The notes under the pieces are model-generated. The model saw only the letters and a program-made list of their open reading frames with translations, was not told the DNA's origin and made no database searches. Of a stretch of DNA of 62,053 bases, positions 1 through 62,053 are shown piece by piece. The DNA is from an uncultured Bacillota bacterium. Lineage in GTDB: Bacteria; Bacillota_I; Bacilli_A; RF39; UBA660. Numbering within the stretch: the first letter of the stretch is position 1; every line of letters starts with the position of its first letter. Made by a program: the position numbers and the translations under genes. The stretch covers positions 1 to 62,053 of the forward strand of contig CAMOYT010000003.1 of the NCBI GenBank assembly GCA_946630315.1, written 5' to 3'.

Positions 1-452
1 GCATCTGCTATAGGTGCTGCTGCAACTTCTGGTACTTCTGGTAAAGCAGTATTTGCTTCCATTGTAGGTACAGCCGCAACTTCAACTGCTGCTGGTGCAA
101 CTTCTGAAACAGTTACAGGTGTAGTATCTACATTTGCAACTGATGTAGCAACAACACTAGGATCAACAACTGGTACTCCACCATTCATATCTGCTGGCAT
201 TGCCATTGCTGCATTAGGATCAACTGCTGCTGGTGCATTTGGATCTGGTGCAACTGCAGCTGCATTAGGATCAGCTACTGCTGGTGCACTAGGATCTGTA
301 GTAACAGTAGTATTAGGCTCCATAGGATTTTTTGCTTTCTTTCCTTTCTTTGATGAAACTAGTAGCATAATTAATGCTATAACTAATAATAAAACTCCTC
401 CAGTTAATAATATTCCTGAAAGACTTCCAAACCAACTTAAATCGAAATTCAT
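1..452 (-). CDS. membrane-anchored Ala/Pro-rich low-complexity protein, N-terminal part (gene runs off the window start)
   Basis: Absent from the ORF track because no stop lies in the window. ATG at 452-450 is preceded by a GAGGGAG SD. Translation MNFDLSWFGSLSGILLTGGVLLLVIALIMLLVSSKKGKK gives one TM helix, then DP(S/N)A-type repeats (DPSAPAV, DPNAAAV, DPNAPAA, DPNAAMA). The frame stays open to base 1. Confidence 0.6.
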   Translation of the reverse strand, partial: MNFDLSWFGSLSGILLTGGVLLLVIALIMLLVSSKKGKKAKNPMEPNTTVTTDPSAPAVADPNAAAVAPDPNAPAAVDPNAAMAMPADMNGGVPVVDPSVVATSVANVDTTPVTVSEVAPAAVEVAAVPTMEANTALPEVPEVAAAPIAD

Positions 453-481
453 GTTAATCTACTCCCTCTATTCTATAATCT

Positions 482-510
482 ATATTAATGATAACAAAAA
501 AAGTTTGCAA
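482..510 (-). promoter_or_regulatory. candidate sigma-A promoter for the gene starting at 452
   Basis: Minus strand reads TTGCAA (510-505), a 17-nt spacer, then TAATAT (487-482). The -35 lies inside the 503-518 palindrome. Confidence 0.4.
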
Positions 511-518
511 TTGCAAAC
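496..518 (-). terminator. intrinsic terminator after the methyltransferase/rluA-like operon (perfect 16-nt palindrome)
   Basis: GTTTGCAATTGCAAAC (503-518) forms a 6-bp stem with a 4-nt loop. On the minus strand it is followed by T7 (496-502). It lies 20 nt after the stop at 539. A T-rich run on the plus side suggests it may act bidirectionally. Confidence 0.55.
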
Positions 519-538
519 ATTTTATTTTTTGTACAATT

Positions 539-1207
539 TTAGACACTGTCAATACTGTCTAAGAACAAATTCCAGTATTCTCCAGAAGGCTTGATACTAA
601 AAGATATTCTCTCTTTTTTTACTGGATGAGTAAACTCCAAATAATAAGCAAACAAACATATTTGTTTATTGTCAAGTTTACCATATCTTTGGTCACCTAC
701 TAGACTATGGCCTCGACTAGAAAATTGTACTCTTATCTGATGATGTCTACCAGTATGTAAAGTTATATCAACCAAACTCATATCATTATCTTTATTATAA
801 GCAATAAGTCTATAATCAAGTACTGCTTCTTTACCTTTATCAGAAACAATACTATTACCATTATCTAGCTTTAATATCTTATCTTTTAAAGTATCACTAT
901 CTTTAACTTTACCATGTACTATTGCTAAATACTTTTTAACAATACTATGTTCATTAAATTCCTTATTCAATCTGCTAGCAGCCTTACTACTACGAGCAAA
1001 TACCATTACTCCACCAACAGGTCTATCTAATCTATGAACAAGTCCTATATATACATTCCCAGGTTTATTATATTTTTCTTTAACATAACTCTTTACCATA
1101 TTAAGTAAATCTAAATCACCAGTACTATCACCTTGACTAAGTACATTAAATGGTTTTTCTACTACTATAATATGATTATCCTCATATAAAACATTTAATT
1201 TACTCAT
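539..1207 (-). CDS. RluA-family pseudouridine synthase
   Basis: Catalytic motif HRLDRPVGGVMVFARS and the HQIRVQF motif are present; there is no S4 domain. Start moved to ATG 1207 (MSKLNVLYEDNHIIVVEKP), which overlaps the upstream stop in ATGAGTAA, suggesting translational coupling. Confidence 0.9.
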   Translation of the reverse strand: MSKLNVLYEDNHIIVVEKPFNVLSQGDSTGDLDLLNMVKSYVKEKYNKPGNVYIGLVHRLDRPVGGVMVFARSSKAASRLNKEFNEHSIVKKYLAIVHGKVKDSDTLKDKILKLDNGNSIVSDKGKEAVLDYRLIAYNKDNDMSLVDITLHTGRHHQIRVQFSSRGHSLVGDQRYGKLDNKQICLFAYYLEFTHPVKKERISFSIKPSGEYWNLFLDSIDSV

Positions 1208-2072
1208 TTTCTTCCCATCTTCCATAGATACCACAAGGTAATACTAAATTATTCTCTTTAATAGGTAATCCTATTTCTCCACAACTAATTGTTCCAGAAT
1301 ACTTTTTATTAATAGTCATCTCTAAAATATTATTAAGTACATAAGAACTAAGTCCTGTAGTATAACTATTAATTAAGAAGAATAATGGTTTATCACTAAG
1401 TATTTCACTACATAAACTAACTAATTCATATAAGTCTTTTTCAATATCCCATACTTCTCCATTAGCTCCTCTTCCATAACTAGGTGGATCCATAACTATT
1501 GCATCATATTTATTACCACGTCTTATCTCTCTTTTAACAAACTTAACTACATCATCTACTAAATATCTAACATGATCTCCTTGATAACCAGAATCATTAA
1601 CATTTTCTTTACACCAATCAACCATACCACGTGATGAATCAACATGAGTAACATGAGCACCAGCTGATAAACAAGCAACAGTTGCTCCTCCTGTATAAGC
1701 AAATAGATTAAGTACTTTTATTTCTCTTTTACTCTTTTTTATCTTATTTATCATATAATTCCAATTAACTGCTTGTTCTGGAAATAATCCTGTATGCTTA
1801 AATCCCATTTGCTTAATATTAAATACTAAATCACCATAATTAATCTTCCAACTACTTGGAGTATTTTTATAAGTTTCCCAATGTCCTCCACCTTTATTAC
1901 TTCTATAATAAACAGCATTTACTTGATTTTTATATTTTTCAAATAAATTACCATTATCCCATACTATCTGTGGATCAGGTCTAAGTAAATAAACATTTCC
2001 CCATCTCTCATATTTTTCTCCATTACTCGCATCAATAAGCTCATAATCTTTCCAATCTTTACAAATAAGCAT
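1200..2072 (-). CDS. class I SAM-dependent RNA methyltransferase (RlmI/RlmK-like core)
   Basis: 290 aa. Motif I LNLFAYTGGATVA, then HVDSS, and motif IV VMDPPSYG, typical of the RlmI/RlmK/YwbD-type methyltransferase fold. Confidence 0.8.
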   Translation of the reverse strand: MLICKDWKDYELIDASNGEKYERWGNVYLLRPDPQIVWDNGNLFEKYKNQVNAVYYRSNKGGGHWETYKNTPSSWKINYGDLVFNIKQMGFKHTGLFPEQAVNWNYMINKIKKSKREIKVLNLFAYTGGATVACLSAGAHVTHVDSSRGMVDWCKENVNDSGYQGDHVRYLVDDVVKFVKREIRRGNKYDAIVMDPPSYGRGANGEVWDIEKDLYELVSLCSEILSDKPLFFLINSYTTGLSSYVLNNILEMTINKKYSGTISCGEIGLPIKENNLVLPCGIYGRWEENE

Positions 2073-2132
2073 AATAACACCTCAATTACTAGTAGATTAT
2101 ACCAAAAAAACAAAAAAGTTAAAAGTCTCCTT

Positions 2133-2966
2133 TTAACTTTCTACACTAAACATTTTTCCATATGTAGTAATTAATGTAGACCCATTAAATACTATAATCT
2201 TATCTTTATATGTTTCATATGTAGTATCTTCTTTCATTTCATATTGACATGGTATATCAGCATATTTACCACATTCATCTATATTTTTAACTCTCATACG
2301 ATATAATTTATCATTAGTTCTAACAAAAGTATTTAAACTATCACCAGCAAAATTAAAGTCAACTATAATTCCACCATAATCAGATTTGTTAAATACAACA
2401 CTACTACTAGAAACTTTATAATCTGGATTTTGTCCATTACCAATTTTCTCTACTATATAACTATAAACATTACCATCATTTTTAAGAACATAATATTTTC
2501 CACCACTACTATCTACAGTAACAATTTTAATATTAGTTTCATCACTTAATAATAGTTTATATAGCTTATAGTTTTGATTAGTATTAGTAATCTCAGCATA
2601 TGCAGCCATATTATTATCAGATACTAAAGTATAAAATTTACCATCTTCACTTCTAACAATCTTATTATCTAATATACCTTCTACAGTAATATCTTTCTCT
2701 ACTACACGACAATTAGAATCATTAGAAAACTTTTTATCCAAACTAACCTCATATAGTTTACCCTTTTCCGTAACTATATGAGAACCTGTATAATACTTCA
2801 TCTTAGTATAATATACATCCTCATCACTAGCCGGCATAAACTCATTACAAGCAAAATCACCAGCTATGCTATAACCACCATGTCTAATTTCCCTAGTAAT
2901 AGATCCATTGCAACCTACTACTAAAAATAATATTAATAAACTTAAAAAACAAAACTTCTTTTTCAT
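2133..2966 (-). CDS. lipoprotein, unknown function
   Basis: MKKKFCFLSLLILFLVVGCNGS gives a signal peptide plus lipobox Cys. The mature part is beta-rich and I recognise no family. Confidence 0.75.
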   Translation of the reverse strand: MKKKFCFLSLLILFLVVGCNGSITREIRHGGYSIAGDFACNEFMPASDEDVYYTKMKYYTGSHIVTEKGKLYEVSLDKKFSNDSNCRVVEKDITVEGILDNKIVRSEDGKFYTLVSDNNMAAYAEITNTNQNYKLYKLLLSDETNIKIVTVDSSGGKYYVLKNDGNVYSYIVEKIGNGQNPDYKVSSSSVVFNKSDYGGIIVDFNFAGDSLNTFVRTNDKLYRMRVKNIDECGKYADIPCQYEMKEDTTYETYKDKIIVFNGSTLITTYGKMFSVES

Positions 2967-3025
2967 ATATCTCCCTACCTTAAGAAAAATATATCATAGT
3001 TTTGTTTTTTTTTAAATAATCTAAT

Positions 3026-3880
3026 CTAAATTTTACTTATATAATCGTAAATAAGTTTTATATTTTTGCTATTACTTTTATCATAATTATCAATAATATT
3101 ATCTATATTAATCTTCTTAGTCTTCTGTTTCTCTCTAATTTTAATAATCTTCTTATATACTAAATCAATACTCTCAATATCAGTAATAAACTTTTTACTA
3201 TCTACTTGCATAATACCTAATTTTTTACTCTTACCATTAATTTTAAACATTAAATTATCATAAGTTCTATAAATCTCTGGCCTTTGATAATTATTAAATA
3301 TCATAATAGCATAAATAATATAAGCTATATCTTTATCATAATTATTCGTCTCTTCAAAGAATTGACTCTTTAATTTAGCATACATCATAACAATCTTTTC
3401 TTTATCAGGTAAAACAATCTCTTTTCTCTTCTCAACTGTTTGTTCTTTATTTTTAAAAAATTGAAATAAGAATAAGAAAGCTAAAAACCATAGTATAATT
3501 CTAAAATCTTCTCCACTCAAAAATACTTGATCTACTTTATTAATAAATTGACTATTAATAATATAACCAATAATAATTAAAACAACTGAATAAGATACAT
3601 TATTATCCCTTCTATCAAAAAAATCTTTATCTAAGAAATAAGTAAAATATATCATTTTAAAAACCATTTCAAATACAAAAATTAAAAATAAATTCTCATT
3701 GAATTTTAAGAATCCAAATCTAGATCCTAATCCTCCTAAAATCATCATATATATTATAGAAAAACATATACTTTGAAATTTATTAAGATTATATTTATTA
3801 GAAAATATATGAAGTAAAAAGAATAATATTACTCCAAATACGATATAACTCAACCAAATAATTATCCCCATATCAAGCAC
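3026..3880 (-). CDS. polytopic membrane protein, unknown function
   Basis: 284 aa with about five hydrophobic helices in the N-terminal 150 aa, then a Lys-rich soluble tail. No family recognised. Confidence 0.7.
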   Translation of the reverse strand: MLDMGIIIWLSYIVFGVILFFLLHIFSNKYNLNKFQSICFSIIYMMILGGLGSRFGFLKFNENLFLIFVFEMVFKMIYFTYFLDKDFFDRRDNNVSYSVVLIIIGYIINSQFINKVDQVFLSGEDFRIILWFLAFLFLFQFFKNKEQTVEKRKEIVLPDKEKIVMMYAKLKSQFFEETNNYDKDIAYIIYAIMIFNNYQRPEIYRTYDNLMFKINGKSKKLGIMQVDSKKFITDIESIDLVYKKIIKIREKQKTKKINIDNIIDNYDKSNSKNIKLIYDYISKI

Positions 3881-3987
3881 CTCTTAATGATTTATTATAT
3901 AAAAAAAAAGACTATTTGTAAATTATTTAGTCTTCTTATATACAAACGTTTCAAACTCAAACATAGAATTATTATCATAAGCATAAT

Positions 3988-4281
3988 CTATTTGTACTTC
4001 TTCAACTTCTTTTTTACTAGAAACACTAAATCCATAGGACCATTCATCTTATTTAATACAAGTAAAGCATCTTGTAACTTTCTCTTTTCAGACACATTAT
4101 CTTTAATCAATTCAGCTTCTTTTTTATAATCAAAATTATCTATTGGATTTACATCAATAAAATCTCTAATATAATTTTCTATATCTTTAAGCATATACTC
4201 TTTTAAATCATACTCATCCATTAAACTAACACCATAATAACCACCAACTAAGTATCTATATTGATTAATTAACTCTTCCAT
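3988..4281 (-). CDS. small hypothetical cytoplasmic protein
   Basis: ORF-track ORF trimmed to the ATG (MEELINQYRY...) that sits 5 nt after a GGAGG SD. No family recognised. Confidence 0.55.
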   Translation of the reverse strand: MEELINQYRYLVGGYYGVSLMDEYDLKEYMLKDIENYIRDFIDVNPIDNFDYKKEAELIKDNVSEKRKLQDALLVLNKMNGPMDLVFLVKKKLKKYK

Positions 4282-4361
4282 ATAAACCTCCAATTAAAGA
4301 AATTATAACATAATATTTTATAATTTTAATAATTATGATACAATTATAATGAGGTAATAAT

Positions 4362-4931
4362 ATGAATGTAGAAAGAATAAAAGATCTAAAATTTATACTA
4401 CTCTTTGTAGCAGTTATTGCAATAGCACTGATATATTTATCCCAATCTTCTTTAGCAAAATATAGGAAACAAACAGAAGGATCAATGGAAGGAACTATTG
4501 CTCATTGGAATATTAAATTAAATGGTGAAGATATTCATAGTACTATGACAAATACTATTACACCAACTATAAATAGTAATGAGTATACAAAAGATGGTGT
4601 CATAGCACCAGGTACTACTGGATATTTCACATTAGAAATAGATGCTACTGATGTAGATGTAGATTTTACTTATGATATAGATTTTGAAAGTCTAAATGAT
4701 TTAGAAGATATTAAAGTAACATCCTATGAAATAGATGGAACAACATATGATGTAACAGATACCGTAGGAGGAACAATAACTCACAATACAGGAGCAACTA
4801 CTATTAAATGTAATTTTGAATGGTATGATGAAGCAGATAATGTAATGGATAATCAAACAGATACATCTACTGCTATAAATAATACAACAGCAGATATAAA
4901 AGTTATAATTAGATTTACTCAAGTTAAATAA
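4362..4931 (+). CDS. secreted protein with signal-anchor, tentatively TasA/camelysin-like (third paralogue)
   Basis: N-terminal TM (FILLFVAVIAIALIYL) is followed by SSLAKYRKQTEG, resembling the YAYF-type SipW-dependent signal. The C-terminal FEWYDEADNVMDN resembles the WIEGxDxxC motif of the 330- and 234-aa proteins. GAGGT SD. Convergent with the SipW cluster. Confidence 0.6.
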   Translation: MNVERIKDLKFILLFVAVIAIALIYLSQSSLAKYRKQTEGSMEGTIAHWNIKLNGEDIHSTMTNTITPTINSNEYTKDGVIAPGTTGYFTLEIDATDVDVDFTYDIDFESLNDLEDIKVTSYEIDGTTYDVTDTVGGTITHNTGATTIKCNFEWYDEADNVMDNQTDTSTAINNTTADIKVIIRFTQVK

Positions 4932-4961
4932 AAAAAAGATTGCTTAATGCAATCCTTTTTA
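4931..4961. terminator. bidirectional intrinsic terminator between convergent genes
   Basis: A7, GATTGC-TTAAT-GCAATC hairpin (4938-4954), then CTTTTT. It sits between the stop at 4931 (+) and the stop at 4964 (-). Confidence 0.7.
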
Positions 4962-4963
4962 TT

Positions 4964-5551
4964 TTATAATAATTCTTCAACTTCTTCTTTCTTAGCAGTT
5001 TTCTTTTTCTTAGGTTTTTCTTCTTCATCCTCTACTTCATCATACTTTAATACAATTATAAATTGATATACTTGATAAATAAATACAAGCATGATTGGTA
5101 ATAATACTAAGAATAAGAAACCTAATCTAGATTCTAATACATCTAAGACTCTACCTAGACCAGAATATGTTGTTGTATATTTTCCAAGTACTCTGTTTGA
5201 AGCAACACTAGGTTTTTCTGTATTAGTAGTTTTATAAATAATTACATCATCCATGTCTTCAGAACTCTTAACACTAGTACTATTAATATAGTACTCAGTA
5301 TTAGCAGGAACATAGTAATAAATAATATCACCTTTATTAATATCATCACTATTCTTTACAATAAATAAATCGCCTTGATTAACAACATCTAAATGTTTAG
5401 CAATCACTTTATCTACTGAAACAACTGTATAGTTACCAAATTGTGTATAACCATACTTATTCCTACATAAGATACATGAAGTAATAATAATAACATATAT
5501 AATTATTAAAACTTCTAAAACACCCCAAACACCACTTAAGAACTTTTTCAT
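4964..5551 (-). CDS. SipW-like pseudo-peptidase (S26B architecture, catalytic residues missing)
   Basis: SipW topology is kept: N-terminal TM, a beta core with FGNYTVVSVDKV and NKGDIIYYY, and a C-terminal TM (FLFLVLLPIMLVFIY). However, the SGSM nucleophile box reads SVDK, there is no THR-type His, and no KGDxN box. Lys/Glu-rich tail. AGGTGA SD. Confidence 0.65.
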   Translation of the reverse strand: MKKFLSGVWGVLEVLIIIYVIIITSCILCRNKYGYTQFGNYTVVSVDKVIAKHLDVVNQGDLFIVKNSDDINKGDIIYYYVPANTEYYINSTSVKSSEDMDDVIIYKTTNTEKPSVASNRVLGKYTTTYSGLGRVLDVLESRLGFLFLVLLPIMLVFIYQVYQFIIVLKYDEVEDEEEKPKKKKTAKKEEVEELL

Positions 5552-5597
5552 ATAATCACCTACTTAAAATAATATCATATTAAAATCATAATTTCAA

Positions 5598-8500
5598 TTA
5601 TTCACTTATTGGTTTTGTAACAATAACATATTCATAATCAGAATCTACTAAATAATCACCATCATACAATTCAAATACAACTTTATATGTTCCACTAGTT
5701 AAATTATCAGCAAGAACAAAATCATACGTAGAGTCTTCCTCTGGATTAACAGCTAACTCTTTTTGATTAGCCGTTCCATCAAATGTATCTTTAAATAATT
5801 TATTGAAAGGAACCAAACTAAATTCAGTCGTTGTATCATTGTCAGTCTTTCTCTTATATATTTCAACTTTCAATTTAGGTTCTTCCAAAACACTTATAAT
5901 TTTAACATTATATTTATTTGTATTTTCCTTATTTTCATTTAAAGAAGTTTTACCATCTACTACCTTCGTCTTATCAACAGCTGTAACTTTAATAGCATTT
6001 TCATCTCCAACAACTACTAAAGGTACCTCAATTGTATGGCTTCTCTCTGGATTAGAATTATGTTTACCATCAGAAGATGCAAATAAAGTAATTCTAATCT
6101 TATAATTACCAGAGTGAAGATTAGTATCTGTTATCAATTCAACATTTTTATTTAAGTTAGAAACTTTTCCAGATAAATTAATACGCCATACTCCATCACT
6201 ATCAGCAAAGTAATATTTATTATCTATCTTAATAGTAGTACCTGTTAATAAACTTGAACTTACTTGTTCACCTGAAGCATCAATTAATGATACATTTATA
6301 CCCATTGGACTACTTTCATAGTTAGTATCAATAATACTTGAACGACTTTCATTTTCTTGATATCCAACACTAGTAACATAATTAAATGTATTGGCCCTAT
6401 TTTGATATAAATAACCATCAAAATTATTTAAAATACCTTTAAGAACAGTATTACCACTATCATATAAATTATAAACCATTAGATCTTGACGAATACCTAG
6501 TACAGTAAGCATAGATCTGTCTTCATTATTACGAAGTTCAAATAAGATATGATTATCTTCATGAGTACCAGATTGATTAGTTTCCTTAAAATCAAATATA
6601 AACATAAACTCTTCAATCGTTCGATTATGACTTTCATCATAATATATTTCATTAGCTGTTTTATCATTATATTTATTATCAGTACTAGTACTACCCATCT
6701 TAATAAAATCACTCAGTTTATAGGATACTTGATTATCTGTTGCTAACTCAGCAGTAGCTCTATTGAATGAAGCTTGATCAACAGTATAATAATAGAAGTT
6801 TGGATTAGTATCATCAATACCATAATCAATCATAGTAATTTGTGTACCAACAGGTAATACATAATCAGTAACAAGTGAATGATAATAAGTATTATCTAAT
6901 CCATAAATATCATCTATTTCATTTCCTTTAGCAAATAATGAGAAATAAGTACTAAATTGACTTTGATTAGTAATATTAACATCAGTTGCTGTAGGCATTT
7001 CATACTTCTTACCATATGAAATAGAAGCGTCATAGTTATCTCCATAATCAAACTCTTTTGCCTCAAGCGTAATAGTTATAGTAACTAAACTAACTTTATC
7101 CTCAATAGCATTTAAAGGCTCAGATGCCTCCATCATTATAACAACCGTTCCAAGTTCCTGATCCAAACTAATATTTTTAGCATGGTAGAAATAGAACATT
7201 AATTGAGGAGATAAAGCTTGTGAATCAGTTCTATAATTAATATCTCCATAGACCTTACCATTACCTTCATTCGTATATTTAGTAGTTTGATAATTAGTCC
7301 ACTCATGAGTTTCACTCTTCATTGCAAGACCTAAAGTTCTATTAGCTTCCTCTTCAGTTTCTGTAAGCTTTGGAACATTTAGAGGATCAACTAAGTCAAC
7401 TTCAGGAGCAAGACCTTCACTATTAAATCCTAATACTTTAAACTTAGTATCACCCTTAGAAAAATCATACATTGACAATACATGAGTACCCAAAGATGAA
7501 TACTTAGAAGCAGTTAAAGTAAACTGATAGTTAATAGCATATTGTCCAATTATCCAACGATAACCATTTTCACCTATTTCACTAGGACCAACATAGTCAG
7601 TTTTAATTGCTGTCCTATCATCATTCAAATAATTAGAATAGAATCCATTAACAGTAATATCATGATTAGTTAAATGTCTACCTAATACATATGAACCACC
7701 AATAATTAAGTCAGAAGCATCAGCTTCATCACCATTTTGGAAACTCTTATCATACATACCATATTGTAGAGATCCTCCAGCATATGAATTATACATACCA
7801 AAGAATGTCATACCAGTAATTCTACCATAAGTAGTAGCGGCCTGATTAGTTGTAACATTTAAGTTATTATCTGGAATCATATAGATTCTATTATCAACAT
7901 TTTGATAAGTTATCTCACCATCAGTATTAACTGTAACTTTAGCTGGAACTAATTCTCCATCAACATCAACACCAGAATATAATTCCTTAAGTAAGTTAGC
8001 ATTTTTCTTTAATAATAAAGTACTATTATTCTTTAATATTAATAAATTAATTTGGTTAAATGTATATTTAATATCAGAATAATCATTAGTTGAATCTTCA
8101 ATACCAGATAATTCAATCCAAGAATTATCTATCGTTAATTTGTCAGTTCTTTGAATAGAAACATTTCTACTTACATCTTCATAACTTCCAAGTTTCTTAA
8201 TATAAATACTTGAATCACCTTTAGATGAAGAAGCATTACCAGAACCAAAGATTGAACCAGTTAATTTGAAAGTATGTGAATTAGTCTCATAACCACTACC
8301 ATCAATAACTATATCTATTGAGTCAGTAACTGAAATAAAGTTCCAGTCGAATGTATCACTACCAGAAGCATTAGATTCTCCTCCACCGAAGACAGTACCA
8401 TGAATATAGATATCATCTTCTTCTAAATCAGAATTATTAACAGCTTCTGTACCAATATTAACAAAAGTTTTTCCATAAACGATAGAAGTATTAGCACCAC

Positions 8501-11500
8501 CATAAACATTGCCATAGATTTCTCCACCAACAATATTTACAGTAGCAGTAGAAGTTGTACTTCCAACCTCTCCTGTTGCAGCAGCATTTCCACCACCAAA
8601 GACTGAACCATTTGGTGTAGTAGTTGAACTACTTCCAACAACCGTTTTTCCATCAATATTAATTAATGTATTACCGTGTACAACAGCACTAGCACCATTT
8701 CCACCTGCATAGATAGAACCACCAACATTTGAATCAGTAACATAAACTTCAGTATTTCCTAAAACAGCTCCGTTGTTACCTCCTCCAAATAAATTAGTTG
8801 GAATAACAGCACTATCCACATCTAAATAAGTATTTCCTGTAACTTCAGCAGCATTTCCACCACCATATAAGTTCTCAATAGTACCATTACCAATAGATAA
8901 ATGAGTATTTCCAACAGGTGCGTTATTACCACCACCATATAAATTAGTAATATTACTTTTTGTAACACTTACATTAGTTGTATCAACCTTACCACCTTTG
9001 TTATTTCCACCATAAACATCCGTAATATTTAATACATTGCTTCCACCTATAGTGACATTACTTGTAGTAACATTTCCAGTTTCATTAGAACCACCATATA
9101 CTGATAAAACATCTCCACCAGTAACATTAACATTAGTAGTAGTAATACCAACTTTATTACCACCACCATATATTTCACCAATATTACCAGCTTCAACTGT
9201 AATTGAAGAAGTACCAGTTGTTCCACCTAAGTTATTACCACCATATATATAATTAATTCCTCTACGTAATGGATCACCTTGACGTTTACCATTTAAATAA
9301 GAACCACTAAATGATGTAGTAGAATCACCTTTTTCAGCAACTATATCAAAATTAATTTCATAATCATCAGATATAGGTACAAAAACCTCAAAATATCCAG
9401 GTATTTCTACTTCTCCATGAGCAGGTACAACAAATGGAATATTTCTATCATATTTATTTTCTTGAGTAAAAGTATATGTCTCTCCATTTCTAGATAAAGG
9501 AGAATTTAAATATTCTCTAAAGAATGTACTGCCAGGAATAGTAACATTAGCAGTCCAAACCGAATAATCTTGATCAGAATAATTTCTAATAACAGGTTTA
9601 ATTGTTACTCTACGTAATGATCCATCGTCCCAATAAGCTCCATTATCTGTTAATTGTAATTCAGTATCAACTTCTTTAACAACATCTTCTTCAGCATATG
9701 AGTTTTCAACATTAATTACCGTTTTGGCAACTTGACCGGAATTATTAGAACCTCCGAATAAGTGATCTATTCTACCATTATTAACAGTAATTTTAGCCGT
9801 TCCATTTACACCAGCCTGATTACCACCACCATATACATCATTTAACTCACCATTATTAATAGTTACATTTGTATTTCCAGATCCAGCTTGGTATCCACCA
9901 CCATAAACATCTCTTTTTAATACCTCATCAGCTATAGTAACAGTAACATTTGTAGTAGTAGCAAATCCACCTAAATTATTTCCTCCAAAAACGTCTCTTA
10001 CTTCACCACTTGAAATATAAACATTTGTAGTAGTTACAGTTCCAGTTTCATTAGAACCACCAAAAATATCACCAGTAAGAGTAGAACCACGTAGATAAAC
10101 ATTAGTAGTATCTTGTCCAGTTTTGTTTCCTCCACCATAGACATTACCAATGATTCCACCATTTAATAAAACTCTATCTGTACCAGCTGGGCGACCAGCT
10201 AAATCATTTCCTCCAAAGACATTACTTATATTACCACCATCAATAGTAACAGTTACATTTCCATATTCTTTAGGAGTATGTTCATCATCTCCTTGGCCAC
10301 CACCAAAGACATTTCCAGTAATAGTACCACTATTTACATTTACATTAACCGTTTTAGTATTAGCATTTTCATTTTCAGCAGTTCCATTTACTGTACCAAA
10401 AGCAGAACCACCATATACATTTCCCCTAACAGTTGGACCAGATGAACTATTACCAATAGTTACTTCAACATTTCCAGATACATAAGTACCACGATTATAT
10501 CTATCAGTATATCCACCTTCTCCACCACCATAAACATTACTTTTTACAGTACCAGATAAGATATTAACATTTGTATCACCATAAATGACACCATTAGTTC
10601 TTGAACCACCATAAACAGATTTATCAATAGTACCACCTGTCACAGTAATAGTTGGATAAGCAAGATGTGATGTACTACCAGCACCATTGTTGTTTCCACC
10701 ACCATAGATAGAACCAGAAACTTCTCCACCTAACATTTTTATATCAATAGTTGTAGTTCCATTTTTTGAAACAGGAGAACCGAAGTTACCTCCACCATAA
10801 ACATTTCCATTTATTGATGCATCAACATCAATAATAACTCTTGAATTATTAACAGAACCGATTCCAGTATAACCACTACGTCCATTACCAGAACCAAATA
10901 TCGAACCAACTTCTGCTCCAAAGAAACCTTCACTACGCTCAGTGTCTCCTACTTCTACTGATCCACCAGCATAAATAAATGTATTTCCTGATAAAGTACC
11001 AACATTATTTGAAGTTCCTTCAATACCATTAGAACCACCGAATACTGAACCATTTACTTTTCCACCAGTAAGAGAAATAATACGGTTTCCATATGTTTCA
11101 GTAAGAGCAGCTCCACCAAATACATTATCAACTTCTCCACCTTTAATATTAATAAAAATAACATTATTATTTGATAAAGAAGAATCAATCAAAGGCCCAC
11201 CATTTACATTATAAATGTCTCCTCCCTCAACAATAAGTTCTGAAGGAGAATAAATAGTACCTCCACTTAATCCACCAGCATATATTCCAGATGCTGCAGT
11301 ATTATTAGCTTCACCAATAATACCACTCTTAACAGTTTGTTTTATAAATGGAACATTAGTAGAACCACTTCTAACATATCCACCATTAGTACCAGCAATA
11401 TTATAATAAACTTCTAAATTAGAATTATCATTTGATATTCTATCAAAATCACTTCCATAAGTTGCCATACCTTGTGTATAAACATTATTATTATTTCCAG

Positions 11501-13934
11501 TTGTACTAACAGCACTAATTGTATTATAATATCCCGATTCAACAATTAAAGAATATTTGGTTGGATTACCACTACTTCCAGTACTACCATTACCTCCACC
11601 TATAACACTTGAAGCTGTATAATATCTATTATTACCTGAAGTATAATTAGATATTCCACGTCCTATTTTAAGATTATAATAATAACCTCTTATTTGATTT
11701 GAACCAGATCCACTAGGACCACTTGTACTATGAGAAGCTGTATTAGTACGTATAGTACAGTACTCAACTCTTAAATCAGCTCCAGCATGTAATTGAGTAC
11801 GAGTTGTAGTAACCTGACATCCTGTACTTAAAGTATTATTATTTAAACCAGTTATTGTTAAAGGCTTACTAGTAGTAGCAGCTGTTACATTACCAGTTAA
11901 ACTAACTATATTAGTATCTCTAGTAACTAAATAATAATATTGATCATAATTATCAACAGTTAAAACTTCTTCTGGATTCTGTACTAATTGATAATAAGTC
12001 CCATTACCATTTCCACTTTGCATAACACCAGTTGAATTATATAAGCCATTTCTAGAACCATTACCAGTTACAGTAACTTGTTTAAAATATCCAGCTAAAC
12101 TATCTCCTTTATCCATAAAAGATGTAAGATTATAATCAACTGGAGCTGGAACAGTATAAGTAGTCATAACTCCATCTTTTAATTCAAAATAATTTTGTCC
12201 TTCAGAAATAGTACTTAAATCAACTGTTGTATAGTAATAACAAGTAGTATAATAACCATTACAATATTGTCCATTTAAACTATTACCGTTTTCATCTAAT
12301 GCTCCATTAGGATACCTAGTCCCATTATAACCACTACTCATACTATTTCTTCTATATAAAGTAGGAGTATCAAAAATAGGTGTTCTATCAGTTACTACTC
12401 TTTGCATTCCTACTGACTTTAATGCATTATTGTTAATACTATTAACAGTAGTAGCCTCAGTCCAAGAAGCATACATTGTAATATTTATTTCACTTTGAGC
12501 AGGAACTTTAACATATCTAGTATAAGTATCTACATCCAATGAAACTTCAGCACCTTCATAATCAGTAACCCATCCATTAAAGGCCCTATCATTAGGTCTA
12601 TCAGCATATGGATTATCAATTAATGGAATAGTAACATAACCATTTTCTATTGGATAATACTTATAATATACAAAATCACTATATTGTTCATTTAAGGAAA
12701 CATATCCAACCACAGTACTATTAGCATTAATTTCACTACCCTTATATGCTATATATACTTTAGCTAAACCACCAGAAGTATTATATTTATTACTACTATT
12801 TCCACTTGGCCAAGTAGTACTCTCTGTATAATTAAGACCCTTATAATAATTAAGATCACTATTTAAATCATTAATATAAACAGTATTACCAACTTTACCA
12901 CTATCATGTAATGTAATAGCAGGACTCTTAACTATAGAAAATCCAAAACCCTTTACTGCTTTACTATTACTTTCACTAGAAGAATTATTAACTACCTCTT
13001 CTTTTTTATTAATAATAACTTCTTCATTTTCAAATATAAATTCATATTCATCATCACTAAATTTATCAAGTACATTATTAATATCATTTAAACTATTAAT
13101 CTTATTATCAACAGCATCACTTTTATTAACAATATAACTATCAATATTATTTATTAATAATAATCCACTCTCATAATAACTATAAATATTAGTCATTTTA
13201 CCTTCAGTAGAATAACTTATTCTAGCAATATTATCACTATATTCACTGACTAAACTAGCATGAAAATATATATTATTAACCTCACTATCTTTATCTACAT
13301 TAGTAATAAATCCACTAATATTATTATTTTCATCTTTAGTAGTATTAGTTAAATTAAACTTACTATTATTAATACTAATATTATTAATATTACTCTTAAC
13401 AATATTATTAGAAAGAATAGAAACTATAATATTATTATCACTATTTGGTACTACTTCAACACCACTGAAATTAATATTTCTAATATCAGCTTCTTCAATA
13501 TTATTAATTAAAGAATAATAGTCAATATTCTTAATGGTTTTACTAGTAATCTTTAAATTACTAATCTTATAACCTTTACCATCTAAATAACCATTAAATT
13601 TATTAGTATCATCACCAATACTTTCAAAATCTTTATAATCTAAATCAATATCATTTCCAAGAGCATAATACTTATCTTTATAATACTCATTATCTCCTTC
13701 AATTACTTTTTTAAAGTAAGCTAAATCAGCACCAGACTTAATAATATATGGGTTATCTTTAGTACCATTTCCAGAAGAAAAACTAGTAGAAACACTAACT
13801 CCATCCCATTTAGCTTCATCTGCTCTACTTAGACGTCCAGTTAGGATACTATACAAAGAAAAAAAAGCTATTAGTACAACTAAAGCAATACTTAAAGACA
13901 TTATAAGTTTTCTTCTATTATTTGTAGTATCCAT
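5598..13934 (-). CDS. giant (2778 aa) secreted beta-helix repeat protein
   Basis: N-terminal signal-anchor (LSIALVVLIAFFSLYSIL). A GNGTKDNPYII...FNGYLDGKGYKISNL module is followed by about 30 [VILF][YF]GG[GSNA]N rungs (VYGGGN, VFGGSN, IYGGNN...). These fall in two blocks split by a non-repeat insert. The C-terminal ~1000 aa are beta-rich. No LPXTG or C-terminal anchor. Confidence 0.9.
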   Translation of the reverse strand: MDTTNNRRKLIMSLSIALVVLIAFFSLYSILTGRLSRADEAKWDGVSVSTSFSSGNGTKDNPYIIKSGADLAYFKKVIEGDNEYYKDKYYALGNDIDLDYKDFESIGDDTNKFNGYLDGKGYKISNLKITSKTIKNIDYYSLINNIEEADIRNINFSGVEVVPNSDNNIIVSILSNNIVKSNINNISINNSKFNLTNTTKDENNNISGFITNVDKDSEVNNIYFHASLVSEYSDNIARISYSTEGKMTNIYSYYESGLLLINNIDSYIVNKSDAVDNKINSLNDINNVLDKFSDDEYEFIFENEEVIINKKEEVVNNSSSESNSKAVKGFGFSIVKSPAITLHDSGKVGNTVYINDLNSDLNYYKGLNYTESTTWPSGNSSNKYNTSGGLAKVYIAYKGSEINANSTVVGYVSLNEQYSDFVYYKYYPIENGYVTIPLIDNPYADRPNDRAFNGWVTDYEGAEVSLDVDTYTRYVKVPAQSEINITMYASWTEATTVNSINNNALKSVGMQRVVTDRTPIFDTPTLYRRNSMSSGYNGTRYPNGALDENGNSLNGQYCNGYYTTCYYYTTVDLSTISEGQNYFELKDGVMTTYTVPAPVDYNLTSFMDKGDSLAGYFKQVTVTGNGSRNGLYNSTGVMQSGNGNGTYYQLVQNPEEVLTVDNYDQYYYLVTRDTNIVSLTGNVTAATTSKPLTITGLNNNTLSTGCQVTTTRTQLHAGADLRVEYCTIRTNTASHSTSGPSGSGSNQIRGYYYNLKIGRGISNYTSGNNRYYTASSVIGGGNGSTGSSGNPTKYSLIVESGYYNTISAVSTTGNNNNVYTQGMATYGSDFDRISNDNSNLEVYYNIAGTNGGYVRSGSTNVPFIKQTVKSGIIGEANNTAASGIYAGGLSGGTIYSPSELIVEGGDIYNVNGGPLIDSSLSNNNVIFINIKGGEVDNVFGGAALTETYGNRIISLTGGKVNGSVFGGSNGIEGTSNNVGTLSGNTFIYAGGSVEVGDTERSEGFFGAEVGSIFGSGNGRSGYTGIGSVNNSRVIIDVDASINGNVYGGGNFGSPVSKNGTTTIDIKMLGGEVSGSIYGGGNNNGAGSTSHLAYPTITVTGGTIDKSVYGGSRTNGVIYGDTNVNILSGTVKSNVYGGGEGGYTDRYNRGTYVSGNVEVTIGNSSSGPTVRGNVYGGSAFGTVNGTAENENANTKTVNVNVNSGTITGNVFGGGQGDDEHTPKEYGNVTVTIDGGNISNVFGGNDLAGRPAGTDRVLLNGGIIGNVYGGGNKTGQDTTNVYLRGSTLTGDIFGGSNETGTVTTTNVYISSGEVRDVFGGNNLGGFATTTNVTVTIADEVLKRDVYGGGYQAGSGNTNVTINNGELNDVYGGGNQAGVNGTAKITVNNGRIDHLFGGSNNSGQVAKTVINVENSYAEEDVVKEVDTELQLTDNGAYWDDGSLRRVTIKPVIRNYSDQDYSVWTANVTIPGSTFFREYLNSPLSRNGETYTFTQENKYDRNIPFVVPAHGEVEIPGYFEVFVPISDDYEINFDIVAEKGDSTTSFSGSYLNGKRQGDPLRRGINYIYGGNNLGGTTGTSSITVEAGNIGEIYGGGNKVGITTTNVNVTGGDVLSVYGGSNETGNVTTSNVTIGGSNVLNITDVYGGNNKGGKVDTTNVSVTKSNITNLYGGGNNAPVGNTHLSIGNGTIENLYGGGNAAEVTGNTYLDVDSAVIPTNLFGGGNNGAVLGNTEVYVTDSNVGGSIYAGGNGASAVVHGNTLINIDGKTVVGSSSTTTPNGSVFGGGNAAATGEVGSTTSTATVNIVGGEIYGNVYGGANTSIVYGKTFVNIGTEAVNNSDLEEDDIYIHGTVFGGGESNASGSDTFDWNFISVTDSIDIVIDGSGYETNSHTFKLTGSIFGSGNASSSKGDSSIYIKKLGSYEDVSRNVSIQRTDKLTIDNSWIELSGIEDSTNDYSDIKYTFNQINLLILKNNSTLLLKKNANLLKELYSGVDVDGELVPAKVTVNTDGEITYQNVDNRIYMIPDNNLNVTTNQAATTYGRITGMTFFGMYNSYAGGSLQYGMYDKSFQNGDEADASDLIIGGSYVLGRHLTNHDITVNGFYSNYLNDDRTAIKTDYVGPSEIGENGYRWIIGQYAINYQFTLTASKYSSLGTHVLSMYDFSKGDTKFKVLGFNSEGLAPEVDLVDPLNVPKLTETEEEANRTLGLAMKSETHEWTNYQTTKYTNEGNGKVYGDINYRTDSQALSPQLMFYFYHAKNISLDQELGTVVIMMEASEPLNAIEDKVSLVTITITLEAKEFDYGDNYDASISYGKKYEMPTATDVNITNQSQFSTYFSLFAKGNEIDDIYGLDNTYYHSLVTDYVLPVGTQITMIDYGIDDTNPNFYYYTVDQASFNRATAELATDNQVSYKLSDFIKMGSTSTDNKYNDKTANEIYYDESHNRTIEEFMFIFDFKETNQSGTHEDNHILFELRNNEDRSMLTVLGIRQDLMVYNLYDSGNTVLKGILNNFDGYLYQNRANTFNYVTSVGYQENESRSSIIDTNYESSPMGINVSLIDASGEQVSSSLLTGTTIKIDNKYYFADSDGVWRINLSGKVSNLNKNVELITDTNLHSGNYKIRITLFASSDGKHNSNPERSHTIEVPLVVVGDENAIKVTAVDKTKVVDGKTSLNENKENTNKYNVKIISVLEEPKLKVEIYKRKTDNDTTTEFSLVPFNKLFKDTFDGTANQKELAVNPEEDSTYDFVLADNLTSGTYKVVFELYDGDYLVDSDYEYVIVTKPISE

Positions 13935-13946
13935 AAGTTTTCCTTT

Positions 13947-15278
13947 CTAACTATTGATATAGCTTTTTATCTTAGTCATTCTATCTATTTTATCTAATTC
14001 AAATACATTTTTATTATCAAATCTATTAGATATTTTTCTCATAAATGCAATTAAACTTTTTAATTGCTTAATAGTATAACGATCCTTCTTATCAATATAT
14101 CTAAATCTGCCATCACTATCTAATTGAATTTTATATTTTAATATTTTAAATATTCCATCAAAGAAAGCCTCATCATTATATAATATTGAGAAGAACAATA
14201 GTCTTAAAAATACATATATAGGCATCTCATATATTTTATTACGTAGATTTTCATATAAACCAACTTGATCTAAATCATAATCATATATTTCTTTAAATGA
14301 AGGATGCTCCATCATTTCAATCAAGTCTGTTTTATCATTTAGTAATAAAACATTAGCCATTTTATAAACAAATTGATATCTGATTAACCATTTTTTATTA
14401 ATCCTAGTTTTTTGAATCTTATCATTCTTTAAAGATAAAAGTCCTAGAACTGCTTCCATCAACTGATTTTCTCTTTCTCTACTATCGCTAGACTTTCTAA
14501 TAATATCATTAGCATTAATATCAAGAACCTCAACGACTTCTACTTCATCAAACATTTCAACATTATCTTTTTCTTTTTCTTCTCTATTATGAACAATTTC
14601 CATTTTCTTTAAATCTTCAAGAGGAATAGTAACAGTTAATCCTGTTTCCTTATCAATAACTTCTGCATCTTTCATAAATACTTCTTTAGGAACATTGTCA
14701 ACATGAGGTGTATCCTTTTCTTTTGCACTTGTTTTTATTTCTTCTGTTGCTTTCTTTTCTAAGTCCTCTTTTTTATCATCTTGTTTAACAATATATTTCT
14801 TAACTACTTTATCAAAATTAACTAAAGCTAAGAAAATAAATAATATTATGAATATTGCTATACACTTAAGTATAAAACTAGGACTTACATGAAGAGTAAC
14901 ACGTCCTACAATATCCGACTTAGAAATAGGATCATCTTCGCTATTATTCACATCACCCTTAGTAATAATTTTATTACCAAGAACTTCAACCACACGATGT
15001 GTAACCATTACACCAGATTTATCTTTGTAAGTAACTATATCATTTTTCTTAACATCTTTATTTCCAACCTTAACAAAAATAATATCATTTACTTCAATAG
15101 TTCCAGACATAGATCCAGTACTAACAACAAAATATGTATATCCAAAAACATTAGCATAATCTTTTTTAAGAATATCAGTCATTAAAAAAGTATATAAGCA
15201 TAATGTTACTAGCAATATTAGTATTACATAGGCAATTTTCTTAAATATGCTTTTTACTGCTGTCACATCTTTCACCAC
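13947..15278 (-). CDS. sipW: SipW-type (archaeal/ER-type, S26B) signal peptidase I with ~290-aa C-terminal cytoplasmic extension
   Basis: GTG start. TM1, then FVVSTGSMSGT (Ser box), VTHRVV (His box), KGDVNNSEDD, and TM2 (IAIFIILFIFLALV). A long Lys/Glu-rich, mostly helical extension follows that is absent from B. subtilis SipW. Only 12 nt upstream of the 2778-aa gene. Confidence 0.8.
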   Translation of the reverse strand: MVKDVTAVKSIFKKIAYVILILLVTLCLYTFLMTDILKKDYANVFGYTYFVVSTGSMSGTIEVNDIIFVKVGNKDVKKNDIVTYKDKSGVMVTHRVVEVLGNKIITKGDVNNSEDDPISKSDIVGRVTLHVSPSFILKCIAIFIILFIFLALVNFDKVVKKYIVKQDDKKEDLEKKATEEIKTSAKEKDTPHVDNVPKEVFMKDAEVIDKETGLTVTIPLEDLKKMEIVHNREEKEKDNVEMFDEVEVVEVLDINANDIIRKSSDSRERENQLMEAVLGLLSLKNDKIQKTRINKKWLIRYQFVYKMANVLLLNDKTDLIEMMEHPSFKEIYDYDLDQVGLYENLRNKIYEMPIYVFLRLLFFSILYNDEAFFDGIFKILKYKIQLDSDGRFRYIDKKDRYTIKQLKSLIAFMRKISNRFDNKNVFELDKIDRMTKIKSYINS

Positions 15279-15342
15279 ACTATCTATTCTTCTACATAAT
15301 ATTATAACATAGTAAATTACAAATTTCTATATTAATAATAAC

Positions 15343-15364
15343 AAAAAAAGCCTTTTTCAAGGCT
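15343..15364 (-). terminator. intrinsic terminator after the 543-aa gene
   Basis: Minus strand: AGCCTT-GAAA-AAGGCT hairpin overlapping the TAG stop, followed by T7. Confidence 0.65.
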
Positions 15365-16994
15365 AATTTTCATCATTATTTGGAGCTATTTTTTCTGCTG
15401 TTGCCACATGACACATAAAGTCTATATCTTTAAAACTAATATTACTATCAGAAACATTATATACAAACCTAATATAATTAACTACTTCTCTAATAGCATC
15501 AATATTATCACTTGTCAATTCTTCACTAGTAATATTAAGTCCAAGTAATTTATATTTTTCAGCAATAATCTCACTAATATTATAATCAACAACAGCATTA
15601 ATTTTTCTTAAGAATTCATTACTAGGATTATATAAAAATTTAAAATAACGTCTAAATTCTTTATCTAAATCCCACTCTTCATCCTCAGAAAAATTCTTAG
15701 TAAAAGTATTCTCTAAATAATCATAACATAAGAAACTCTTACTAAATAAATCATATATAGAGCAAGCTTCACTAAGTTTATCAATAACACTATATATTTC
15801 TAAATCTTTAATTTCACTATAAATATTATTTAAATTCTTAATTTGTTCATTCATCTTCATCTTACAAAGCTTTTGTTTTTCAACATTCACTTTTGCTAAA
15901 AATCCAATACCTAAACTTTTTAAATAGTCTTTATATATTTTCTCACGATTCTTTTCTTCTTTTAAAACTTCCTTTAACTTAGTATTGTATTGTGTAACAA
16001 AACTACTTCTTTCATTAAACTTCTTTACTAAGTCTTTAATAATAAATTCATAATGATAATACTCTTTTAATTCAATTATAGAATTACTAAGTTCAATAAT
16101 TGACTTCTTAAAATTAGCTTTTAAATTATCATTTAATTCATTATAATCACCACATAATTGATTAAAATTCTTTACTCTTAAAGGAGCATTATCTAAATAA
16201 TCAATAATATTCTTTTTCTTTTCAATAAATATATTAACATTAGTAAGTTCATCTTTTAACTTCATCTCATAATTATTATTACGAGTAGAAATATAATCTA
16301 AAACTATTCCCTTTGCGTCTTTACCATAAGCTTTTAATTTTTCACTTCTATAATTAGTAACATAAGTATCAATAGTCTTCTTATACTTAGCTAAGATAAA
16401 TTCTAAATTCATTCTTAAATGTAAGATAATATCAGGACACTCAAAAAATATTTGCTGAAATACTTCTGAAGTATTACTTTTTTCAAAATAGCTCTTCATA
16501 AATAATTCAGTAAACATTGAATATTTAAAATCTTCAATAGTTAGTTCAATATTTATATTCTTCATCTTATTAAAGAAATCATCTAAATAACTACTTAGTT
16601 CATCTAAAGATATTCCCTCTTTTAACTTAGATAAAAGAGAAGAAAAACCTAAAGTATACTCACTATCTAAATAGTCACTGCTAAGTACTAACAATTGTTC
16701 TAAATCATTAAGTTTTGCTTTACCTTCTTCAAATACCATACTCTTATCAGTAGGCATTAAAGATTTAAATCTTCTTTGCATTTCTTCATATACTTGAATG
16801 CCATAATCTCTAAATTTATCTATTTCTTTATTAACATAATTATTTCTATCCTTAATAGCTTTTTTATGATATTTTTCTCTTATATTTTTAGTACCCTCAT
16901 CTGTTTCTAAAGGAAATTTCTCTATATGATCTTTATCAATATCTATTTCACTCAAAATCTTATCTTTCAAAATATCACTCATTGCCATCACCAT
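15363..16994 (-). CDS. hypothetical cytoplasmic, predominantly helical protein (543 aa)
   Basis: Long ORF with no TM or signal, Lys/Glu/Asn-rich with coiled-coil-like stretches. No family recognised. The start may be ATG 16982 (MSDIL), which overlaps the stop of the small upstream ORF. Confidence 0.75.
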   Translation of the reverse strand: MVMAMSDILKDKILSEIDIDKDHIEKFPLETDEGTKNIREKYHKKAIKDRNNYVNKEIDKFRDYGIQVYEEMQRRFKSLMPTDKSMVFEEGKAKLNDLEQLLVLSSDYLDSEYTLGFSSLLSKLKEGISLDELSSYLDDFFNKMKNINIELTIEDFKYSMFTELFMKSYFEKSNTSEVFQQIFFECPDIILHLRMNLEFILAKYKKTIDTYVTNYRSEKLKAYGKDAKGIVLDYISTRNNNYEMKLKDELTNVNIFIEKKKNIIDYLDNAPLRVKNFNQLCGDYNELNDNLKANFKKSIIELSNSIIELKEYYHYEFIIKDLVKKFNERSSFVTQYNTKLKEVLKEEKNREKIYKDYLKSLGIGFLAKVNVEKQKLCKMKMNEQIKNLNNIYSEIKDLEIYSVIDKLSEACSIYDLFSKSFLCYDYLENTFTKNFSEDEEWDLDKEFRRYFKFLYNPSNEFLRKINAVVDYNISEIIAEKYKLLGLNITSEELTSDNIDAIREVVNYIRFVYNVSDSNISFKDIDFMCHVATAEKIAPNNDEN

Positions 16995-17097
16995 TTTCTT
17001 CTTTTTCTTCTTCTAGAATGTTACTTTTAAGATATTTAAGATGATTAAGTATCTCTTCATATAACATTAAAAGATCTTCATTAGTTAAATCTGTCAT
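16975..17097 (-). CDS. candidate 40-aa acidic small protein
   Basis: Below the ORF-track cutoff. ATG at 17097 lies 4 nt after an AAAGGAGGA SD. Translation MTDLTNEDLLMLYEEILNHLKYLKSNILEEEKEEENGDGNE. Its stop overlaps ATG 16982 of the next gene (ATGAGTGA). Confidence 0.4.
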   Translation of the reverse strand: MTDLTNEDLLMLYEEILNHLKYLKSNILEEEKEENGDGNE

Positions 17098-17112
17098 AAA
17101 ATCCTCCTTTAG

Positions 17113-17139
17113 AATAAAAAGCCTTCATAAGAAGGCTTT
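17113..17139 (-). terminator. intrinsic terminator after the TasA-like gene pair
   Basis: Minus strand: AAGCCTTC-TTAT-GAAGGCTT (8-bp stem) followed by TTTTTATT, 17 nt after the stop at 17156. Confidence 0.75.
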
Positions 17140-17155
17140 AAATATTTATATCATA

Positions 17156-18148
17156 TTAAGCTGCATCTAAAATACTAAATTGTAAGTTATAGCTTAAATC
17201 ACTACCTGATGCTGCATCTTCACAGTCATAATCTTGACCTTCAATCCACATATAAACTCTAATCTTTGTAACTCCAGCATCTAAATGGAATGCCCTTTGA
17301 TATGCACTAGCTGGAATACCAGAAGTTCCAGTCTTAATTTGAGGTGTTACACTAGCAAATTTACTAGAATCATGACTATTTAAAGCTATATTATCCTCAG
17401 TAGAAATAGGAGCTTTTACACCATAATAACTTCCAATAGCTTGATTAGATGTAATAGTCTCTCCATAAACGTCTCTGGCATGTGCAATAGCTGTTGCAGT
17501 ATGCGCATTATTATTTGGTTCCCAAATAATTGGTGTTTGTGCAGTCTTCATAGCTTGAATTTCAGATAAAGAAGCTGATGCATCTTTAGTACCTTCAATA
17601 ACAAAAGCTACACGAGAAGAGTTTTCAATACCTTTTGACGAACTAATAGCTGAAACTGATGAATTATTAGTTAAATAAATATCATTAGCCTCAGTAACTT
17701 GGAAGAATAAGTCAAATGCAACGAAATCTCCACTAGTACTTGTAGTAACAGTTTCTGTAGATTTAGTAGCAGTTAAAACATTAGAACCACTCTCACTAGC
17801 AGTAACAGTACCTAAATACATACCCATAAAACCATTAGAATCAGTAGCACCCACTGTACTTACTGGAACCATAGTTTCAGGAACTTGGTTAATAGCAGCA
17901 GGATAAGTACTATTAGCACCTAAAATTTCATCTTTAGATATATAAGGTTTCCAATTTGATCCATCTACAGATAATTGTAAACCATTAGCAGCTGCTACGT
18001 TAATATCAATTTGTTGAACAGTAACAGTTTGGTTTGCAGTAAACCATGCATAAGTACTTGCAGTTAAAACAATTCCTACAAAAAGAATCATAAATAACCC
18101 AAGTAAAATCTTTTTCTTTTTTCTTTTTTCCTTACGATTATTACTCAT
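17156..18148 (-). CDS. TasA/camelysin-like secreted protein with SipW-dependent-type signal (probable major fibre subunit)
   Basis: N-terminus KKKKILLGLFMILFVGIVLTASTYAWFTANQTV matches the TasA/CalY signal pattern (h-region then T[FY]A[YW]F[ST]). Beta-rich, Ser/Thr/Ala-rich body. C-terminal motif YMWIEGQDYDCEDAA. AAGGAG SD. Flanked by its own promoter and a strong terminator. Confidence 0.75.
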   Translation of the reverse strand: MSNNRKEKRKKKKILLGLFMILFVGIVLTASTYAWFTANQTVTVQQIDINVAAANGLQLSVDGSNWKPYISKDEILGANSTYPAAINQVPETMVPVSTVGATDSNGFMGMYLGTVTASESGSNVLTATKSTETVTTSTSGDFVAFDLFFQVTEANDIYLTNNSSVSAISSSKGIENSSRVAFVIEGTKDASASLSEIQAMKTAQTPIIWEPNNNAHTATAIAHARDVYGETITSNQAIGSYYGVKAPISTEDNIALNSHDSSKFASVTPQIKTGTSGIPASAYQRAFHLDAGVTKIRVYMWIEGQDYDCEDAASGSDLSYNLQFSILDAA

Positions 18149-18162
18149 AAAATCACTCCTTA

Positions 18163-18867
18163 TTATTTTTTCTTATAGACATGTTCTTCGGTAAAGTCCA
18201 TATGCATCTTGATCTCTCCACCTATCAAATCATTCTTACACTCAGGATCGTCACCCTCTATCCATATTACAACAGTAAAATGGTCTTTAGATTTAGGCTT
18301 AAAACTCTTTCTTTGTTCCAAAACCATAATAGATTTTGAATAAAATTTCTTTGTGCCAGGTTCAGCTTTACCAGTTACTTTACTTTTCTTTGCATAAACA
18401 GTAGGTTTACCATTTCTATAAACCATAACCCTTATTGCTTCATCAACATTTTTGATAGTATCATCAATATCAATCTCATACCAATAATTAACTGTTTCCT
18501 TACCAGAATTAACTACATAAAATGAATAAGCAATATAATTGTCATCATTATGTGATCCATCAGCTTCTGTGTCTATATTCTTTGGAATCCATTTAATTGA
18601 TATATTATCCATATAATCAATCGTTTCTGCCGTAAGTTTTCGAGTCTTCTCTCCAATCTTACCAGTTTCCGATAAATAGACATTCTTTTGGCTTTGCATT
18701 TGCTTATCTAAAGTAACAGTAAATCTTCCACCATCATATACAATATATAAAAACAAATACAAAATAGAAATTAAAATAAGTAACAATAAGAACACAATCT
18801 TAACTATTCTTACAAAAAGCTTATGCTTATAAACTTTCTTAGCACTAACTTCTACTTCATTTTTCAT
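18163..18867 (-). CDS. membrane-anchored paralogue of the TasA-like protein (accessory/anchor subunit candidate)
   Basis: N-terminal TM (IVFLLLLILISILYLFLYIV). C-terminal VIWIEGDDPECKNDLIGGEIKMHMDF aligns with YMWIEGQDYDCEDAASGSDLSYNLQF of the 330-aa protein. Lies 14 nt upstream of that gene. Confidence 0.7.
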   Translation of the reverse strand: MKNEVEVSAKKVYKHKLFVRIVKIVFLLLLILISILYLFLYIVYDGGRFTVTLDKQMQSQKNVYLSETGKIGEKTRKLTAETIDYMDNISIKWIPKNIDTEADGSHNDDNYIAYSFYVVNSGKETVNYWYEIDIDDTIKNVDEAIRVMVYRNGKPTVYAKKSKVTGKAEPGTKKFYSKSIMVLEQRKSFKPKSKDHFTVVIWIEGDDPECKNDLIGGEIKMHMDFTEEHVYKKK

Positions 18868-18930
18868 TCACATCACCACTTGCCTTTACAATTGTCTTCA
18901 CTAAGCCACCTTTCCTACTATGTCTATTTA

Positions 18931-18959
18931 ATTATAACTAGAATTTTTTCTTTTTGCAA
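18931..18959 (-). promoter_or_regulatory. sigma-A promoter of the TasA-like operon
   Basis: Minus strand: TTGCAA (18959-18954), 17-nt spacer, TATAAT (18936-18931). It leaves a ~60-nt leader before the start at 18867. Confidence 0.6.
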
Positions 18960-19016
18960 TAATATCCCCCAAAAAAATTAATATTATTGAAATACAAAGA
19001 AAATATAAAATGTCAA

Positions 19017-19045
19017 TTGACATTTTTATATAAATATGATATAAT
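19017..19045 (+). promoter_or_regulatory. orphan perfect-consensus sigma-A promoter on the plus strand
   Basis: TTGACA (19017-19022), 17-nt spacer ending in TGa, then TATAAT (19040-19045). No plus-strand ORF follows. The -35 lies inside the palindrome TGTCAATTGACA (19011-19022). Confidence 0.6.
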
Positions 19046-19051
19046 TTGAAA

Positions 19052-19185
19052 CGTTTGTGGGGTTACTAGTTGGCAATTACCTTTAACTTTTAAAAACTTT
19101 TTCAAATAATGAATCCTTATACCAAACTTTATCCAACTAAATCCTAATAAACAATAAAAACAGAAGTTTACTTCTGCTTTTTTTT
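19052..19185 (+). ncRNA. candidate ~134-nt small RNA (promoter-to-terminator unit without an ORF)
   Basis: Bounded by the consensus promoter at 19017-19045 and the hairpin/T8 terminator at 19161-19185. The only ATG gives a 12-codon ORF without an SD. The 3' end overlaps the last 18 nt of the minus-strand lipoprotein gene. I recognise no known RNA family. Confidence 0.3.
19156..19185. terminator. bidirectional intrinsic terminator (end of the giant-protein/ATPase operon)
   Basis: A5, CAGAAG-TTTA-CTTCTG hairpin (19161-19176), then C and T8. On the minus strand the A-run supplies the T-tract directly after the lipoprotein gene stop (19168). Confidence 0.7.
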
Positions 19186-19989
19186 GTTTCTAAATATAAA
19201 AGTAAATAAAATAACTAATAAAACAACTGCTAATATTACAATTATATAACTACCATAATTTGTTTCTTTAAAAGAAAAATTAATATCATTAATACCATTA
19301 TTCTTTAAATTCCAAATTAATTCATTACCTTTTACTTTTGATGCATCACTATCTATTAAATGATTAACTTTTACTCTAAAATGAAGATCATTCATAGCAT
19401 TATACTTCTTCGATAATTCTTCACTAGATAAAGGATTACTACTAAGTGCATTCTCAATTTCAATAGAAGAAGCACTATGACAATCTCCTCTTTCTAAAGT
19501 ATCATTCTCACCTACATTAATAACACTACCATCTTCACATAAAAACTGCATAGTATCAGAAGAATTAATATCAGAATTAATATTTAAATCAGTAGTATCA
19601 AACTTAAATTTAGCAACATAAGTATTAGAAAAAAATCCCCTCTTTACTTGAAAGATTTCTTCTGGCTTTTTATCTTTTAAACTAGTAATAGAAAATATAA
19701 CCTCATCACTAGAACTAACTTTATCAATATTATTTATTTTATAATCGATTGAAACACCATGATATTTATCATCATTATAATCCTTAATTTTATATCCAAA
19801 ATCTTTCATATCATTAATCTGATCATCAGTAAAAACATGATATTCATCAAGTTCATTAATAACACCATAATCAATATGAATATTCATATTCTTAAATGAA
19901 TTAATTGATACTGTTCCATCAAATTTAACACAGCCAGAACATAATAAGCTAATTATTCCAATAATGATAATCTTATGATAATTTTTCAC
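19168..19989 (-). CDS. lipoprotein with additional C-terminal TM anchor, unknown function (last gene of ATPase operon)
   Basis: MKNYHKIIIIGIISLLCSGC lipobox. C-terminal YIIVILAVVLLVILFTFIF followed by RNKKKQK. AGGTGA SD. Starts 4 nt after the preceding gene. Confidence 0.75.
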   Translation of the reverse strand: MKNYHKIIIIGIISLLCSGCVKFDGTVSINSFKNMNIHIDYGVINELDEYHVFTDDQINDMKDFGYKIKDYNDDKYHGVSIDYKINNIDKVSSSDEVIFSITSLKDKKPEEIFQVKRGFFSNTYVAKFKFDTTDLNINSDINSSDTMQFLCEDGSVINVGENDTLERGDCHSASSIEIENALSSNPLSSEELSKKYNAMNDLHFRVKVNHLIDSDASKVKGNELIWNLKNNGINDINFSFKETNYGSYIIVILAVVLLVILFTFIFRNKKKQK

Positions 19990-19993
19990 ATAA

Positions 19994-20507
19994 TCACCTA
20001 CTCTTGTTCTTTACATATTTATTTGAAGAAATAATTGAGAAAAATCTTCTAAAAAATATATAAGTAGCATATAAGAAAATAAATAAACACAATAATATAT
20101 ATAACAATACTACATACCAATAATTACCTACTTCAATTAAATAGTTATAAAAAATACTTTTAGAATATAATAACACATAAATAACACCTATATTAAATAT
20201 ATCTATAAAAAACTTAATAAAATAAATATTAATAAGATTAAACAACAACATAGGTATAATCATTAATAAAATATTAAAATAAGAGAATTCATTTATAAAA
20301 ATAGAAACTACTATTAAATAATAATATAGAAATAAAAAAGATAGAGATAATATATCCTTATTATTTAATCCCATAAAGAATCCATAAAAAGACACTTTTT
20401 TATCATCAATAGTTTTTTTACCTATCCAAAAGAAAATTAATAATAAAACTATAAATATAGGAAAACAATAAACATAAGGTAATAAACTTTTTACATCAAA
20501 GAAATAA

Positions 20508-20518
<11 letters not shown>
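19994..20518 (-). CDS. polytopic (~5 TM) membrane protein, unknown function, translationally coupled to the epsilon-like gene
   Basis: Start set at the ATG (MITDYFF) 6 nt after GGAG, overlapping the epsilon-like stop by 11 nt. Extremely Phe/Ile/Leu/Tyr-rich. No membrane-embedded Arg of the AtpB type is evident. Confidence 0.7.
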
Positions 20519-22902
<2,384 letters not shown>

Positions 22903-22920
22903 TAAATCACCTATATTTAA

Positions 22921-24414
22921 CTACAATATTTCACTAGTATCAGTAGCTGATTGATCAGGTACTTGATTATTGTCTATAGGAGTAGTCACAACCTTTTGAT
23001 CTTCTGAAGCTGCTTTCTGCCTATATTGCTCAATTAATGTAGAAAATTTAGCTATTATTTGCTCATGAGTTAATGGAGAATACTTATATTGTTGTAAAGC
23101 ATTAAGTATTTCCCTACCTTCAAACAACTTAGTTCGAAGTTCTGCACTCATATCATCCTCGTTAGCAAGCTCATAAACATCCCTTGTCTCCAAATAAGAA
23201 AGTAGAGTTTGTCTTATACCTGCACCAAGTACCCTAATTTCTGGTGTTTGTACAGAACCACCTAAACGTGATACTGATAATCCATAATTAATAGCAGGCT
23301 TCTCACCTTTAACAAACGCATCATGTGATAATACTATTTGACCATCAGTAATAGAAATAATATTTGTAGAAATATAGTCTGTAATATCTCCACTCTTTGT
23401 CTCCATCACAGGAAGAATAGTTATACTTCCACCATCTTTATGTTGACATCCACGTTCAAGTAATCTTGAATGAAAATAAAATATATCAGCTGGATAAGCA
23501 TCTCTACCAGGTGCCTTACCAGACATCAAACTTATTTGACGATAAGCATCTGCATGCTTCTTTAAATCATCTAATACAACTAAAACATCATATCTTTGTT
23601 TCATATATAAATTAGCAACTCCTAAAGCATAATAAGGAGTAAGTGTAAGTGCAGATGGTAAATCATCATAAAATGCTGCTACTATAATTGTATAGTTAAT
23701 AGCATTCTTCTTAATTAAATCATAATAAATCTCTTTAACTTCCCTCTTAGTCTTACCTATAGCAACATAAATACATACCATGTTTTTATTAACTTGATTT
23801 GCAATAGTATCTAAACATATTTGTGTTTTTCCTGTTTTCTTATCACCAATAATTAATTGTCTTTGACCTTTCCCAATAGGATAAATCAAATCAATTCCAG
23901 CAATACCTGTTTCTAGTGGTCTATTAACACTAGTTCTATCCATTATAGGTACATTTTCTTGCTCTATTGGAACTTTAATAGTATTAGAAAACTTCTCATT
24001 TGTTAATCTATCATTACCGAACATATCTATTACACGACCAAAAGACTCGTAAGAAAACTCTCCTTCGAGCAAATCATTAGTCTGATAAACACTATCACCT
24101 ATTTTGATGTTATCTGTCTTTTTTAAAACAGCAATACTAACTCTATTAGGTTTCAAAGCTACAACATAACCAATACCTTTATTATCAATATTAACTACTT
24201 CATTAAAACTAACAGATTCTAATCCAACAACTTCAATTATATAGTCCTTAATAGAGACTACTTTACCAACACCATAAATATTATTCATTTTCTTAATATT
24301 ATTTACTTTATCTTCAACGACTCTAGTAACATATTGTTCATTAGCACTTAAATCATCGTTGTTAACACTAATAGCTGTCGGACTTTTCTTTTCTTGTTGA
24401 ATCTTCTCATCCAT
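22921..24414 (-). CDS. atpA: F1-ATPase alpha subunit homologue
   Basis: RQLIIGDKKTGKTQICLDTIANQ (Walker A), CIYVAIGKT, VLVVLDDLKKHADAYRQISL, PGRDAYPADIFYFHSRLLERG, GSITILPVMETKSGDITDYISTNIISITDGQIVL, and an Arg-finger box GLSVSRLGGSVQ. AAAGGGG SD. Confidence 0.9.
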   Translation of the reverse strand: MDEKIQQEKKSPTAISVNNDDLSANEQYVTRVVEDKVNNIKKMNNIYGVGKVVSIKDYIIEVVGLESVSFNEVVNIDNKGIGYVVALKPNRVSIAVLKKTDNIKIGDSVYQTNDLLEGEFSYESFGRVIDMFGNDRLTNEKFSNTIKVPIEQENVPIMDRTSVNRPLETGIAGIDLIYPIGKGQRQLIIGDKKTGKTQICLDTIANQVNKNMVCIYVAIGKTKREVKEIYYDLIKKNAINYTIIVAAFYDDLPSALTLTPYYALGVANLYMKQRYDVLVVLDDLKKHADAYRQISLMSGKAPGRDAYPADIFYFHSRLLERGCQHKDGGSITILPVMETKSGDITDYISTNIISITDGQIVLSHDAFVKGEKPAINYGLSVSRLGGSVQTPEIRVLGAGIRQTLLSYLETRDVYELANEDDMSAELRTKLFEGREILNALQQYKYSPLTHEQIIAKFSTLIEQYRQKAASEDQKVVTTPIDNNQVPDQSATDTSEIL

Positions 24415-24439
24415 AATAAAAACCCCTTTCTATTACAAA

Positions 24440-25174
24440 TCAACTTAAACTATAATCATATAAAACATTTAAATAAACAATTTTTAAACCTTTAAATATA
24501 TCTTTAGAATAAATAGTCTTTATCCTAGAATCAATTTTATCATAATTCTTTTTCTTGTTACCAACATATATATATATAGTTGGATCACATTTACCAATTT
24601 CATAATCTAAGAAATTACAAAAATCTTCTATATCAAAAGACTCTTTTCCAGAATAAAATTCCATAAAAACATCTTCATTAATCAATCTTAAATCATTTAA
24701 CATCTTTTTCAATAAATCTTCATCATCATTAACAATGATATTATAAATACCAATACTATCTATATATTTTTTCATTTCTTTAAGGCTATTATATCTTTCA
24801 CTATCTAAGTCATTAGAAACATAATATTCAATAAAATATTTTATTAACTTAATATCATTAAATGAAAACTTTTCATCAATAATCTTCATCATTTTAAATA
24901 AGTCTTTAATTTCATAATTAACTTTTTTATCTAGATATATTACAGGAAGTTCATTACTGCCATTACTTTCATTTGAATCATTATTCTTTTCTTGTTTTGT
25001 ATCCCCTATATTTTCTTCTTTTCGATTTATACTATCAGTATACTCTTGTGCTTTATGTATAAAGTAAACTTTACTCTTCTTATTAATATCACTTACTTCT
25101 TTCTTCAAAAGAAAGAATAAGATGACAATCATTAAAGCTAAAGCTACTAATACAATTACTAATGTAAAATCCAT
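24440..25174 (-). CDS. peripheral-stalk candidate: b-like N-terminal TM fused to a delta/OSCP-like C-terminus (tentative)
   Basis: Sits in the atpF-atpH slot. Single N-terminal TM (LVIVLVALALMIVILFFLL), a charged helical region, and a C-terminal IYSKDIFKGLKIVYLNVLYDYSL faintly like the delta C-terminus (xLIGGxxVxxGDxVxDxS). The homology call is weak. Confidence 0.45.
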   Translation of the reverse strand: MDFTLVIVLVALALMIVILFFLLKKEVSDINKKSKVYFIHKAQEYTDSINRKEENIGDTKQEKNNDSNESNGSNELPVIYLDKKVNYEIKDLFKMMKIIDEKFSFNDIKLIKYFIEYYVSNDLDSERYNSLKEMKKYIDSIGIYNIIVNDDEDLLKKMLNDLRLINEDVFMEFYSGKESFDIEDFCNFLDYEIGKCDPTIYIYVGNKKKNYDKIDSRIKTIYSKDIFKGLKIVYLNVLYDYSLS

Positions 25175-25175
25175 A

Positions 25176-25433
<258 letters not shown>

Positions 25434-25436
25434 TTA

Positions 25437-26864
25437 TTAACTAACAAATCTAAAACTGCAATCCAATGATACACTATTACCATTATATACCAAATTTTCT
25501 AATTTTAAAGTATTAACACTTCCAAGTCTACTATATGATAATGTACCATTATAACCACTATTTGATGAAGCAGTATTCATATTAACATCTTGTGATGAAG
25601 AAGAAGCTCCATCAGTATATAAATGAATTATTCCAGAATCAAACTTATATTCTGAACTAATCTTTACATTATAATCTAGCTTATTATTAGATACTCTTAA
25701 TACTGATACTTTACAAGAAGGTGCCTTAGTCTTAACATTAACAACATCATCAATCACTTCATCATTTGAACCAACTAATTTATATCCAAAAGACAAAGTA
25801 TAATTATGATCAATTAATAAATTTCTTAATACATAATTAGTCTCATTCTTATTTAAATAGTATCTACTAGTATTACCCTTATTATCATCTAAAACAACAA
25901 ATATATTTTGATACTCATTATTAGAATCAACAACAGTATAATTAATAGTAATAGTAGTTATAGAAGATGATACACTTTTTAAAGCCAAATACTTACTAAA
26001 ATCATAATATATTTCACCTTTTTTAACACTAGTATCAGCTTTATCATTAACATCAGTAACAGACTTAGTTAAATTATTAACACTATATATAACATCTTTA
26101 ACATATTCATCATAATATCCTTCACTACTAGTCTCATCTTGTGGAGAACCACTTAGCGAAGTAATATTAGTTTTATTATCACTACTAGTAGCTTTATAAT
26201 TGTTAGTACTACCAATAATATTTTTTAAATTAATTTCCTTTTTACCATAAATTAGTTTCTCATTAGCAATATCAAAACTCATAGTAGTTCCCTTTAAAAC
26301 AAGAGGCTTAATAGTTTTAACATTAACTTCATTATTAGCAAAAGTAGCATTACCTTGCTTATCTAACTCTATTATTAAATAACCACTTGTTTTAACAGAA
26401 CCATCATTTGTTTTCATACTACTATCAACCATTAAATATTTACGATCTCTTAATTTGTAGAACTTTGTAGGAGAAGCTTTGACTATTTCAGTCATACCAC
26501 TAAGAGTAACAACTTCTCCATTGTTCTTAACTTGATATGCATTACCAAATAAATAGACTTTATAATCATTTTTACTATAAACCACAGGATTAGAACCAAT
26601 CTTTTCCTTAACCATTCTATTATTTTCTTTTTGATACCAATAATAATTACCATCAAATCTTTGTGCCAAATATGAATCATGTTCAACTTTTAAATAATTA
26701 TAATCATCATTATAGAAAGAACTACCCTCTTTAATAGGATATTTATTATCATCCAAACTATTAAATTTTAATATAAAGAATATAAATAATCCAACAATTA
26801 CAATAACTATTAAAGCAAACAATATAAATACTTTTGCATTATTAACATGAAATTTATTCTTCAT
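25437..26864 (-). CDS. single-pass membrane ectoprotein (475 aa) occupying the position of the a-subunit gene
   Basis: One N-terminal TM (VFILFALIVIVIVGLFIFFIL), then a beta-rich Asn/Ser/Tyr-rich ectodomain. GGGAGA SD. Ends 15 nt upstream of the c-like gene. No resemblance to AtpB. Confidence 0.75.
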   Translation of the reverse strand: MKNKFHVNNAKVFILFALIVIVIVGLFIFFILKFNSLDDNKYPIKEGSSFYNDDYNYLKVEHDSYLAQRFDGNYYWYQKENNRMVKEKIGSNPVVYSKNDYKVYLFGNAYQVKNNGEVVTLSGMTEIVKASPTKFYKLRDRKYLMVDSSMKTNDGSVKTSGYLIIELDKQGNATFANNEVNVKTIKPLVLKGTTMSFDIANEKLIYGKKEINLKNIIGSTNNYKATSSDNKTNITSLSGSPQDETSSEGYYDEYVKDVIYSVNNLTKSVTDVNDKADTSVKKGEIYYDFSKYLALKSVSSSITTITINYTVVDSNNEYQNIFVVLDDNKGNTSRYYLNKNETNYVLRNLLIDHNYTLSFGYKLVGSNDEVIDDVVNVKTKAPSCKVSVLRVSNNKLDYNVKISSEYKFDSGIIHLYTDGASSSSQDVNMNTASSNSGYNGTLSYSRLGSVNTLKLENLVYNGNSVSLDCSFRFVS

Positions 26865-26882
26865 ATATAAATTATCTCCCTT

Positions 26883-29800
26883 CTATAAAAGTCTATATTC
26901 AATTGTATCTTCAGCAAGTATTTTTCCATTATTATCTAAAAATTGAATTGAAATATAATATACACCATCAATAGATATAATATCTGGTAACTGGAACTCA
27001 TAATAAGTCGTTGGTGTAGTAATTAATTTAGGTGTAAATGCTACTTGATTATCTGTTGAGAAATCACTTGCATTATAAATAGAATAACGAATTTTCTTTA
27101 CATCAGTTAAATTAGTACTGTCAAAGAATCTTAAATTAATTCTTGTATTATCAGAAATATCCGTATCAGCATAAACTGTACCAAGATCAACGCCGCTAGT
27201 CATTATAACTTTAGAAGTATGTGTATACACCTGACTAGTAATACTATTAACATCATTACTATAATCAGCATTATATAAAATATTTATAGAATATATTGAT
27301 CCAGTTTTTATATTAGGTAATACAAATTCTTGATTAAAATTCCCAATCGAAAAAACAGTATCTTGATAAGCAGTTGGTGTAACATCAATATCATCTTCAA
27401 GAATTTGAACTCTAAATTGACCATCAACAATAGATTTATGATAATCTCTTACATTTACTATGTATCTTAAATCACCATTACGAATTTTAGATGAAATATA
27501 GAAATAAGGTTTATATAAAGTATTAAATGTATATTGGGTAGAAGTACTTTCTAATTCCAAATCAACTGACTTTCCATCAACTGTAGTAGTCAAAATAGGT
27601 TGAACTTCAATCAAATAAGTAGAACCAGTAACAAATCCAGAATCATTAGGAATAGATATATAACTAGTCATACTTTGCTTGAATATTTTATCTTTTTGAT
27701 TAGATATTTTATCAAGTAATATTTTTTCATTATCATCAATTACTTTATAAACATTATATCTAATATATGAAAAGCCAACTGTTTGAGATAAATTATATTT
27801 AACCTTTAATCTTCTATTATCATATGAAGCAGGAGAATATTTAACAGTTAAATCACTAATTCCAACACTACCTATAGTTTTGAAATAATAATTAACACCT
27901 TCACGTTGTTGATTAACATCATATAAATATTCCTTAACATATGAACCATCATTCTTCTTAACATCAGCATAAACTCTTAAATAATAATCAGTCTTTGGTA
28001 ATAAACCATTAATAGTCAACTTATTATTTAAATCATTAATATTATAAGGTATAGTCTTTTCTAATTTAACTTCAGAAGCAGACTCATCTAAAATACTATA
28101 TAATTCGACATAAATCTTATCATTTTTCAATTGATTATCAACACCAAATGTAGATAATTTAAAACTAACAGTATTAATTAAAGGTTCAATAGTTGTAAGA
28201 TTATTCTCATCTAACATACTAATACCTGGAATAATCGTATCAAAATTAAATGTATTAGTACCATTAATTTCTACAGCAGAAGCAATTAACTTCTTAGGAG
28301 AAACATAAGAATTATTAAAATTAATACCAAATGAACTACTATTTATATCATATACATTATTATAGCCAAACATTTTATCATTAATAGTTAATTTTTTATT
28401 AGCAATATCAAAATTATATTTAATAAAACTCTTATTAGCACTATCTCCTGTATTAATCTTTGAATCTTCAAAATAATAATAGTAATAAGGTTCATTATCA
28501 TTGTTTCTTATTCGTTGTAAAGCAAAATAATCTCCAGTATTTTCAAAACCATAAGTACCATTGTCATAATAAACTGTAATAGTTGGAGTAATAGTCTTAC
28601 CCATTAATTCTTCTATTTCAGAATAATTAATAGTAATATTTCCCGTTTTTGCAGATAATTTATCTATAGTAACAGTCTTAGAACCAGAAGTAAAATCAAT
28701 CTTAACAGAACTTATTTTACTAAATAAATCAATTTTATTTTGATAATCTAAGAAACTAAATATAACCCTATTCTTTTCTGGATAAATAGCCACTTTACCA
28801 AAATCAATAGTATTAACTCCTTCATAATATTGTGAACATAATTCCTCAGTCTCAGGAGTATCTCCATTTACATAATTATATTTACCAAGAATACTAAATA
28901 GACCAGATTTATTTACACTAAACTTAATAGATTTATAATCTTTAGTTAAACTTAGCAAATTATCTCCTATACTAGCACCATCCAAATAACCAGTTATATT
29001 AGAATTATATAAAGCATGATCAACATCTACATAAGTATACTTCCAAGTATAACTACTATTATCTGCTTTACTAGGATAGAAATTGATAATAGGTTCCTGT
29101 CTTTTTGGCTTAATAACTTTACTCTTTAAGACACCAGTTAAAGGATAAACATAATCATTTTTTCCATCATAATTAATATCTAAATCAATTTCATAAGAAA
29201 TATAGAAAGGTTGTCCACGTCTTAAACTATTATCACTAACCTCAGATGCTATTCCATCTCCTAAGAATAACTCACTATAATTAATCTCACCATTCTTAGG
29301 AACATCATAAGTTATAGTATCAATAACAGTACCATCTAAAGCATGAATCTTATATGTTATTTTAGTAGCATATTTAGCTTCATTATTATATGATGCTCTA
29401 AACATATAACCAACTACTGTTTTATCTTCTAAATCATCCCTATGATCCTCATTCCTATCACCATTCTTAATTGGTAATACTTCAACAGCATCTTCTGTAT
29501 TATTAGGCATATCTGGCAAAGCATTTTCAATCTTTACAGTAATTGTATTATTATTAATTGGTAAAACATTTTTAAACGTTGTATAGTCATAAGCATTAGT
29601 AACTTCAATAGTATAATACTCACTCTTGAAATCACTATTTTTCAAATCAAAGAAACCAGGAGATATTCTAAACACATTATCATAATACATATCTCTTAAC
29701 TCACTAGAATAAGGATCAATATTTTTATCAACTAACTTCTTAGACTTTACTAAAGTTCCTGAAGTATTACGACCTTTATAAATATTTACATTAAATCCCG

Positions 29801-32060
29801 TTAAAGTACTAGCCTCTAACTCAGTAGACCCAGAATTACCTCTTATTATTTGAGCATCTACAGAAAATGCTGCACTATGATCCTCTATTTGATTAAAGTC
29901 CATTTTAAATGGATTAGGATCCTCAGTCTTAATTATTACACTACCAATATAACAATTATCAATAGTTGGATTACCATCTTGTAAATCAACAGGTGCCATA
30001 ACAGAAAATGAATATGTTTCATTACTTCTTAAATTATTAATATCAAAAGGTATTCTTAAAGAACCACTTGATGTAAATGAATTAGAATTACCAACAGAAT
30101 CAGTATAAGTAATAGTTATAATAGAACCATTATTTATATCAATAGTATTTCCGTCATCAACTATTTCAATCTCTCCAGCAATTCTTTCAAAAGTAACATT
30201 ACTCTTTCTAAATTGAACAACTGGGAATATAACACCATCTAATTTCATTGGTTCACTAAATTCAGTAACATAATCATACTCTTTTTCATTATCGTTAAAT
30301 GTCATAACAACTCTAAAAACATATGGAACACCTCTAGATAGATTTTTACCATCAACTTTTACAGAAGCAGAAGCATTATTAGTTTTCTCAATTACTGTAA
30401 TCGGAGTTGCCCCAGCAGTTGTTACTGTTCTAGCATCATACACTTCATAACGGTAACTAATAATTCCACCATCGCTATCTTTCATATTGTTAATTTGCAT
30501 ATTAAATTTACTTTCTTTCTTATCGATTGCAAAAGAAAGTGAACCAATAGAAGGTTTTTTCTTCAAAGTTTCAAACTTCTTTATAATAGTAAATCCATCA
30601 GAAATTATTGAATCATTATATACAAAATCATGAACTCTAACTGAATATTCAGTATCATTAGCTAATTCTTTAAAAGCTACAATATTATTTTCATTACTTA
30701 ATGTTACATTTTGTGTTTTTAATATAGTACCATTTTTATCTTCTAATGTTACTACCACACTTGCAACATCAGAATATGAACTCTTTTTAATATTTAAATC
30801 TAGTTCATTAGTAGAAGCAAAATATTTTTCTAAAGTAACACCTATCGCATCAGTAACAAATGTTTTTTGAACAAAATCTTTATTATAAACAACATCATTT
30901 TTTCTATAATCTGAATTTAATACTAAAACATAATTAGTTTCAGGAGATAAAGCATCATTTTCAATATCAATAATACTAGATCCTGTATCATCTGTAGTTT
31001 CATAGACAATTTTATTAGTATTAGCTTCAATTATCTTAATATTAATATCTCCAGATAAAACACTATCAGAATCTACAATTTGTACTTCAGTACTTAATTT
31101 ATTAGCTGTTACATTTAAATTAATAATCTTAAATTCTGGATCTTTAATTCTAGAATTAGCTTCAATTATCTCTTCTGTACTCTCACTAGTATCAACAACT
31201 CCAGAACTCATAGATGGAAGTTCTTCTTTAGTATATTTCTTAGAATTATTTTTTGAACCATTAGAGTTTCCTTTTTCTCCATTATCAGTTTTAGGATTAG
31301 TAGAATCACCTGTGATAGACTTATTCTCTTCAGCATTTATTTGAATATTATCATCACTATTAACAGTGATTTCTCCTAAAGATAATTTTCTCTCTTTATC
31401 TTTATAAATATTTTTACCAGCAAAATCAATAATTACATTATCACCAAGTTCAATAGTAACATCATCACCAACACTTTGATATGCTACTCCTTGATTTTCA
31501 ATTCTAATAAGATTACCTTCTAAATAAGTAATTTCTAAATAAGTATTATCAAAAGTCTTCTCAACATCACCTATTTTTAATTTTAGCTTAGAGCCAACAA
31601 TCATAAATTTTTCATCAGTAATTTTAAGTAAAAAGTTACTAAAATCAAGTTTCTTATCTAAATAATTAATACGATAATTATTACCTTCTTTTACAAAAAT
31701 AGTACCAGAAAAAACATTATAATATTTATAATTTTCTTTATTTATGTCATTTAAATTAAGCACAACACTTTTTGCAAAAGTAGATATTGATCCATCACTA
31801 TAATGAATAAATGTCTCAGCAGGAATAATAGTAGTTTGATTATTCTTATTTTCAATAATTACCTCATTATCTACTTCTTTATACTTAGTTTCTTCGTCAA
31901 AAAATATTTTTTCAGTTGTAGCTTTACTATTTTTAGCAATAATATGCCCTTCAGCTTGAAATTCAGTATATTTTGAATTATAAGACATAATACCATATCC
32001 AAATAGTAGCGCTATTACCAATACAATTGGAACAATAATTAAAAAAGACTTCTTAAGCAT
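26883..32060 (-). CDS. giant (~1725 aa) N-terminally membrane-anchored surface protein made of tandem beta-sandwich (Ig/FN3-like) modules
   Basis: Start moved from 32126 to ATG 32060 (MLKKSFLIIVPIVLVIALLF), 9 nt after GGGAG. Single N-terminal TM, a Gly/Ser/Asn linker (NGEKGNSNGSKNNSKK), then more than ten ~90-110-aa beta-rich modules. No LPXTG. Confidence 0.85.
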   Translation of the reverse strand: MLKKSFLIIVPIVLVIALLFGYGIMSYNSKYTEFQAEGHIIAKNSKATTEKIFFDEETKYKEVDNEVIIENKNNQTTIIPAETFIHYSDGSISTFAKSVVLNLNDINKENYKYYNVFSGTIFVKEGNNYRINYLDKKLDFSNFLLKITDEKFMIVGSKLKLKIGDVEKTFDNTYLEITYLEGNLIRIENQGVAYQSVGDDVTIELGDNVIIDFAGKNIYKDKERKLSLGEITVNSDDNIQINAEENKSITGDSTNPKTDNGEKGNSNGSKNNSKKYTKEELPSMSSGVVDTSESTEEIIEANSRIKDPEFKIINLNVTANKLSTEVQIVDSDSVLSGDINIKIIEANTNKIVYETTDDTGSSIIDIENDALSPETNYVLVLNSDYRKNDVVYNKDFVQKTFVTDAIGVTLEKYFASTNELDLNIKKSSYSDVASVVVTLEDKNGTILKTQNVTLSNENNIVAFKELANDTEYSVRVHDFVYNDSIISDGFTIIKKFETLKKKPSIGSLSFAIDKKESKFNMQINNMKDSDGGIISYRYEVYDARTVTTAGATPITVIEKTNNASASVKVDGKNLSRGVPYVFRVVMTFNDNEKEYDYVTEFSEPMKLDGVIFPVVQFRKSNVTFERIAGEIEIVDDGNTIDINNGSIITITYTDSVGNSNSFTSSGSLRIPFDINNLRSNETYSFSVMAPVDLQDGNPTIDNCYIGSVIIKTEDPNPFKMDFNQIEDHSAAFSVDAQIIRGNSGSTELEASTLTGFNVNIYKGRNTSGTLVKSKKLVDKNIDPYSSELRDMYYDNVFRISPGFFDLKNSDFKSEYYTIEVTNAYDYTTFKNVLPINNNTITVKIENALPDMPNNTEDAVEVLPIKNGDRNEDHRDDLEDKTVVGYMFRASYNNEAKYATKITYKIHALDGTVIDTITYDVPKNGEINYSELFLGDGIASEVSDNSLRRGQPFYISYEIDLDINYDGKNDYVYPLTGVLKSKVIKPKRQEPIINFYPSKADNSSYTWKYTYVDVDHALYNSNITGYLDGASIGDNLLSLTKDYKSIKFSVNKSGLFSILGKYNYVNGDTPETEELCSQYYEGVNTIDFGKVAIYPEKNRVIFSFLDYQNKIDLFSKISSVKIDFTSGSKTVTIDKLSAKTGNITINYSEIEELMGKTITPTITVYYDNGTYGFENTGDYFALQRIRNNDNEPYYYYYFEDSKINTGDSANKSFIKYNFDIANKKLTINDKMFGYNNVYDINSSSFGINFNNSYVSPKKLIASAVEINGTNTFNFDTIIPGISMLDENNLTTIEPLINTVSFKLSTFGVDNQLKNDKIYVELYSILDESASEVKLEKTIPYNINDLNNKLTINGLLPKTDYYLRVYADVKKNDGSYVKEYLYDVNQQREGVNYYFKTIGSVGISDLTVKYSPASYDNRRLKVKYNLSQTVGFSYIRYNVYKVIDDNEKILLDKISNQKDKIFKQSMTSYISIPNDSGFVTGSTYLIEVQPILTTTVDGKSVDLELESTSTQYTFNTLYKPYFYISSKIRNGDLRYIVNVRDYHKSIVDGQFRVQILEDDIDVTPTAYQDTVFSIGNFNQEFVLPNIKTGSIYSINILYNADYSNDVNSITSQVYTHTSKVIMTSGVDLGTVYADTDISDNTRINLRFFDSTNLTDVKKIRYSIYNASDFSTDNQVAFTPKLITTPTTYYEFQLPDIISIDGVYYISIQFLDNNGKILAEDTIEYRLL

Positions 32061-32128
32061 ATCTATACACTCCCATACTATATTAATTTTACTACAAACA
32101 GAAAAAAAAGTACATAAAAAAGGCATTA

Positions 32129-35100
32129 TTAAATGCCTTTATTTAAATTTCTCTTAAGCAATAAGATTCCAGATATAATTCCCATAATTATTAAGCCAAC
32201 AATACCTAAAACACTAACCAATATAGTCCTATTTCTTTCTTGCTTACCAATATAATAATTATATAAAACAACATTGTTATCAATAGTGTTAGAAAGAGAA
32301 TTACTACTAATTTGATTAACTATATCACTAGTACCACTAGCATTAATATTATCAACCTTAAATACCTCATATTTTTTAGTTGTAGGATTATAAATATTAA
32401 TATAATTATCATCAATTACTTGCGTATCACTATTAACAGCATCAGAGCCTAATACCTTCTCAACACTCTTCTCTTTTAACTTACTCATAAGATTTAGAGT
32501 ATCTTGATACTGACGATGATTGCTATTAACAATTGCTGTATTATTGAAATAACTATTAAAGTAAGACATAACCGTAGAACCTGTATTCTTTAAATCTTGC
32601 TTTAGAATATCACCATTATGATAATTAAATATTACATAATCTCCATTAATATAATTTACAGCAATAATATCACTATCACCATACATATCAGTAGCAATTG
32701 ATTTAATATTTTTATTAATAAAACTCTTAGGTAAACTAATATCATCTTTTAAACTATAAAGTTTATTATCATCACCTAGATATATTAGATAACTCTTTCC
32801 ATTATCTTTACTAACTAAAGCGCTATCTTTAATATTTTCAAGAGAAGAATCAATCGCATCTATTTCTCCACTACTAACAAAAATCTGTTTAGATATAAAA
32901 TTACCATCTACTAGTGAATAATTATAATATGTATCAATAATACTATCACCATAAGTAAAACTATATAAAGGGACATTATCAACTAAAGATAAATTATCAA
33001 AATCATTCTCAATTAATTGCTTCTTATCAAGATTATAAATATTATGATTTTCTAATAATATTTTATCATTATAAATATTGATAGGTTTCTTACTATTATT
33101 AGTATTTTCAGTATTATTAACCAGTTTAACAACACGATAATTGATTGTATTATTACTAACTTTAGTAAGAGAAACTTTCTCATTACTAATGATTTTATCT
33201 CCATCTATATGATAATAATTATTATCAATAATAGAAGAAGTCTTTCTTAAATCATCAGCTTTATATTTTAAAGTTTTAGTATTAATTCCATCACTTAAAA
33301 CAATTTCAAAATCTGTATTAAAATCATAATAGAACGAATAAGATAATTGCTCAAGATTATAAGTAGTATCATTAATCCTAAATTTAATACCATCCATTAC
33401 TTTATCAAATTCAACATTAATCTTATTAACATCACTTGCATAAACATTTACTGTCGGTAAACTTGGTATAGAACTAGTCTGTTTACCAATTGATCCAGTA
33501 ATATTACCAAGGAAAACTGACTCCTCTGGCAATTCAAAATGCTGATAACCAAAACCATTCCAATCATATTTCAAGAATGGGAATTCACCGCTGTCCAACA
33601 TAGAATAATCAAAAGCTGTTGAGAAGAAAGGTTTATAAGTATCTTGCGACTTTAAAGAATTATATGTGATTTTAGTAACATTAGTAGGATAATTATAACT
33701 ACTAATAGAACTTCCATTATATGTTGAATTCTCATATACTTTAAGGGCTCGTAATGCTGCCGTATTGGCCGTTGGTGTAAATGTATCAGCATCTTTCGTA
33801 GACTCACCTATAAAGAATCTTGATTTATCAGATACACTAGCAACCACATCTGCAATAACCATATTATTATAGAAATGTCCATCAAATGGCAATTTATTAC
33901 TATTAGGTGCAATACTACTAGCATGAATTCCAGCTGAAGTAATAGAACTATTAGCAATTAAATTATCATAAATAATAATTTTATTTAATGCTGAAGTAGT
34001 ATTTATATTATCTAAATAACCAATAATACCTCCAGCAAAATCATTAGTAGCTCTAACAGTAGCATTAGTAATATTGTAGTACATTGTAGGATTAGTACTA
34101 GAATGATATCCAGCTAAACCACCAACATATTTTCTACCAGTTACTGTCGTATTATAGACATAATTTCTTTGTAAAGTAGCATTAGAAAGTTGTCCTACTA
34201 TACCACCTGTATTATTACCCAAATTTTCTATTTTAGAATTCCTAATTCCACAATATGCATGACTATAACTAGATGCAACACCTGTTATTCCACCTACTCT
34301 ATTAGATACATCGCCACTTCTAGTTCCATATACTTCAACATTATCGACATATGTATAAGTCAATTGATTAGAATTACCAAATGCTCCACCAATAGCATCA
34401 CCACTACCAGTAACTTTAGAATCACTAATAATTTGTCCACTTATATATGATGTATTAGCATTACCAGAAATACCTCCAACATTAGAGACTCCCTTTACAT
34501 CAACATTTTTTACTGTAGTATATGTAGCTGAACCATTTCCAAATACACCACCAATATAGTTACCAGTTCCAGTTACTATACAATCATCAACATTAAAATT
34601 AAACATTGTTGGATATGTTGTACCATCCTTAGACCCAACTAAGCCTCCAACATAACTTCTTCCCTTTACTTCAAGATCAACACCATCAACATGAGCAATA
34701 TCAAAATATCTACTTAAACCAATAAAACCACCAACATAATCACTTGTATTGCTACCAATTACCTTAACATGTTCAAGTTTTATTCTTTTAATATCCGGTG
34801 ATTGATTAAATGACACAATACCAGTACGACTAGCATTAGAAGCTATATCAATATTAGTAAAATTAATATCCGACATCGTTCCATTTAAGAATCTAATAAT
34901 ACCCGAATAAAGAGTTGAAGATTTACTATCAATAGTAATATGATCAAAATTAACATTGCTAATATTAGAAGCAACAGTATCAATCAAACCAACATGTCCA
35001 GAAGTAGCAGTAATATTAATATTTTTTAATGTATGCCCATCATCTGTACCTTCTAATCTATTAAAACTAACTCTTGTTTTTACATTAGTCTTTCCAGCAA

Positions 35101-38100
35101 AATCAATATCATTAACTAAACGATAATTTTCATAAACATCAGTATCTATCTTTTGCCAATCTTCAAACGTACCTATATCTTTATAAAAAGTCAATTCAAT
35201 TTTAGCTGATGGATTAATAGAAACATCCTTTTTACCATCATTATAAGTAATATTATCAATTAAATAACTATCATAATAACGCTCAGGAGTTCCATAAACT
35301 TCATAAATAGTTTCTCCATCACTCGTTACATTTTTATTAACTCTTCGTATATTAAATCCATCAATGTTTAAACCTTTAACCGTATAATTATCTGGATTTT
35401 GAATATAAATTTGAATAGTAGCATCACTAAATGACTTATCTATAATAATATCTTTTACTTTAAAATCTTTAGCATAAAATTCAATATCTTTTTGATTTGG
35501 TAATAACTTATTACTAGACAAATATTTTAATTTAGGCATTATATTCCTATTTTGACTATTAGACAATTTACTCAAATCAAATTGATTACCAAATTTAATT
35601 AAAGAATCATATGTAGAAGCAGATTTTAACTCTTCACTAGTTAAGAAAATGTCACCATTTGCCGAATTAATATTAAGACCATTAATCAATTGCTCATCCC
35701 ATGCATAGTTTGAATTAACAGCAATTCTATTTCCAACAGTCCTATTCATATTAATAGCATTTTTCGAAGTATATACGCCACCAAGAACTAGAGTATTATA
35801 AATATTGTCATTAGTAGAATATCCAACTACTCCTCCAACAGAATCTTGTTGTGTATATACATAAACATTAGAAATAACACGTTCAACATATCCAGAATTA
35901 TATCCAACTACTCCTCCAACTTCTTGTTGATTTGTATTAATAGTTCCTTGTACATAACTATCTCTAATAAATCCAGAATCATGTCTACCAACAAAACCAC
36001 CTATACCATAAGTAGAAGCTCCATATTTTATTTCCATATTTAAATCTTGAACATAACAATTTTCAACAATTGTATCTGCTGTTCTTCCAATAAATCCACC
36101 ATATCTACCATAGAATTTTACATTATTTTTATCCTTTTGATATATATGTACATTAGTTGCAGAAGAATTAGATATAAGCGTACTAGATGCCTCTCCAACA
36201 AGAGCACCTATATAAGTATCACTATCAGTAATATTTATATTTTTCAAATGAACATTATCAATAGTTGCATTACCAGACGCATATGCAATAAATCCACCTC
36301 TATAGCTTGGTCCATCTTTTGTATAATTTTCAACATATAAATTTTTAATAGTACCGCCAGACAAATTATTAATAAATGCTTTATTAGTTAATCTAACATT
36401 TTTAATAGTATGACCATTACCATCAAACTTTCCAGTAAACTTATCTATGTTATCAGAAAGATTACTAAAATCTAAATCAGTTTGTAACTTAAAGTTTTGT
36501 GTTGAATTACTATTAATAGTTCTAAAATCAGTAATACTATTAATATTTCTATACATTTCAACTGGAATAATACGATCTTTACTATTTTTATATTCTCTCT
36601 TATAAGATTTACCTGTTGATTCAACATAATATATATTATGTAAACTATAATTTGTAACAAAAGAATCAGGATCATGGAATCTAACTTTAACTTTAGATTT
36701 ACCATTTTCATTTACTTGATCCAACACATCTACTTGAATTCCATTATAAAAATCTAAATCATCTATTGTACTATATCCAATATTATCAAATATCAAAGTA
36801 GCTTCAACAGTCTCATCATCTTTTTCCACTCTATTTTCAATAGTTAAATAATCAATCTCTCCATCATCTTCTTTTGGAAGTTCAATATATTCTTGATTTG
36901 GCATAACATCTGGCCAAATAATATGTGGATAATATCCATACTTAACATAATTTTCAACATCAAAAGCATTATCTGCATTTAAAATATTTTGAAACTCTTC
37001 TTGTCTTAGAGTATTAGGAGCAATTTTATTAGAATAACTACCAGAATAAATATCTTTAGTAGCATAATAAAGATTAACAGCATTAACACCACCAGAGAAA
37101 AAGTTAACATCTCGAGCCGTATTTCTATAAGTACCACTAGAATTAGTATAAGCATTCCTAATAATAGTTCTACTAATAGATCCTGCAATATTACCAACTT
37201 CATTCTGGTATGATTCATTAGTAGATGACTCTGCTATATTAACATCAACTAAAGAATATATATTTGAAATATATGAATTAGCAGCAGTATAATAAGTAAG
37301 TGCTCCAACATATTTACTACCAAAAGATGGATTGTTATAAGTAGCATCAATTGCTTTTCCATATAAATAACCATTAGTAATAGTTCCATAATTCTCTAAG
37401 CAAACTAAAGAACCATATCTAACTACATCAAGAGAATCCTTACTATTAACAACAAAGTTTTTAATATTACCATAATTATATCTAATCATTAAAGTAACTA
37501 AAGTATTTCCCAAATGATTACTTTGTTCAAGAGTTGCCATAATATTTTCAATAGTACCATAATTATAATATGCTATCCCCTCAAAATAATCTCTAGCTGG
37601 ATATTCAAAATAAACATGTAAATCAATGTTCTTTAAAACAGCATTACTACCAAGTTTATAGAACAAATATTCAGAAGTTTTACCACTAGTAATATATGTA
37701 TCACGAATAATTTTATGACCTTGAAAATCAATAATTCCATTAAACTCTGTACCAATACTTCTATTAGTATTAGAAAAATCCAAATCATCTGAAACTAAAT
37801 AAAAACCAGAAGTATGAATTTGAAAAAACTCATCTACATTATGAATAGTTCTAATCTCATCATCAGAAGTAAACTCAAGAGTATCAATATCATAAAATCT
37901 CTTTTCAACATTTACCCCTACTACTTTTTTTCTAATACTTAGTTTAATCTTATATTCACTAGATGGCTCAATTTCATGTTTTGACATAGCATCAATAACT
38001 TGATAAGAATCATTAAAATCAAACTCAACTGTATCAATTAATTTATTATTTTTATAATATCTTAAAAAATAATGAAAATCATCTTCTTCAATTTCATGTT

Positions 38101-41008
38101 TCTTATCAGTTAAACTAGTAAAGAAAGATCCCATATAATTTGCTTTCGCTTTATAAGGAACATAACTAGTAGCACTACTACCTTCTTCAATCTGTAAATC
38201 CTTAATAACTATAGATGTTGTTTCATTTTCACCATCAACTTCTATAATATGAAAACTAATATATGGACTAGAAGCATTAACAACTACCGTCCTACTGTAT
38301 GAAATATAATCATCTGCTTTAATATTCTTAATTTGATCACTAGCAGAATAACTATTATTACTACCTCTTGGAGTTAAATAAACTGGTTTAGTAAACTTCT
38401 TATCTTTATACTTAATCTTAAAACTTACAGTAACAGTCTTACCAGCATATTCTGGTAAATAATAAGAATAAGTTCTATAACCATTTTTAGCTGATAGAGT
38501 AACTGTATTTTCAGTCTTATTAATCTTTCTACTACTTGGCTCTCTATTACCTCCAGTTTTCCACCTTCTAGTATTATCAATATCAAATATATTCTTACTA
38601 GTAATTTGTTTTAATAAAGTATCAACTTCAACATTACCACTTAATCCTTCTTCAGTAACTATATCTTCTTCTAATAAAACTTTATTACTAACAAACGAAT
38701 CATTAGAATAACCAGTATTGTATTCCTCTGCTATAAACTTAAAATTATATTTTGTATCTTTATCAAGTTTCTCTAAAGAAATATTTTCATAATCAGTATT
38801 AATATTCAATTCCTTATATAAAACAAGTACTCCAATACTATTTCTTACTTCAAGTAAAACTCTATTAGACTGAATAGCTTTATCAAAATCTTCAATTCTA
38901 GCATCAAAATTTATAACACTAGAAGTAACAAATCTATTAATAATATGAACATCAGAATCATACTTTATCGTCTTAATATTATTAACATTAGAATTAGTAG
39001 TAATATCAAAATTCTTACTACCTAATTCTACATTAGAAGATAATTCAAAATAATAAGTATGATTAGATAATAAACCTAATATCTCGAAAGGTAATGCTTC
39101 TCCTGCTTTTATTCTTTCTAAATCATTACCAGTTAAAAGAATAGTCTTTACATTTTTATTATCATCAGAGTCTTTAACAACAATTTTAATAGAAGATAAT
39201 AATTGTTTTAAAACAGTATTAGTATCATCTGAAATAGACACATTAAAACTAATCTTATCAACATCAGATTCAATATTATCAAAATTTAATTTTACATAAC
39301 CTAAAGTAGTTATAGGCTCTGTTGTAAATTTTCCTTCAACAATTGTTTTGCCTTTAATAATTCCATTTCCGTCTTCTAAATCATAATCACCAATTAAAGA
39401 AACAGAATAAACTTCATTAGGTGATAAATTATCTAAAGTAAAAGTTAAATCACTAACTTTTCCCTCTTTAATAATGTTTTTATCATTGTCATAAACAACA
39501 TACTTCATATTAGCAATATTAACATTATCTCTATTAGTTAAATCAAATGATAAAGTAGCCTTATCAATACCTCTACTCTTAACAGACAAATAACCACTAG
39601 GTGCTTGCTTTATAGTTTTAAAACTATAATTAACAGCATTCTTCTTCAATAAATTACCAGCTACATCGTAAAATTCAACATCTACATTATATCTAGTATT
39701 ACTAGAAAGAGATTTAGCTGTAGAATAATTTTGACTTTCTAGTTTTAATAACTTAGTAATATATCCAGATGATAGCTGATAACTATTATTACCAATCTTT
39801 AATATAACTTTCTTAATACCTTTTAAAACTTCATCACTACTCTTATTATTTAATTTAATTCCCTGAAATACTGCATAATTAGAATAAGGAACAATCTTAT
39901 CTATACTAAAATTAACATTTTCTAGACCAGATATATCTTTAGTAGAAATCTTAAATCTAGTAAATTCACTTTTTACTTCTTGTCCTTTTTCATTTTTATA
40001 ATGATATACCCCTACTACATCATAATCAGTATCTGGATATAATCCCTTAACTTCAATTGTATCTGAAACTACAAAAGTTTTTCTAACAACCAAATTCTTT
40101 CCTTTATAGAACTCAAAAGTAGGATATTTAACTATTCTACCAGTAGGATCACTAATCTCCAATTTACCACTAACAGAATAAATTCTAGCACTTTGACTTC
40201 CAAAAGTAACAGTAGGTTTAACATATTCGACACCATCTACAGTAGCCGGTTTATTTATATTATCTTCTTCTTCCTCTTCTTCTTGAACAGCAACAGGAGG
40301 AACTTCAGTACCTGCATTTTCCTCATCTTTTATAAATAAGCCCAATCTCTCAAGAAAATCTAAATAAGCAAGTTCTTTTCCATCAAAAAAGATAAAAGAA
40401 CTATTATCCAATCCTTTTATTTCTTTATAGAAATACTTACCACCACTCATATAATAATATCTTAAATTTTCTTCAGAAAAAGTAATAAAAGAATTAATTG
40501 GTATAACATATTTCTTACTAGTATTTGTCTTAATAGACATTTCACTTAAATTAACATATACCCCATTATTTAATTCAACAAAATTATAAGTAAGATTATC
40601 TGCTCTCTCATAATCATTTTCATTAAATAATTTATTATCACTAATTAAAGTATTAGAATATGAATTCGTCTTTCTATACTTACTATCAATAAGTGAAAAT
40701 TCATCAGATAATATTAATAATGTTTTACTATCTTTTGAAACAATAGGATAATTTAAATTAACATTAGTTTTCTTTTTATCACCAATAAAATATTTACCTC
40801 TACCTTTATATAAAGCATCATAATATTTTACTTTAGAATAATCAATTTTATCTCTTTCACTTTCTCCATTTATCAAGTTCTTTGTTATATTATCAGAAGT
40901 AAAAACATATCCATCCATATCAAATGTACGAATATTTTTGTAACTATTAAAATAAATAGATCCAACTATAACTAATAAAATTATAATTAATAAAACTACC
41001 TTTTTCAT
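32129..41008 (-). CDS. giant (2959 aa) surface protein with N- and C-terminal TM anchors, Ig-like arrays and GLUG-type beta-helix repeats
   Basis: N-terminal TM (VVLLIIILLVIVGSIYF), an EEEEEED linker and Ig-like modules. Three F(N/T)G(x)(F/I)DG(N)GH(x)I modules are each followed by GLUG-like rungs (IGGFVGR, VGGVVGY, VGGLVGS, IGGVFGN, VGGISGN, VGGITGV, VGGLAGY, AGGIIGY). C-terminal TM VLGIVGLIIMGIISGILLL then KRNLNKGI. Confidence 0.9.
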   Translation of the reverse strand: MKKVVLLIIILLVIVGSIYFNSYKNIRTFDMDGYVFTSDNITKNLINGESERDKIDYSKVKYYDALYKGRGKYFIGDKKKTNVNLNYPIVSKDSKTLLILSDEFSLIDSKYRKTNSYSNTLISDNKLFNENDYERADNLTYNFVELNNGVYVNLSEMSIKTNTSKKYVIPINSFITFSEENLRYYYMSGGKYFYKEIKGLDNSSFIFFDGKELAYLDFLERLGLFIKDEENAGTEVPPVAVQEEEEEEDNINKPATVDGVEYVKPTVTFGSQSARIYSVSGKLEISDPTGRIVKYPTFEFYKGKNLVVRKTFVVSDTIEVKGLYPDTDYDVVGVYHYKNEKGQEVKSEFTRFKISTKDISGLENVNFSIDKIVPYSNYAVFQGIKLNNKSSDEVLKGIKKVILKIGNNSYQLSSGYITKLLKLESQNYSTAKSLSSNTRYNVDVEFYDVAGNLLKKNAVNYSFKTIKQAPSGYLSVKSRGIDKATLSFDLTNRDNVNIANMKYVVYDNDKNIIKEGKVSDLTFTLDNLSPNEVYSVSLIGDYDLEDGNGIIKGKTIVEGKFTTEPITTLGYVKLNFDNIESDVDKISFNVSISDDTNTVLKQLLSSIKIVVKDSDDNKNVKTILLTGNDLERIKAGEALPFEILGLLSNHTYYFELSSNVELGSKNFDITTNSNVNNIKTIKYDSDVHIINRFVTSSVINFDARIEDFDKAIQSNRVLLEVRNSIGVLVLYKELNINTDYENISLEKLDKDTKYNFKFIAEEYNTGYSNDSFVSNKVLLEEDIVTEEGLSGNVEVDTLLKQITSKNIFDIDNTRRWKTGGNREPSSRKINKTENTVTLSAKNGYRTYSYYLPEYAGKTVTVSFKIKYKDKKFTKPVYLTPRGSNNSYSASDQIKNIKADDYISYSRTVVVNASSPYISFHIIEVDGENETTSIVIKDLQIEEGSSATSYVPYKAKANYMGSFFTSLTDKKHEIEEDDFHYFLRYYKNNKLIDTVEFDFNDSYQVIDAMSKHEIEPSSEYKIKLSIRKKVVGVNVEKRFYDIDTLEFTSDDEIRTIHNVDEFFQIHTSGFYLVSDDLDFSNTNRSIGTEFNGIIDFQGHKIIRDTYITSGKTSEYLFYKLGSNAVLKNIDLHVYFEYPARDYFEGIAYYNYGTIENIMATLEQSNHLGNTLVTLMIRYNYGNIKNFVVNSKDSLDVVRYGSLVCLENYGTITNGYLYGKAIDATYNNPSFGSKYVGALTYYTAANSYISNIYSLVDVNIAESSTNESYQNEVGNIAGSISRTIIRNAYTNSSGTYRNTARDVNFFSGGVNAVNLYYATKDIYSGSYSNKIAPNTLRQEEFQNILNADNAFDVENYVKYGYYPHIIWPDVMPNQEYIELPKEDDGEIDYLTIENRVEKDDETVEATLIFDNIGYSTIDDLDFYNGIQVDVLDQVNENGKSKVKVRFHDPDSFVTNYSLHNIYYVESTGKSYKREYKNSKDRIIPVEMYRNINSITDFRTINSNSTQNFKLQTDLDFSNLSDNIDKFTGKFDGNGHTIKNVRLTNKAFINNLSGGTIKNLYVENYTKDGPSYRGGFIAYASGNATIDNVHLKNINITDSDTYIGALVGEASSTLISNSSATNVHIYQKDKNNVKFYGRYGGFIGRTADTIVENCYVQDLNMEIKYGASTYGIGGFVGRHDSGFIRDSYVQGTINTNQQEVGGVVGYNSGYVERVISNVYVYTQQDSVGGVVGYSTNDNIYNTLVLGGVYTSKNAINMNRTVGNRIAVNSNYAWDEQLINGLNINSANGDIFLTSEELKSASTYDSLIKFGNQFDLSKLSNSQNRNIMPKLKYLSSNKLLPNQKDIEFYAKDFKVKDIIIDKSFSDATIQIYIQNPDNYTVKGLNIDGFNIRRVNKNVTSDGETIYEVYGTPERYYDSYLIDNITYNDGKKDVSINPSAKIELTFYKDIGTFEDWQKIDTDVYENYRLVNDIDFAGKTNVKTRVSFNRLEGTDDGHTLKNINITATSGHVGLIDTVASNISNVNFDHITIDSKSSTLYSGIIRFLNGTMSDINFTNIDIASNASRTGIVSFNQSPDIKRIKLEHVKVIGSNTSDYVGGFIGLSRYFDIAHVDGVDLEVKGRSYVGGLVGSKDGTTYPTMFNFNVDDCIVTGTGNYIGGVFGNGSATYTTVKNVDVKGVSNVGGISGNANTSYISGQIISDSKVTGSGDAIGGAFGNSNQLTYTYVDNVEVYGTRSGDVSNRVGGITGVASSYSHAYCGIRNSKIENLGNNTGGIVGQLSNATLQRNYVYNTTVTGRKYVGGLAGYHSSTNPTMYYNITNATVRATNDFAGGIIGYLDNINTTSALNKIIIYDNLIANSSITSAGIHASSIAPNSNKLPFDGHFYNNMVIADVVASVSDKSRFFIGESTKDADTFTPTANTAALRALKVYENSTYNGSSISSYNYPTNVTKITYNSLKSQDTYKPFFSTAFDYSMLDSGEFPFLKYDWNGFGYQHFELPEESVFLGNITGSIGKQTSSIPSLPTVNVYASDVNKINVEFDKVMDGIKFRINDTTYNLEQLSYSFYYDFNTDFEIVLSDGINTKTLKYKADDLRKTSSIIDNNYYHIDGDKIISNEKVSLTKVSNNTINYRVVKLVNNTENTNNSKKPINIYNDKILLENHNIYNLDKKQLIENDFDNLSLVDNVPLYSFTYGDSIIDTYYNYSLVDGNFISKQIFVSSGEIDAIDSSLENIKDSALVSKDNGKSYLIYLGDDNKLYSLKDDISLPKSFINKNIKSIATDMYGDSDIIAVNYINGDYVIFNYHNGDILKQDLKNTGSTVMSYFNSYFNNTAIVNSNHRQYQDTLNLMSKLKEKSVEKVLGSDAVNSDTQVIDDNYINIYNPTTKKYEVFKVDNINASGTSDIVNQISSNSLSNTIDNNVVLYNYYIGKQERNRTILVSVLGIVGLIIMGIISGILLLKRNLNKGI

Positions 41009-41012
41009 TAAA

Positions 41013-41723
41013 TCACTTCAACTTCTTTAAATAATCAAAATTCTTCATCAATAATTTTTCCTTATTATTTATAATAATTAAATCAGAGCTAACATTAAGT
41101 TTAAACTCATCATTAGTAACAAAAACATCTCCTGTAACATTTTCATAATTATTCATCTTACCAGAAGCATAATCATAAATAAATAATTCATTAGTATCAT
41201 ATACATAATTTACAAAACTAAATGGAGTTATTTTAACACTCATTCCATTAAAATTAACTACACAATTATTAATAAAAATATAATAATCACTTCCATCAAA
41301 TAAGAATCCTTTATTTGCTTTATAATTTAAATTCTTATTAGTTAAATAATAATCATCATATTTTTCACTTAACACAGTAAAATATGGCACCTTCTTTTGT
41401 ACACCATTTGAATAAGAAACAAAACTATAATTAACAGGAATTATTATTTTTTTAGCCTTACTATAATAAATAGGTTCCCCATATAATTTAGTCTTCTTAT
41501 TATTAATTTTTAGATTTGAAATATTGCCATCATGATTTATAGTAAGATTACCATTTATATCAAATCTCTCTCTTCCAAAATAAATATATAGATTTTCTTT
41601 CTTCTCTACATATGTATTTAATTCTTTTCTAGCTAACATGACATTAACAATAACTATAATAATAACAAATAATAAAACAAGTCCTACAACAATTGATGCT
41701 ATCAACTTCTTCTTATTCTTCAT
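41013..41723 (-). CDS. single-pass membrane protein (236 aa), first gene of the giant-protein/ATPase operon
   Basis: N-terminal TM (LIASIVVGLVLLFVIIIVIVNVML) plus a ~200-aa beta-rich ectodomain. AAGGATG SD. Its stop lies 4 nt before the 2959-aa gene. Confidence 0.7.
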   Translation of the reverse strand: MKNKKKLIASIVVGLVLLFVIIIVIVNVMLARKELNTYVEKKENLYIYFGRERFDINGNLTINHDGNISNLKINNKKTKLYGEPIYYSKAKKIIIPVNYSFVSYSNGVQKKVPYFTVLSEKYDDYYLTNKNLNYKANKGFLFDGSDYYIFINNCVVNFNGMSVKITPFSFVNYVYDTNELFIYDYASGKMNNYENVTGDVFVTNDEFKLNVSSDLIIINNKEKLLMKNFDYLKKLK

Positions 41724-41811
41724 AATTACACATCCTTAAACCTTACTACAATTTTATCAAAAAAGCTAAAAATAAACAATAAAATAAAAAGTATTTTAAT
41801 ATAAAATACTT

Positions 41812-42273
41812 CTACTTTGTTATAACCTCACAACTAGTAACTCTAGAATAACTATTAATTATATTATTACAATATTTAATTAAATCATTATAAGAATAAG
41901 TCTTTTTAAGAATAACTTCATAACTATCATCATCTTCGTGATATTCATACGCCTCAGCAAAATCACCTAGTATTGATAAAGCCTTATTTTGAGTAGTTTT
42001 ACTATTAAACTTAATAAGTGCATGATCAGCTAAATAATAAATACCATTATCTAAAACATAATCATCACTAACTGTCTCTTCTGAATTAGTACCCTTTTCA
42101 TATTCATCAAATATTTTAGCATCAATTACACTTATATCTTCCGGTTCCTGTACTGGAGTTTCTCTATCAGTCTTAATTGCAACAGCAAATACTACTACAA
42201 CAAATACAATAAGAACTATAAATAAAACTGTAAACAATAATTTATTTTTAATATGATCTTCCATATTCTTCAC
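41812..42273 (-). CDS. single-pass membrane protein (153 aa), unknown function
   Basis: N-terminal TM (LLFTVLFIVLIVFVVVVFAVAI). AGGTGA SD. Bracketed by hairpin/T-run elements on both sides. Confidence 0.65.
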   Translation of the reverse strand: MKNMEDHIKNKLLFTVLFIVLIVFVVVVFAVAIKTDRETPVQEPEDISVIDAKIFDEYEKGTNSEETVSDDYVLDNGIYYLADHALIKFNSKTTQNKALSILGDFAEAYEYHEDDDSYEVILKKTYSYNDLIKYCNNIINSYSRVTSCEVITK

Positions 42274-42302
42274 CTATTATTATAATAACACAAAATATAT
42301 AA

Positions 42303-42337
42303 TAAAGAAAAATAGAAATCAATTATGATTTCTATTT
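42303..42337 (-). terminator. intrinsic terminator after the BspA-like gene
   Basis: An 11-bp stem AATAGAAATCA / TGATTTCTATT with a 4-nt loop (42311-42336), followed on the minus strand by TTTTTCTTT. Confidence 0.7.
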
Positions 42338-42341
42338 TACA

Positions 42342-44222
42342 TTAACTAGGAATATATAATGTACCATTACTATCATAAGCCCCTTGTACTGCAACTCCAT
42401 CTACTATAAATGTAAATGTAGGCCTATTACTAGTATTTCTAAACATGCCAGTAAAAGTAGCAGTATTAGATAAATTCCAGTCATTAATTTTACTAGCCCC
42501 ATCTGCAGTTAACTTACTAAGGCCATAGAAAGCAGCAGTATAACTTCTACCATTTTCAACATTCCAATTACGTAAACCATTTAATGTAGTTAAATTTGAA
42601 CAACCATCAAATAAACTATTAAAATTAGTAACTTTAGATACATCCCAATTATCTAAACCATCAGTACTTGTAAGTTTAGACATTTGAGCAAAAGTTTGAT
42701 TTAGACTAGTAAGACTTTTAGTATCCCAATTAGAAAGTGCTCCAAGACTAGTCACCTGTCTACATTGGAAAAACATTTGTCTCATATCCGTAACATTCGA
42801 TACATTAAAATTGCTTATTGGTGAAAGATCACTAACTAAAGTAGCTTGAAACATCTGAATCATTTCAGTAGCACTGCTTGTATTCCAATAAGCAAGAGGA
42901 GAAATATCACTCAAACTACTACAAGCCTGAAAAATACCAGAAAATCCCCTAACATTTGATACATTCCAAGTGCTTAATGGTGATATATCAGAAAGAGTTC
43001 TATTAGATACAAATAATGAATTCATATTAGTAACATTTGATACATCCCAATTATCAAATCCCTTTATTGAAGAAAGAGATGTACAACCATTAAACATTCC
43101 AAGCATATTAGTAACACTTGACACATCCCAATATTTTAAAGGTTCAGCATCAACAAGAGAAGAACACCCTTTAAAAGTTTCCCAAAGAGCAGTTACTTCT
43201 GAAGTATCCCAACTCTCTAAACCAGAAATATCAACCAAATTACTAAATCCATTAAATAATTGCCCATAACCACCAATAAGTTTAGGATTAATATTATTAG
43301 AATTCCAATAAATAGTTCCATTATCATACCACATATAAATCTTCTCAGTTGAAGAAGAATCTTGTACCTCAGTAGTAGTCACCCCATCTGTACTATCACT
43401 ATATTTAATAGCTCTAATATTAGCAGCACCACCAGCTAAGCTTATCATTTTATTATATAATGTATTTTTAGAATCAAATATCGCAACAGAAACAGGAGTA
43501 TAATCAGCTCTAATAGTAATATCTTCAGTAATATCATCAAGAACTAATCTTCCTGTATTCATATTATATCCAAGCCATAATTTATTATTGACATAAATCT
43601 TAGTAGGTTTCTCTCCTTGTAAATAGAAAGAAACACTACCATGATCTGCAACAGAAGTAGGATAACCATATAAAGAAGCAGGAATAGAACTATCATATGT
43701 AATAGTATGTGCCCCAACAGTATCTACAAATTTAAATTTAACATAAGAATTTAATTCATTATTATTTATAGCAGTTAATCCATCTTTATACTTAAAAGTA
43801 ACAGTAGCACTAATCTCCTCACCAGGATTAATAGAATCTCCCACATTTAATCCATCAAGAGCAATTACAATATCATCATTATCATAAAAACTATTATCAT
43901 AAGTTATCCCATCATAATAAGTAACAGCTGAAGTCATATTTTTAAATTTAATTTGATAAGTAAGAGATGATGACAACTCATCACCAAGTATAGTCTTAGT
44001 AGATAATAAAGTTTGATAATAAGTAATAATCTTAGAATTTGTTATATCAGCTCCAACATCAGATTGATATTTTATAGAACTAATGACAACACCAGATTGT
44101 TTTAAAGCAAGCGCATTTCCTGAAACAGATAAATCAACTCCAGAAATTTGTGCATATCCAACACCAAGTAAGCAAGTGAAACAGCAAATCAAAATCATAA
44201 AAAATAAACATTTATTCTTCAC
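42342..44222 (-). CDS. BspA-family / DUF285-type leucine-rich-repeat surface protein
   Basis: GTG start after AAGGAAGTGA. Signal peptide (CLFFMILICCFTCLLGVGYA). The C-terminal half holds about ten ~25-aa repeats of the form WDVSxVTxMxxMFxxCxSLxxL (e.g. WDVSNVTNMNSLF, WNVSNVRGFSGIF, WDTSEVTALWETF). Confidence 0.85.
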   Translation of the reverse strand: MKNKCLFFMILICCFTCLLGVGYAQISGVDLSVSGNALALKQSGVVISSIKYQSDVGADITNSKIITYYQTLLSTKTILGDELSSSLTYQIKFKNMTSAVTYYDGITYDNSFYDNDDIVIALDGLNVGDSINPGEEISATVTFKYKDGLTAINNNELNSYVKFKFVDTVGAHTITYDSSIPASLYGYPTSVADHGSVSFYLQGEKPTKIYVNNKLWLGYNMNTGRLVLDDITEDITIRADYTPVSVAIFDSKNTLYNKMISLAGGAANIRAIKYSDSTDGVTTTEVQDSSSTEKIYMWYDNGTIYWNSNNINPKLIGGYGQLFNGFSNLVDISGLESWDTSEVTALWETFKGCSSLVDAEPLKYWDVSSVTNMLGMFNGCTSLSSIKGFDNWDVSNVTNMNSLFVSNRTLSDISPLSTWNVSNVRGFSGIFQACSSLSDISPLAYWNTSSATEMIQMFQATLVSDLSPISNFNVSNVTDMRQMFFQCRQVTSLGALSNWDTKSLTSLNQTFAQMSKLTSTDGLDNWDVSKVTNFNSLFDGCSNLTTLNGLRNWNVENGRSYTAAFYGLSKLTADGASKINDWNLSNTATFTGMFRNTSNRPTFTFIVDGVAVQGAYDSNGTLYIPS

Positions 44223-44261
44223 TTAAATCACTTCCTTATTATCTACATAATATCATATAAA

Positions 44262-44290
44262 TTAAAAAAAAACTAACTAATGTTAGTTAT
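44262..44290 (-). terminator. intrinsic terminator after tRNA-Thr
   Basis: Minus strand: AACTAAC-ATTA-GTTAGTT hairpin followed by T9. Confidence 0.65.
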
Positions 44291-44297
44291 TTTTATA

Positions 44298-44373
<76 letters not shown>

Positions 44374-44403
44374 ATAAATAAATGACATAATACTTATATC
44401 ATA

Positions 44404-46296
44404 TCACTTATTCATTTGTAAACTATATTCTTTCATTTCATCTAAAATTTGATCTCTTTCAATCTCTATTTCACTTAATTCACGAGTATCTTCATCAACT
44501 ATTCCACTACGCATTTTCTTTCTAGTTTCACCCAATTTAAATATATTAGAAAATTTAGAATTGTATTTAGCAAGCAAATCATTTAATTTATCAAAGTTTT
44601 CTCTTCCTACTACATTAAATATAGCTTCTATATTTCCATTCTTTCTACTTTCTAAAATAGCCTCTTTATATGTAACAAAGAATTCTTCAACAATTGGCCT
44701 CATTAACTCATAAGAAGTACCGCCTCTAACTTTACCAAAACTATCTGAATTAAATAAATAGACATTATTCTTATGCATTAATTCAGTAATTTCTTGAGCA
44801 ATTAATTCATTAATTATTTCATTAAATAATTCATATCCTCTCTTAGTATTATCTTCTTCCAAAGAATTATCTATCTCTTCTTCACTATCTTGAACTAAAT
44901 AATCCCATCCACATAAGAAAGTAATTTTATTTTTATCAATGCTTTCTAATGATAATTCATATCTATGATTAAACTCATGTATTATAACATCATCCATATA
45001 CTCATCTAAAGCACTCATAGATACAAATAACATCGGATATATTTGTTCCTTGCCATCAACAACTCTATAATCGGGACATACACAAGCCTGAGTATTTTTG
45101 AGTAAACTAGCTGAATAATAATTAGCTCCACACACTAGTTGTAAATCTCTTAATTCTTTTAAATGATCTTGATACTCATTATCACATAGTAATTGTATTT
45201 CTATTTTCTCTTTTCCCTTTTCAAAATCATCTTTCATAGAATCAATAATTTCTTGAGGAGGTAACAATTTAAAACACTCTTCATAAAGAGAATAATCATT
45301 ACCATAATCATATCCTAATCTATTAAAGAATCTAATCCTATCATCTTTAATGCTATCTTTTCTCCATTGAGCTGCATCAGACTCTAATAATTCATTACTT
45401 TCACTAGTAAAAGCAAATATTCCATCACTTTTAAAATAATAATCAAACAGCTTATCAAAAGAAGCATTTTTTTCTCTAGTGTACATAGAAGGATCTACAT
45501 AATCAGCATACTTCTCATATAATTCTTCTAATAATTTACTATATAGTTTATCATTTTCATCTTTTTTATCAATAAGCCTTTGTTCCATCTTTTCTAACTT
45601 TTTTACGAACAAATCAAATTCTTTTTTCTTAGATTCATATACTTCAATAATCTTTTCAAACTTCTCATTCATTATAAAATTATTCAAGCTATTTTCAGGT
45701 ACTAAAGGATACATTTGATTTACTACTTCTAATGCATTTTTTTTAGCAATTCTATATTCATAAGTCTCTTCCCCATCAAAATATTCACTTATTCTATCAA
45801 AAATATACTTATTAGTTTGTTCAAACTCTTTAAAGCCCTCACTATTAATAAAATCAAGATAATTATCCATATTAATATTAGGATTGATTCTTTGAAGAAA
45901 CGAAACTCCCTCTTCTATCTTAGCCTGAATTCTTCCCTCTTTACCTAGTTTTTCTAATTCTATATATCGTTTTATCTTTTCTATTCCAAATAAAGAATTA
46001 AATTCAATAGATGTTTCATTATTCTCAAATAATGCTTTTCTCTCTTCATAACTAATATCTAATTCATGTTCTAAATCAAGCAATAAATATTTGCTAATCT
46101 CATTCTTAATTTGTATTAATAAAGTTCTCAACTTATCATCGCTAAGAAAAGTAACATAAGCAGTCTCACTAAACTTCTTCTCTATTTCATCTCTATTCTC
46201 TTCTCCATAGTAACTTACAAAAGCTTCTATTATTTTAGGTAAAGCTTCATTAAATGTTCTTTCATGATTAATTAATTTTAAATAAAACTCAAGCAT
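44404..46296 (-). CDS. hypothetical cytoplasmic protein (630 aa) with HExxH motif
   Basis: No signal or TM, helical and Glu/Lys-rich. A single zinc-metalloprotease-type motif VIIHEFNHRYE occurs in the C-terminal third. No family recognised. Confidence 0.7.
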   Translation of the reverse strand: MLEFYLKLINHERTFNEALPKIIEAFVSYYGEENRDEIEKKFSETAYVTFLSDDKLRTLLIQIKNEISKYLLLDLEHELDISYEERKALFENNETSIEFNSLFGIEKIKRYIELEKLGKEGRIQAKIEEGVSFLQRINPNINMDNYLDFINSEGFKEFEQTNKYIFDRISEYFDGEETYEYRIAKKNALEVVNQMYPLVPENSLNNFIMNEKFEKIIEVYESKKKEFDLFVKKLEKMEQRLIDKKDENDKLYSKLLEELYEKYADYVDPSMYTREKNASFDKLFDYYFKSDGIFAFTSESNELLESDAAQWRKDSIKDDRIRFFNRLGYDYGNDYSLYEECFKLLPPQEIIDSMKDDFEKGKEKIEIQLLCDNEYQDHLKELRDLQLVCGANYYSASLLKNTQACVCPDYRVVDGKEQIYPMLFVSMSALDEYMDDVIIHEFNHRYELSLESIDKNKITFLCGWDYLVQDSEEEIDNSLEEDNTKRGYELFNEIINELIAQEITELMHKNNVYLFNSDSFGKVRGGTSYELMRPIVEEFFVTYKEAILESRKNGNIEAIFNVVGRENFDKLNDLLAKYNSKFSNIFKLGETRKKMRSGIVDEDTRELSEIEIERDQILDEMKEYSLQMNK

Positions 46297-46555
46297 ATAT
46301 TCTTATCCAATCCAATAATTCTTTATAATTATTAGGATATACTCCTTTTCCATGAATAATATCTCCATCTACATTAATATAAAATTCATCTTGATCTAAC
46401 TTATTAGAATTACCATATTCATTCTTCCATAGACGAATAATTCTAAATAATTCATTAATAACATCCTGATTTATTTCTTTTTCATTATTAATCATGTTAT
46501 TTTCAATAACTAAAGAAGCACTATTAATACCTTTAATTTCAATAATTATCTTCAT
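46289..46555 (-). CDS. small hypothetical protein (88 aa), coupled to the HExxH protein gene
   Basis: Start moved to the ATG (MKIIIEIKG) after AGGTGA. The 3' end overlaps the next start by 8 nt. Confidence 0.6.
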   Translation of the reverse strand: MKIIIEIKGINSASLVIENNMINNEKEINQDVINELFRIIRLWKNEYGNSNKLDQDEFYINVDGDIIHGKGVYPNNYKELLDWIRIYA

Positions 46556-46630
46556 ACACTTCACCTATTTTAATTTTATCAAATAAATCTTACTTTTTCT
46601 ATTATTTATGATATAATATTTACATAACTT

Positions 46631-46717
46631 GCCTCTATGGCGGAATTGGTAGACGCGGCAGACTCAAAATCTGCTTCTAGCAATAGAGTTCCGGTTCAAG
46701 TCCGGATAGAGGCACCA
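46631..46717 (+). tRNA. tRNA-Leu (anticodon CAA), long variable arm, CCA encoded
   Basis: Acceptor GCCTCTA/TAGAGGC, anticodon stem GCAGA/TCTGC with loop CTCAAAA, long variable arm, T stem TCCGG/CCGGA. An extended -10 TGATATAAT sits at 46609-46617 just upstream. Confidence 0.9.
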
Positions 46718-46726
46718 TATAAAAGC

Positions 46727-46753
46727 AAAAAGAGAATTACTTCTCTTTTTTTT
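46727..46753. terminator. bidirectional intrinsic terminator (tRNA-Leu / 389-aa gene)
   Basis: AAAGAGAA-TTAC-TTCTCTTT hairpin followed by T7, flanked by an A-run on the other side. Confidence 0.7.
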
Positions 46754-47921
46754 ATTTGAAATATTTCTTAAATTCTAAATCATTAGAAACATACTTCTTT
46801 ACAGAATTAGAATCATAAAAATATATATTACATTTATCATTCTTAACTCTACATAAATAATAAATATTATTCTTAGATCTATATCTATAAATATTATTAC
46901 CTAGTTTAAATTCATAATAATCATCTAATAATCTAATATTTAATTTGTATGTATGTTTCTCTTTATTGATAATTTCTACTCCAGTATCTACATTAAGACT
47001 AATATTACTATTATCACTACCATAATAATCTTTATTAAAAGCAAAACTAGGAACTAAAAACCATATAAATGTAATAATACTAAGTATAAATAATAATAAT
47101 TTAGAAATTATTTCTAATTTAATATTCTCTTTAAACAAATTCACACTAATAAATGGAATAGATATTAAATATAATAATACTAAAAATATTAAACTAATTT
47201 GACTACGACATATTATAAAACTAAAACACATAATAATTAAAGAAATACCAATCAATAAGTAATTAGCAAACTTATATTTTTCTCTAATATTAATAGCATA
47301 ATACATCATCAATTCCTTATAACTATTAATATTATTTTCTTTTAGTAATTCTACTGATTCTTTTCTCTCTTTTAAATATCTACTTCTATTTTTATTCTTA
47401 TATATTAATTTAACTTTCTTATCATTAAATCCACTATAATAATATTTCTTCTTTAGCATATAATCATAAGAAATAATAATCATCTTACTAATCTCATTCT
47501 TTTCAACAACTGGTGCTACATTAAATATCATCTTAAAAGCATATATAACTTTTTCTAACTTATTATAGAAATCATCAACATCATCCTTATTAAATGGATT
47601 ATTATCATATAAACTAATTGCAAAATCTCTTAAATCAACTACTGCAAAAAAAGCTTCAGTAACATACTTAGTTAACTCTTCGTCACTACTACATTTAGGA
47701 GCAACTTCAAGTAATATATTTATAACTCCTTCAATATTAAAATCATCATATGTTGTCTCATAAGTTTTAAGTATACAATATCTAAATCTAGCTTCCATAT
47801 TATCTTTATCTATTTTTAATATTTCCTCATACTTTTCTATTGCTTCCTTATTTTTATTCTTTCTATATAAATCATAAGCATCTTCTAATAATTCTTTTAT
47901 TTTTTTATCACTTTTAAGCAT
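46752..47921 (-). CDS. TPR-like N-terminal domain protein with C-terminal TM segments (389 aa)
   Basis: AIEKYEEILKIDKDNMEARFRYCILK is a TPR-like helix pair. Three to four hydrophobic helices occur around residues 215-295, followed by a beta-rich tail. Confidence 0.65.
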   Translation of the reverse strand: MLKSDKKIKELLEDAYDLYRKNKNKEAIEKYEEILKIDKDNMEARFRYCILKTYETTYDDFNIEGVINILLEVAPKCSSDEELTKYVTEAFFAVVDLRDFAISLYDNNPFNKDDVDDFYNKLEKVIYAFKMIFNVAPVVEKNEISKMIIISYDYMLKKKYYYSGFNDKKVKLIYKNKNRSRYLKERKESVELLKENNINSYKELMMYYAINIREKYKFANYLLIGISLIIMCFSFIICRSQISLIFLVLLYLISIPFISVNLFKENIKLEIISKLLLFILSIITFIWFLVPSFAFNKDYYGSDNSNISLNVDTGVEIINKEKHTYKLNIRLLDDYYEFKLGNNIYRYRSKNNIYYLCRVKNDKCNIYFYDSNSVKKYVSNDLEFKKYFK

Positions 47922-47949
47922 ACCATCACATCCATAGTTCTTATTATAT

Positions 47950-47972
47950 AAAAAAAGTAGAGAAATCTCTAC
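47950..47972 (-). terminator. intrinsic terminator after the scpAB-containing unit
   Basis: Minus strand: GTAGAG-ATTT-CTCTAC hairpin overlapping the stop, followed by T7. Confidence 0.6.
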
Positions 47973-48508
47973 TATTTAATCTTACTTCTATCAATTACTA
48001 CTAAATCTTTTTTATGCTTTTTAATATTTTCAATTATCTCATCACTAACATCGTTATTAACATATAATGAGAAAGCAAAATCAGAAAAGAATACTGTATT
48101 AAATCTACCCTTTACTACTAAAGATAATTGATCCCAAGTAAATCCACAAATATAACCATAATCACTAACATCAATTAATCCTTCTTCATCAACTATAACA
48201 GTACCATATCTATTATTTCTCAATTTTAAAAATCTAATAAAGAACAATAAATACATAATAAGTATAGCAATCGTAATAGATAATGAAAGTATTAAAAAGA
48301 ATAATACTACTATATCAAATCTATTATAAAAACATAAATCAAATATAAATAATATACCTAATATTACTAAATCTATATATAATATTCTATTCCAATCAAA
48401 ATAATTTGCTTTATGATTTTCTAATAATTTATCTCTAGAAGATAATATATTTCTAAGTTCCATATAATCTCTAAAATTATGGAATTTTATTTTATAATTA
48501 GTCTTCAT
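47972..48508 (-). CDS. two-TM membrane protein, possibly YcxB-like
   Basis: Two adjacent TM helices (ILYIDLVILGILFIF, VVLFFLILSLSITIAILIMYLLFF) then a ~90-aa soluble domain. The family call is tentative. Confidence 0.55.
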   Translation of the reverse strand: MKTNYKIKFHNFRDYMELRNILSSRDKLLENHKANYFDWNRILYIDLVILGILFIFDLCFYNRFDIVVLFFLILSLSITIAILIMYLLFFIRFLKLRNNRYGTVIVDEEGLIDVSDYGYICGFTWDQLSLVVKGRFNTVFFSDFAFSLYVNNDVSDEIIENIKKHKKDLVVIDRSKIK

Positions 48509-48567
48509 ACTACCAACTCCTCTATTCTAAAATAATTATAACATTATTTTAAAATAAGTCTATATTT

Positions 48568-49122
48568 TTATTCTTCATATTTTGAATTATATAAATCCTT
48601 TTCTAAATCCTCTTCTTCCTGTATAACTTCCATCTTTGGTAAATCATCTATTTTAGCTAAACCAAAATAATCTAAAAATTCAGAAGTAGTTTTATAAAGG
48701 ATTGGTCTTCCTGCCATTTCACTTCTACCAGCTTCTTTTATGAAACCTTTCGCAACTAGTTTTCGAACTATTTGGACACTTCCAACACCACGTATTTTAT
48801 CTATTTCTACTCTTGTTATTGGTTCATTATAAGCAATGATTGCTAGAACCTCTAAGGCTGCTTGACTTAAAGTATTAGTTAAGGGATTCTCTATTAATTT
48901 TTGATAATATTCACGATGTTCATATTTAGTAGTTAATTTAAATCTATTACCTAAAAAATCAACTCTAAGTCCCCTATCTTCTTTTTGATAATCTTCTTTA
49001 AGTTCTAATATTAGTTGCTTAGCTTCTTCTAAATCTATATCTAAAACATCTTCTATTTGTTCAAAAGAAAGTCCATCTTCTCCTACTACAAATAAAAGAC
49101 CTTCTAATACTGCTTTCTTCAT
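48568..49122 (-). CDS. scpB: segregation and condensation protein B
   Basis: MKKAVLEGLLFVVGEDGLS..., LSQAALEVLAIIAYNEPITRVEIDKIRGV and GRPILYKTTSEFLDYFGL are hallmark ScpB winged-helix motifs. Start moved to the ATG adjacent to the scpA stop. Confidence 0.92.
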   Translation of the reverse strand: MKKAVLEGLLFVVGEDGLSFEQIEDVLDIDLEEAKQLILELKEDYQKEDRGLRVDFLGNRFKLTTKYEHREYYQKLIENPLTNTLSQAALEVLAIIAYNEPITRVEIDKIRGVGSVQIVRKLVAKGFIKEAGRSEMAGRPILYKTTSEFLDYFGLAKIDDLPKMEVIQEEEDLEKDLYNSKYEE

Positions 49123-49123
49123 C

Positions 49124-49837
49124 CTACACCGCCTCAACTATTATCTCAGAAAAAGTATCTTCTTGTACTATTTTTATTTCTCTATTTTTAGCCATTTCAA
49201 GTACCGCTAAAAAAGTAGCCACTACATACTCTTTAGTAACTATTGGAAATAATTCAAAAAAACTAACTTTCTTCTTTTTACTAAGTATTTTCTTAATATC
49301 ATGACGTCTAGACACAATACTAATCTCTTTAACTGTAACTTTAGTTTTTAATGGTTTATTCTCTTTTTGTCTTTCTAAATACTTCTTAAAAGCATCTACC
49401 AAATCATCTAAAGTAACATCAGATACTATACCATGAACTTCATCCATATATTGATCAACATTTTCTGGAGTCTTAGTAAATATCTCACTTCTTTTTTCTT
49501 CATTTTCTTTTAATACTTTAGTTATCTCTTTATATGCTTGATACTCAAGTAAACGATTAACTAATTCATCTCTTGGATCAACTTCTTCTTCCTCTTCTTC
49601 CATTTTTTCTCTAGGAAGTAACATACGAGATTTAATTTCTAATAATTCAGAAGCAAGTACTAAATATTCAGAAGCTACTTCTAAATTCATAGACTCCTGT
49701 TTATTTAAATATTCAACATATTGATTAGTAATTGACTCTATCTCAATATTCATAATATCCATTTTAGATTCTTTAATTAAATGCAATAATAAATCTAATG
49801 GACCTTCAAAATCATTTATTACAAATTCAACATTCAT
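49124..49837 (-). CDS. scpA: segregation and condensation protein A (kleisin)
   Basis: FEGPLDLLLHLIKESKMDIMNIEIESITNQY and VATFLAVLEMAKNREIKIVQ are canonical ScpA N- and C-terminal motifs. Start at the ATG after GGAGTGA. Confidence 0.92.
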   Translation of the reverse strand: MNVEFVINDFEGPLDLLLHLIKESKMDIMNIEIESITNQYVEYLNKQESMNLEVASEYLVLASELLEIKSRMLLPREKMEEEEEEVDPRDELVNRLLEYQAYKEITKVLKENEEKRSEIFTKTPENVDQYMDEVHGIVSDVTLDDLVDAFKKYLERQKENKPLKTKVTVKEISIVSRRHDIKKILSKKKKVSFFELFPIVTKEYVVATFLAVLEMAKNREIKIVQEDTFSEIIVEAV

Positions 49838-49925
49838 ATACTTCACTCCGAACTATTTAAAGTATAACATGATAAAACAATTTAGTAAATCAACATAATA
49901 AAAAGAGAAAAATGAATTTCTCTTT

Positions 49926-50615
49926 TTAACTATTTAATAACTTTATATCTTTTATATCCTTTGTATAATACTCATTGCTATTATTTTTATAAATAACTAA
50001 AGATAAATATCCATATGGATTAATATAAATCTTTCTATTATAATCATTAATACTTCCTGTTAATCCATTGGCCTCAAGTGCTAAATCATAAATAATTTTC
50101 ATATCTTTATCAGTTACTTCAAAAGCTTCTAAAGTCTCCTTATAAGTAAGCATTTTATTATTTTTCTTTGAGAATATGAAAGTAACTGGATCAGATTTTT
50201 TACTATTTCCATTACAAATATTATTATTATTAATAACATAATACATAGAAATAAAACCTTCACCATCAAAAACTAATGGCTCTATATCAGTATGTTCACT
50301 AACAGAGTATCCTTTACTACTACATTCCGAAGAATTCTTATCACTCTTGTAACCATCTTCTATTAGTTTATTTAATTCTGTTATCTTTTTCTGTAATTGC
50401 TCATTATTATAATTATTACTGTACTTTCTATATTCTAATGAAATCTTAGATTTACATTTATCATTTTCACATAATTTTATTGAATGACTCAAACTACTTT
50501 CCCATCTAGTATTAGTATTAATAGTAGTAGTCTTATTATTGAATAAAAATATTATGGCAAATCCAACTACAATAAAAGCAAATGCTAATAAAAGCAAAAT
50601 AATTATTTTTTTCAT
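49926..50615 (-). CDS. N-terminally anchored hypothetical protein (229 aa)
   Basis: MKKIIILLLLAFAFIVVGFAIIFLF anchor plus a mixed alpha/beta ectodomain. No confident family call. Confidence 0.65.
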   Translation of the reverse strand: MKKIIILLLLAFAFIVVGFAIIFLFNNKTTTINTNTRWESSLSHSIKLCENDKCKSKISLEYRKYSNNYNNEQLQKKITELNKLIEDGYKSDKNSSECSSKGYSVSEHTDIEPLVFDGEGFISMYYVINNNNICNGNSKKSDPVTFIFSKKNNKMLTYKETLEAFEVTDKDMKIIYDLALEANGLTGSINDYNRKIYINPYGYLSLVIYKNNSNEYYTKDIKDIKLLNS

Positions 50616-50633
50616 AATTCATTACCTCAACTT

Positions 50634-53123
50634 TTAATAAGTGTCTGGACAAGCAGATGCCGAACACTCAGTAGCTCCTGTACAATTCTTTTTAATATAA
50701 TAACCTGCATAACTACCTTCAGTTATTTTCCACCAACTACCGTCATATGATTCAGCTTTAAATGTATCACCCTGCGAACCAGTATAACTACAATCAGTTG
50801 TACTAGGAATAGCATTAATGCAAGTATCTCCCGCTCTACATAGCCTAATTGTAGTATCACATGATTGCGTATTACATTTAGCTGAATCTGTATCAGTTCC
50901 ACATTTATGGCTTGTATGTCCTGCTACTTTACTATAATATGTTCCAGATCTTGTTTTAGTTCCACCACCACATTTTACAGAACATTTTCCCCAATCATCC
51001 CATTTTATCTCTTTAGACTCACATCTATCAAGTTTTGAAGTATATGTAGTAAATGCACTACAATTATCAAACGAATCACAAGCTTTATAACTAACTGTTA
51101 CTGTTCCTTGTTTATTAACATTTCTACCAGATTGTTGACTATTTGCTACATCATTATTTCCTTGACCATTTGTTGTTAAGAAATATTTTACTCCACCTAC
51201 TCCTCCATCAGTTGAACCACTTGCTACTACAAATAGATAACCATTATACCATGTATCATTAGGATGAGTACTTAACCCACTAAATGAACCAATATTATCT
51301 TTACTTGGCTTTTTATATCCAGTTACTGTTGGAGCTGTTGGAGCCTTTCTATCTAGTTTTACTATTCTTTCTACATAATCAGACCAGTTACCGGCATTAT
51401 CCCTTGATCTATACTTTATTGTTACTGTTCCTTCTTCTATATTTACGTTTCTATAATTTTGATTACTATCTGTTACATCATTATTTCCTTGACCAGATGT
51501 TGTTAAATAATTTCCTGCTACTCCTGACATGCTATCTGTTGATCCTGATGCTTTTACTAAAACCCATCCTTTTAACCATGTATTAAAAGTATAGGCACCT
51601 AATCCTGTCTCTGATGTAATATTAGTAGCATTATTCTTTTTATATCCAGTTACTGTTGGTTCTGTTGGTTTTGTTCTATCTAAATCCATTTCTAGTGTTA
51701 CTGATACAGTGTTTTGGAATCCATCTTTTACTGTTATTACTGTATATCTTGAACCTTCGTCTACTAATTGCCTTCTTGTTCCTACTGTATCTTTATCTGG
51801 ATTATTATTTTTAACTGCTTTTGTTTCTGCATTAGGGAACTCATATGGATGCGTTATATTTGATAATGTAGATAATGTTTTTCTATTACTTGAATCTTTC
51901 TTTATATTCTTAGCATTTTCTTCTGTAAGTATTTGTCTTAGAGCAACATTATCACTTGTTATTGTCTCTATAACTATACCATATGGATAGTTTGCTTTAT
52001 TTAACCAACCATTATGATTATTACTTAAATCACTTGATTTTATAGTACCTGTCTTATTATCATTATTAACTGTTATACCCTTTAGTACATTACCTTCCTT
52101 ATTACCATTAGAGTCTGATTTATATATATTAACAGTTAGAGTTGGTGCTGTTTTATCAATATATGTTGTTACTTCACACTTTGTTGCATTTCCTTCTACA
52201 TCTTTTATTGTTATGAATCCTGTAATACTATCTTCTGTAAATGTTTTGGTATAATTTTCTTTCTCACAACCTGATCCATCATGATCATCACAACCTACAG
52301 TAATAGTTCTCTTTGTATTTACCCATTCTTTTACTCCTGATTTTGTATTAGGTTTATCTTCATCTTTAATTTTACATTCTGGTCCTTTTTTATCCTCATA
52401 ATCATTCATAAATGCTCCACTTTTACTATTACCATTTAAATTAGTTGCTGATACTACTACTTTTATCTTCTTACTTCCATGTAGTGTATATTTTGATAAA
52501 TTTATTGTTTTATTAACACTTAATTCTCTACTTTCAACATTTCCTGAACTCATTAATTGAACGTATTTATTAGTACTATCATTAAAATAATATATAGTAT
52601 ATGTATAACTTAATAATTTAATAGTATTATCACTACTACCATGTATCTTTATTGTTACATTAGCTGTTTTTAAATCTTCTTTCTTACCTGGAAATACTAC
52701 CTCTAAAGTTGGTGTACCATCTTTTAATTTTTCTTTTGCTTCTCTATCTGGCTTACATGTTAAATATGCTGTATATGAATAATCTGATTTACCATATTTA
52801 AAGATATTTACATATGTTTTTTCTTCATCACATTTAGTCTTACCATTATAAGAAGTTAAATCACTTTTTAAATAGTTAGCATCTCTTAACTGTTTTGCAG
52901 TTATCTTAGTCTTTTTACCTGTTATTTTAGGTAATTTAGACTTATTAGATTGCACATAACTTTGAGCTGCTAAAACAAGATTCTTTTCAGTACTTTTATA
53001 ATATTCTTCATGTGCTTTTGATAATATTCTAGTTACTGCAGTTATTCCAATTACTGCAATTATTCCTAATATAGTTACGGCAGCTAATAATTCTACCATA
53101 GAAAAGCCTTTATCATTTTTCAT
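50634..53123 (-). CDS. giant type IV pilin-like protein (829 aa) with Ig-like repeats, a TSP1-like repeat and Cys-rich/SH3-like C-terminus
   Basis: Class III (prepilin) signal MKNDKG|FSMVELLAAVTILGIIAVIG with Glu at +5. A pilin-like head is followed by beta-sandwich modules including a tandem 108/109-aa duplication. Then comes the TSP1-like repeat CESKEIKWDDWGKCSVKCGGGTKTR...C...C...C. The tail contains WWKITEGSYAGYYIKK. Confidence 0.85.
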   Translation of the reverse strand: MKNDKGFSMVELLAAVTILGIIAVIGITAVTRILSKAHEEYYKSTEKNLVLAAQSYVQSNKSKLPKITGKKTKITAKQLRDANYLKSDLTSYNGKTKCDEEKTYVNIFKYGKSDYSYTAYLTCKPDREAKEKLKDGTPTLEVVFPGKKEDLKTANVTIKIHGSSDNTIKLLSYTYTIYYFNDSTNKYVQLMSSGNVESRELSVNKTINLSKYTLHGSKKIKVVVSATNLNGNSKSGAFMNDYEDKKGPECKIKDEDKPNTKSGVKEWVNTKRTITVGCDDHDGSGCEKENYTKTFTEDSITGFITIKDVEGNATKCEVTTYIDKTAPTLTVNIYKSDSNGNKEGNVLKGITVNNDNKTGTIKSSDLSNNHNGWLNKANYPYGIVIETITSDNVALRQILTEENAKNIKKDSSNRKTLSTLSNITHPYEFPNAETKAVKNNNPDKDTVGTRRQLVDEGSRYTVITVKDGFQNTVSVTLEMDLDRTKPTEPTVTGYKKNNATNITSETGLGAYTFNTWLKGWVLVKASGSTDSMSGVAGNYLTTSGQGNNDVTDSNQNYRNVNIEEGTVTIKYRSRDNAGNWSDYVERIVKLDRKAPTAPTVTGYKKPSKDNIGSFSGLSTHPNDTWYNGYLFVVASGSTDGGVGGVKYFLTTNGQGNNDVANSQQSGRNVNKQGTVTVSYKACDSFDNCSAFTTYTSKLDRCESKEIKWDDWGKCSVKCGGGTKTRSGTYYSKVAGHTSHKCGTDTDSAKCNTQSCDTTIRLCRAGDTCINAIPSTTDCSYTGSQGDTFKAESYDGSWWKITEGSYAGYYIKKNCTGATECSASACPDTY
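51030..51680 (-). repeat. in-frame tandem duplication (327 + 324 nt) inside the pilin-like gene
   Basis: The 24-mer CTTTTTATATCCAGTTACTGTTGG occurs at 51309-51332 and 51636-51659, a period of 327 nt. The encoded units both begin DR(T/K)xPTxPTVTGYKK and contain ASGSTD and TTxGQGNNDV. Confidence 0.85.
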
Positions 53124-53186
53124 ACACTATCACCTATTATGTATTATAACATAAAAAAAGAATAGATAATACTATTCTTTTATATT

Positions 53187-54332
53187 TTATTTTACATAAC
53201 TATATTCATTTTCTAAACTATCAATAGCAGCATCTAATACATATGCATCTCCAGATTCATCACTTAAGGCACCTTCTATTTCCCAATATGTATTAAATCT
53301 ATTATTACTATCATAATCTAAATAAGCAATATAATCATAATCAGCATTTGCATAATACCAACAACTCTCATTTTCATCCCAAAGAATCTTTAATTCTTCT
53401 TCACTAACATCATACTCTTCAGCTGCATCACTTCTAAGTTCAGTAACAAACTCTCTATTAACTTGGTTAACTTTGCTAGCTTCTAAGACAAAGCAAGTAT
53501 TAGCATCTTGATTAGGATCATGTATTACACGATAATCACTAGTAAGAATTGAAGGTAATTTAGTATAGTAATCAAATACTGTACTAGTATCATAATTATT
53601 CATTCTAATTAATTCATCATTTTCTCCAATTAAATGAATTCTATTGCCATTATTTAAAATAATACTTCCATCATTATCATTTTGATAAAAGTCACTTCTA
53701 AATTCACTACTTAATACTGGAGTAACTAAGATTGAATATAAGTATTCACGACTTAATCCAGTAATATATCCATCGCTTAATTCTTTAGCAGTACTATAAC
53801 ATACATTAAAGTCTCTACTATTATAAGCATTAACATAACTGCATATTAATTCGAAATCATATCTCATTTGATCACTAACATATTGATATACTTCATTAGT
53901 ATTTTCAATATTTTTTAATACTAGTTGATCACTAACTAAACCTCTATTAAAGAATTCTTCATAATTATTTTGAGCTGTAACTAGTTTATTGTAAATCTCA
54001 TCATTAACATAATTGTAATAATCTTCAGGTACGCTTACCTCTTCAACTGGAGCTTCTTCAACATATTCAGCTGGAACAACTTCATTAATAATTTGCTCTT
54101 CCTCCTCATATGGAACACCATCAACACCATCGATTGCTTGAACTGTTTCAGTTGGCTCAATATCATTTTCAACTATTTTACCGCTTTTAGTACCACCTAG
54201 ATGTGCTGCACCAAATCCAATAGCAGCAGCAAGGATTGCAATTAATACTACATTTCCTGTTTTTGAAGCATTATTCTTATTATTGCTTACTCTCTTTTTA
54301 GTTCCGTTCGACTTTTTATTAGTCGTACTCAT
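53187..54332 (-). CDS. single-pass membrane protein (381 aa), unknown function
   Basis: Start moved to ATG 54332 (MSTTNKKSNG...) after AGGGGGA. The first 20 codons of the ORF-track ORF (TTG start) are actually the promoter. TM VVLIAILAAAIGFGAAHL, an acidic linker, then a Tyr/Asn/Asp-rich ectodomain. Confidence 0.75.
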   Translation of the reverse strand: MSTTNKKSNGTKKRVSNNKNNASKTGNVVLIAILAAAIGFGAAHLGGTKSGKIVENDIEPTETVQAIDGVDGVPYEEEEQIINEVVPAEYVEEAPVEEVSVPEDYYNYVNDEIYNKLVTAQNNYEEFFNRGLVSDQLVLKNIENTNEVYQYVSDQMRYDFELICSYVNAYNSRDFNVCYSTAKELSDGYITGLSREYLYSILVTPVLSSEFRSDFYQNDNDGSIILNNGNRIHLIGENDELIRMNNYDTSTVFDYYTKLPSILTSDYRVIHDPNQDANTCFVLEASKVNQVNREFVTELRSDAAEEYDVSEEELKILWDENESCWYYANADYDYIAYLDYDSNNRFNTYWEIEGALSDESGDAYVLDAAIDSLENEYSYVK

Positions 54333-54363
54333 AATTATTCCCCCTATGACCAATGTCGCTAGA

Positions 54364-54392
54364 ATTATATCATATTTTACCTTTTTTGTCAA
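54364..54392 (-). promoter_or_regulatory. perfect-consensus sigma-A promoter for the 381-aa gene
   Basis: Minus strand: TTGACA (54392-54387), 17-nt spacer, TATAAT (54369-54364). It sits back-to-back with a plus-strand extended -10 (TGGTATAAT, 54395-54403) serving the RNHCP gene. Confidence 0.65.
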
Positions 54393-54419
54393 TGTGGTAT
54401 AATGATATCAGGTGATTAA

Positions 54420-54722
54420 ATGAAACAATTTAATATGGTTGATGAAACCTTTACATGTGAAAATTGTGGCCGATTAGTTGATAAATTAAATTATACAGCA
54501 AGAGATCATTGTCCATATTGTCTATATTCAAAACATGTAGACATAAATCCAGGAGACAGACAAAATCCATGCAAAGGACTACTAAAACCAATAGAAATAG
54601 AAAAATATAAAGATACATATAAAATAATCTATCAATGTGAAAAATGTCATAAAACACATAAAAATGTAGTAGCAAAAGATGATGACATAAATAAAATAAT
54701 TGAAATTTCTACTAAACAATAA
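54420..54722 (+). CDS. RNHCP-domain zinc-ribbon protein
   Basis: 100 aa. CENCGRL...ARDHCPYCLYSKHVD...NPCKG...CEKCHKTH matches the RNHCP motif (variant RDHCP) with paired CxxC boxes. Confidence 0.75.
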   Translation: MKQFNMVDETFTCENCGRLVDKLNYTARDHCPYCLYSKHVDINPGDRQNPCKGLLKPIEIEKYKDTYKIIYQCEKCHKTHKNVVAKDDDINKIIEISTKQ

Positions 54723-54754
54723 AAAGCCTAGATAAACATATATCTAGGCTTTTC
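54721..54754. terminator. bidirectional intrinsic terminator between convergent RNHCP and nrdG genes
   Basis: An 11-bp stem AAGCCTAGATA / TATCTAGGCTT with a 6-nt loop, flanked by an A-run and a T-run. It overlaps the last codons of nrdG. Confidence 0.7.
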
Positions 54755-55279
54755 ATATTTATTAGAATAATTTTTATCTTCAATATACTTTTCTACAAGT
54801 ACAACTCTTTCTTCTTCTAAACTCTTTTTAACATCAATAATTCTTTGATTTCTAGAACCTCTAAAATATAGATCAAAACTTTTTTCTTCAATCTTAAACT
54901 TACCATCTACTAGTATATCGACCTCTTCTAGTAGTTTTTTTGCTTTAGGATTAAGAATTAGTTTTTCATAAGTAAAACCAGTATAACACCATACATTCAA
55001 TCCCAACTCATGAGCAGCACGTGCTATCTCAAGACATGCCTCTGGTTGGCACATTGGGTCACCTCCTGATAGTGTTATTCCATCTTGATTCTTAATAGTC
55101 TTTAATTCATCAATAATATAATCTACATCAACTAAGGCTCCCCCATTAAAATCATGAGTATCTGGATTGTGACAACCTGGACAAGCATGAGGACATCCTT
55201 GTGTCCAAAGAACAGTACGGATTCCCTCACCATCTACAATTGAATCAGGTTGTAAATCAGCAGCTAAACGAATTTCCAT
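54728..55279 (-). CDS. nrdG: anaerobic ribonucleoside-triphosphate reductase activating protein (radical SAM), copy 1
   Basis: DGEGIRTVLWTQGCPHACPGCHNP is the CxxxCxxC radical-SAM cluster box of NrdG. GITLSGGDPM is also present. Starts 2 nt after the small glycyl-radical ORF. Confidence 0.9.
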   Translation of the reverse strand: MEIRLAADLQPDSIVDGEGIRTVLWTQGCPHACPGCHNPDTHDFNGGALVDVDYIIDELKTIKNQDGITLSGGDPMCQPEACLEIARAAHELGLNVWCYTGFTYEKLILNPKAKKLLEEVDILVDGKFKIEEKSFDLYFRGSRNQRIIDVKKSLEEERVVLVEKYIEDKNYSNKYEKPRYMFI

Positions 55280-55281
55280 TT

Positions 55282-55443
55282 TTATTTATCTTCTTTGCAA
55301 AGGTCTTCAACGCCACTGTGTTTTACACGATCTTTTTCTTCAGCTCTTTTTCCATTATTGAATCTAGAAACATCTCCTGCAAGATATCCTGTAACTCTTC
55401 TTATTCTTTCGAATTTTTCTCCTTCACCAACAATTTTTTCCAT
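55282..55443 (-). CDS. stand-alone glycyl-radical domain of class III RNR (53 aa)
   Basis: Missed by the ORF track. ATG 55443 is preceded by a GGAGGA SD. In MEKIVGEGEKFERIRRVTGYLAGDVSRFNNGKRAEEKDRVKHSGVEDLCKEDK, the segment RRVTGYLAG...FNNGKRAEEKDRVKH aligns with the E. coli NrdD C-terminus RRVCGYLGS...FNAGKQEEVKRRVKH. Confidence 0.8.
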   Translation of the reverse strand: MEKIVGEGEKFERIRRVTGYLAGDVSRFNNGKRAEEKDRVKHSGVEDLCKEDK

Positions 55444-55477
55444 ATTTTTTTCCTCCTCTAAATTTTATTCTTTATAA

Positions 55478-57793
55478 TTATCTACCACAGCACTCTGGAG
55501 TAGTAATTTTCTCAATTGGAATTCCTTCGAATTCTTTACGTCCACATCCTGGACATACATCATTAATAACTCCTACATATCCACAAACAGGATCTCTATC
55601 AACTGGATGGTTAACAGCACCATAACCAATTCCTGCTTCCTTCATTGTACGAATTACACTTTCAAATGCATCAACATTTGCAGCAGTATCACCATCTAAT
55701 TCAATATAAGATATATGACCACCATTAGTAAATTCATGATATGGTGCTTCATGATAAATTTTATCGTGAATACTAATCTTATAATAAACTGGTATATGGA
55801 ATGAGTTAGTATAATATTCTCTATCAGTAACTCCTTTTATCTTTCCATAGATAGCTCTATCTATTCCAGTAAATCTTCCACTTAATCCCTCAGCTGGTGT
55901 AGCTAAACAAGTAAAGTTTAATTTATACTTTTTAGCATTATCATCAATTCTCTTTCTGAAGAATTTAATAATTTCAAGTCCAAGCTTTTGACTTTCTTCA
56001 CTCTCACCATGATGTTTACCAGTTAGAGCTTTTAAACACTCTGCTAAACCGATAAATCCTGTAGATAGTGAACCATGTTTCCATACTTTTCTAAGTCTAT
56101 CAGTTGGTTTTAACTTTTCACCATTAGTCCAAACACCTTGTCCTAATAAGAATGGGAAGTTATAACAACGCTTATTACATTGAACTTCAAATCTTTCTAA
56201 TAATTGATCTCTAACTTTATCAATCATTTCACCAAGTTCTTTATAGAAACCTTTCATATCTGGTTTTTCTCTTTCACCAAGACAAATACCATATTTAATT
56301 CCTAAACGAACTAAGTTAATAGTAGTAAATGAAATATTTCCACGTCCAGTAACAACTTGATTATCAGGACTAGTAACATCAGCAACTACTCTTGTACGAC
56401 ATCCCATATAAGCAACTTCTGTATTATGATTGTTTGGATCATAGAAAGCCTTATTAAATGGAGCATCTATAAATGCAAAGTTAGGGAATAATCTCTTAGC
56501 ACTAACCTTACATGCTAATCTAAATAAATCATAGTTTGGATCTTCTTTATTATAGTTAACTCCTTCTTTAACCTTAAATATAGACACTGGGAATATTGGA
56601 GTTTCTCCATGTCCTAATCCTCTATCAGTACTTAATAAGAAGTTTCTAATAACCATTCTTCCTTCTGGAGAAGTATCTGTACCAAAGTTAACAGATGAAA
56701 ATGGTACTTGAGCACCAGCTCTAGAGTGCATTGTATTTAAGTTATGAACAAAAGCTTCCATTGCTTGTTGAGTTGCACGATCAGTCTTTTGTATAGCCTT
56801 ATCATATGCCTTTTTAAATATTTCTTGAATTCTTTCGCTACCTTTTTGATAATCACTAAAGTCTTCAACATTAATTTCAATACTTTCAACTTTATCAATT
56901 TCACGAATAATTCTATCTATATTTATAACTGGAATAAAACCTTCCAAATCTAAGAAATCATAAATTGTTTGTTTAAATTGCTTCTTAAAAGTCTTTAATA
57001 CTCCAGGAGCTAGGTAGAAATCAAGCATTGGTATTGATTGTCCACCATGTTGATCATTTTGATTTGCTTGAATTGCAATACAAGCAAGTGAAGAATAAGT
57101 ACTAATATCTTGTGGTGGTCTAATATAACCATGACCAGTATCAAATCCATTCTTAAATAATCTCTCTAAATCTATTTGACAACAAGTAGTAGTACCCATT
57201 GCTAAGAAGTCCATATCATGAATGTGGATATATCCTTCATCATGTAATGTAGCAAATTCAGGTTTCATTAAATATGCTTTAGCAAATTCTTTTGAAACAG
57301 TAGCTCCATATTGAAGCATAGTACCCATTGGACTATTTCCATCAATATTAGCATTTTCTCTTTTTGCATCTTCTTCATTAGCACTCTTAAGTCCTAAATT
57401 TTCTAATGATTTTAAGAATTTATGAGTCTTTTTATCATCAAAGAAACTTTGACGTGATTGATTTCTTCTTTCACGATATTCAGAGAAAGATTTATATACA
57501 TCTTCATATCCTTTTTTAGAAAGTTCATCTTCAATCATATCTTGAACTTCTTCAATTTTAAGTTTGTCATTTTCTTTAGCAAACTTTTCTATTCTTTTTA
57601 AAACACCTTGATATACTTTTTGTACATCTTGTGAAGAATATTTTTTTTCTTTTTCTGATTCATCATCATCTACTTCAACACTATCGAATCCCTTTTTTAT
57701 AGCTAAAGCGATTTTTTTCTCATCAAAATCTACTTTTTTACCATTTCTTTTTATAACAGTTAGGTTTTCTAAAACATCACTTACTTCTACCAT
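55478..57793 (-). CDS. nrdD: anaerobic ribonucleoside-triphosphate reductase large subunit, copy 1, lacking the glycyl-radical tail
   Basis: ATP-cone (VIKRNGKKVDFDEKKIALAIKKGF), MGTTTCCQIDL, AYMGCRTRV, NSFHIPV, and a Zn-ribbon CGYVGVINDVCPGCG. The ORF ends at TAA before any RxxGY motif. The ORF track starts at 57808; ATG 57793 has the better SD (GAGGT). Confidence 0.9.
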   Translation of the reverse strand: MVEVSDVLENLTVIKRNGKKVDFDEKKIALAIKKGFDSVEVDDDESEKEKKYSSQDVQKVYQGVLKRIEKFAKENDKLKIEEVQDMIEDELSKKGYEDVYKSFSEYRERRNQSRQSFFDDKKTHKFLKSLENLGLKSANEEDAKRENANIDGNSPMGTMLQYGATVSKEFAKAYLMKPEFATLHDEGYIHIHDMDFLAMGTTTCCQIDLERLFKNGFDTGHGYIRPPQDISTYSSLACIAIQANQNDQHGGQSIPMLDFYLAPGVLKTFKKQFKQTIYDFLDLEGFIPVINIDRIIREIDKVESIEINVEDFSDYQKGSERIQEIFKKAYDKAIQKTDRATQQAMEAFVHNLNTMHSRAGAQVPFSSVNFGTDTSPEGRMVIRNFLLSTDRGLGHGETPIFPVSIFKVKEGVNYNKEDPNYDLFRLACKVSAKRLFPNFAFIDAPFNKAFYDPNNHNTEVAYMGCRTRVVADVTSPDNQVVTGRGNISFTTINLVRLGIKYGICLGEREKPDMKGFYKELGEMIDKVRDQLLERFEVQCNKRCYNFPFLLGQGVWTNGEKLKPTDRLRKVWKHGSLSTGFIGLAECLKALTGKHHGESEESQKLGLEIIKFFRKRIDDNAKKYKLNFTCLATPAEGLSGRFTGIDRAIYGKIKGVTDREYYTNSFHIPVYYKISIHDKIYHEAPYHEFTNGGHISYIELDGDTAANVDAFESVIRTMKEAGIGYGAVNHPVDRDPVCGYVGVINDVCPGCGRKEFEGIPIEKITTPECCGR

Positions 57794-57828
57794 TTTGCAA
57801 TACCTCATTTCTTTCTCTTTCTAATTCA

Positions 57829-57857
57829 ATTTTAGGTACTATTTTTATAAAAAGCAA
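57829..57857 (-). promoter_or_regulatory. candidate promoter of nrdD copy 1
   Basis: Minus strand: TTGCTT (57857-57852), 17-nt spacer, TAAAAT (57834-57829), inside a 313-bp extremely AT-rich spacer. Confidence 0.35.
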
Positions 57858-58121
57858 TAGCAATTTTTACCACTTTTTTTGGTTAATTTTTGGAAACCAT
57901 TGATACATAAAGAAACCATTAAAAAAACTTTTTTTGTTCGATTTACGTAAGTTTACAAAATTAGATTTTTGAAAAACACAAATTTAACATTTTTTTGTTT
58001 TTTTATTTTTTTAAAATTACAATTTCTTTATTTTTCAACGTTTTTATAAAATGATAAAATATATTTTTTTAAAAAATTAAAAAAATCATTTTTTGCATTT
58101 TTTAATTTTTTTGATTTTTTA

Positions 58122-58580
58122 TCAAGCTTTATCAGTGCTTCCAAAACCACCTTTTCTAATACCTTTTGCACGATCTCCATCAACAACTAAGTACTTCATA
58201 AATACCACTTGTCCAATGATATCTCCCTTCTTAACTTCGATGTCTTTATCACTACAATTAAAGTAGGCAAAATAGAAGTGTCCATCATTATCTTCATTAC
58301 CATAATAATCACTATCGATAAGTCCAACACTATTAGCCATCAGAAAGCCCTTTTTAGGCCCACTACTACGATTAAGAAGTAAATAGCACTCATCCTCTTC
58401 ACAATATGCTTTTAGCCCAGTAGGTATCAAAGTAGGCTTAATACCAGGTACATATTTAGGTATTGTTATATCCTCAGCTGCTTCTACATCATATCCTGCA
58501 CTATGTGCTGTCTTCCTATAAGGTAAATGAATATCTTTATCTTCATACCCCTTTACAATTTCAAATCCACGTCTTTTCAT
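58122..58580 (-). CDS. dut: dUTP diphosphatase (trimeric dUTPase family)
   Basis: SAGYDVEAAEDITIP, NSVGLIDSDYYG and the C-terminal RKGGFGSTDKA motif. Starts 1 nt after the nrdG copy 2 stop. Confidence 0.9.
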   Translation of the reverse strand: MKRRGFEIVKGYEDKDIHLPYRKTAHSAGYDVEAAEDITIPKYVPGIKPTLIPTGLKAYCEEDECYLLLNRSSGPKKGFLMANSVGLIDSDYYGNEDNDGHFYFAYFNCSDKDIEVKKGDIIGQVVFMKYLVVDGDRAKGIRKGGFGSTDKA

Positions 58581-58581
58581 A

Positions 58582-59100
58582 CTAAACCTCCATATATAAT
58601 ATCTTCTTATTATTAATTAAACTATTTTTAACATCAATAATACATTGATTACTACTACCAACATAATGCAATTTAACATCAGCAAGTTTTAATACAAACT
58701 TACCATCTATTAATACATCTATATTATTAAGTATAATATCTAAATTCTTATCTTTCTTTTTCTCTTTTATTAATTCATCCCAAGTATATCCAGTGTAACA
58801 CCATATACTCTTATTTGGATATTTATTTTTAATTTCACTTACTAATTTAGCAATCTCTTCTCTATTACCAATGTACAGCGGATCTCCTCCTGATAAAGTA
58901 ATACCACTACACCAATCTTGTTCTAAATCATTAAATATTTCTTTTTTTACTTCTTCATCTACAATTAATCCATCATCTGGATTCCAAGTAATAGGATTTT
59001 GACAAGCTGTACAATGATGACTACAACCACTAACCCAAAGAACTACTCTTAATCCTTCTCCATTAAGCATATCAGCATGAGTTACATTATGATATCTCAC
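58582..59100 (-). CDS. nrdG: anaerobic RNR activating protein, copy 2
   Basis: GTG start sharing 1 nt with the nrdD stop. MRYHNVTHADMLNGEGLRVVLWVSGCSHHCTACQNP aligns with the E. coli NrdG N-terminus (MNYHQYYPVDIVNGPGTR...). GITLSGGDPL is present. Confidence 0.9.
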   Translation of the reverse strand: MRYHNVTHADMLNGEGLRVVLWVSGCSHHCTACQNPITWNPDDGLIVDEEVKKEIFNDLEQDWCSGITLSGGDPLYIGNREEIAKLVSEIKNKYPNKSIWCYTGYTWDELIKEKKKDKNLDIILNNIDVLIDGKFVLKLADVKLHYVGSSNQCIIDVKNSLINNKKILYMEV

Positions 59101-61229
59101 TACATTGACTTCCTTTCACTTATCTCCACCATCTTAGCATTACTAAGCATAGTATCACCATGTACTCTTGAATAAGAAAGATAACCATTCATTCTATCTA
59201 TTTTAGTAAGATCACTACTACCACATTTTGGACAAACATCCATTTCTAATTCTTCATGTCCACAACTATTACAATAAGCAAGAGATAAATTAACTCCCTC
59301 ATAGAATCCCATATCCATTGCTCTCTCAACTAGTGTTAGAATAGCCTTAGTATTATAACTTAAGTTATATCTAACATATTGTATTCTTCCACCTTTACAT
59401 AATTCCCAAAATCTATTTTCTAAATCTTGTTTTTCTATACCATTAATATCTTCCCAAACACCACAATGAAAACTATTAGATACATATTCACGAGAAGATA
59501 CACCTTCTATTACTCCATATTTCTTTCTAAACTGTTTAATTTGTAATCCACATAAATTCTCAGCAGGAGTACCATATATAGCATATAATATTTTATCTTC
59601 TTTCTTATACTCTAAAGTCTTATCATTTATATATTTTAAAACTTCATAAGCAAACTTTCCATCTTCAACAATACTCTTACCATTATATAATACTTGTAAT
59701 TCATTTAAAGCAGTTATTCCATAACTTGCAGTACAACTCTTCATAATAGGTTCAATGGCATCTTCTGGATTAAGATTACCTCCATAAAATCCTCCTTGAC
59801 AATAAGCAAGCGGATTAGTAGAAGCTTTTCTCTTAGCTAAATAATTATAAGTACGAATATGAATCTTACGAATCATTTCTAAATAATAATCAAGTACTTC
59901 ATAAAAATCTTTTTGTTCTTCACGAGCCTTAGCAAGTATCATTGGTAAATGTAGAGAAATAGCCCCTATATTAAATCTACCAATATATACTGGTTTATCT
60001 TTATCATCAGCTGGCTCCATTCCACCCCTCTCATACCAAGGAGAAAGAAAAGCTCTACATCCCATAGGAGAAACTACTCTCTTATACTTTTTATACATCT
60101 CACATACATAACCTTCTCCAGTTAAAGATAAATAATCTGGATACATTGCTTTTTTACTACATTCTATTGCACATAAGAATAGATCTCTTAGTTTACCACC
60201 TTCACCATGTAATTTCTTATCAAATAGAAATACTAGTTTAGGAAATAATGTAGGTCTTTTAAAACCCTTCTTACCTTGCCCTTCTTTATGTACATTTAAA
60301 ATAACTTCACTAATCATTTTAGCAAATTTATCAGTATCAATACCAAAAGTAAATGTAACAAAAGGATAATCTCCTCTACTACTAGATACAGTATTTAATT
60401 TATATTCAATTCCTTGATATCCTTGTTCACATTCACGAATTAGTTTTTTCCAAGCATAATCTTCTGCTTCGTCTACATATTCTTTTCCTTTAATATCTAA
60501 ATATTCTTTTTTATATTTATCATATGACTTTTTAGCATACTTCTTTAATGTAGTATCAATCTCAGGAACAGTAAAGCCACCATATTGCATAGCAGTAGTA
60601 TTGACAATAACATCTCCTACTACATTAAAAGCAGTTCCTAAAGTCTTTGGTTCTGTATACCAAATATTACTCATCTCAAAACCATCTTTTAAAACATTAG
60701 CCATATCAAATAAACAACAATTCATAGTATCTCTTCTAGCACTCATATCATGAATATAAATATATCCATCTTTACAAGCTTCTATCTCAGCACTAGTTAA
60801 GAAAAATTTCTTATATAATTCTTTATTTAAACTATTATATATTAAACATCGTTGCGTAGTAACTAATGCACTATCCATATTAGAACATTCTTTATCACCA
60901 ATATAAGTAATTACTTGGGCATCTTTATATACTTTATCTAATATATGTACAATATCTCTTTTATAATCTCTATATTCTCTATAACTCTTCGCAACCAAAG
61001 GATTAACTAACTCTAAAGCAGCTTCCGTACAACTATGTACTTGTTCAACACTAGGATTGCTAGTTTGAGTATTTAATAAACTAAGTACTTTAGAAACAAC
61101 ATCGTCTTTAGCATCCTCAGTTAAGTCAACCATTACTCTTTCGGCACTAGTAGTAATGGCCTTCTTAATTCTATCAGGATCAAACTTTTCTAAATTACCA
61201 TTTCTCTTAACAACATATATCTCCTTCAT
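59100..61229 (-). CDS. nrdD: anaerobic ribonucleoside-triphosphate reductase, copy 2 (full length with glycyl-radical motif)
   Basis: ATP-cone-like N-terminus (VVKRNGNLEKFDPDRIKKAI), DTMNCCLFDM, SPMGCRAFL, and Zn-ribbon CNSCGHEELEMDVCPKCG followed in frame by the Gly-radical motif RMNGYLSY. Confidence 0.92.
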   Translation of the reverse strand: MKEIYVVKRNGNLEKFDPDRIKKAITTSAERVMVDLTEDAKDDVVSKVLSLLNTQTSNPSVEQVHSCTEAALELVNPLVAKSYREYRDYKRDIVHILDKVYKDAQVITYIGDKECSNMDSALVTTQRCLIYNSLNKELYKKFFLTSAEIEACKDGYIYIHDMSARRDTMNCCLFDMANVLKDGFEMSNIWYTEPKTLGTAFNVVGDVIVNTTAMQYGGFTVPEIDTTLKKYAKKSYDKYKKEYLDIKGKEYVDEAEDYAWKKLIRECEQGYQGIEYKLNTVSSSRGDYPFVTFTFGIDTDKFAKMISEVILNVHKEGQGKKGFKRPTLFPKLVFLFDKKLHGEGGKLRDLFLCAIECSKKAMYPDYLSLTGEGYVCEMYKKYKRVVSPMGCRAFLSPWYERGGMEPADDKDKPVYIGRFNIGAISLHLPMILAKAREEQKDFYEVLDYYLEMIRKIHIRTYNYLAKRKASTNPLAYCQGGFYGGNLNPEDAIEPIMKSCTASYGITALNELQVLYNGKSIVEDGKFAYEVLKYINDKTLEYKKEDKILYAIYGTPAENLCGLQIKQFRKKYGVIEGVSSREYVSNSFHCGVWEDINGIEKQDLENRFWELCKGGRIQYVRYNLSYNTKAILTLVERAMDMGFYEGVNLSLAYCNSCGHEELEMDVCPKCGSSDLTKIDRMNGYLSYSRVHGDTMLSNAKMVEISERKSM

Positions 61230-61281
61230 AATCTATTTTCCTCCTATGTTTCCAATTTTAAAATACTTTCACAAAAAAGCA

Positions 61282-61299
61282 GTGTTGCATTTGCAACAC
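61282..61299. promoter_or_regulatory. 18-bp perfect palindrome, candidate Crp/Fnr-family operator in the divergent nrdD2 / regulator region
   Basis: GTGTTGCA-TT-TGCAACAC. It overlaps the -35 of the regulator gene promoter. It is centred about 42 bp upstream of the predicted nrdD2 TSS (-10 TAAAAT at 61260-61255), which is class II activator geometry. Confidence 0.45.
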
Positions 61300-61319
61300 A
61301 AATAAAAACTTGCTATAAT
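61291..61319 (+). promoter_or_regulatory. sigma-A promoter of the Crp/Fnr-family regulator gene
   Basis: TTGCAA (61291-61296), 17-nt spacer ending in TGc, TATAAT (61314-61319). Confidence 0.6.
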
Positions 61320-61341
61320 TAAAATGCTAGGAGGCTTCAAA

Positions 61342-61962
61342 ATGCAAGTAAATGAAAGAATTCTTCAATTTAAAAATAATTTGTCAAACTGTGTAAATGT
61401 AAAAAACAAAACATACTACAATAATGAATTAATTGCTAACTTAAACACTAATAAAAAACAAATATATTACATAAACCACGGCAAAGCCCTAATCATGAAA
61501 AATGACATAGATGGCAATAAAAAAATGCTCAGGGATTTAAAAGAGAATGATATATTCTCTCCACTATTTTATAAAAACTTTGAAGATGAAATATATATAA
61601 TAAGTAATAGTAATATTACTGAAATAGCTATAATAGACTATTCCAAAATAATTAAAGATTGTTCTCTTAATTGTCCATTTCACAATAAACTAGTTCTATC
61701 ATTATACGAATTATTAATAAAAGACAATCGTGAACAAAATGAAAAAATAGAAATGATGTCAAAAAGAAATGTAAGAGAAAAAATAATAGTCTTCTTAAAA
61801 CAAAGAACTAATGAAAATAATATATTTAAAGTAACCACTTCATATAAAGCTATAGCTGAATATATAAATGTAGATAGATCTAACTTTATGAGAGAATTAA
61901 ATAAAATGGAAAAAGAAAACTTAATAAAAAAAGAAGGTAGAACAATCTACCTTTATATATAA
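61342..61962 (+). CDS. Crp/Fnr-family transcriptional regulator
   Basis: Start moved to ATG 61342 (MQVNERIL), 7 nt after AGGAGG, because the ORF-track ATG 61324 lies at the predicted TSS. N-terminal cNMP-binding-like beta-barrel, and a C-terminal HTH SYKAIAEYINVDRSNFMRELNKMEKENLI. CSLNCPFH sits in the linker helix. Confidence 0.8.
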   Translation: MQVNERILQFKNNLSNCVNVKNKTYYNNELIANLNTNKKQIYYINHGKALIMKNDIDGNKKMLRDLKENDIFSPLFYKNFEDEIYIISNSNITEIAIIDYSKIIKDCSLNCPFHNKLVLSLYELLIKDNREQNEKIEMMSKRNVREKIIVFLKQRTNENNIFKVTTSYKAIAEYINVDRSNFMRELNKMEKENLIKKEGRTIYLYI

Positions 61963-61988
61963 AAAAAGGATACTTAGTATCCTTTTTA
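61961..61988. terminator. bidirectional intrinsic terminator
   Basis: A7, GGATAC-TTA-GTATCC hairpin, T5, located between the regulator stop (61960-61962) and a convergent stop at 61986-61988. Confidence 0.65.
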
Positions 61989-62053
61989 TGAACAATTAGA
62001 ATTTGAAGTAGCAGTAACATCATAAGAATTAGTAGGGCTATTATTCTTACATA
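61986..62053 (-). CDS. 3' end of a convergent gene running in from beyond the window (21 codons visible)
   Basis: The minus-strand frame ending ...CKNNSPTNSYDVTATSNSNCS-TAA terminates exactly at the terminator hairpin. Too short to assign. Confidence 0.3.
   Translation of the reverse strand, partial: CKNNSPTNSYDVTATSNSNCS

Follow-up and report, generated by a model that had tools for sequence, protein, structure and literature searches.

What does an F-type ATPase do when its genes lie among those of giant surface proteins: does it make ATP, or does it spend ATP on the proteins encoded beside it? The question arises from a stretch of 62,053 nt, here called the window, whose positions are used for all coordinates below.

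Gene content and transcription signals of the locus

The locus consists of twelve ORFs, co-directional and all on the minus strand, that extend from 41723 to 19168; their junctions measure -23 to +68 nt. All those listed by the first-pass annotation of this DNA were found (Table 1). The atpE-(F/H)-A-G-D-C order that it had assigned to the ATPase part agrees with our searches, in which Pfam and NCBIfam models identified alpha, gamma, beta and c in place. The GiantA start at 32060 is based on gene calls and a ribosome-binding site, while for beta the gene calls use an alternative start, the ATG at 22117, which yields a protein of 453 aa.

Table 1. Features of the ATPase-giant locus, in window positions
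Feature	Position	Strand	Remarks
236-aa signal-anchored ectoprotein	41013..41723	-	N-terminal TM helix; always paired with GiantB
GiantB, 2959-aa surface protein	32129..41008	-	N- and C-terminal TM helices; FN3-like and GLUG regions
Terminator-like hairpin and U-tract	32119..32140	-	directly 3' of the GiantB stop codon; -10.3 kcal/mol
GiantA, 1725-aa surface protein	26883..32060	-	N-terminal anchor; mostly FN3-like domains
475-aa signal-anchored ectoprotein	25437..26864	-	TM helix, all-beta domain, disordered linker, two FN3-like domains
c-like subunit, 81 aa	25176..25421	-	PF00137 30.8 bits; without ion-binding carboxylate
244-aa candidate stalk protein	24440..25174	-	b-like TM helix at the N terminus; linker variable and disordered; delta/OSCP-like domain in the cytoplasm
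alpha-like subunit, 497 aa	22921..24414	-	Pfam and NCBIfam; Walker A, Arg finger
gamma-like subunit, 259 aa	22123..22902	-	PF00231 75 bits
beta-like catalytic subunit, 456 aa from GTG	20756..22126	-	Pfam and NCBIfam
83-aa epsilon-like protein	20508..20759	-	atpC position; beta-sandwich part only, without C-terminal helices
178-aa protein, 4-5 TM helices	19994..20530	-	position conserved, sequence poorly so; not a-like
273-aa lipoprotein-like protein, C-terminal TM helix	19168..19989	-	lineage-specific, outside the conserved module
Terminal intrinsic-terminator-like hairpin	19156..19181	-	-14.8 kcal/mol

These genes had been read as one transcription unit of 22.5 kb with no terminator before 19156-19185. 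This is contradicted by a hairpin with a 9-bp stem followed by a U-tract at 32119-32140, where 68 nt separate GiantB from GiantA. A TATAGT -10-like box and a GGGAG ribosome-binding site lie between this hairpin and the GiantA ATG. Hairpins after GiantB are also found in two related metagenomic loci, L005 (-15.4 kcal/mol) and L009 (-13.3 kcal/mol), both of them stronger than that of the window. Because of these terminator-like hairpins the sequence does not support a single 22.5-kb transcript, and to call the whole 22.5 kb one operon is unproven.

The giants had been described as membrane-anchored, and the predicted topology agrees, with one N-terminal TM helix in GiantA and one at either end of GiantB. 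GiantA has eight collinear orthologues of 1713-1818 aa whose conservation is full-length, and GiantB has orthologues in seven loci. Beyond the FN3-like and GLUG matches we found no homology of the giants to other families, and no tandem repeats of note. A membrane-proximal domain is common to both giants and the 475-aa protein (hhalign probabilities 90% and 89%). The 475-aa protein is linked through its beta domain to the N-terminal region of GiantA (probability 89%), and the ectodomain of the 236-aa protein shows a weak relationship to the GiantB N-terminal region (probability 53%). The 475-aa family comprises 221 clusters; the AlphaFold model of this protein (pLDDT 84) retrieves tandem FN3 domains with Foldseek, and these dominate the fold search, which gave no identity for the N-terminal beta domain.

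The last gene of the series, encoding the 273-aa lipoprotein-like protein, had been counted as part of the module. It has no orthologue by blastp in any of the 7 related loci compared, and we therefore place it outside the conserved module. Its sequence bears a weak resemblance to the 475-aa protein, in the C-terminal half of the latter (E=1e-3).

The F1 head, the candidate stalk and the ion path

The F1 head looks catalytically competent from its sequence. Every catalytic motif quoted in the first-pass annotation is present in the translations: GDKKTGKT (Walker A) and LSVSRLGG (Arg-finger box) in alpha, and [27 protein letters not shown] and DELSAED in beta. Walker A, the catalytic Glu and the Arg finger, the features expected of an F1 ATPase, are thus all found in alpha/beta, where PF00006 scores 230-238 bits; the Walker A and Arg finger of alpha are invariant across 12 clade members. 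The closest PDB sequence matches of alpha and beta are ordinary bacterial F1 alpha and beta. Gamma is clearly assigned by profile, with an hhalign probability of 99.1% against canonical gamma in addition to its Pfam match. Alpha aligns from position 5 of the 507-position PRK13343 atpA profile, and may therefore have kept an H1-type N-terminal segment.

The c-like protein matches the canonical c profile with an hhalign probability of 96.6%. The column of the ion-binding Glu is occupied by S, T, A or V in 10 of 10 c orthologues examined and by Glu in 15 of 15 canonical c subunits compared, and helix 2 of these orthologues has no membrane-embedded ion-binding Glu/Asp. The protein is otherwise strongly conserved. 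Its identity across loci is 56-90%, although their GC content spans 25-58%, and two motifs are invariant in all 10 orthologues: AEAVGRNPE in the cytoplasmic loop, and the FNP of a C-terminal FNPL motif that would face outward by analogy with canonical c. Such conservation argues against decay. The N-terminal Met-Glu of c is invariant as well.

An a subunit was not detected: none of the ORFs scanned in the 62-kb window gave a match to an ATP-synt_A or atpB model, so that no AtpB with the essential Arg of the ion half-channels is detectable there. The 178-aa protein was considered as a degenerate a subunit and rejected (hhalign against the canonical a profile, P=0.17); its family has zero invariant charged residues. 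The earlier statement that the proton path is gone is upheld on both counts. To our knowledge, the c carboxylate is required by all known F-type ion transport. A c subunit without it, in a window without an a subunit, implies that no ATP synthase coupled to protons or sodium is encoded here, and judged by its sequence the enzyme cannot be chemiosmotic.

The epsilon-like and b/delta-like labels given to the 83-aa and 244-aa proteins are backed by weak profile and fold likeness but not at the sequence level, as neither protein has a match in Pfam or PDB sequence searches. The 83-aa protein aligns weakly to the canonical epsilon profile over 96 columns (hhalign probability 58%, P=1e-4), and the delta-like domain of the 244-aa protein gives a short, weak match to canonical delta (25%, P=8e-4). 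The first 16 Foldseek PDB matches of the 244-aa AlphaFold model are ATP synthase chains, each of them weak (E 0.04-1), and the recognisable chains among them are delta/OSCP subunits. The b subunit is represented only by the TM helix and a short helix of this protein. In the model a 50-residue low-confidence linker replaces the rigid coiled coil of the b dimer, which makes the stator function uncertain. The family has 303 representatives at 50% identity.

Conservation of the linkage and relationship to known ATPases

Adjacency of the ATPase to the giants had been set in advance as a test of the module, and it is conserved in relatives. Eleven of the twelve genes recur in 10 other metagenomic loci that span 25-58% GC, with alpha identity down to 55%. 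The 11 genes are orthologous and syntenic in the loci L005-L011, and the same order is found in L089, L090 and a contig of GCA_016648615.1, which were reached independently via distant homologues of the 475-aa protein. The arrangement usually found is GiantA-475-c-244-alpha-gamma-beta-83-178-236-GiantB. Wherever a locus reaches far enough, GiantA and the 475-aa gene lie directly upstream of c. The claim that the giants belong to the ATPase cluster therefore holds for the linkage but not for a fixed position, as GiantB is at the opposite end in most relatives: it lies upstream of the ATPase genes in the window, L005 and L009, and together with the 236-aa gene downstream of them in L006, L007, L008, L010 and L011. 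In these last five loci the 236-aa orthologue is immediately upstream of GiantB, as is its equivalent in L089. The pair shifts position yet remains in the cluster and, to judge from these gene orders, has moved upstream in the lineage of the window. L089 adjoins Mob_Pre, TnpV and TIR genes.

A scan of genome contigs for relatives returned one locus, UBA1778 (DCGM01). A metagenome scan placed 3 of 80 loci in the clade; the rest carry canonical AtpA and were used as controls. Identities within the clade are 55-76% for alpha and 60-80% for beta, compared with 36-42% and 39-47% against the 77 canonical loci. N-terminal extensions are present on beta in L008 and L011, and other clade members are extended on alpha. 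As had been anticipated, alpha is not nested in the ordinary AtpA sampled: a neighbour-joining tree recovers the clade as monophyletic in 50/50 bootstraps and places it outside the 40 sampled canonical AtpA. Alpha is also below both atpA equivalog cut-offs (405 vs 484 bits on TIGR00962 and 435 vs 554 bits on NF009884), and beta is marginally above that of atpD (478 vs 463 bits on TIGR01039), where canonical controls reach 817-856 bits on the atpA and 819-841 bits on the atpD models.

Four described families were tried for alpha and beta and rejected. For mycoplasma Type 3 the scores are 313 vs 520 bits (NF045936, MSC_0619) and 409 vs 570 bits (NF045934, MSC_0618), and canonical F1 controls do a little better on both (338 and 435-451 bits); gene order and content also differ, and no model of a Type 3 accessory protein matched. 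For Type 2 they are 388 vs 600 bits (NF045863, MMOB1660) and 393 vs 850 bits (NF045858, MMOB1670), canonical F1 subunits again outscoring the window proteins; the alpha and beta of the G1-ATPase in the PDB rank below ordinary F1 subunits among the matches listed. The N-ATPase scores are 360 vs 750 and 415 vs 752 bits (TIGR03324 and TIGR03305), and an N-ATPase operon encodes a and c subunits with an ion site together with AtpQ/R, whereas the window module has no a subunit and no ion site in c. FliI/SctN (175-222 vs 379.5 bits on TIGR01026) form a homohexamer without the distinct alpha and beta pair that is present here. In our reading the clade is a third lineage of F1-like motor, so far undescribed, whose c-ring is retained but inert.

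The re-use of rotary ATPases as motors of surface proteins has been described only from mycoplasmas (PMC3369863, PMC12994834), where Type 3 is required for MIB-MIP function and Type 2 drives gliding (PMC11864180, PMC12994834). The Type 3 F1-like X0 enzyme is the MSC_0618/0619 family, MMCAP2_0575-0581, and MIB-MIP is an antibody-cleavage system (PMC3369863, PMC12994834). Like the window, its cluster encodes an F1-derived alpha/beta/gamma/epsilon head with non-Fo membrane proteins, is without an a subunit and is linked genetically to the surface proteins thought to be energised. The Type 3 cluster consists of seven genes, for a 12-TM protein, a small cytoplasmic protein, gamma, epsilon, a large protein with two C-terminal TM helices, alpha and beta (PMC12994834); it is without a c subunit and a peripheral-stalk homologue, and its alpha is without the N-terminal H1 helix. 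In contrast, the window keeps the c-(b/delta)-alpha-gamma-beta-epsilon order with an inert c and a delta-like stalk, its accessory proteins have no detectable homology to those of Type 3, and its host is a standard-code organism outside the mycoplasmas.

Type 2, or G1-ATPase (MMOB1610-1670; PDB 9io5), is likewise an F1-like rotary ATPase proposed to power giant anchored proteins, and the clade members with an N-terminally extended alpha or beta recall the extended G1-beta. In Type 2 the cluster contains neither a c-ring gene nor a peripheral-stalk gene; the window has a c-like and a candidate stalk protein. Moreover, Gli123, Gli349 and Gli521 of M. mobile are encoded outside the seven-gene cluster MMOB1610-1670 (PMC12994834), whereas the giants here are inside the ATPase cluster.

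With canonical F1Fo, whose closest solved enzymes are those of Bacillus PS3, Caldalkalibacillus and Fusobacterium, the module shares the gene order, the catalytic motifs of alpha/beta, gamma, and a c hairpin with GxGxGxG and R(N/Q)PE motifs. It differs in the missing c carboxylate and the a subunit absent from the window, in having b and delta as one short protein with a predicted disordered linker, in an epsilon-like protein without C-terminal helices, and in alpha/beta that are 36-47% identical and form a separate clade. The b-delta of mycobacteria (PDB 8jr0 and 7njk, chain d), which is among the Foldseek matches of the 244-aa model, also joins a membrane anchor and a delta-like domain in one polypeptide. 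With about 440 aa, however, the mycobacterial protein has a long helical b part and belongs to an enzyme that is genuinely proton-coupled, while in the 244-aa protein the helix is short and the linker variable and predicted to be disordered. We found no account of an F1-like ATPase arranged with giants in the searchable literature, in line with the first impression that the arrangement is new.

Candidate functions of the module

That an ATPase-giant module is fixed in many uncultured gut-type Firmicutes suggests a new ATP-driven cell-surface machine. As the best explanation of the whole we favor, by a modest balance of probability, an ion-blind F-type-derived ATPase that only hydrolyzes ATP and powers the giant surface proteins. 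Its cytoplasmic part would consist of an alpha3beta3 head, a gamma shaft and the short epsilon-like protein, with the delta/OSCP-like domain tethered to the membrane by the b-like helix. The membrane part would comprise a carboxylate-free c-ring without an a subunit, the small 4-5-TM protein, the single TM anchors of the 236-aa protein, the 475-aa protein and GiantA, and GiantB anchored at both ends. ATP turnover in F1 would turn gamma, epsilon and the c-ring and, since no ion can be moved, the torque would reach the assembly of anchored ectoproteins, whose membrane-proximal domains are related in all four, within the membrane or just above it. The giants may in this way be moved, tensioned or reset, for adhesion, gliding-type motility or ligand handling; the sequence specifies no particular output, motility or other. 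We infer that the proteins assemble as one complex, that the c-ring rotates and that the giants are the load of the motor. A mechanochemical function is suggested by analogy, as Type 2 and Type 3 are thought to transmit F1 torque to surface proteins in this general way.

Alternatively, the head may be a dedicated export or assembly ATPase that energizes insertion, secretion or surface assembly of the giants, with no later movement. A parallel is the support that the FliI/FliJ ATPase complex gives to export in type III systems. Alpha and beta are themselves distantly homologous to FliI/SctN (NCBIfam, about 175-224 bits), the partners are very large membrane-anchored proteins, and the polytopic 178-aa protein could belong to a membrane gate. 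We nevertheless consider this reading unlikely: gamma, the epsilon-like and delta-like proteins and a c-ring with a conserved gamma/epsilon-facing loop have all been kept and would be unneeded for export, and Pfam and NCBIfam scans of the window found no export-gate homologue. The giants have ordinary N-terminal signal-anchor-type sequences, and because Sec could handle these a motor is not obviously needed to export them.

It is also conceivable that a functional F1-like ATPase serves another partner, either the 178-aa protein alone or some other membrane process, and that the giants are co-inherited in a mobile surface-protein island. The neighbors of L089 and the GC range of 25-58% among carriers, compatible with horizontal spread as a block, would fit such an island, as would the terminator-like hairpin that splits GiantB from the rest in the lineage of the window. 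We give it little credence, given that GiantA and the 475-aa gene stay next to c wherever the locus extends that far, that the 236-aa gene and GiantB are still attached after rearrangement, and that GiantA keeps its length and full-length conservation, unlike a freely diversifying adhesin.

An ordinary but divergent ATP synthase or ion pump, with its a subunit encoded elsewhere and the giants as accidental neighbors, is very improbable: the gene order is canonical, beta just passes TIGR01039 and the a-subunit search covered the 62-kb window, but the carboxylate is missing in every c orthologue examined, alpha fails both atpA cut-offs, the 405 and 478 bits on atpA and atpD are far from the canonical controls, the alpha clade lies outside the sampled canonical alphas, and the linkage to the giants is kept across very divergent genomes.

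A more specific form of the surface-motor reading is that the module represents a third class of F1-derived surface motor outside the mycoplasmas, either independently evolved or ancestral-like, in which the ion-blind c-ring would act purely as a mechanical rotor in the membrane, driving a collar of paralogous membrane-proximal domains and, via these, giant FN3/beta-helix 'legs'. We put this forward tentatively, as possible rather than probable. If true, it would be a new prokaryotic motility or adhesion engine, and a living intermediate between true F1Fo and the c-less F1-like X0 machines of mycoplasmas. The module is common, the stalk protein family alone forming 303 clusters, and occurs in standard-code Firmicutes from 25% to 58% GC. 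Its ion-dead c-ring, its delta-like tether, the presumed loads within the cluster and the wide spread would make it a far more tractable system, and one more informative on evolution, for studying the co-option of F1 torque to work outside the cell. The homologues are publicly annotated as 'F0F1 ATP synthase subunit alpha', which also speaks for the ordinary synthase; on the surface-motor reading, any metabolic reconstruction of these uncultured gut bacteria that relied on the 'F0F1 ATP synthase' label would be misled.

Gene order, conservation and transcription of the module

All twelve minus-strand ORFs of the first annotation (41723 to 19168, junctions -23 to +68 nt) are present, in a window of about 26% GC whose genes are nearly all minus strand. 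In order, they encode a 236-aa protein (proteins are named by length), GiantB, GiantA, a 475-aa protein, a c-like subunit, a 244-aa protein, alpha, gamma, beta, and proteins of 83, 178 and 273 aa. The region is flanked by scpA, scpB, two nrdD, nrdG, dut and a pseudouridine synthase gene and, because these are housekeeping genes, the locus is chromosomal.

Features of the window, with family matches (for the ATPase subunits from Pfam and NCBIfam)
Feature	Position	Strand	Remark
GiantB	32129-41008	minus	2959 aa
Hairpin + U-tract	32119-32140	minus	overlaps GiantB stop codon, -10.3 kcal/mol
GiantA	26883-32060	minus	1725 aa
475-aa protein	25437-26864	minus
c subunit	25176-25421	minus	PF00137, 30.8 bits
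alpha	22921-24414	minus	PF00006, 238 bits
gamma	22123-22902	minus	PF00231, 75 bits
beta	20756-22126	minus	PF00006, 230 bits
273-aa protein	19168-19989	minus
Terminal terminator	19156-19181	minus	-14.8 kcal/mol
Second surface-protein cluster	5598-18867	minus
Two N-anchored proteins	17156-18148 and 18163-18867	minus
Signal peptidase I, SipW/archaeal-type	13947-15278	minus	443 aa, long C-terminal extension; TIGR02228, 64.9 bits
Third giant	5598-13934	minus	2778 aa, no family match
PARCEL-repeat surface protein	42342-44222		626 aa; TIGR02167, 93.8 bits
829-aa protein	50634-53123
nrdD pair, nrdG, dut	54728-61229

The proposed adjacency of ATPase and giant-protein genes is conserved in relatives, as ten further loci keep the module. 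These were recovered through alpha homologues (L005, L006, L007), through collection scans (L008, which is MAG UBA1778, L009, L010, L011) and, independently, through distant 475-aa homologues of 32-35% identity (L089, L090 and a contig of GCA_016648615.1). They span 25% to 58% GC, and eleven window proteins have orthologues among them by blastp. The usual order, GiantA-475-c-244-alpha-gamma-beta-83-178-236-GiantB, is found in L006, L007, L008, L010, L011, L089 and GCA_016648615.1; in L005 and L009, the two closest relatives of the window, and in the window itself, the 236+GiantB pair lies upstream of GiantA. Outside the module the genes vary by locus: mobile-element genes in some, dinB or infB with rbfA in others. 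The 273-aa lipoprotein-like gene, initially counted with the cluster, has no orthologue in the seven loci compared and is therefore not core.

More than 120 clusters of homologues lie close to alpha (61-80% identity); all stem from metagenomes or from MAGs called 'Bacilli bacterium', with the annotation of an ordinary ATP synthase alpha. The system-specific 244-aa family counts 303 representatives (50% identity level, E up to 1e-3) and the 475-aa family 221 clusters, so the module is widespread.

Terminators and promoters were sought by consensus scan. The first-pass annotation had described one plain 22.5-kb operon with no terminator before 19156-19185. The terminal terminator is there, but an earlier hairpin and U-tract lies between the giants, followed by a TATAGT box, a GGGAG ribosome-binding site and the GiantA ATG. 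Hairpins at the same junction are stronger in L005 (-15.4 kcal/mol) and L009 (-13.3 kcal/mol). With these hairpins the plain operon becomes less likely, and the sequence argues more for two adjacent units, or one with an attenuator. The stronger counterparts fit the rearrangement of the 236+GiantB pair: GiantB, normally the last gene, seems to have moved along with its own terminator while GiantA retained its upstream region. Promoter-like matches were no commoner than in shuffled sequence and hence uninformative.

An F1-like ATPase without an ion path

Each motif quoted in the first-pass annotation was found in the translations, and the catalytic head looks intact. We aligned the c-like proteins of ten members of the clade (the window ATPase and its orthologues in related loci) with 15 canonical c subunits from control loci. 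All 15 canonical sequences carry the helix-2 Glu; the same column holds S, T, A or V in all ten clade sequences, none of which has another membrane-embedded acidic residue. The c-like protein is the best-conserved small gene product of the cluster (56-90% identity). The gamma/epsilon-facing loop AEAVGRNPE, the N-terminal Met-Glu and the FNP of the C-terminal FNPL are invariant in all ten orthologues; the gamma/epsilon-to-c interface motif is intact.

No a-subunit model matched the window ORFs scanned. For the 178-aa protein the hydropathy scan predicts 4-5 TM helices; its family has neither an invariant charged residue nor profile similarity to the canonical a subunit (hhalign P=0.17). Since the c site itself is gone, an a subunit from elsewhere could not restore ion coupling, and the reported loss of the proton path is upheld.

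Clade profiles were compared with profiles of canonical operons from control loci (hhalign). Gamma and c paired with their canonical counterparts at probabilities of 99.1% and 96.6%. The 83-aa protein matched epsilon at 58% (P=1e-4, 96 columns; off-target pairs gave P of at least 0.1 throughout), and the 244-aa protein matched delta at 25% (P=8e-4, 29 C-terminal columns). Basic residues after its N-terminal TM helix (hydropathy scan) suggest that the 244-aa protein is N-out and C-in, like subunit b. Its AlphaFold2 model (pLDDT 73, input alignment of 27 sequences) begins with a TM helix prolonged into a long helix (residues 2-52) and ends in a domain of six helices and four strands; the linker between them (residues 53-103) is modelled with low confidence and differs in length between orthologues. 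Against 350,542 PDB chains (Foldseek), its top 16 matches are all ATP synthase chains, and the recognised ones are delta or OSCP, mycobacterial b-delta fusions included, each match being weak (E 0.04-1). The earlier labels epsilon-like (83-aa) and b/delta-like (244-aa) are therefore probable from profile and fold, at weak scores.

Identity within the clade is 55-76% for alpha and 60-80% for beta, compared to 36-42% and 39-47% respectively against 77 canonical loci. In a neighbour-joining tree of ten clade alphas and 40 sampled canonical alphas, rooted on beta, the clade is monophyletic in 50/50 bootstraps and sits on a long stem outside the canonical sequences, themselves monophyletic in 42/50; long-branch attraction is possible. 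By NCBIfam score, the clade's distance from ordinary F1 is about that of the mycoplasma Type 2 (gliding) and Type 3 (MIB-MIP) F1-like X0 ATPases, and it has no special affinity to those. Among solved structures the best matches are ordinary bacterial F1 subunits; M. mobile G1 alpha and beta rank lower.

NCBIfam scores (bits) of the locus and of canonical controls
Model	Locus	Cut-off	Canonical control
atpA (alpha)	405	484	817-856
MMOB1660, Type 2 alpha	388	600	451-471
MSC_0619, Type 3 alpha	313	520	338
atpD (beta)	478	463	819-841
MMOB1670, Type 2 beta	393	850	520-546
MSC_0618, Type 3 beta	409	570	435-451

The mycoplasma clusters comprise seven genes (Beven et al. 2012, PMC3369863; Berlureau et al.) arranged as 12-TM, small cytoplasmic protein, gamma, epsilon, large 2-TM protein, alpha, beta. 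Both c subunit and peripheral stalk are lacking, as is the N-terminal helix of alpha. A 2026 survey, limited to Mollicutes, detected no homologues in Acholeplasma, Spiroplasma, Mesoplasma or Entomoplasma. In contrast, the present module retains the canonical gene order, together with a delta-like tether and an inert c subunit; its alpha matches the canonical atpA profile from position 5 of 507 onwards, and it encodes giant surface proteins within the same cluster. We found no description of it in the literature searched.

Surface proteins and a possible mechanism

The anchoring proposed for the giants agrees with the hydropathy scan: GiantA (ATG at 32060), like the 236-aa and 475-aa proteins, has one N-terminal TM helix and GiantB has one at both ends. 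In the 475-aa model (pLDDT 84, input alignment of 54 sequences), the TM helix is followed by an all-beta domain (~residues 40-215), then by a disordered linker and two FN3-like domains whose Foldseek matches are tandem FN3 (E ~1e-7). FN3-type matches occur in 5/8 GiantA orthologues; GiantB contains FN3-like and GLUG regions. GiantA orthologues keep to 1713-1818 aa and are conserved roughly evenly from end to end, which speaks more for a structural or mechanical role than for an adhesin free to diversify. In profile comparison the membrane-proximal part of GiantA is linked to those of GiantB (probability 90%, P=1.6e-6) and the 475-aa protein (89%, P=2.3e-6), with weaker links for the 236-aa protein (32-53%). 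This suggests a set of paralogous modules seated at the membrane.

In these loci the ATPase is obligatorily linked, by gene, with a small polytopic protein and four anchored ectoproteins, and on balance we lean towards surface proteins mechanically energised by the ATPase. The complex would only hydrolyse ATP, a gamma-epsilon-c-ring rotor turning against tethered alpha3beta3 and the work going to the ectoprotein assembly. More speculatively, the 50-residue stalk linker could be a rope-like tether, enough for a one-direction motor, and GiantB, anchored at both ends, could be strained between rotor and stator side. For the G1-ATPase, Toyonaga et al. 2025 (PMC11864180) proposed rotation, with F1Fo co-opted following contact with an adhesin. 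The present enzyme could instead be an export or assembly ATPase, which we consider unlikely, or an enzyme of different output whose giants are merely co-inherited, which seems improbable too. An ordinary ion-coupled enzyme, as the database annotation of alpha homologues has it, deserves hardly any credence: with such a c subunit ion coupling is impossible.

Variants and neighbouring genes

Alpha homologues range from 425 to 845 aa (e.g. P0020 662, P0021 679, P0086 845). In L005, the one case examined, the surplus is an N-terminal extension, and P0086 has an additional PF16187 match. By analogy with the extended beta of G1-ATPase, such extensions could be lineage-specific docking sites for other proteins. 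Beta carries an N-terminal extension of 80-100 aa in L011 and L008 (530 and 551 aa). In L010 (12219-13587) it is split into ORFs of 256 and 194 aa, the result of pseudogenisation by frameshift or of an error in assembly. L011 (58% GC) has a 257-aa gene between gamma and beta (10830-11603) whose N-terminus, with KGGVGKTS, is ParA/MinD-like as read from the motif. The L089 copy (1-3294) adjoins Mob_Pre relaxase, TnpV and TIR-domain genes, a hint that the module is able to reside in or beside mobile DNA.

Within the window, weak similarity (25% over 160 aa, E=1e-3) connects the 273-aa protein with the C-terminal half of the 475-aa protein, where the FN3 domains lie; the shorter protein may be a local partial duplicate of the longer. 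Directly downstream of the ATPase cluster lies a second surface-protein cluster, to which a 543-aa protein also belongs; no such cluster was found beside the module in other loci with visible flanks. The two paralogous nrdD (776 and 709 aa) lie near each other, and a near-identical copy of the 709-aa NrdD was found on another contig. The PARCEL-repeat protein, upstream of the ATPase cluster, also partially matches the mycoplasma Mbov_0838 lipoprotein family. The 829-aa protein, unusually large for a pilin, has a prepilin-type N-terminal cleavage/methylation motif.
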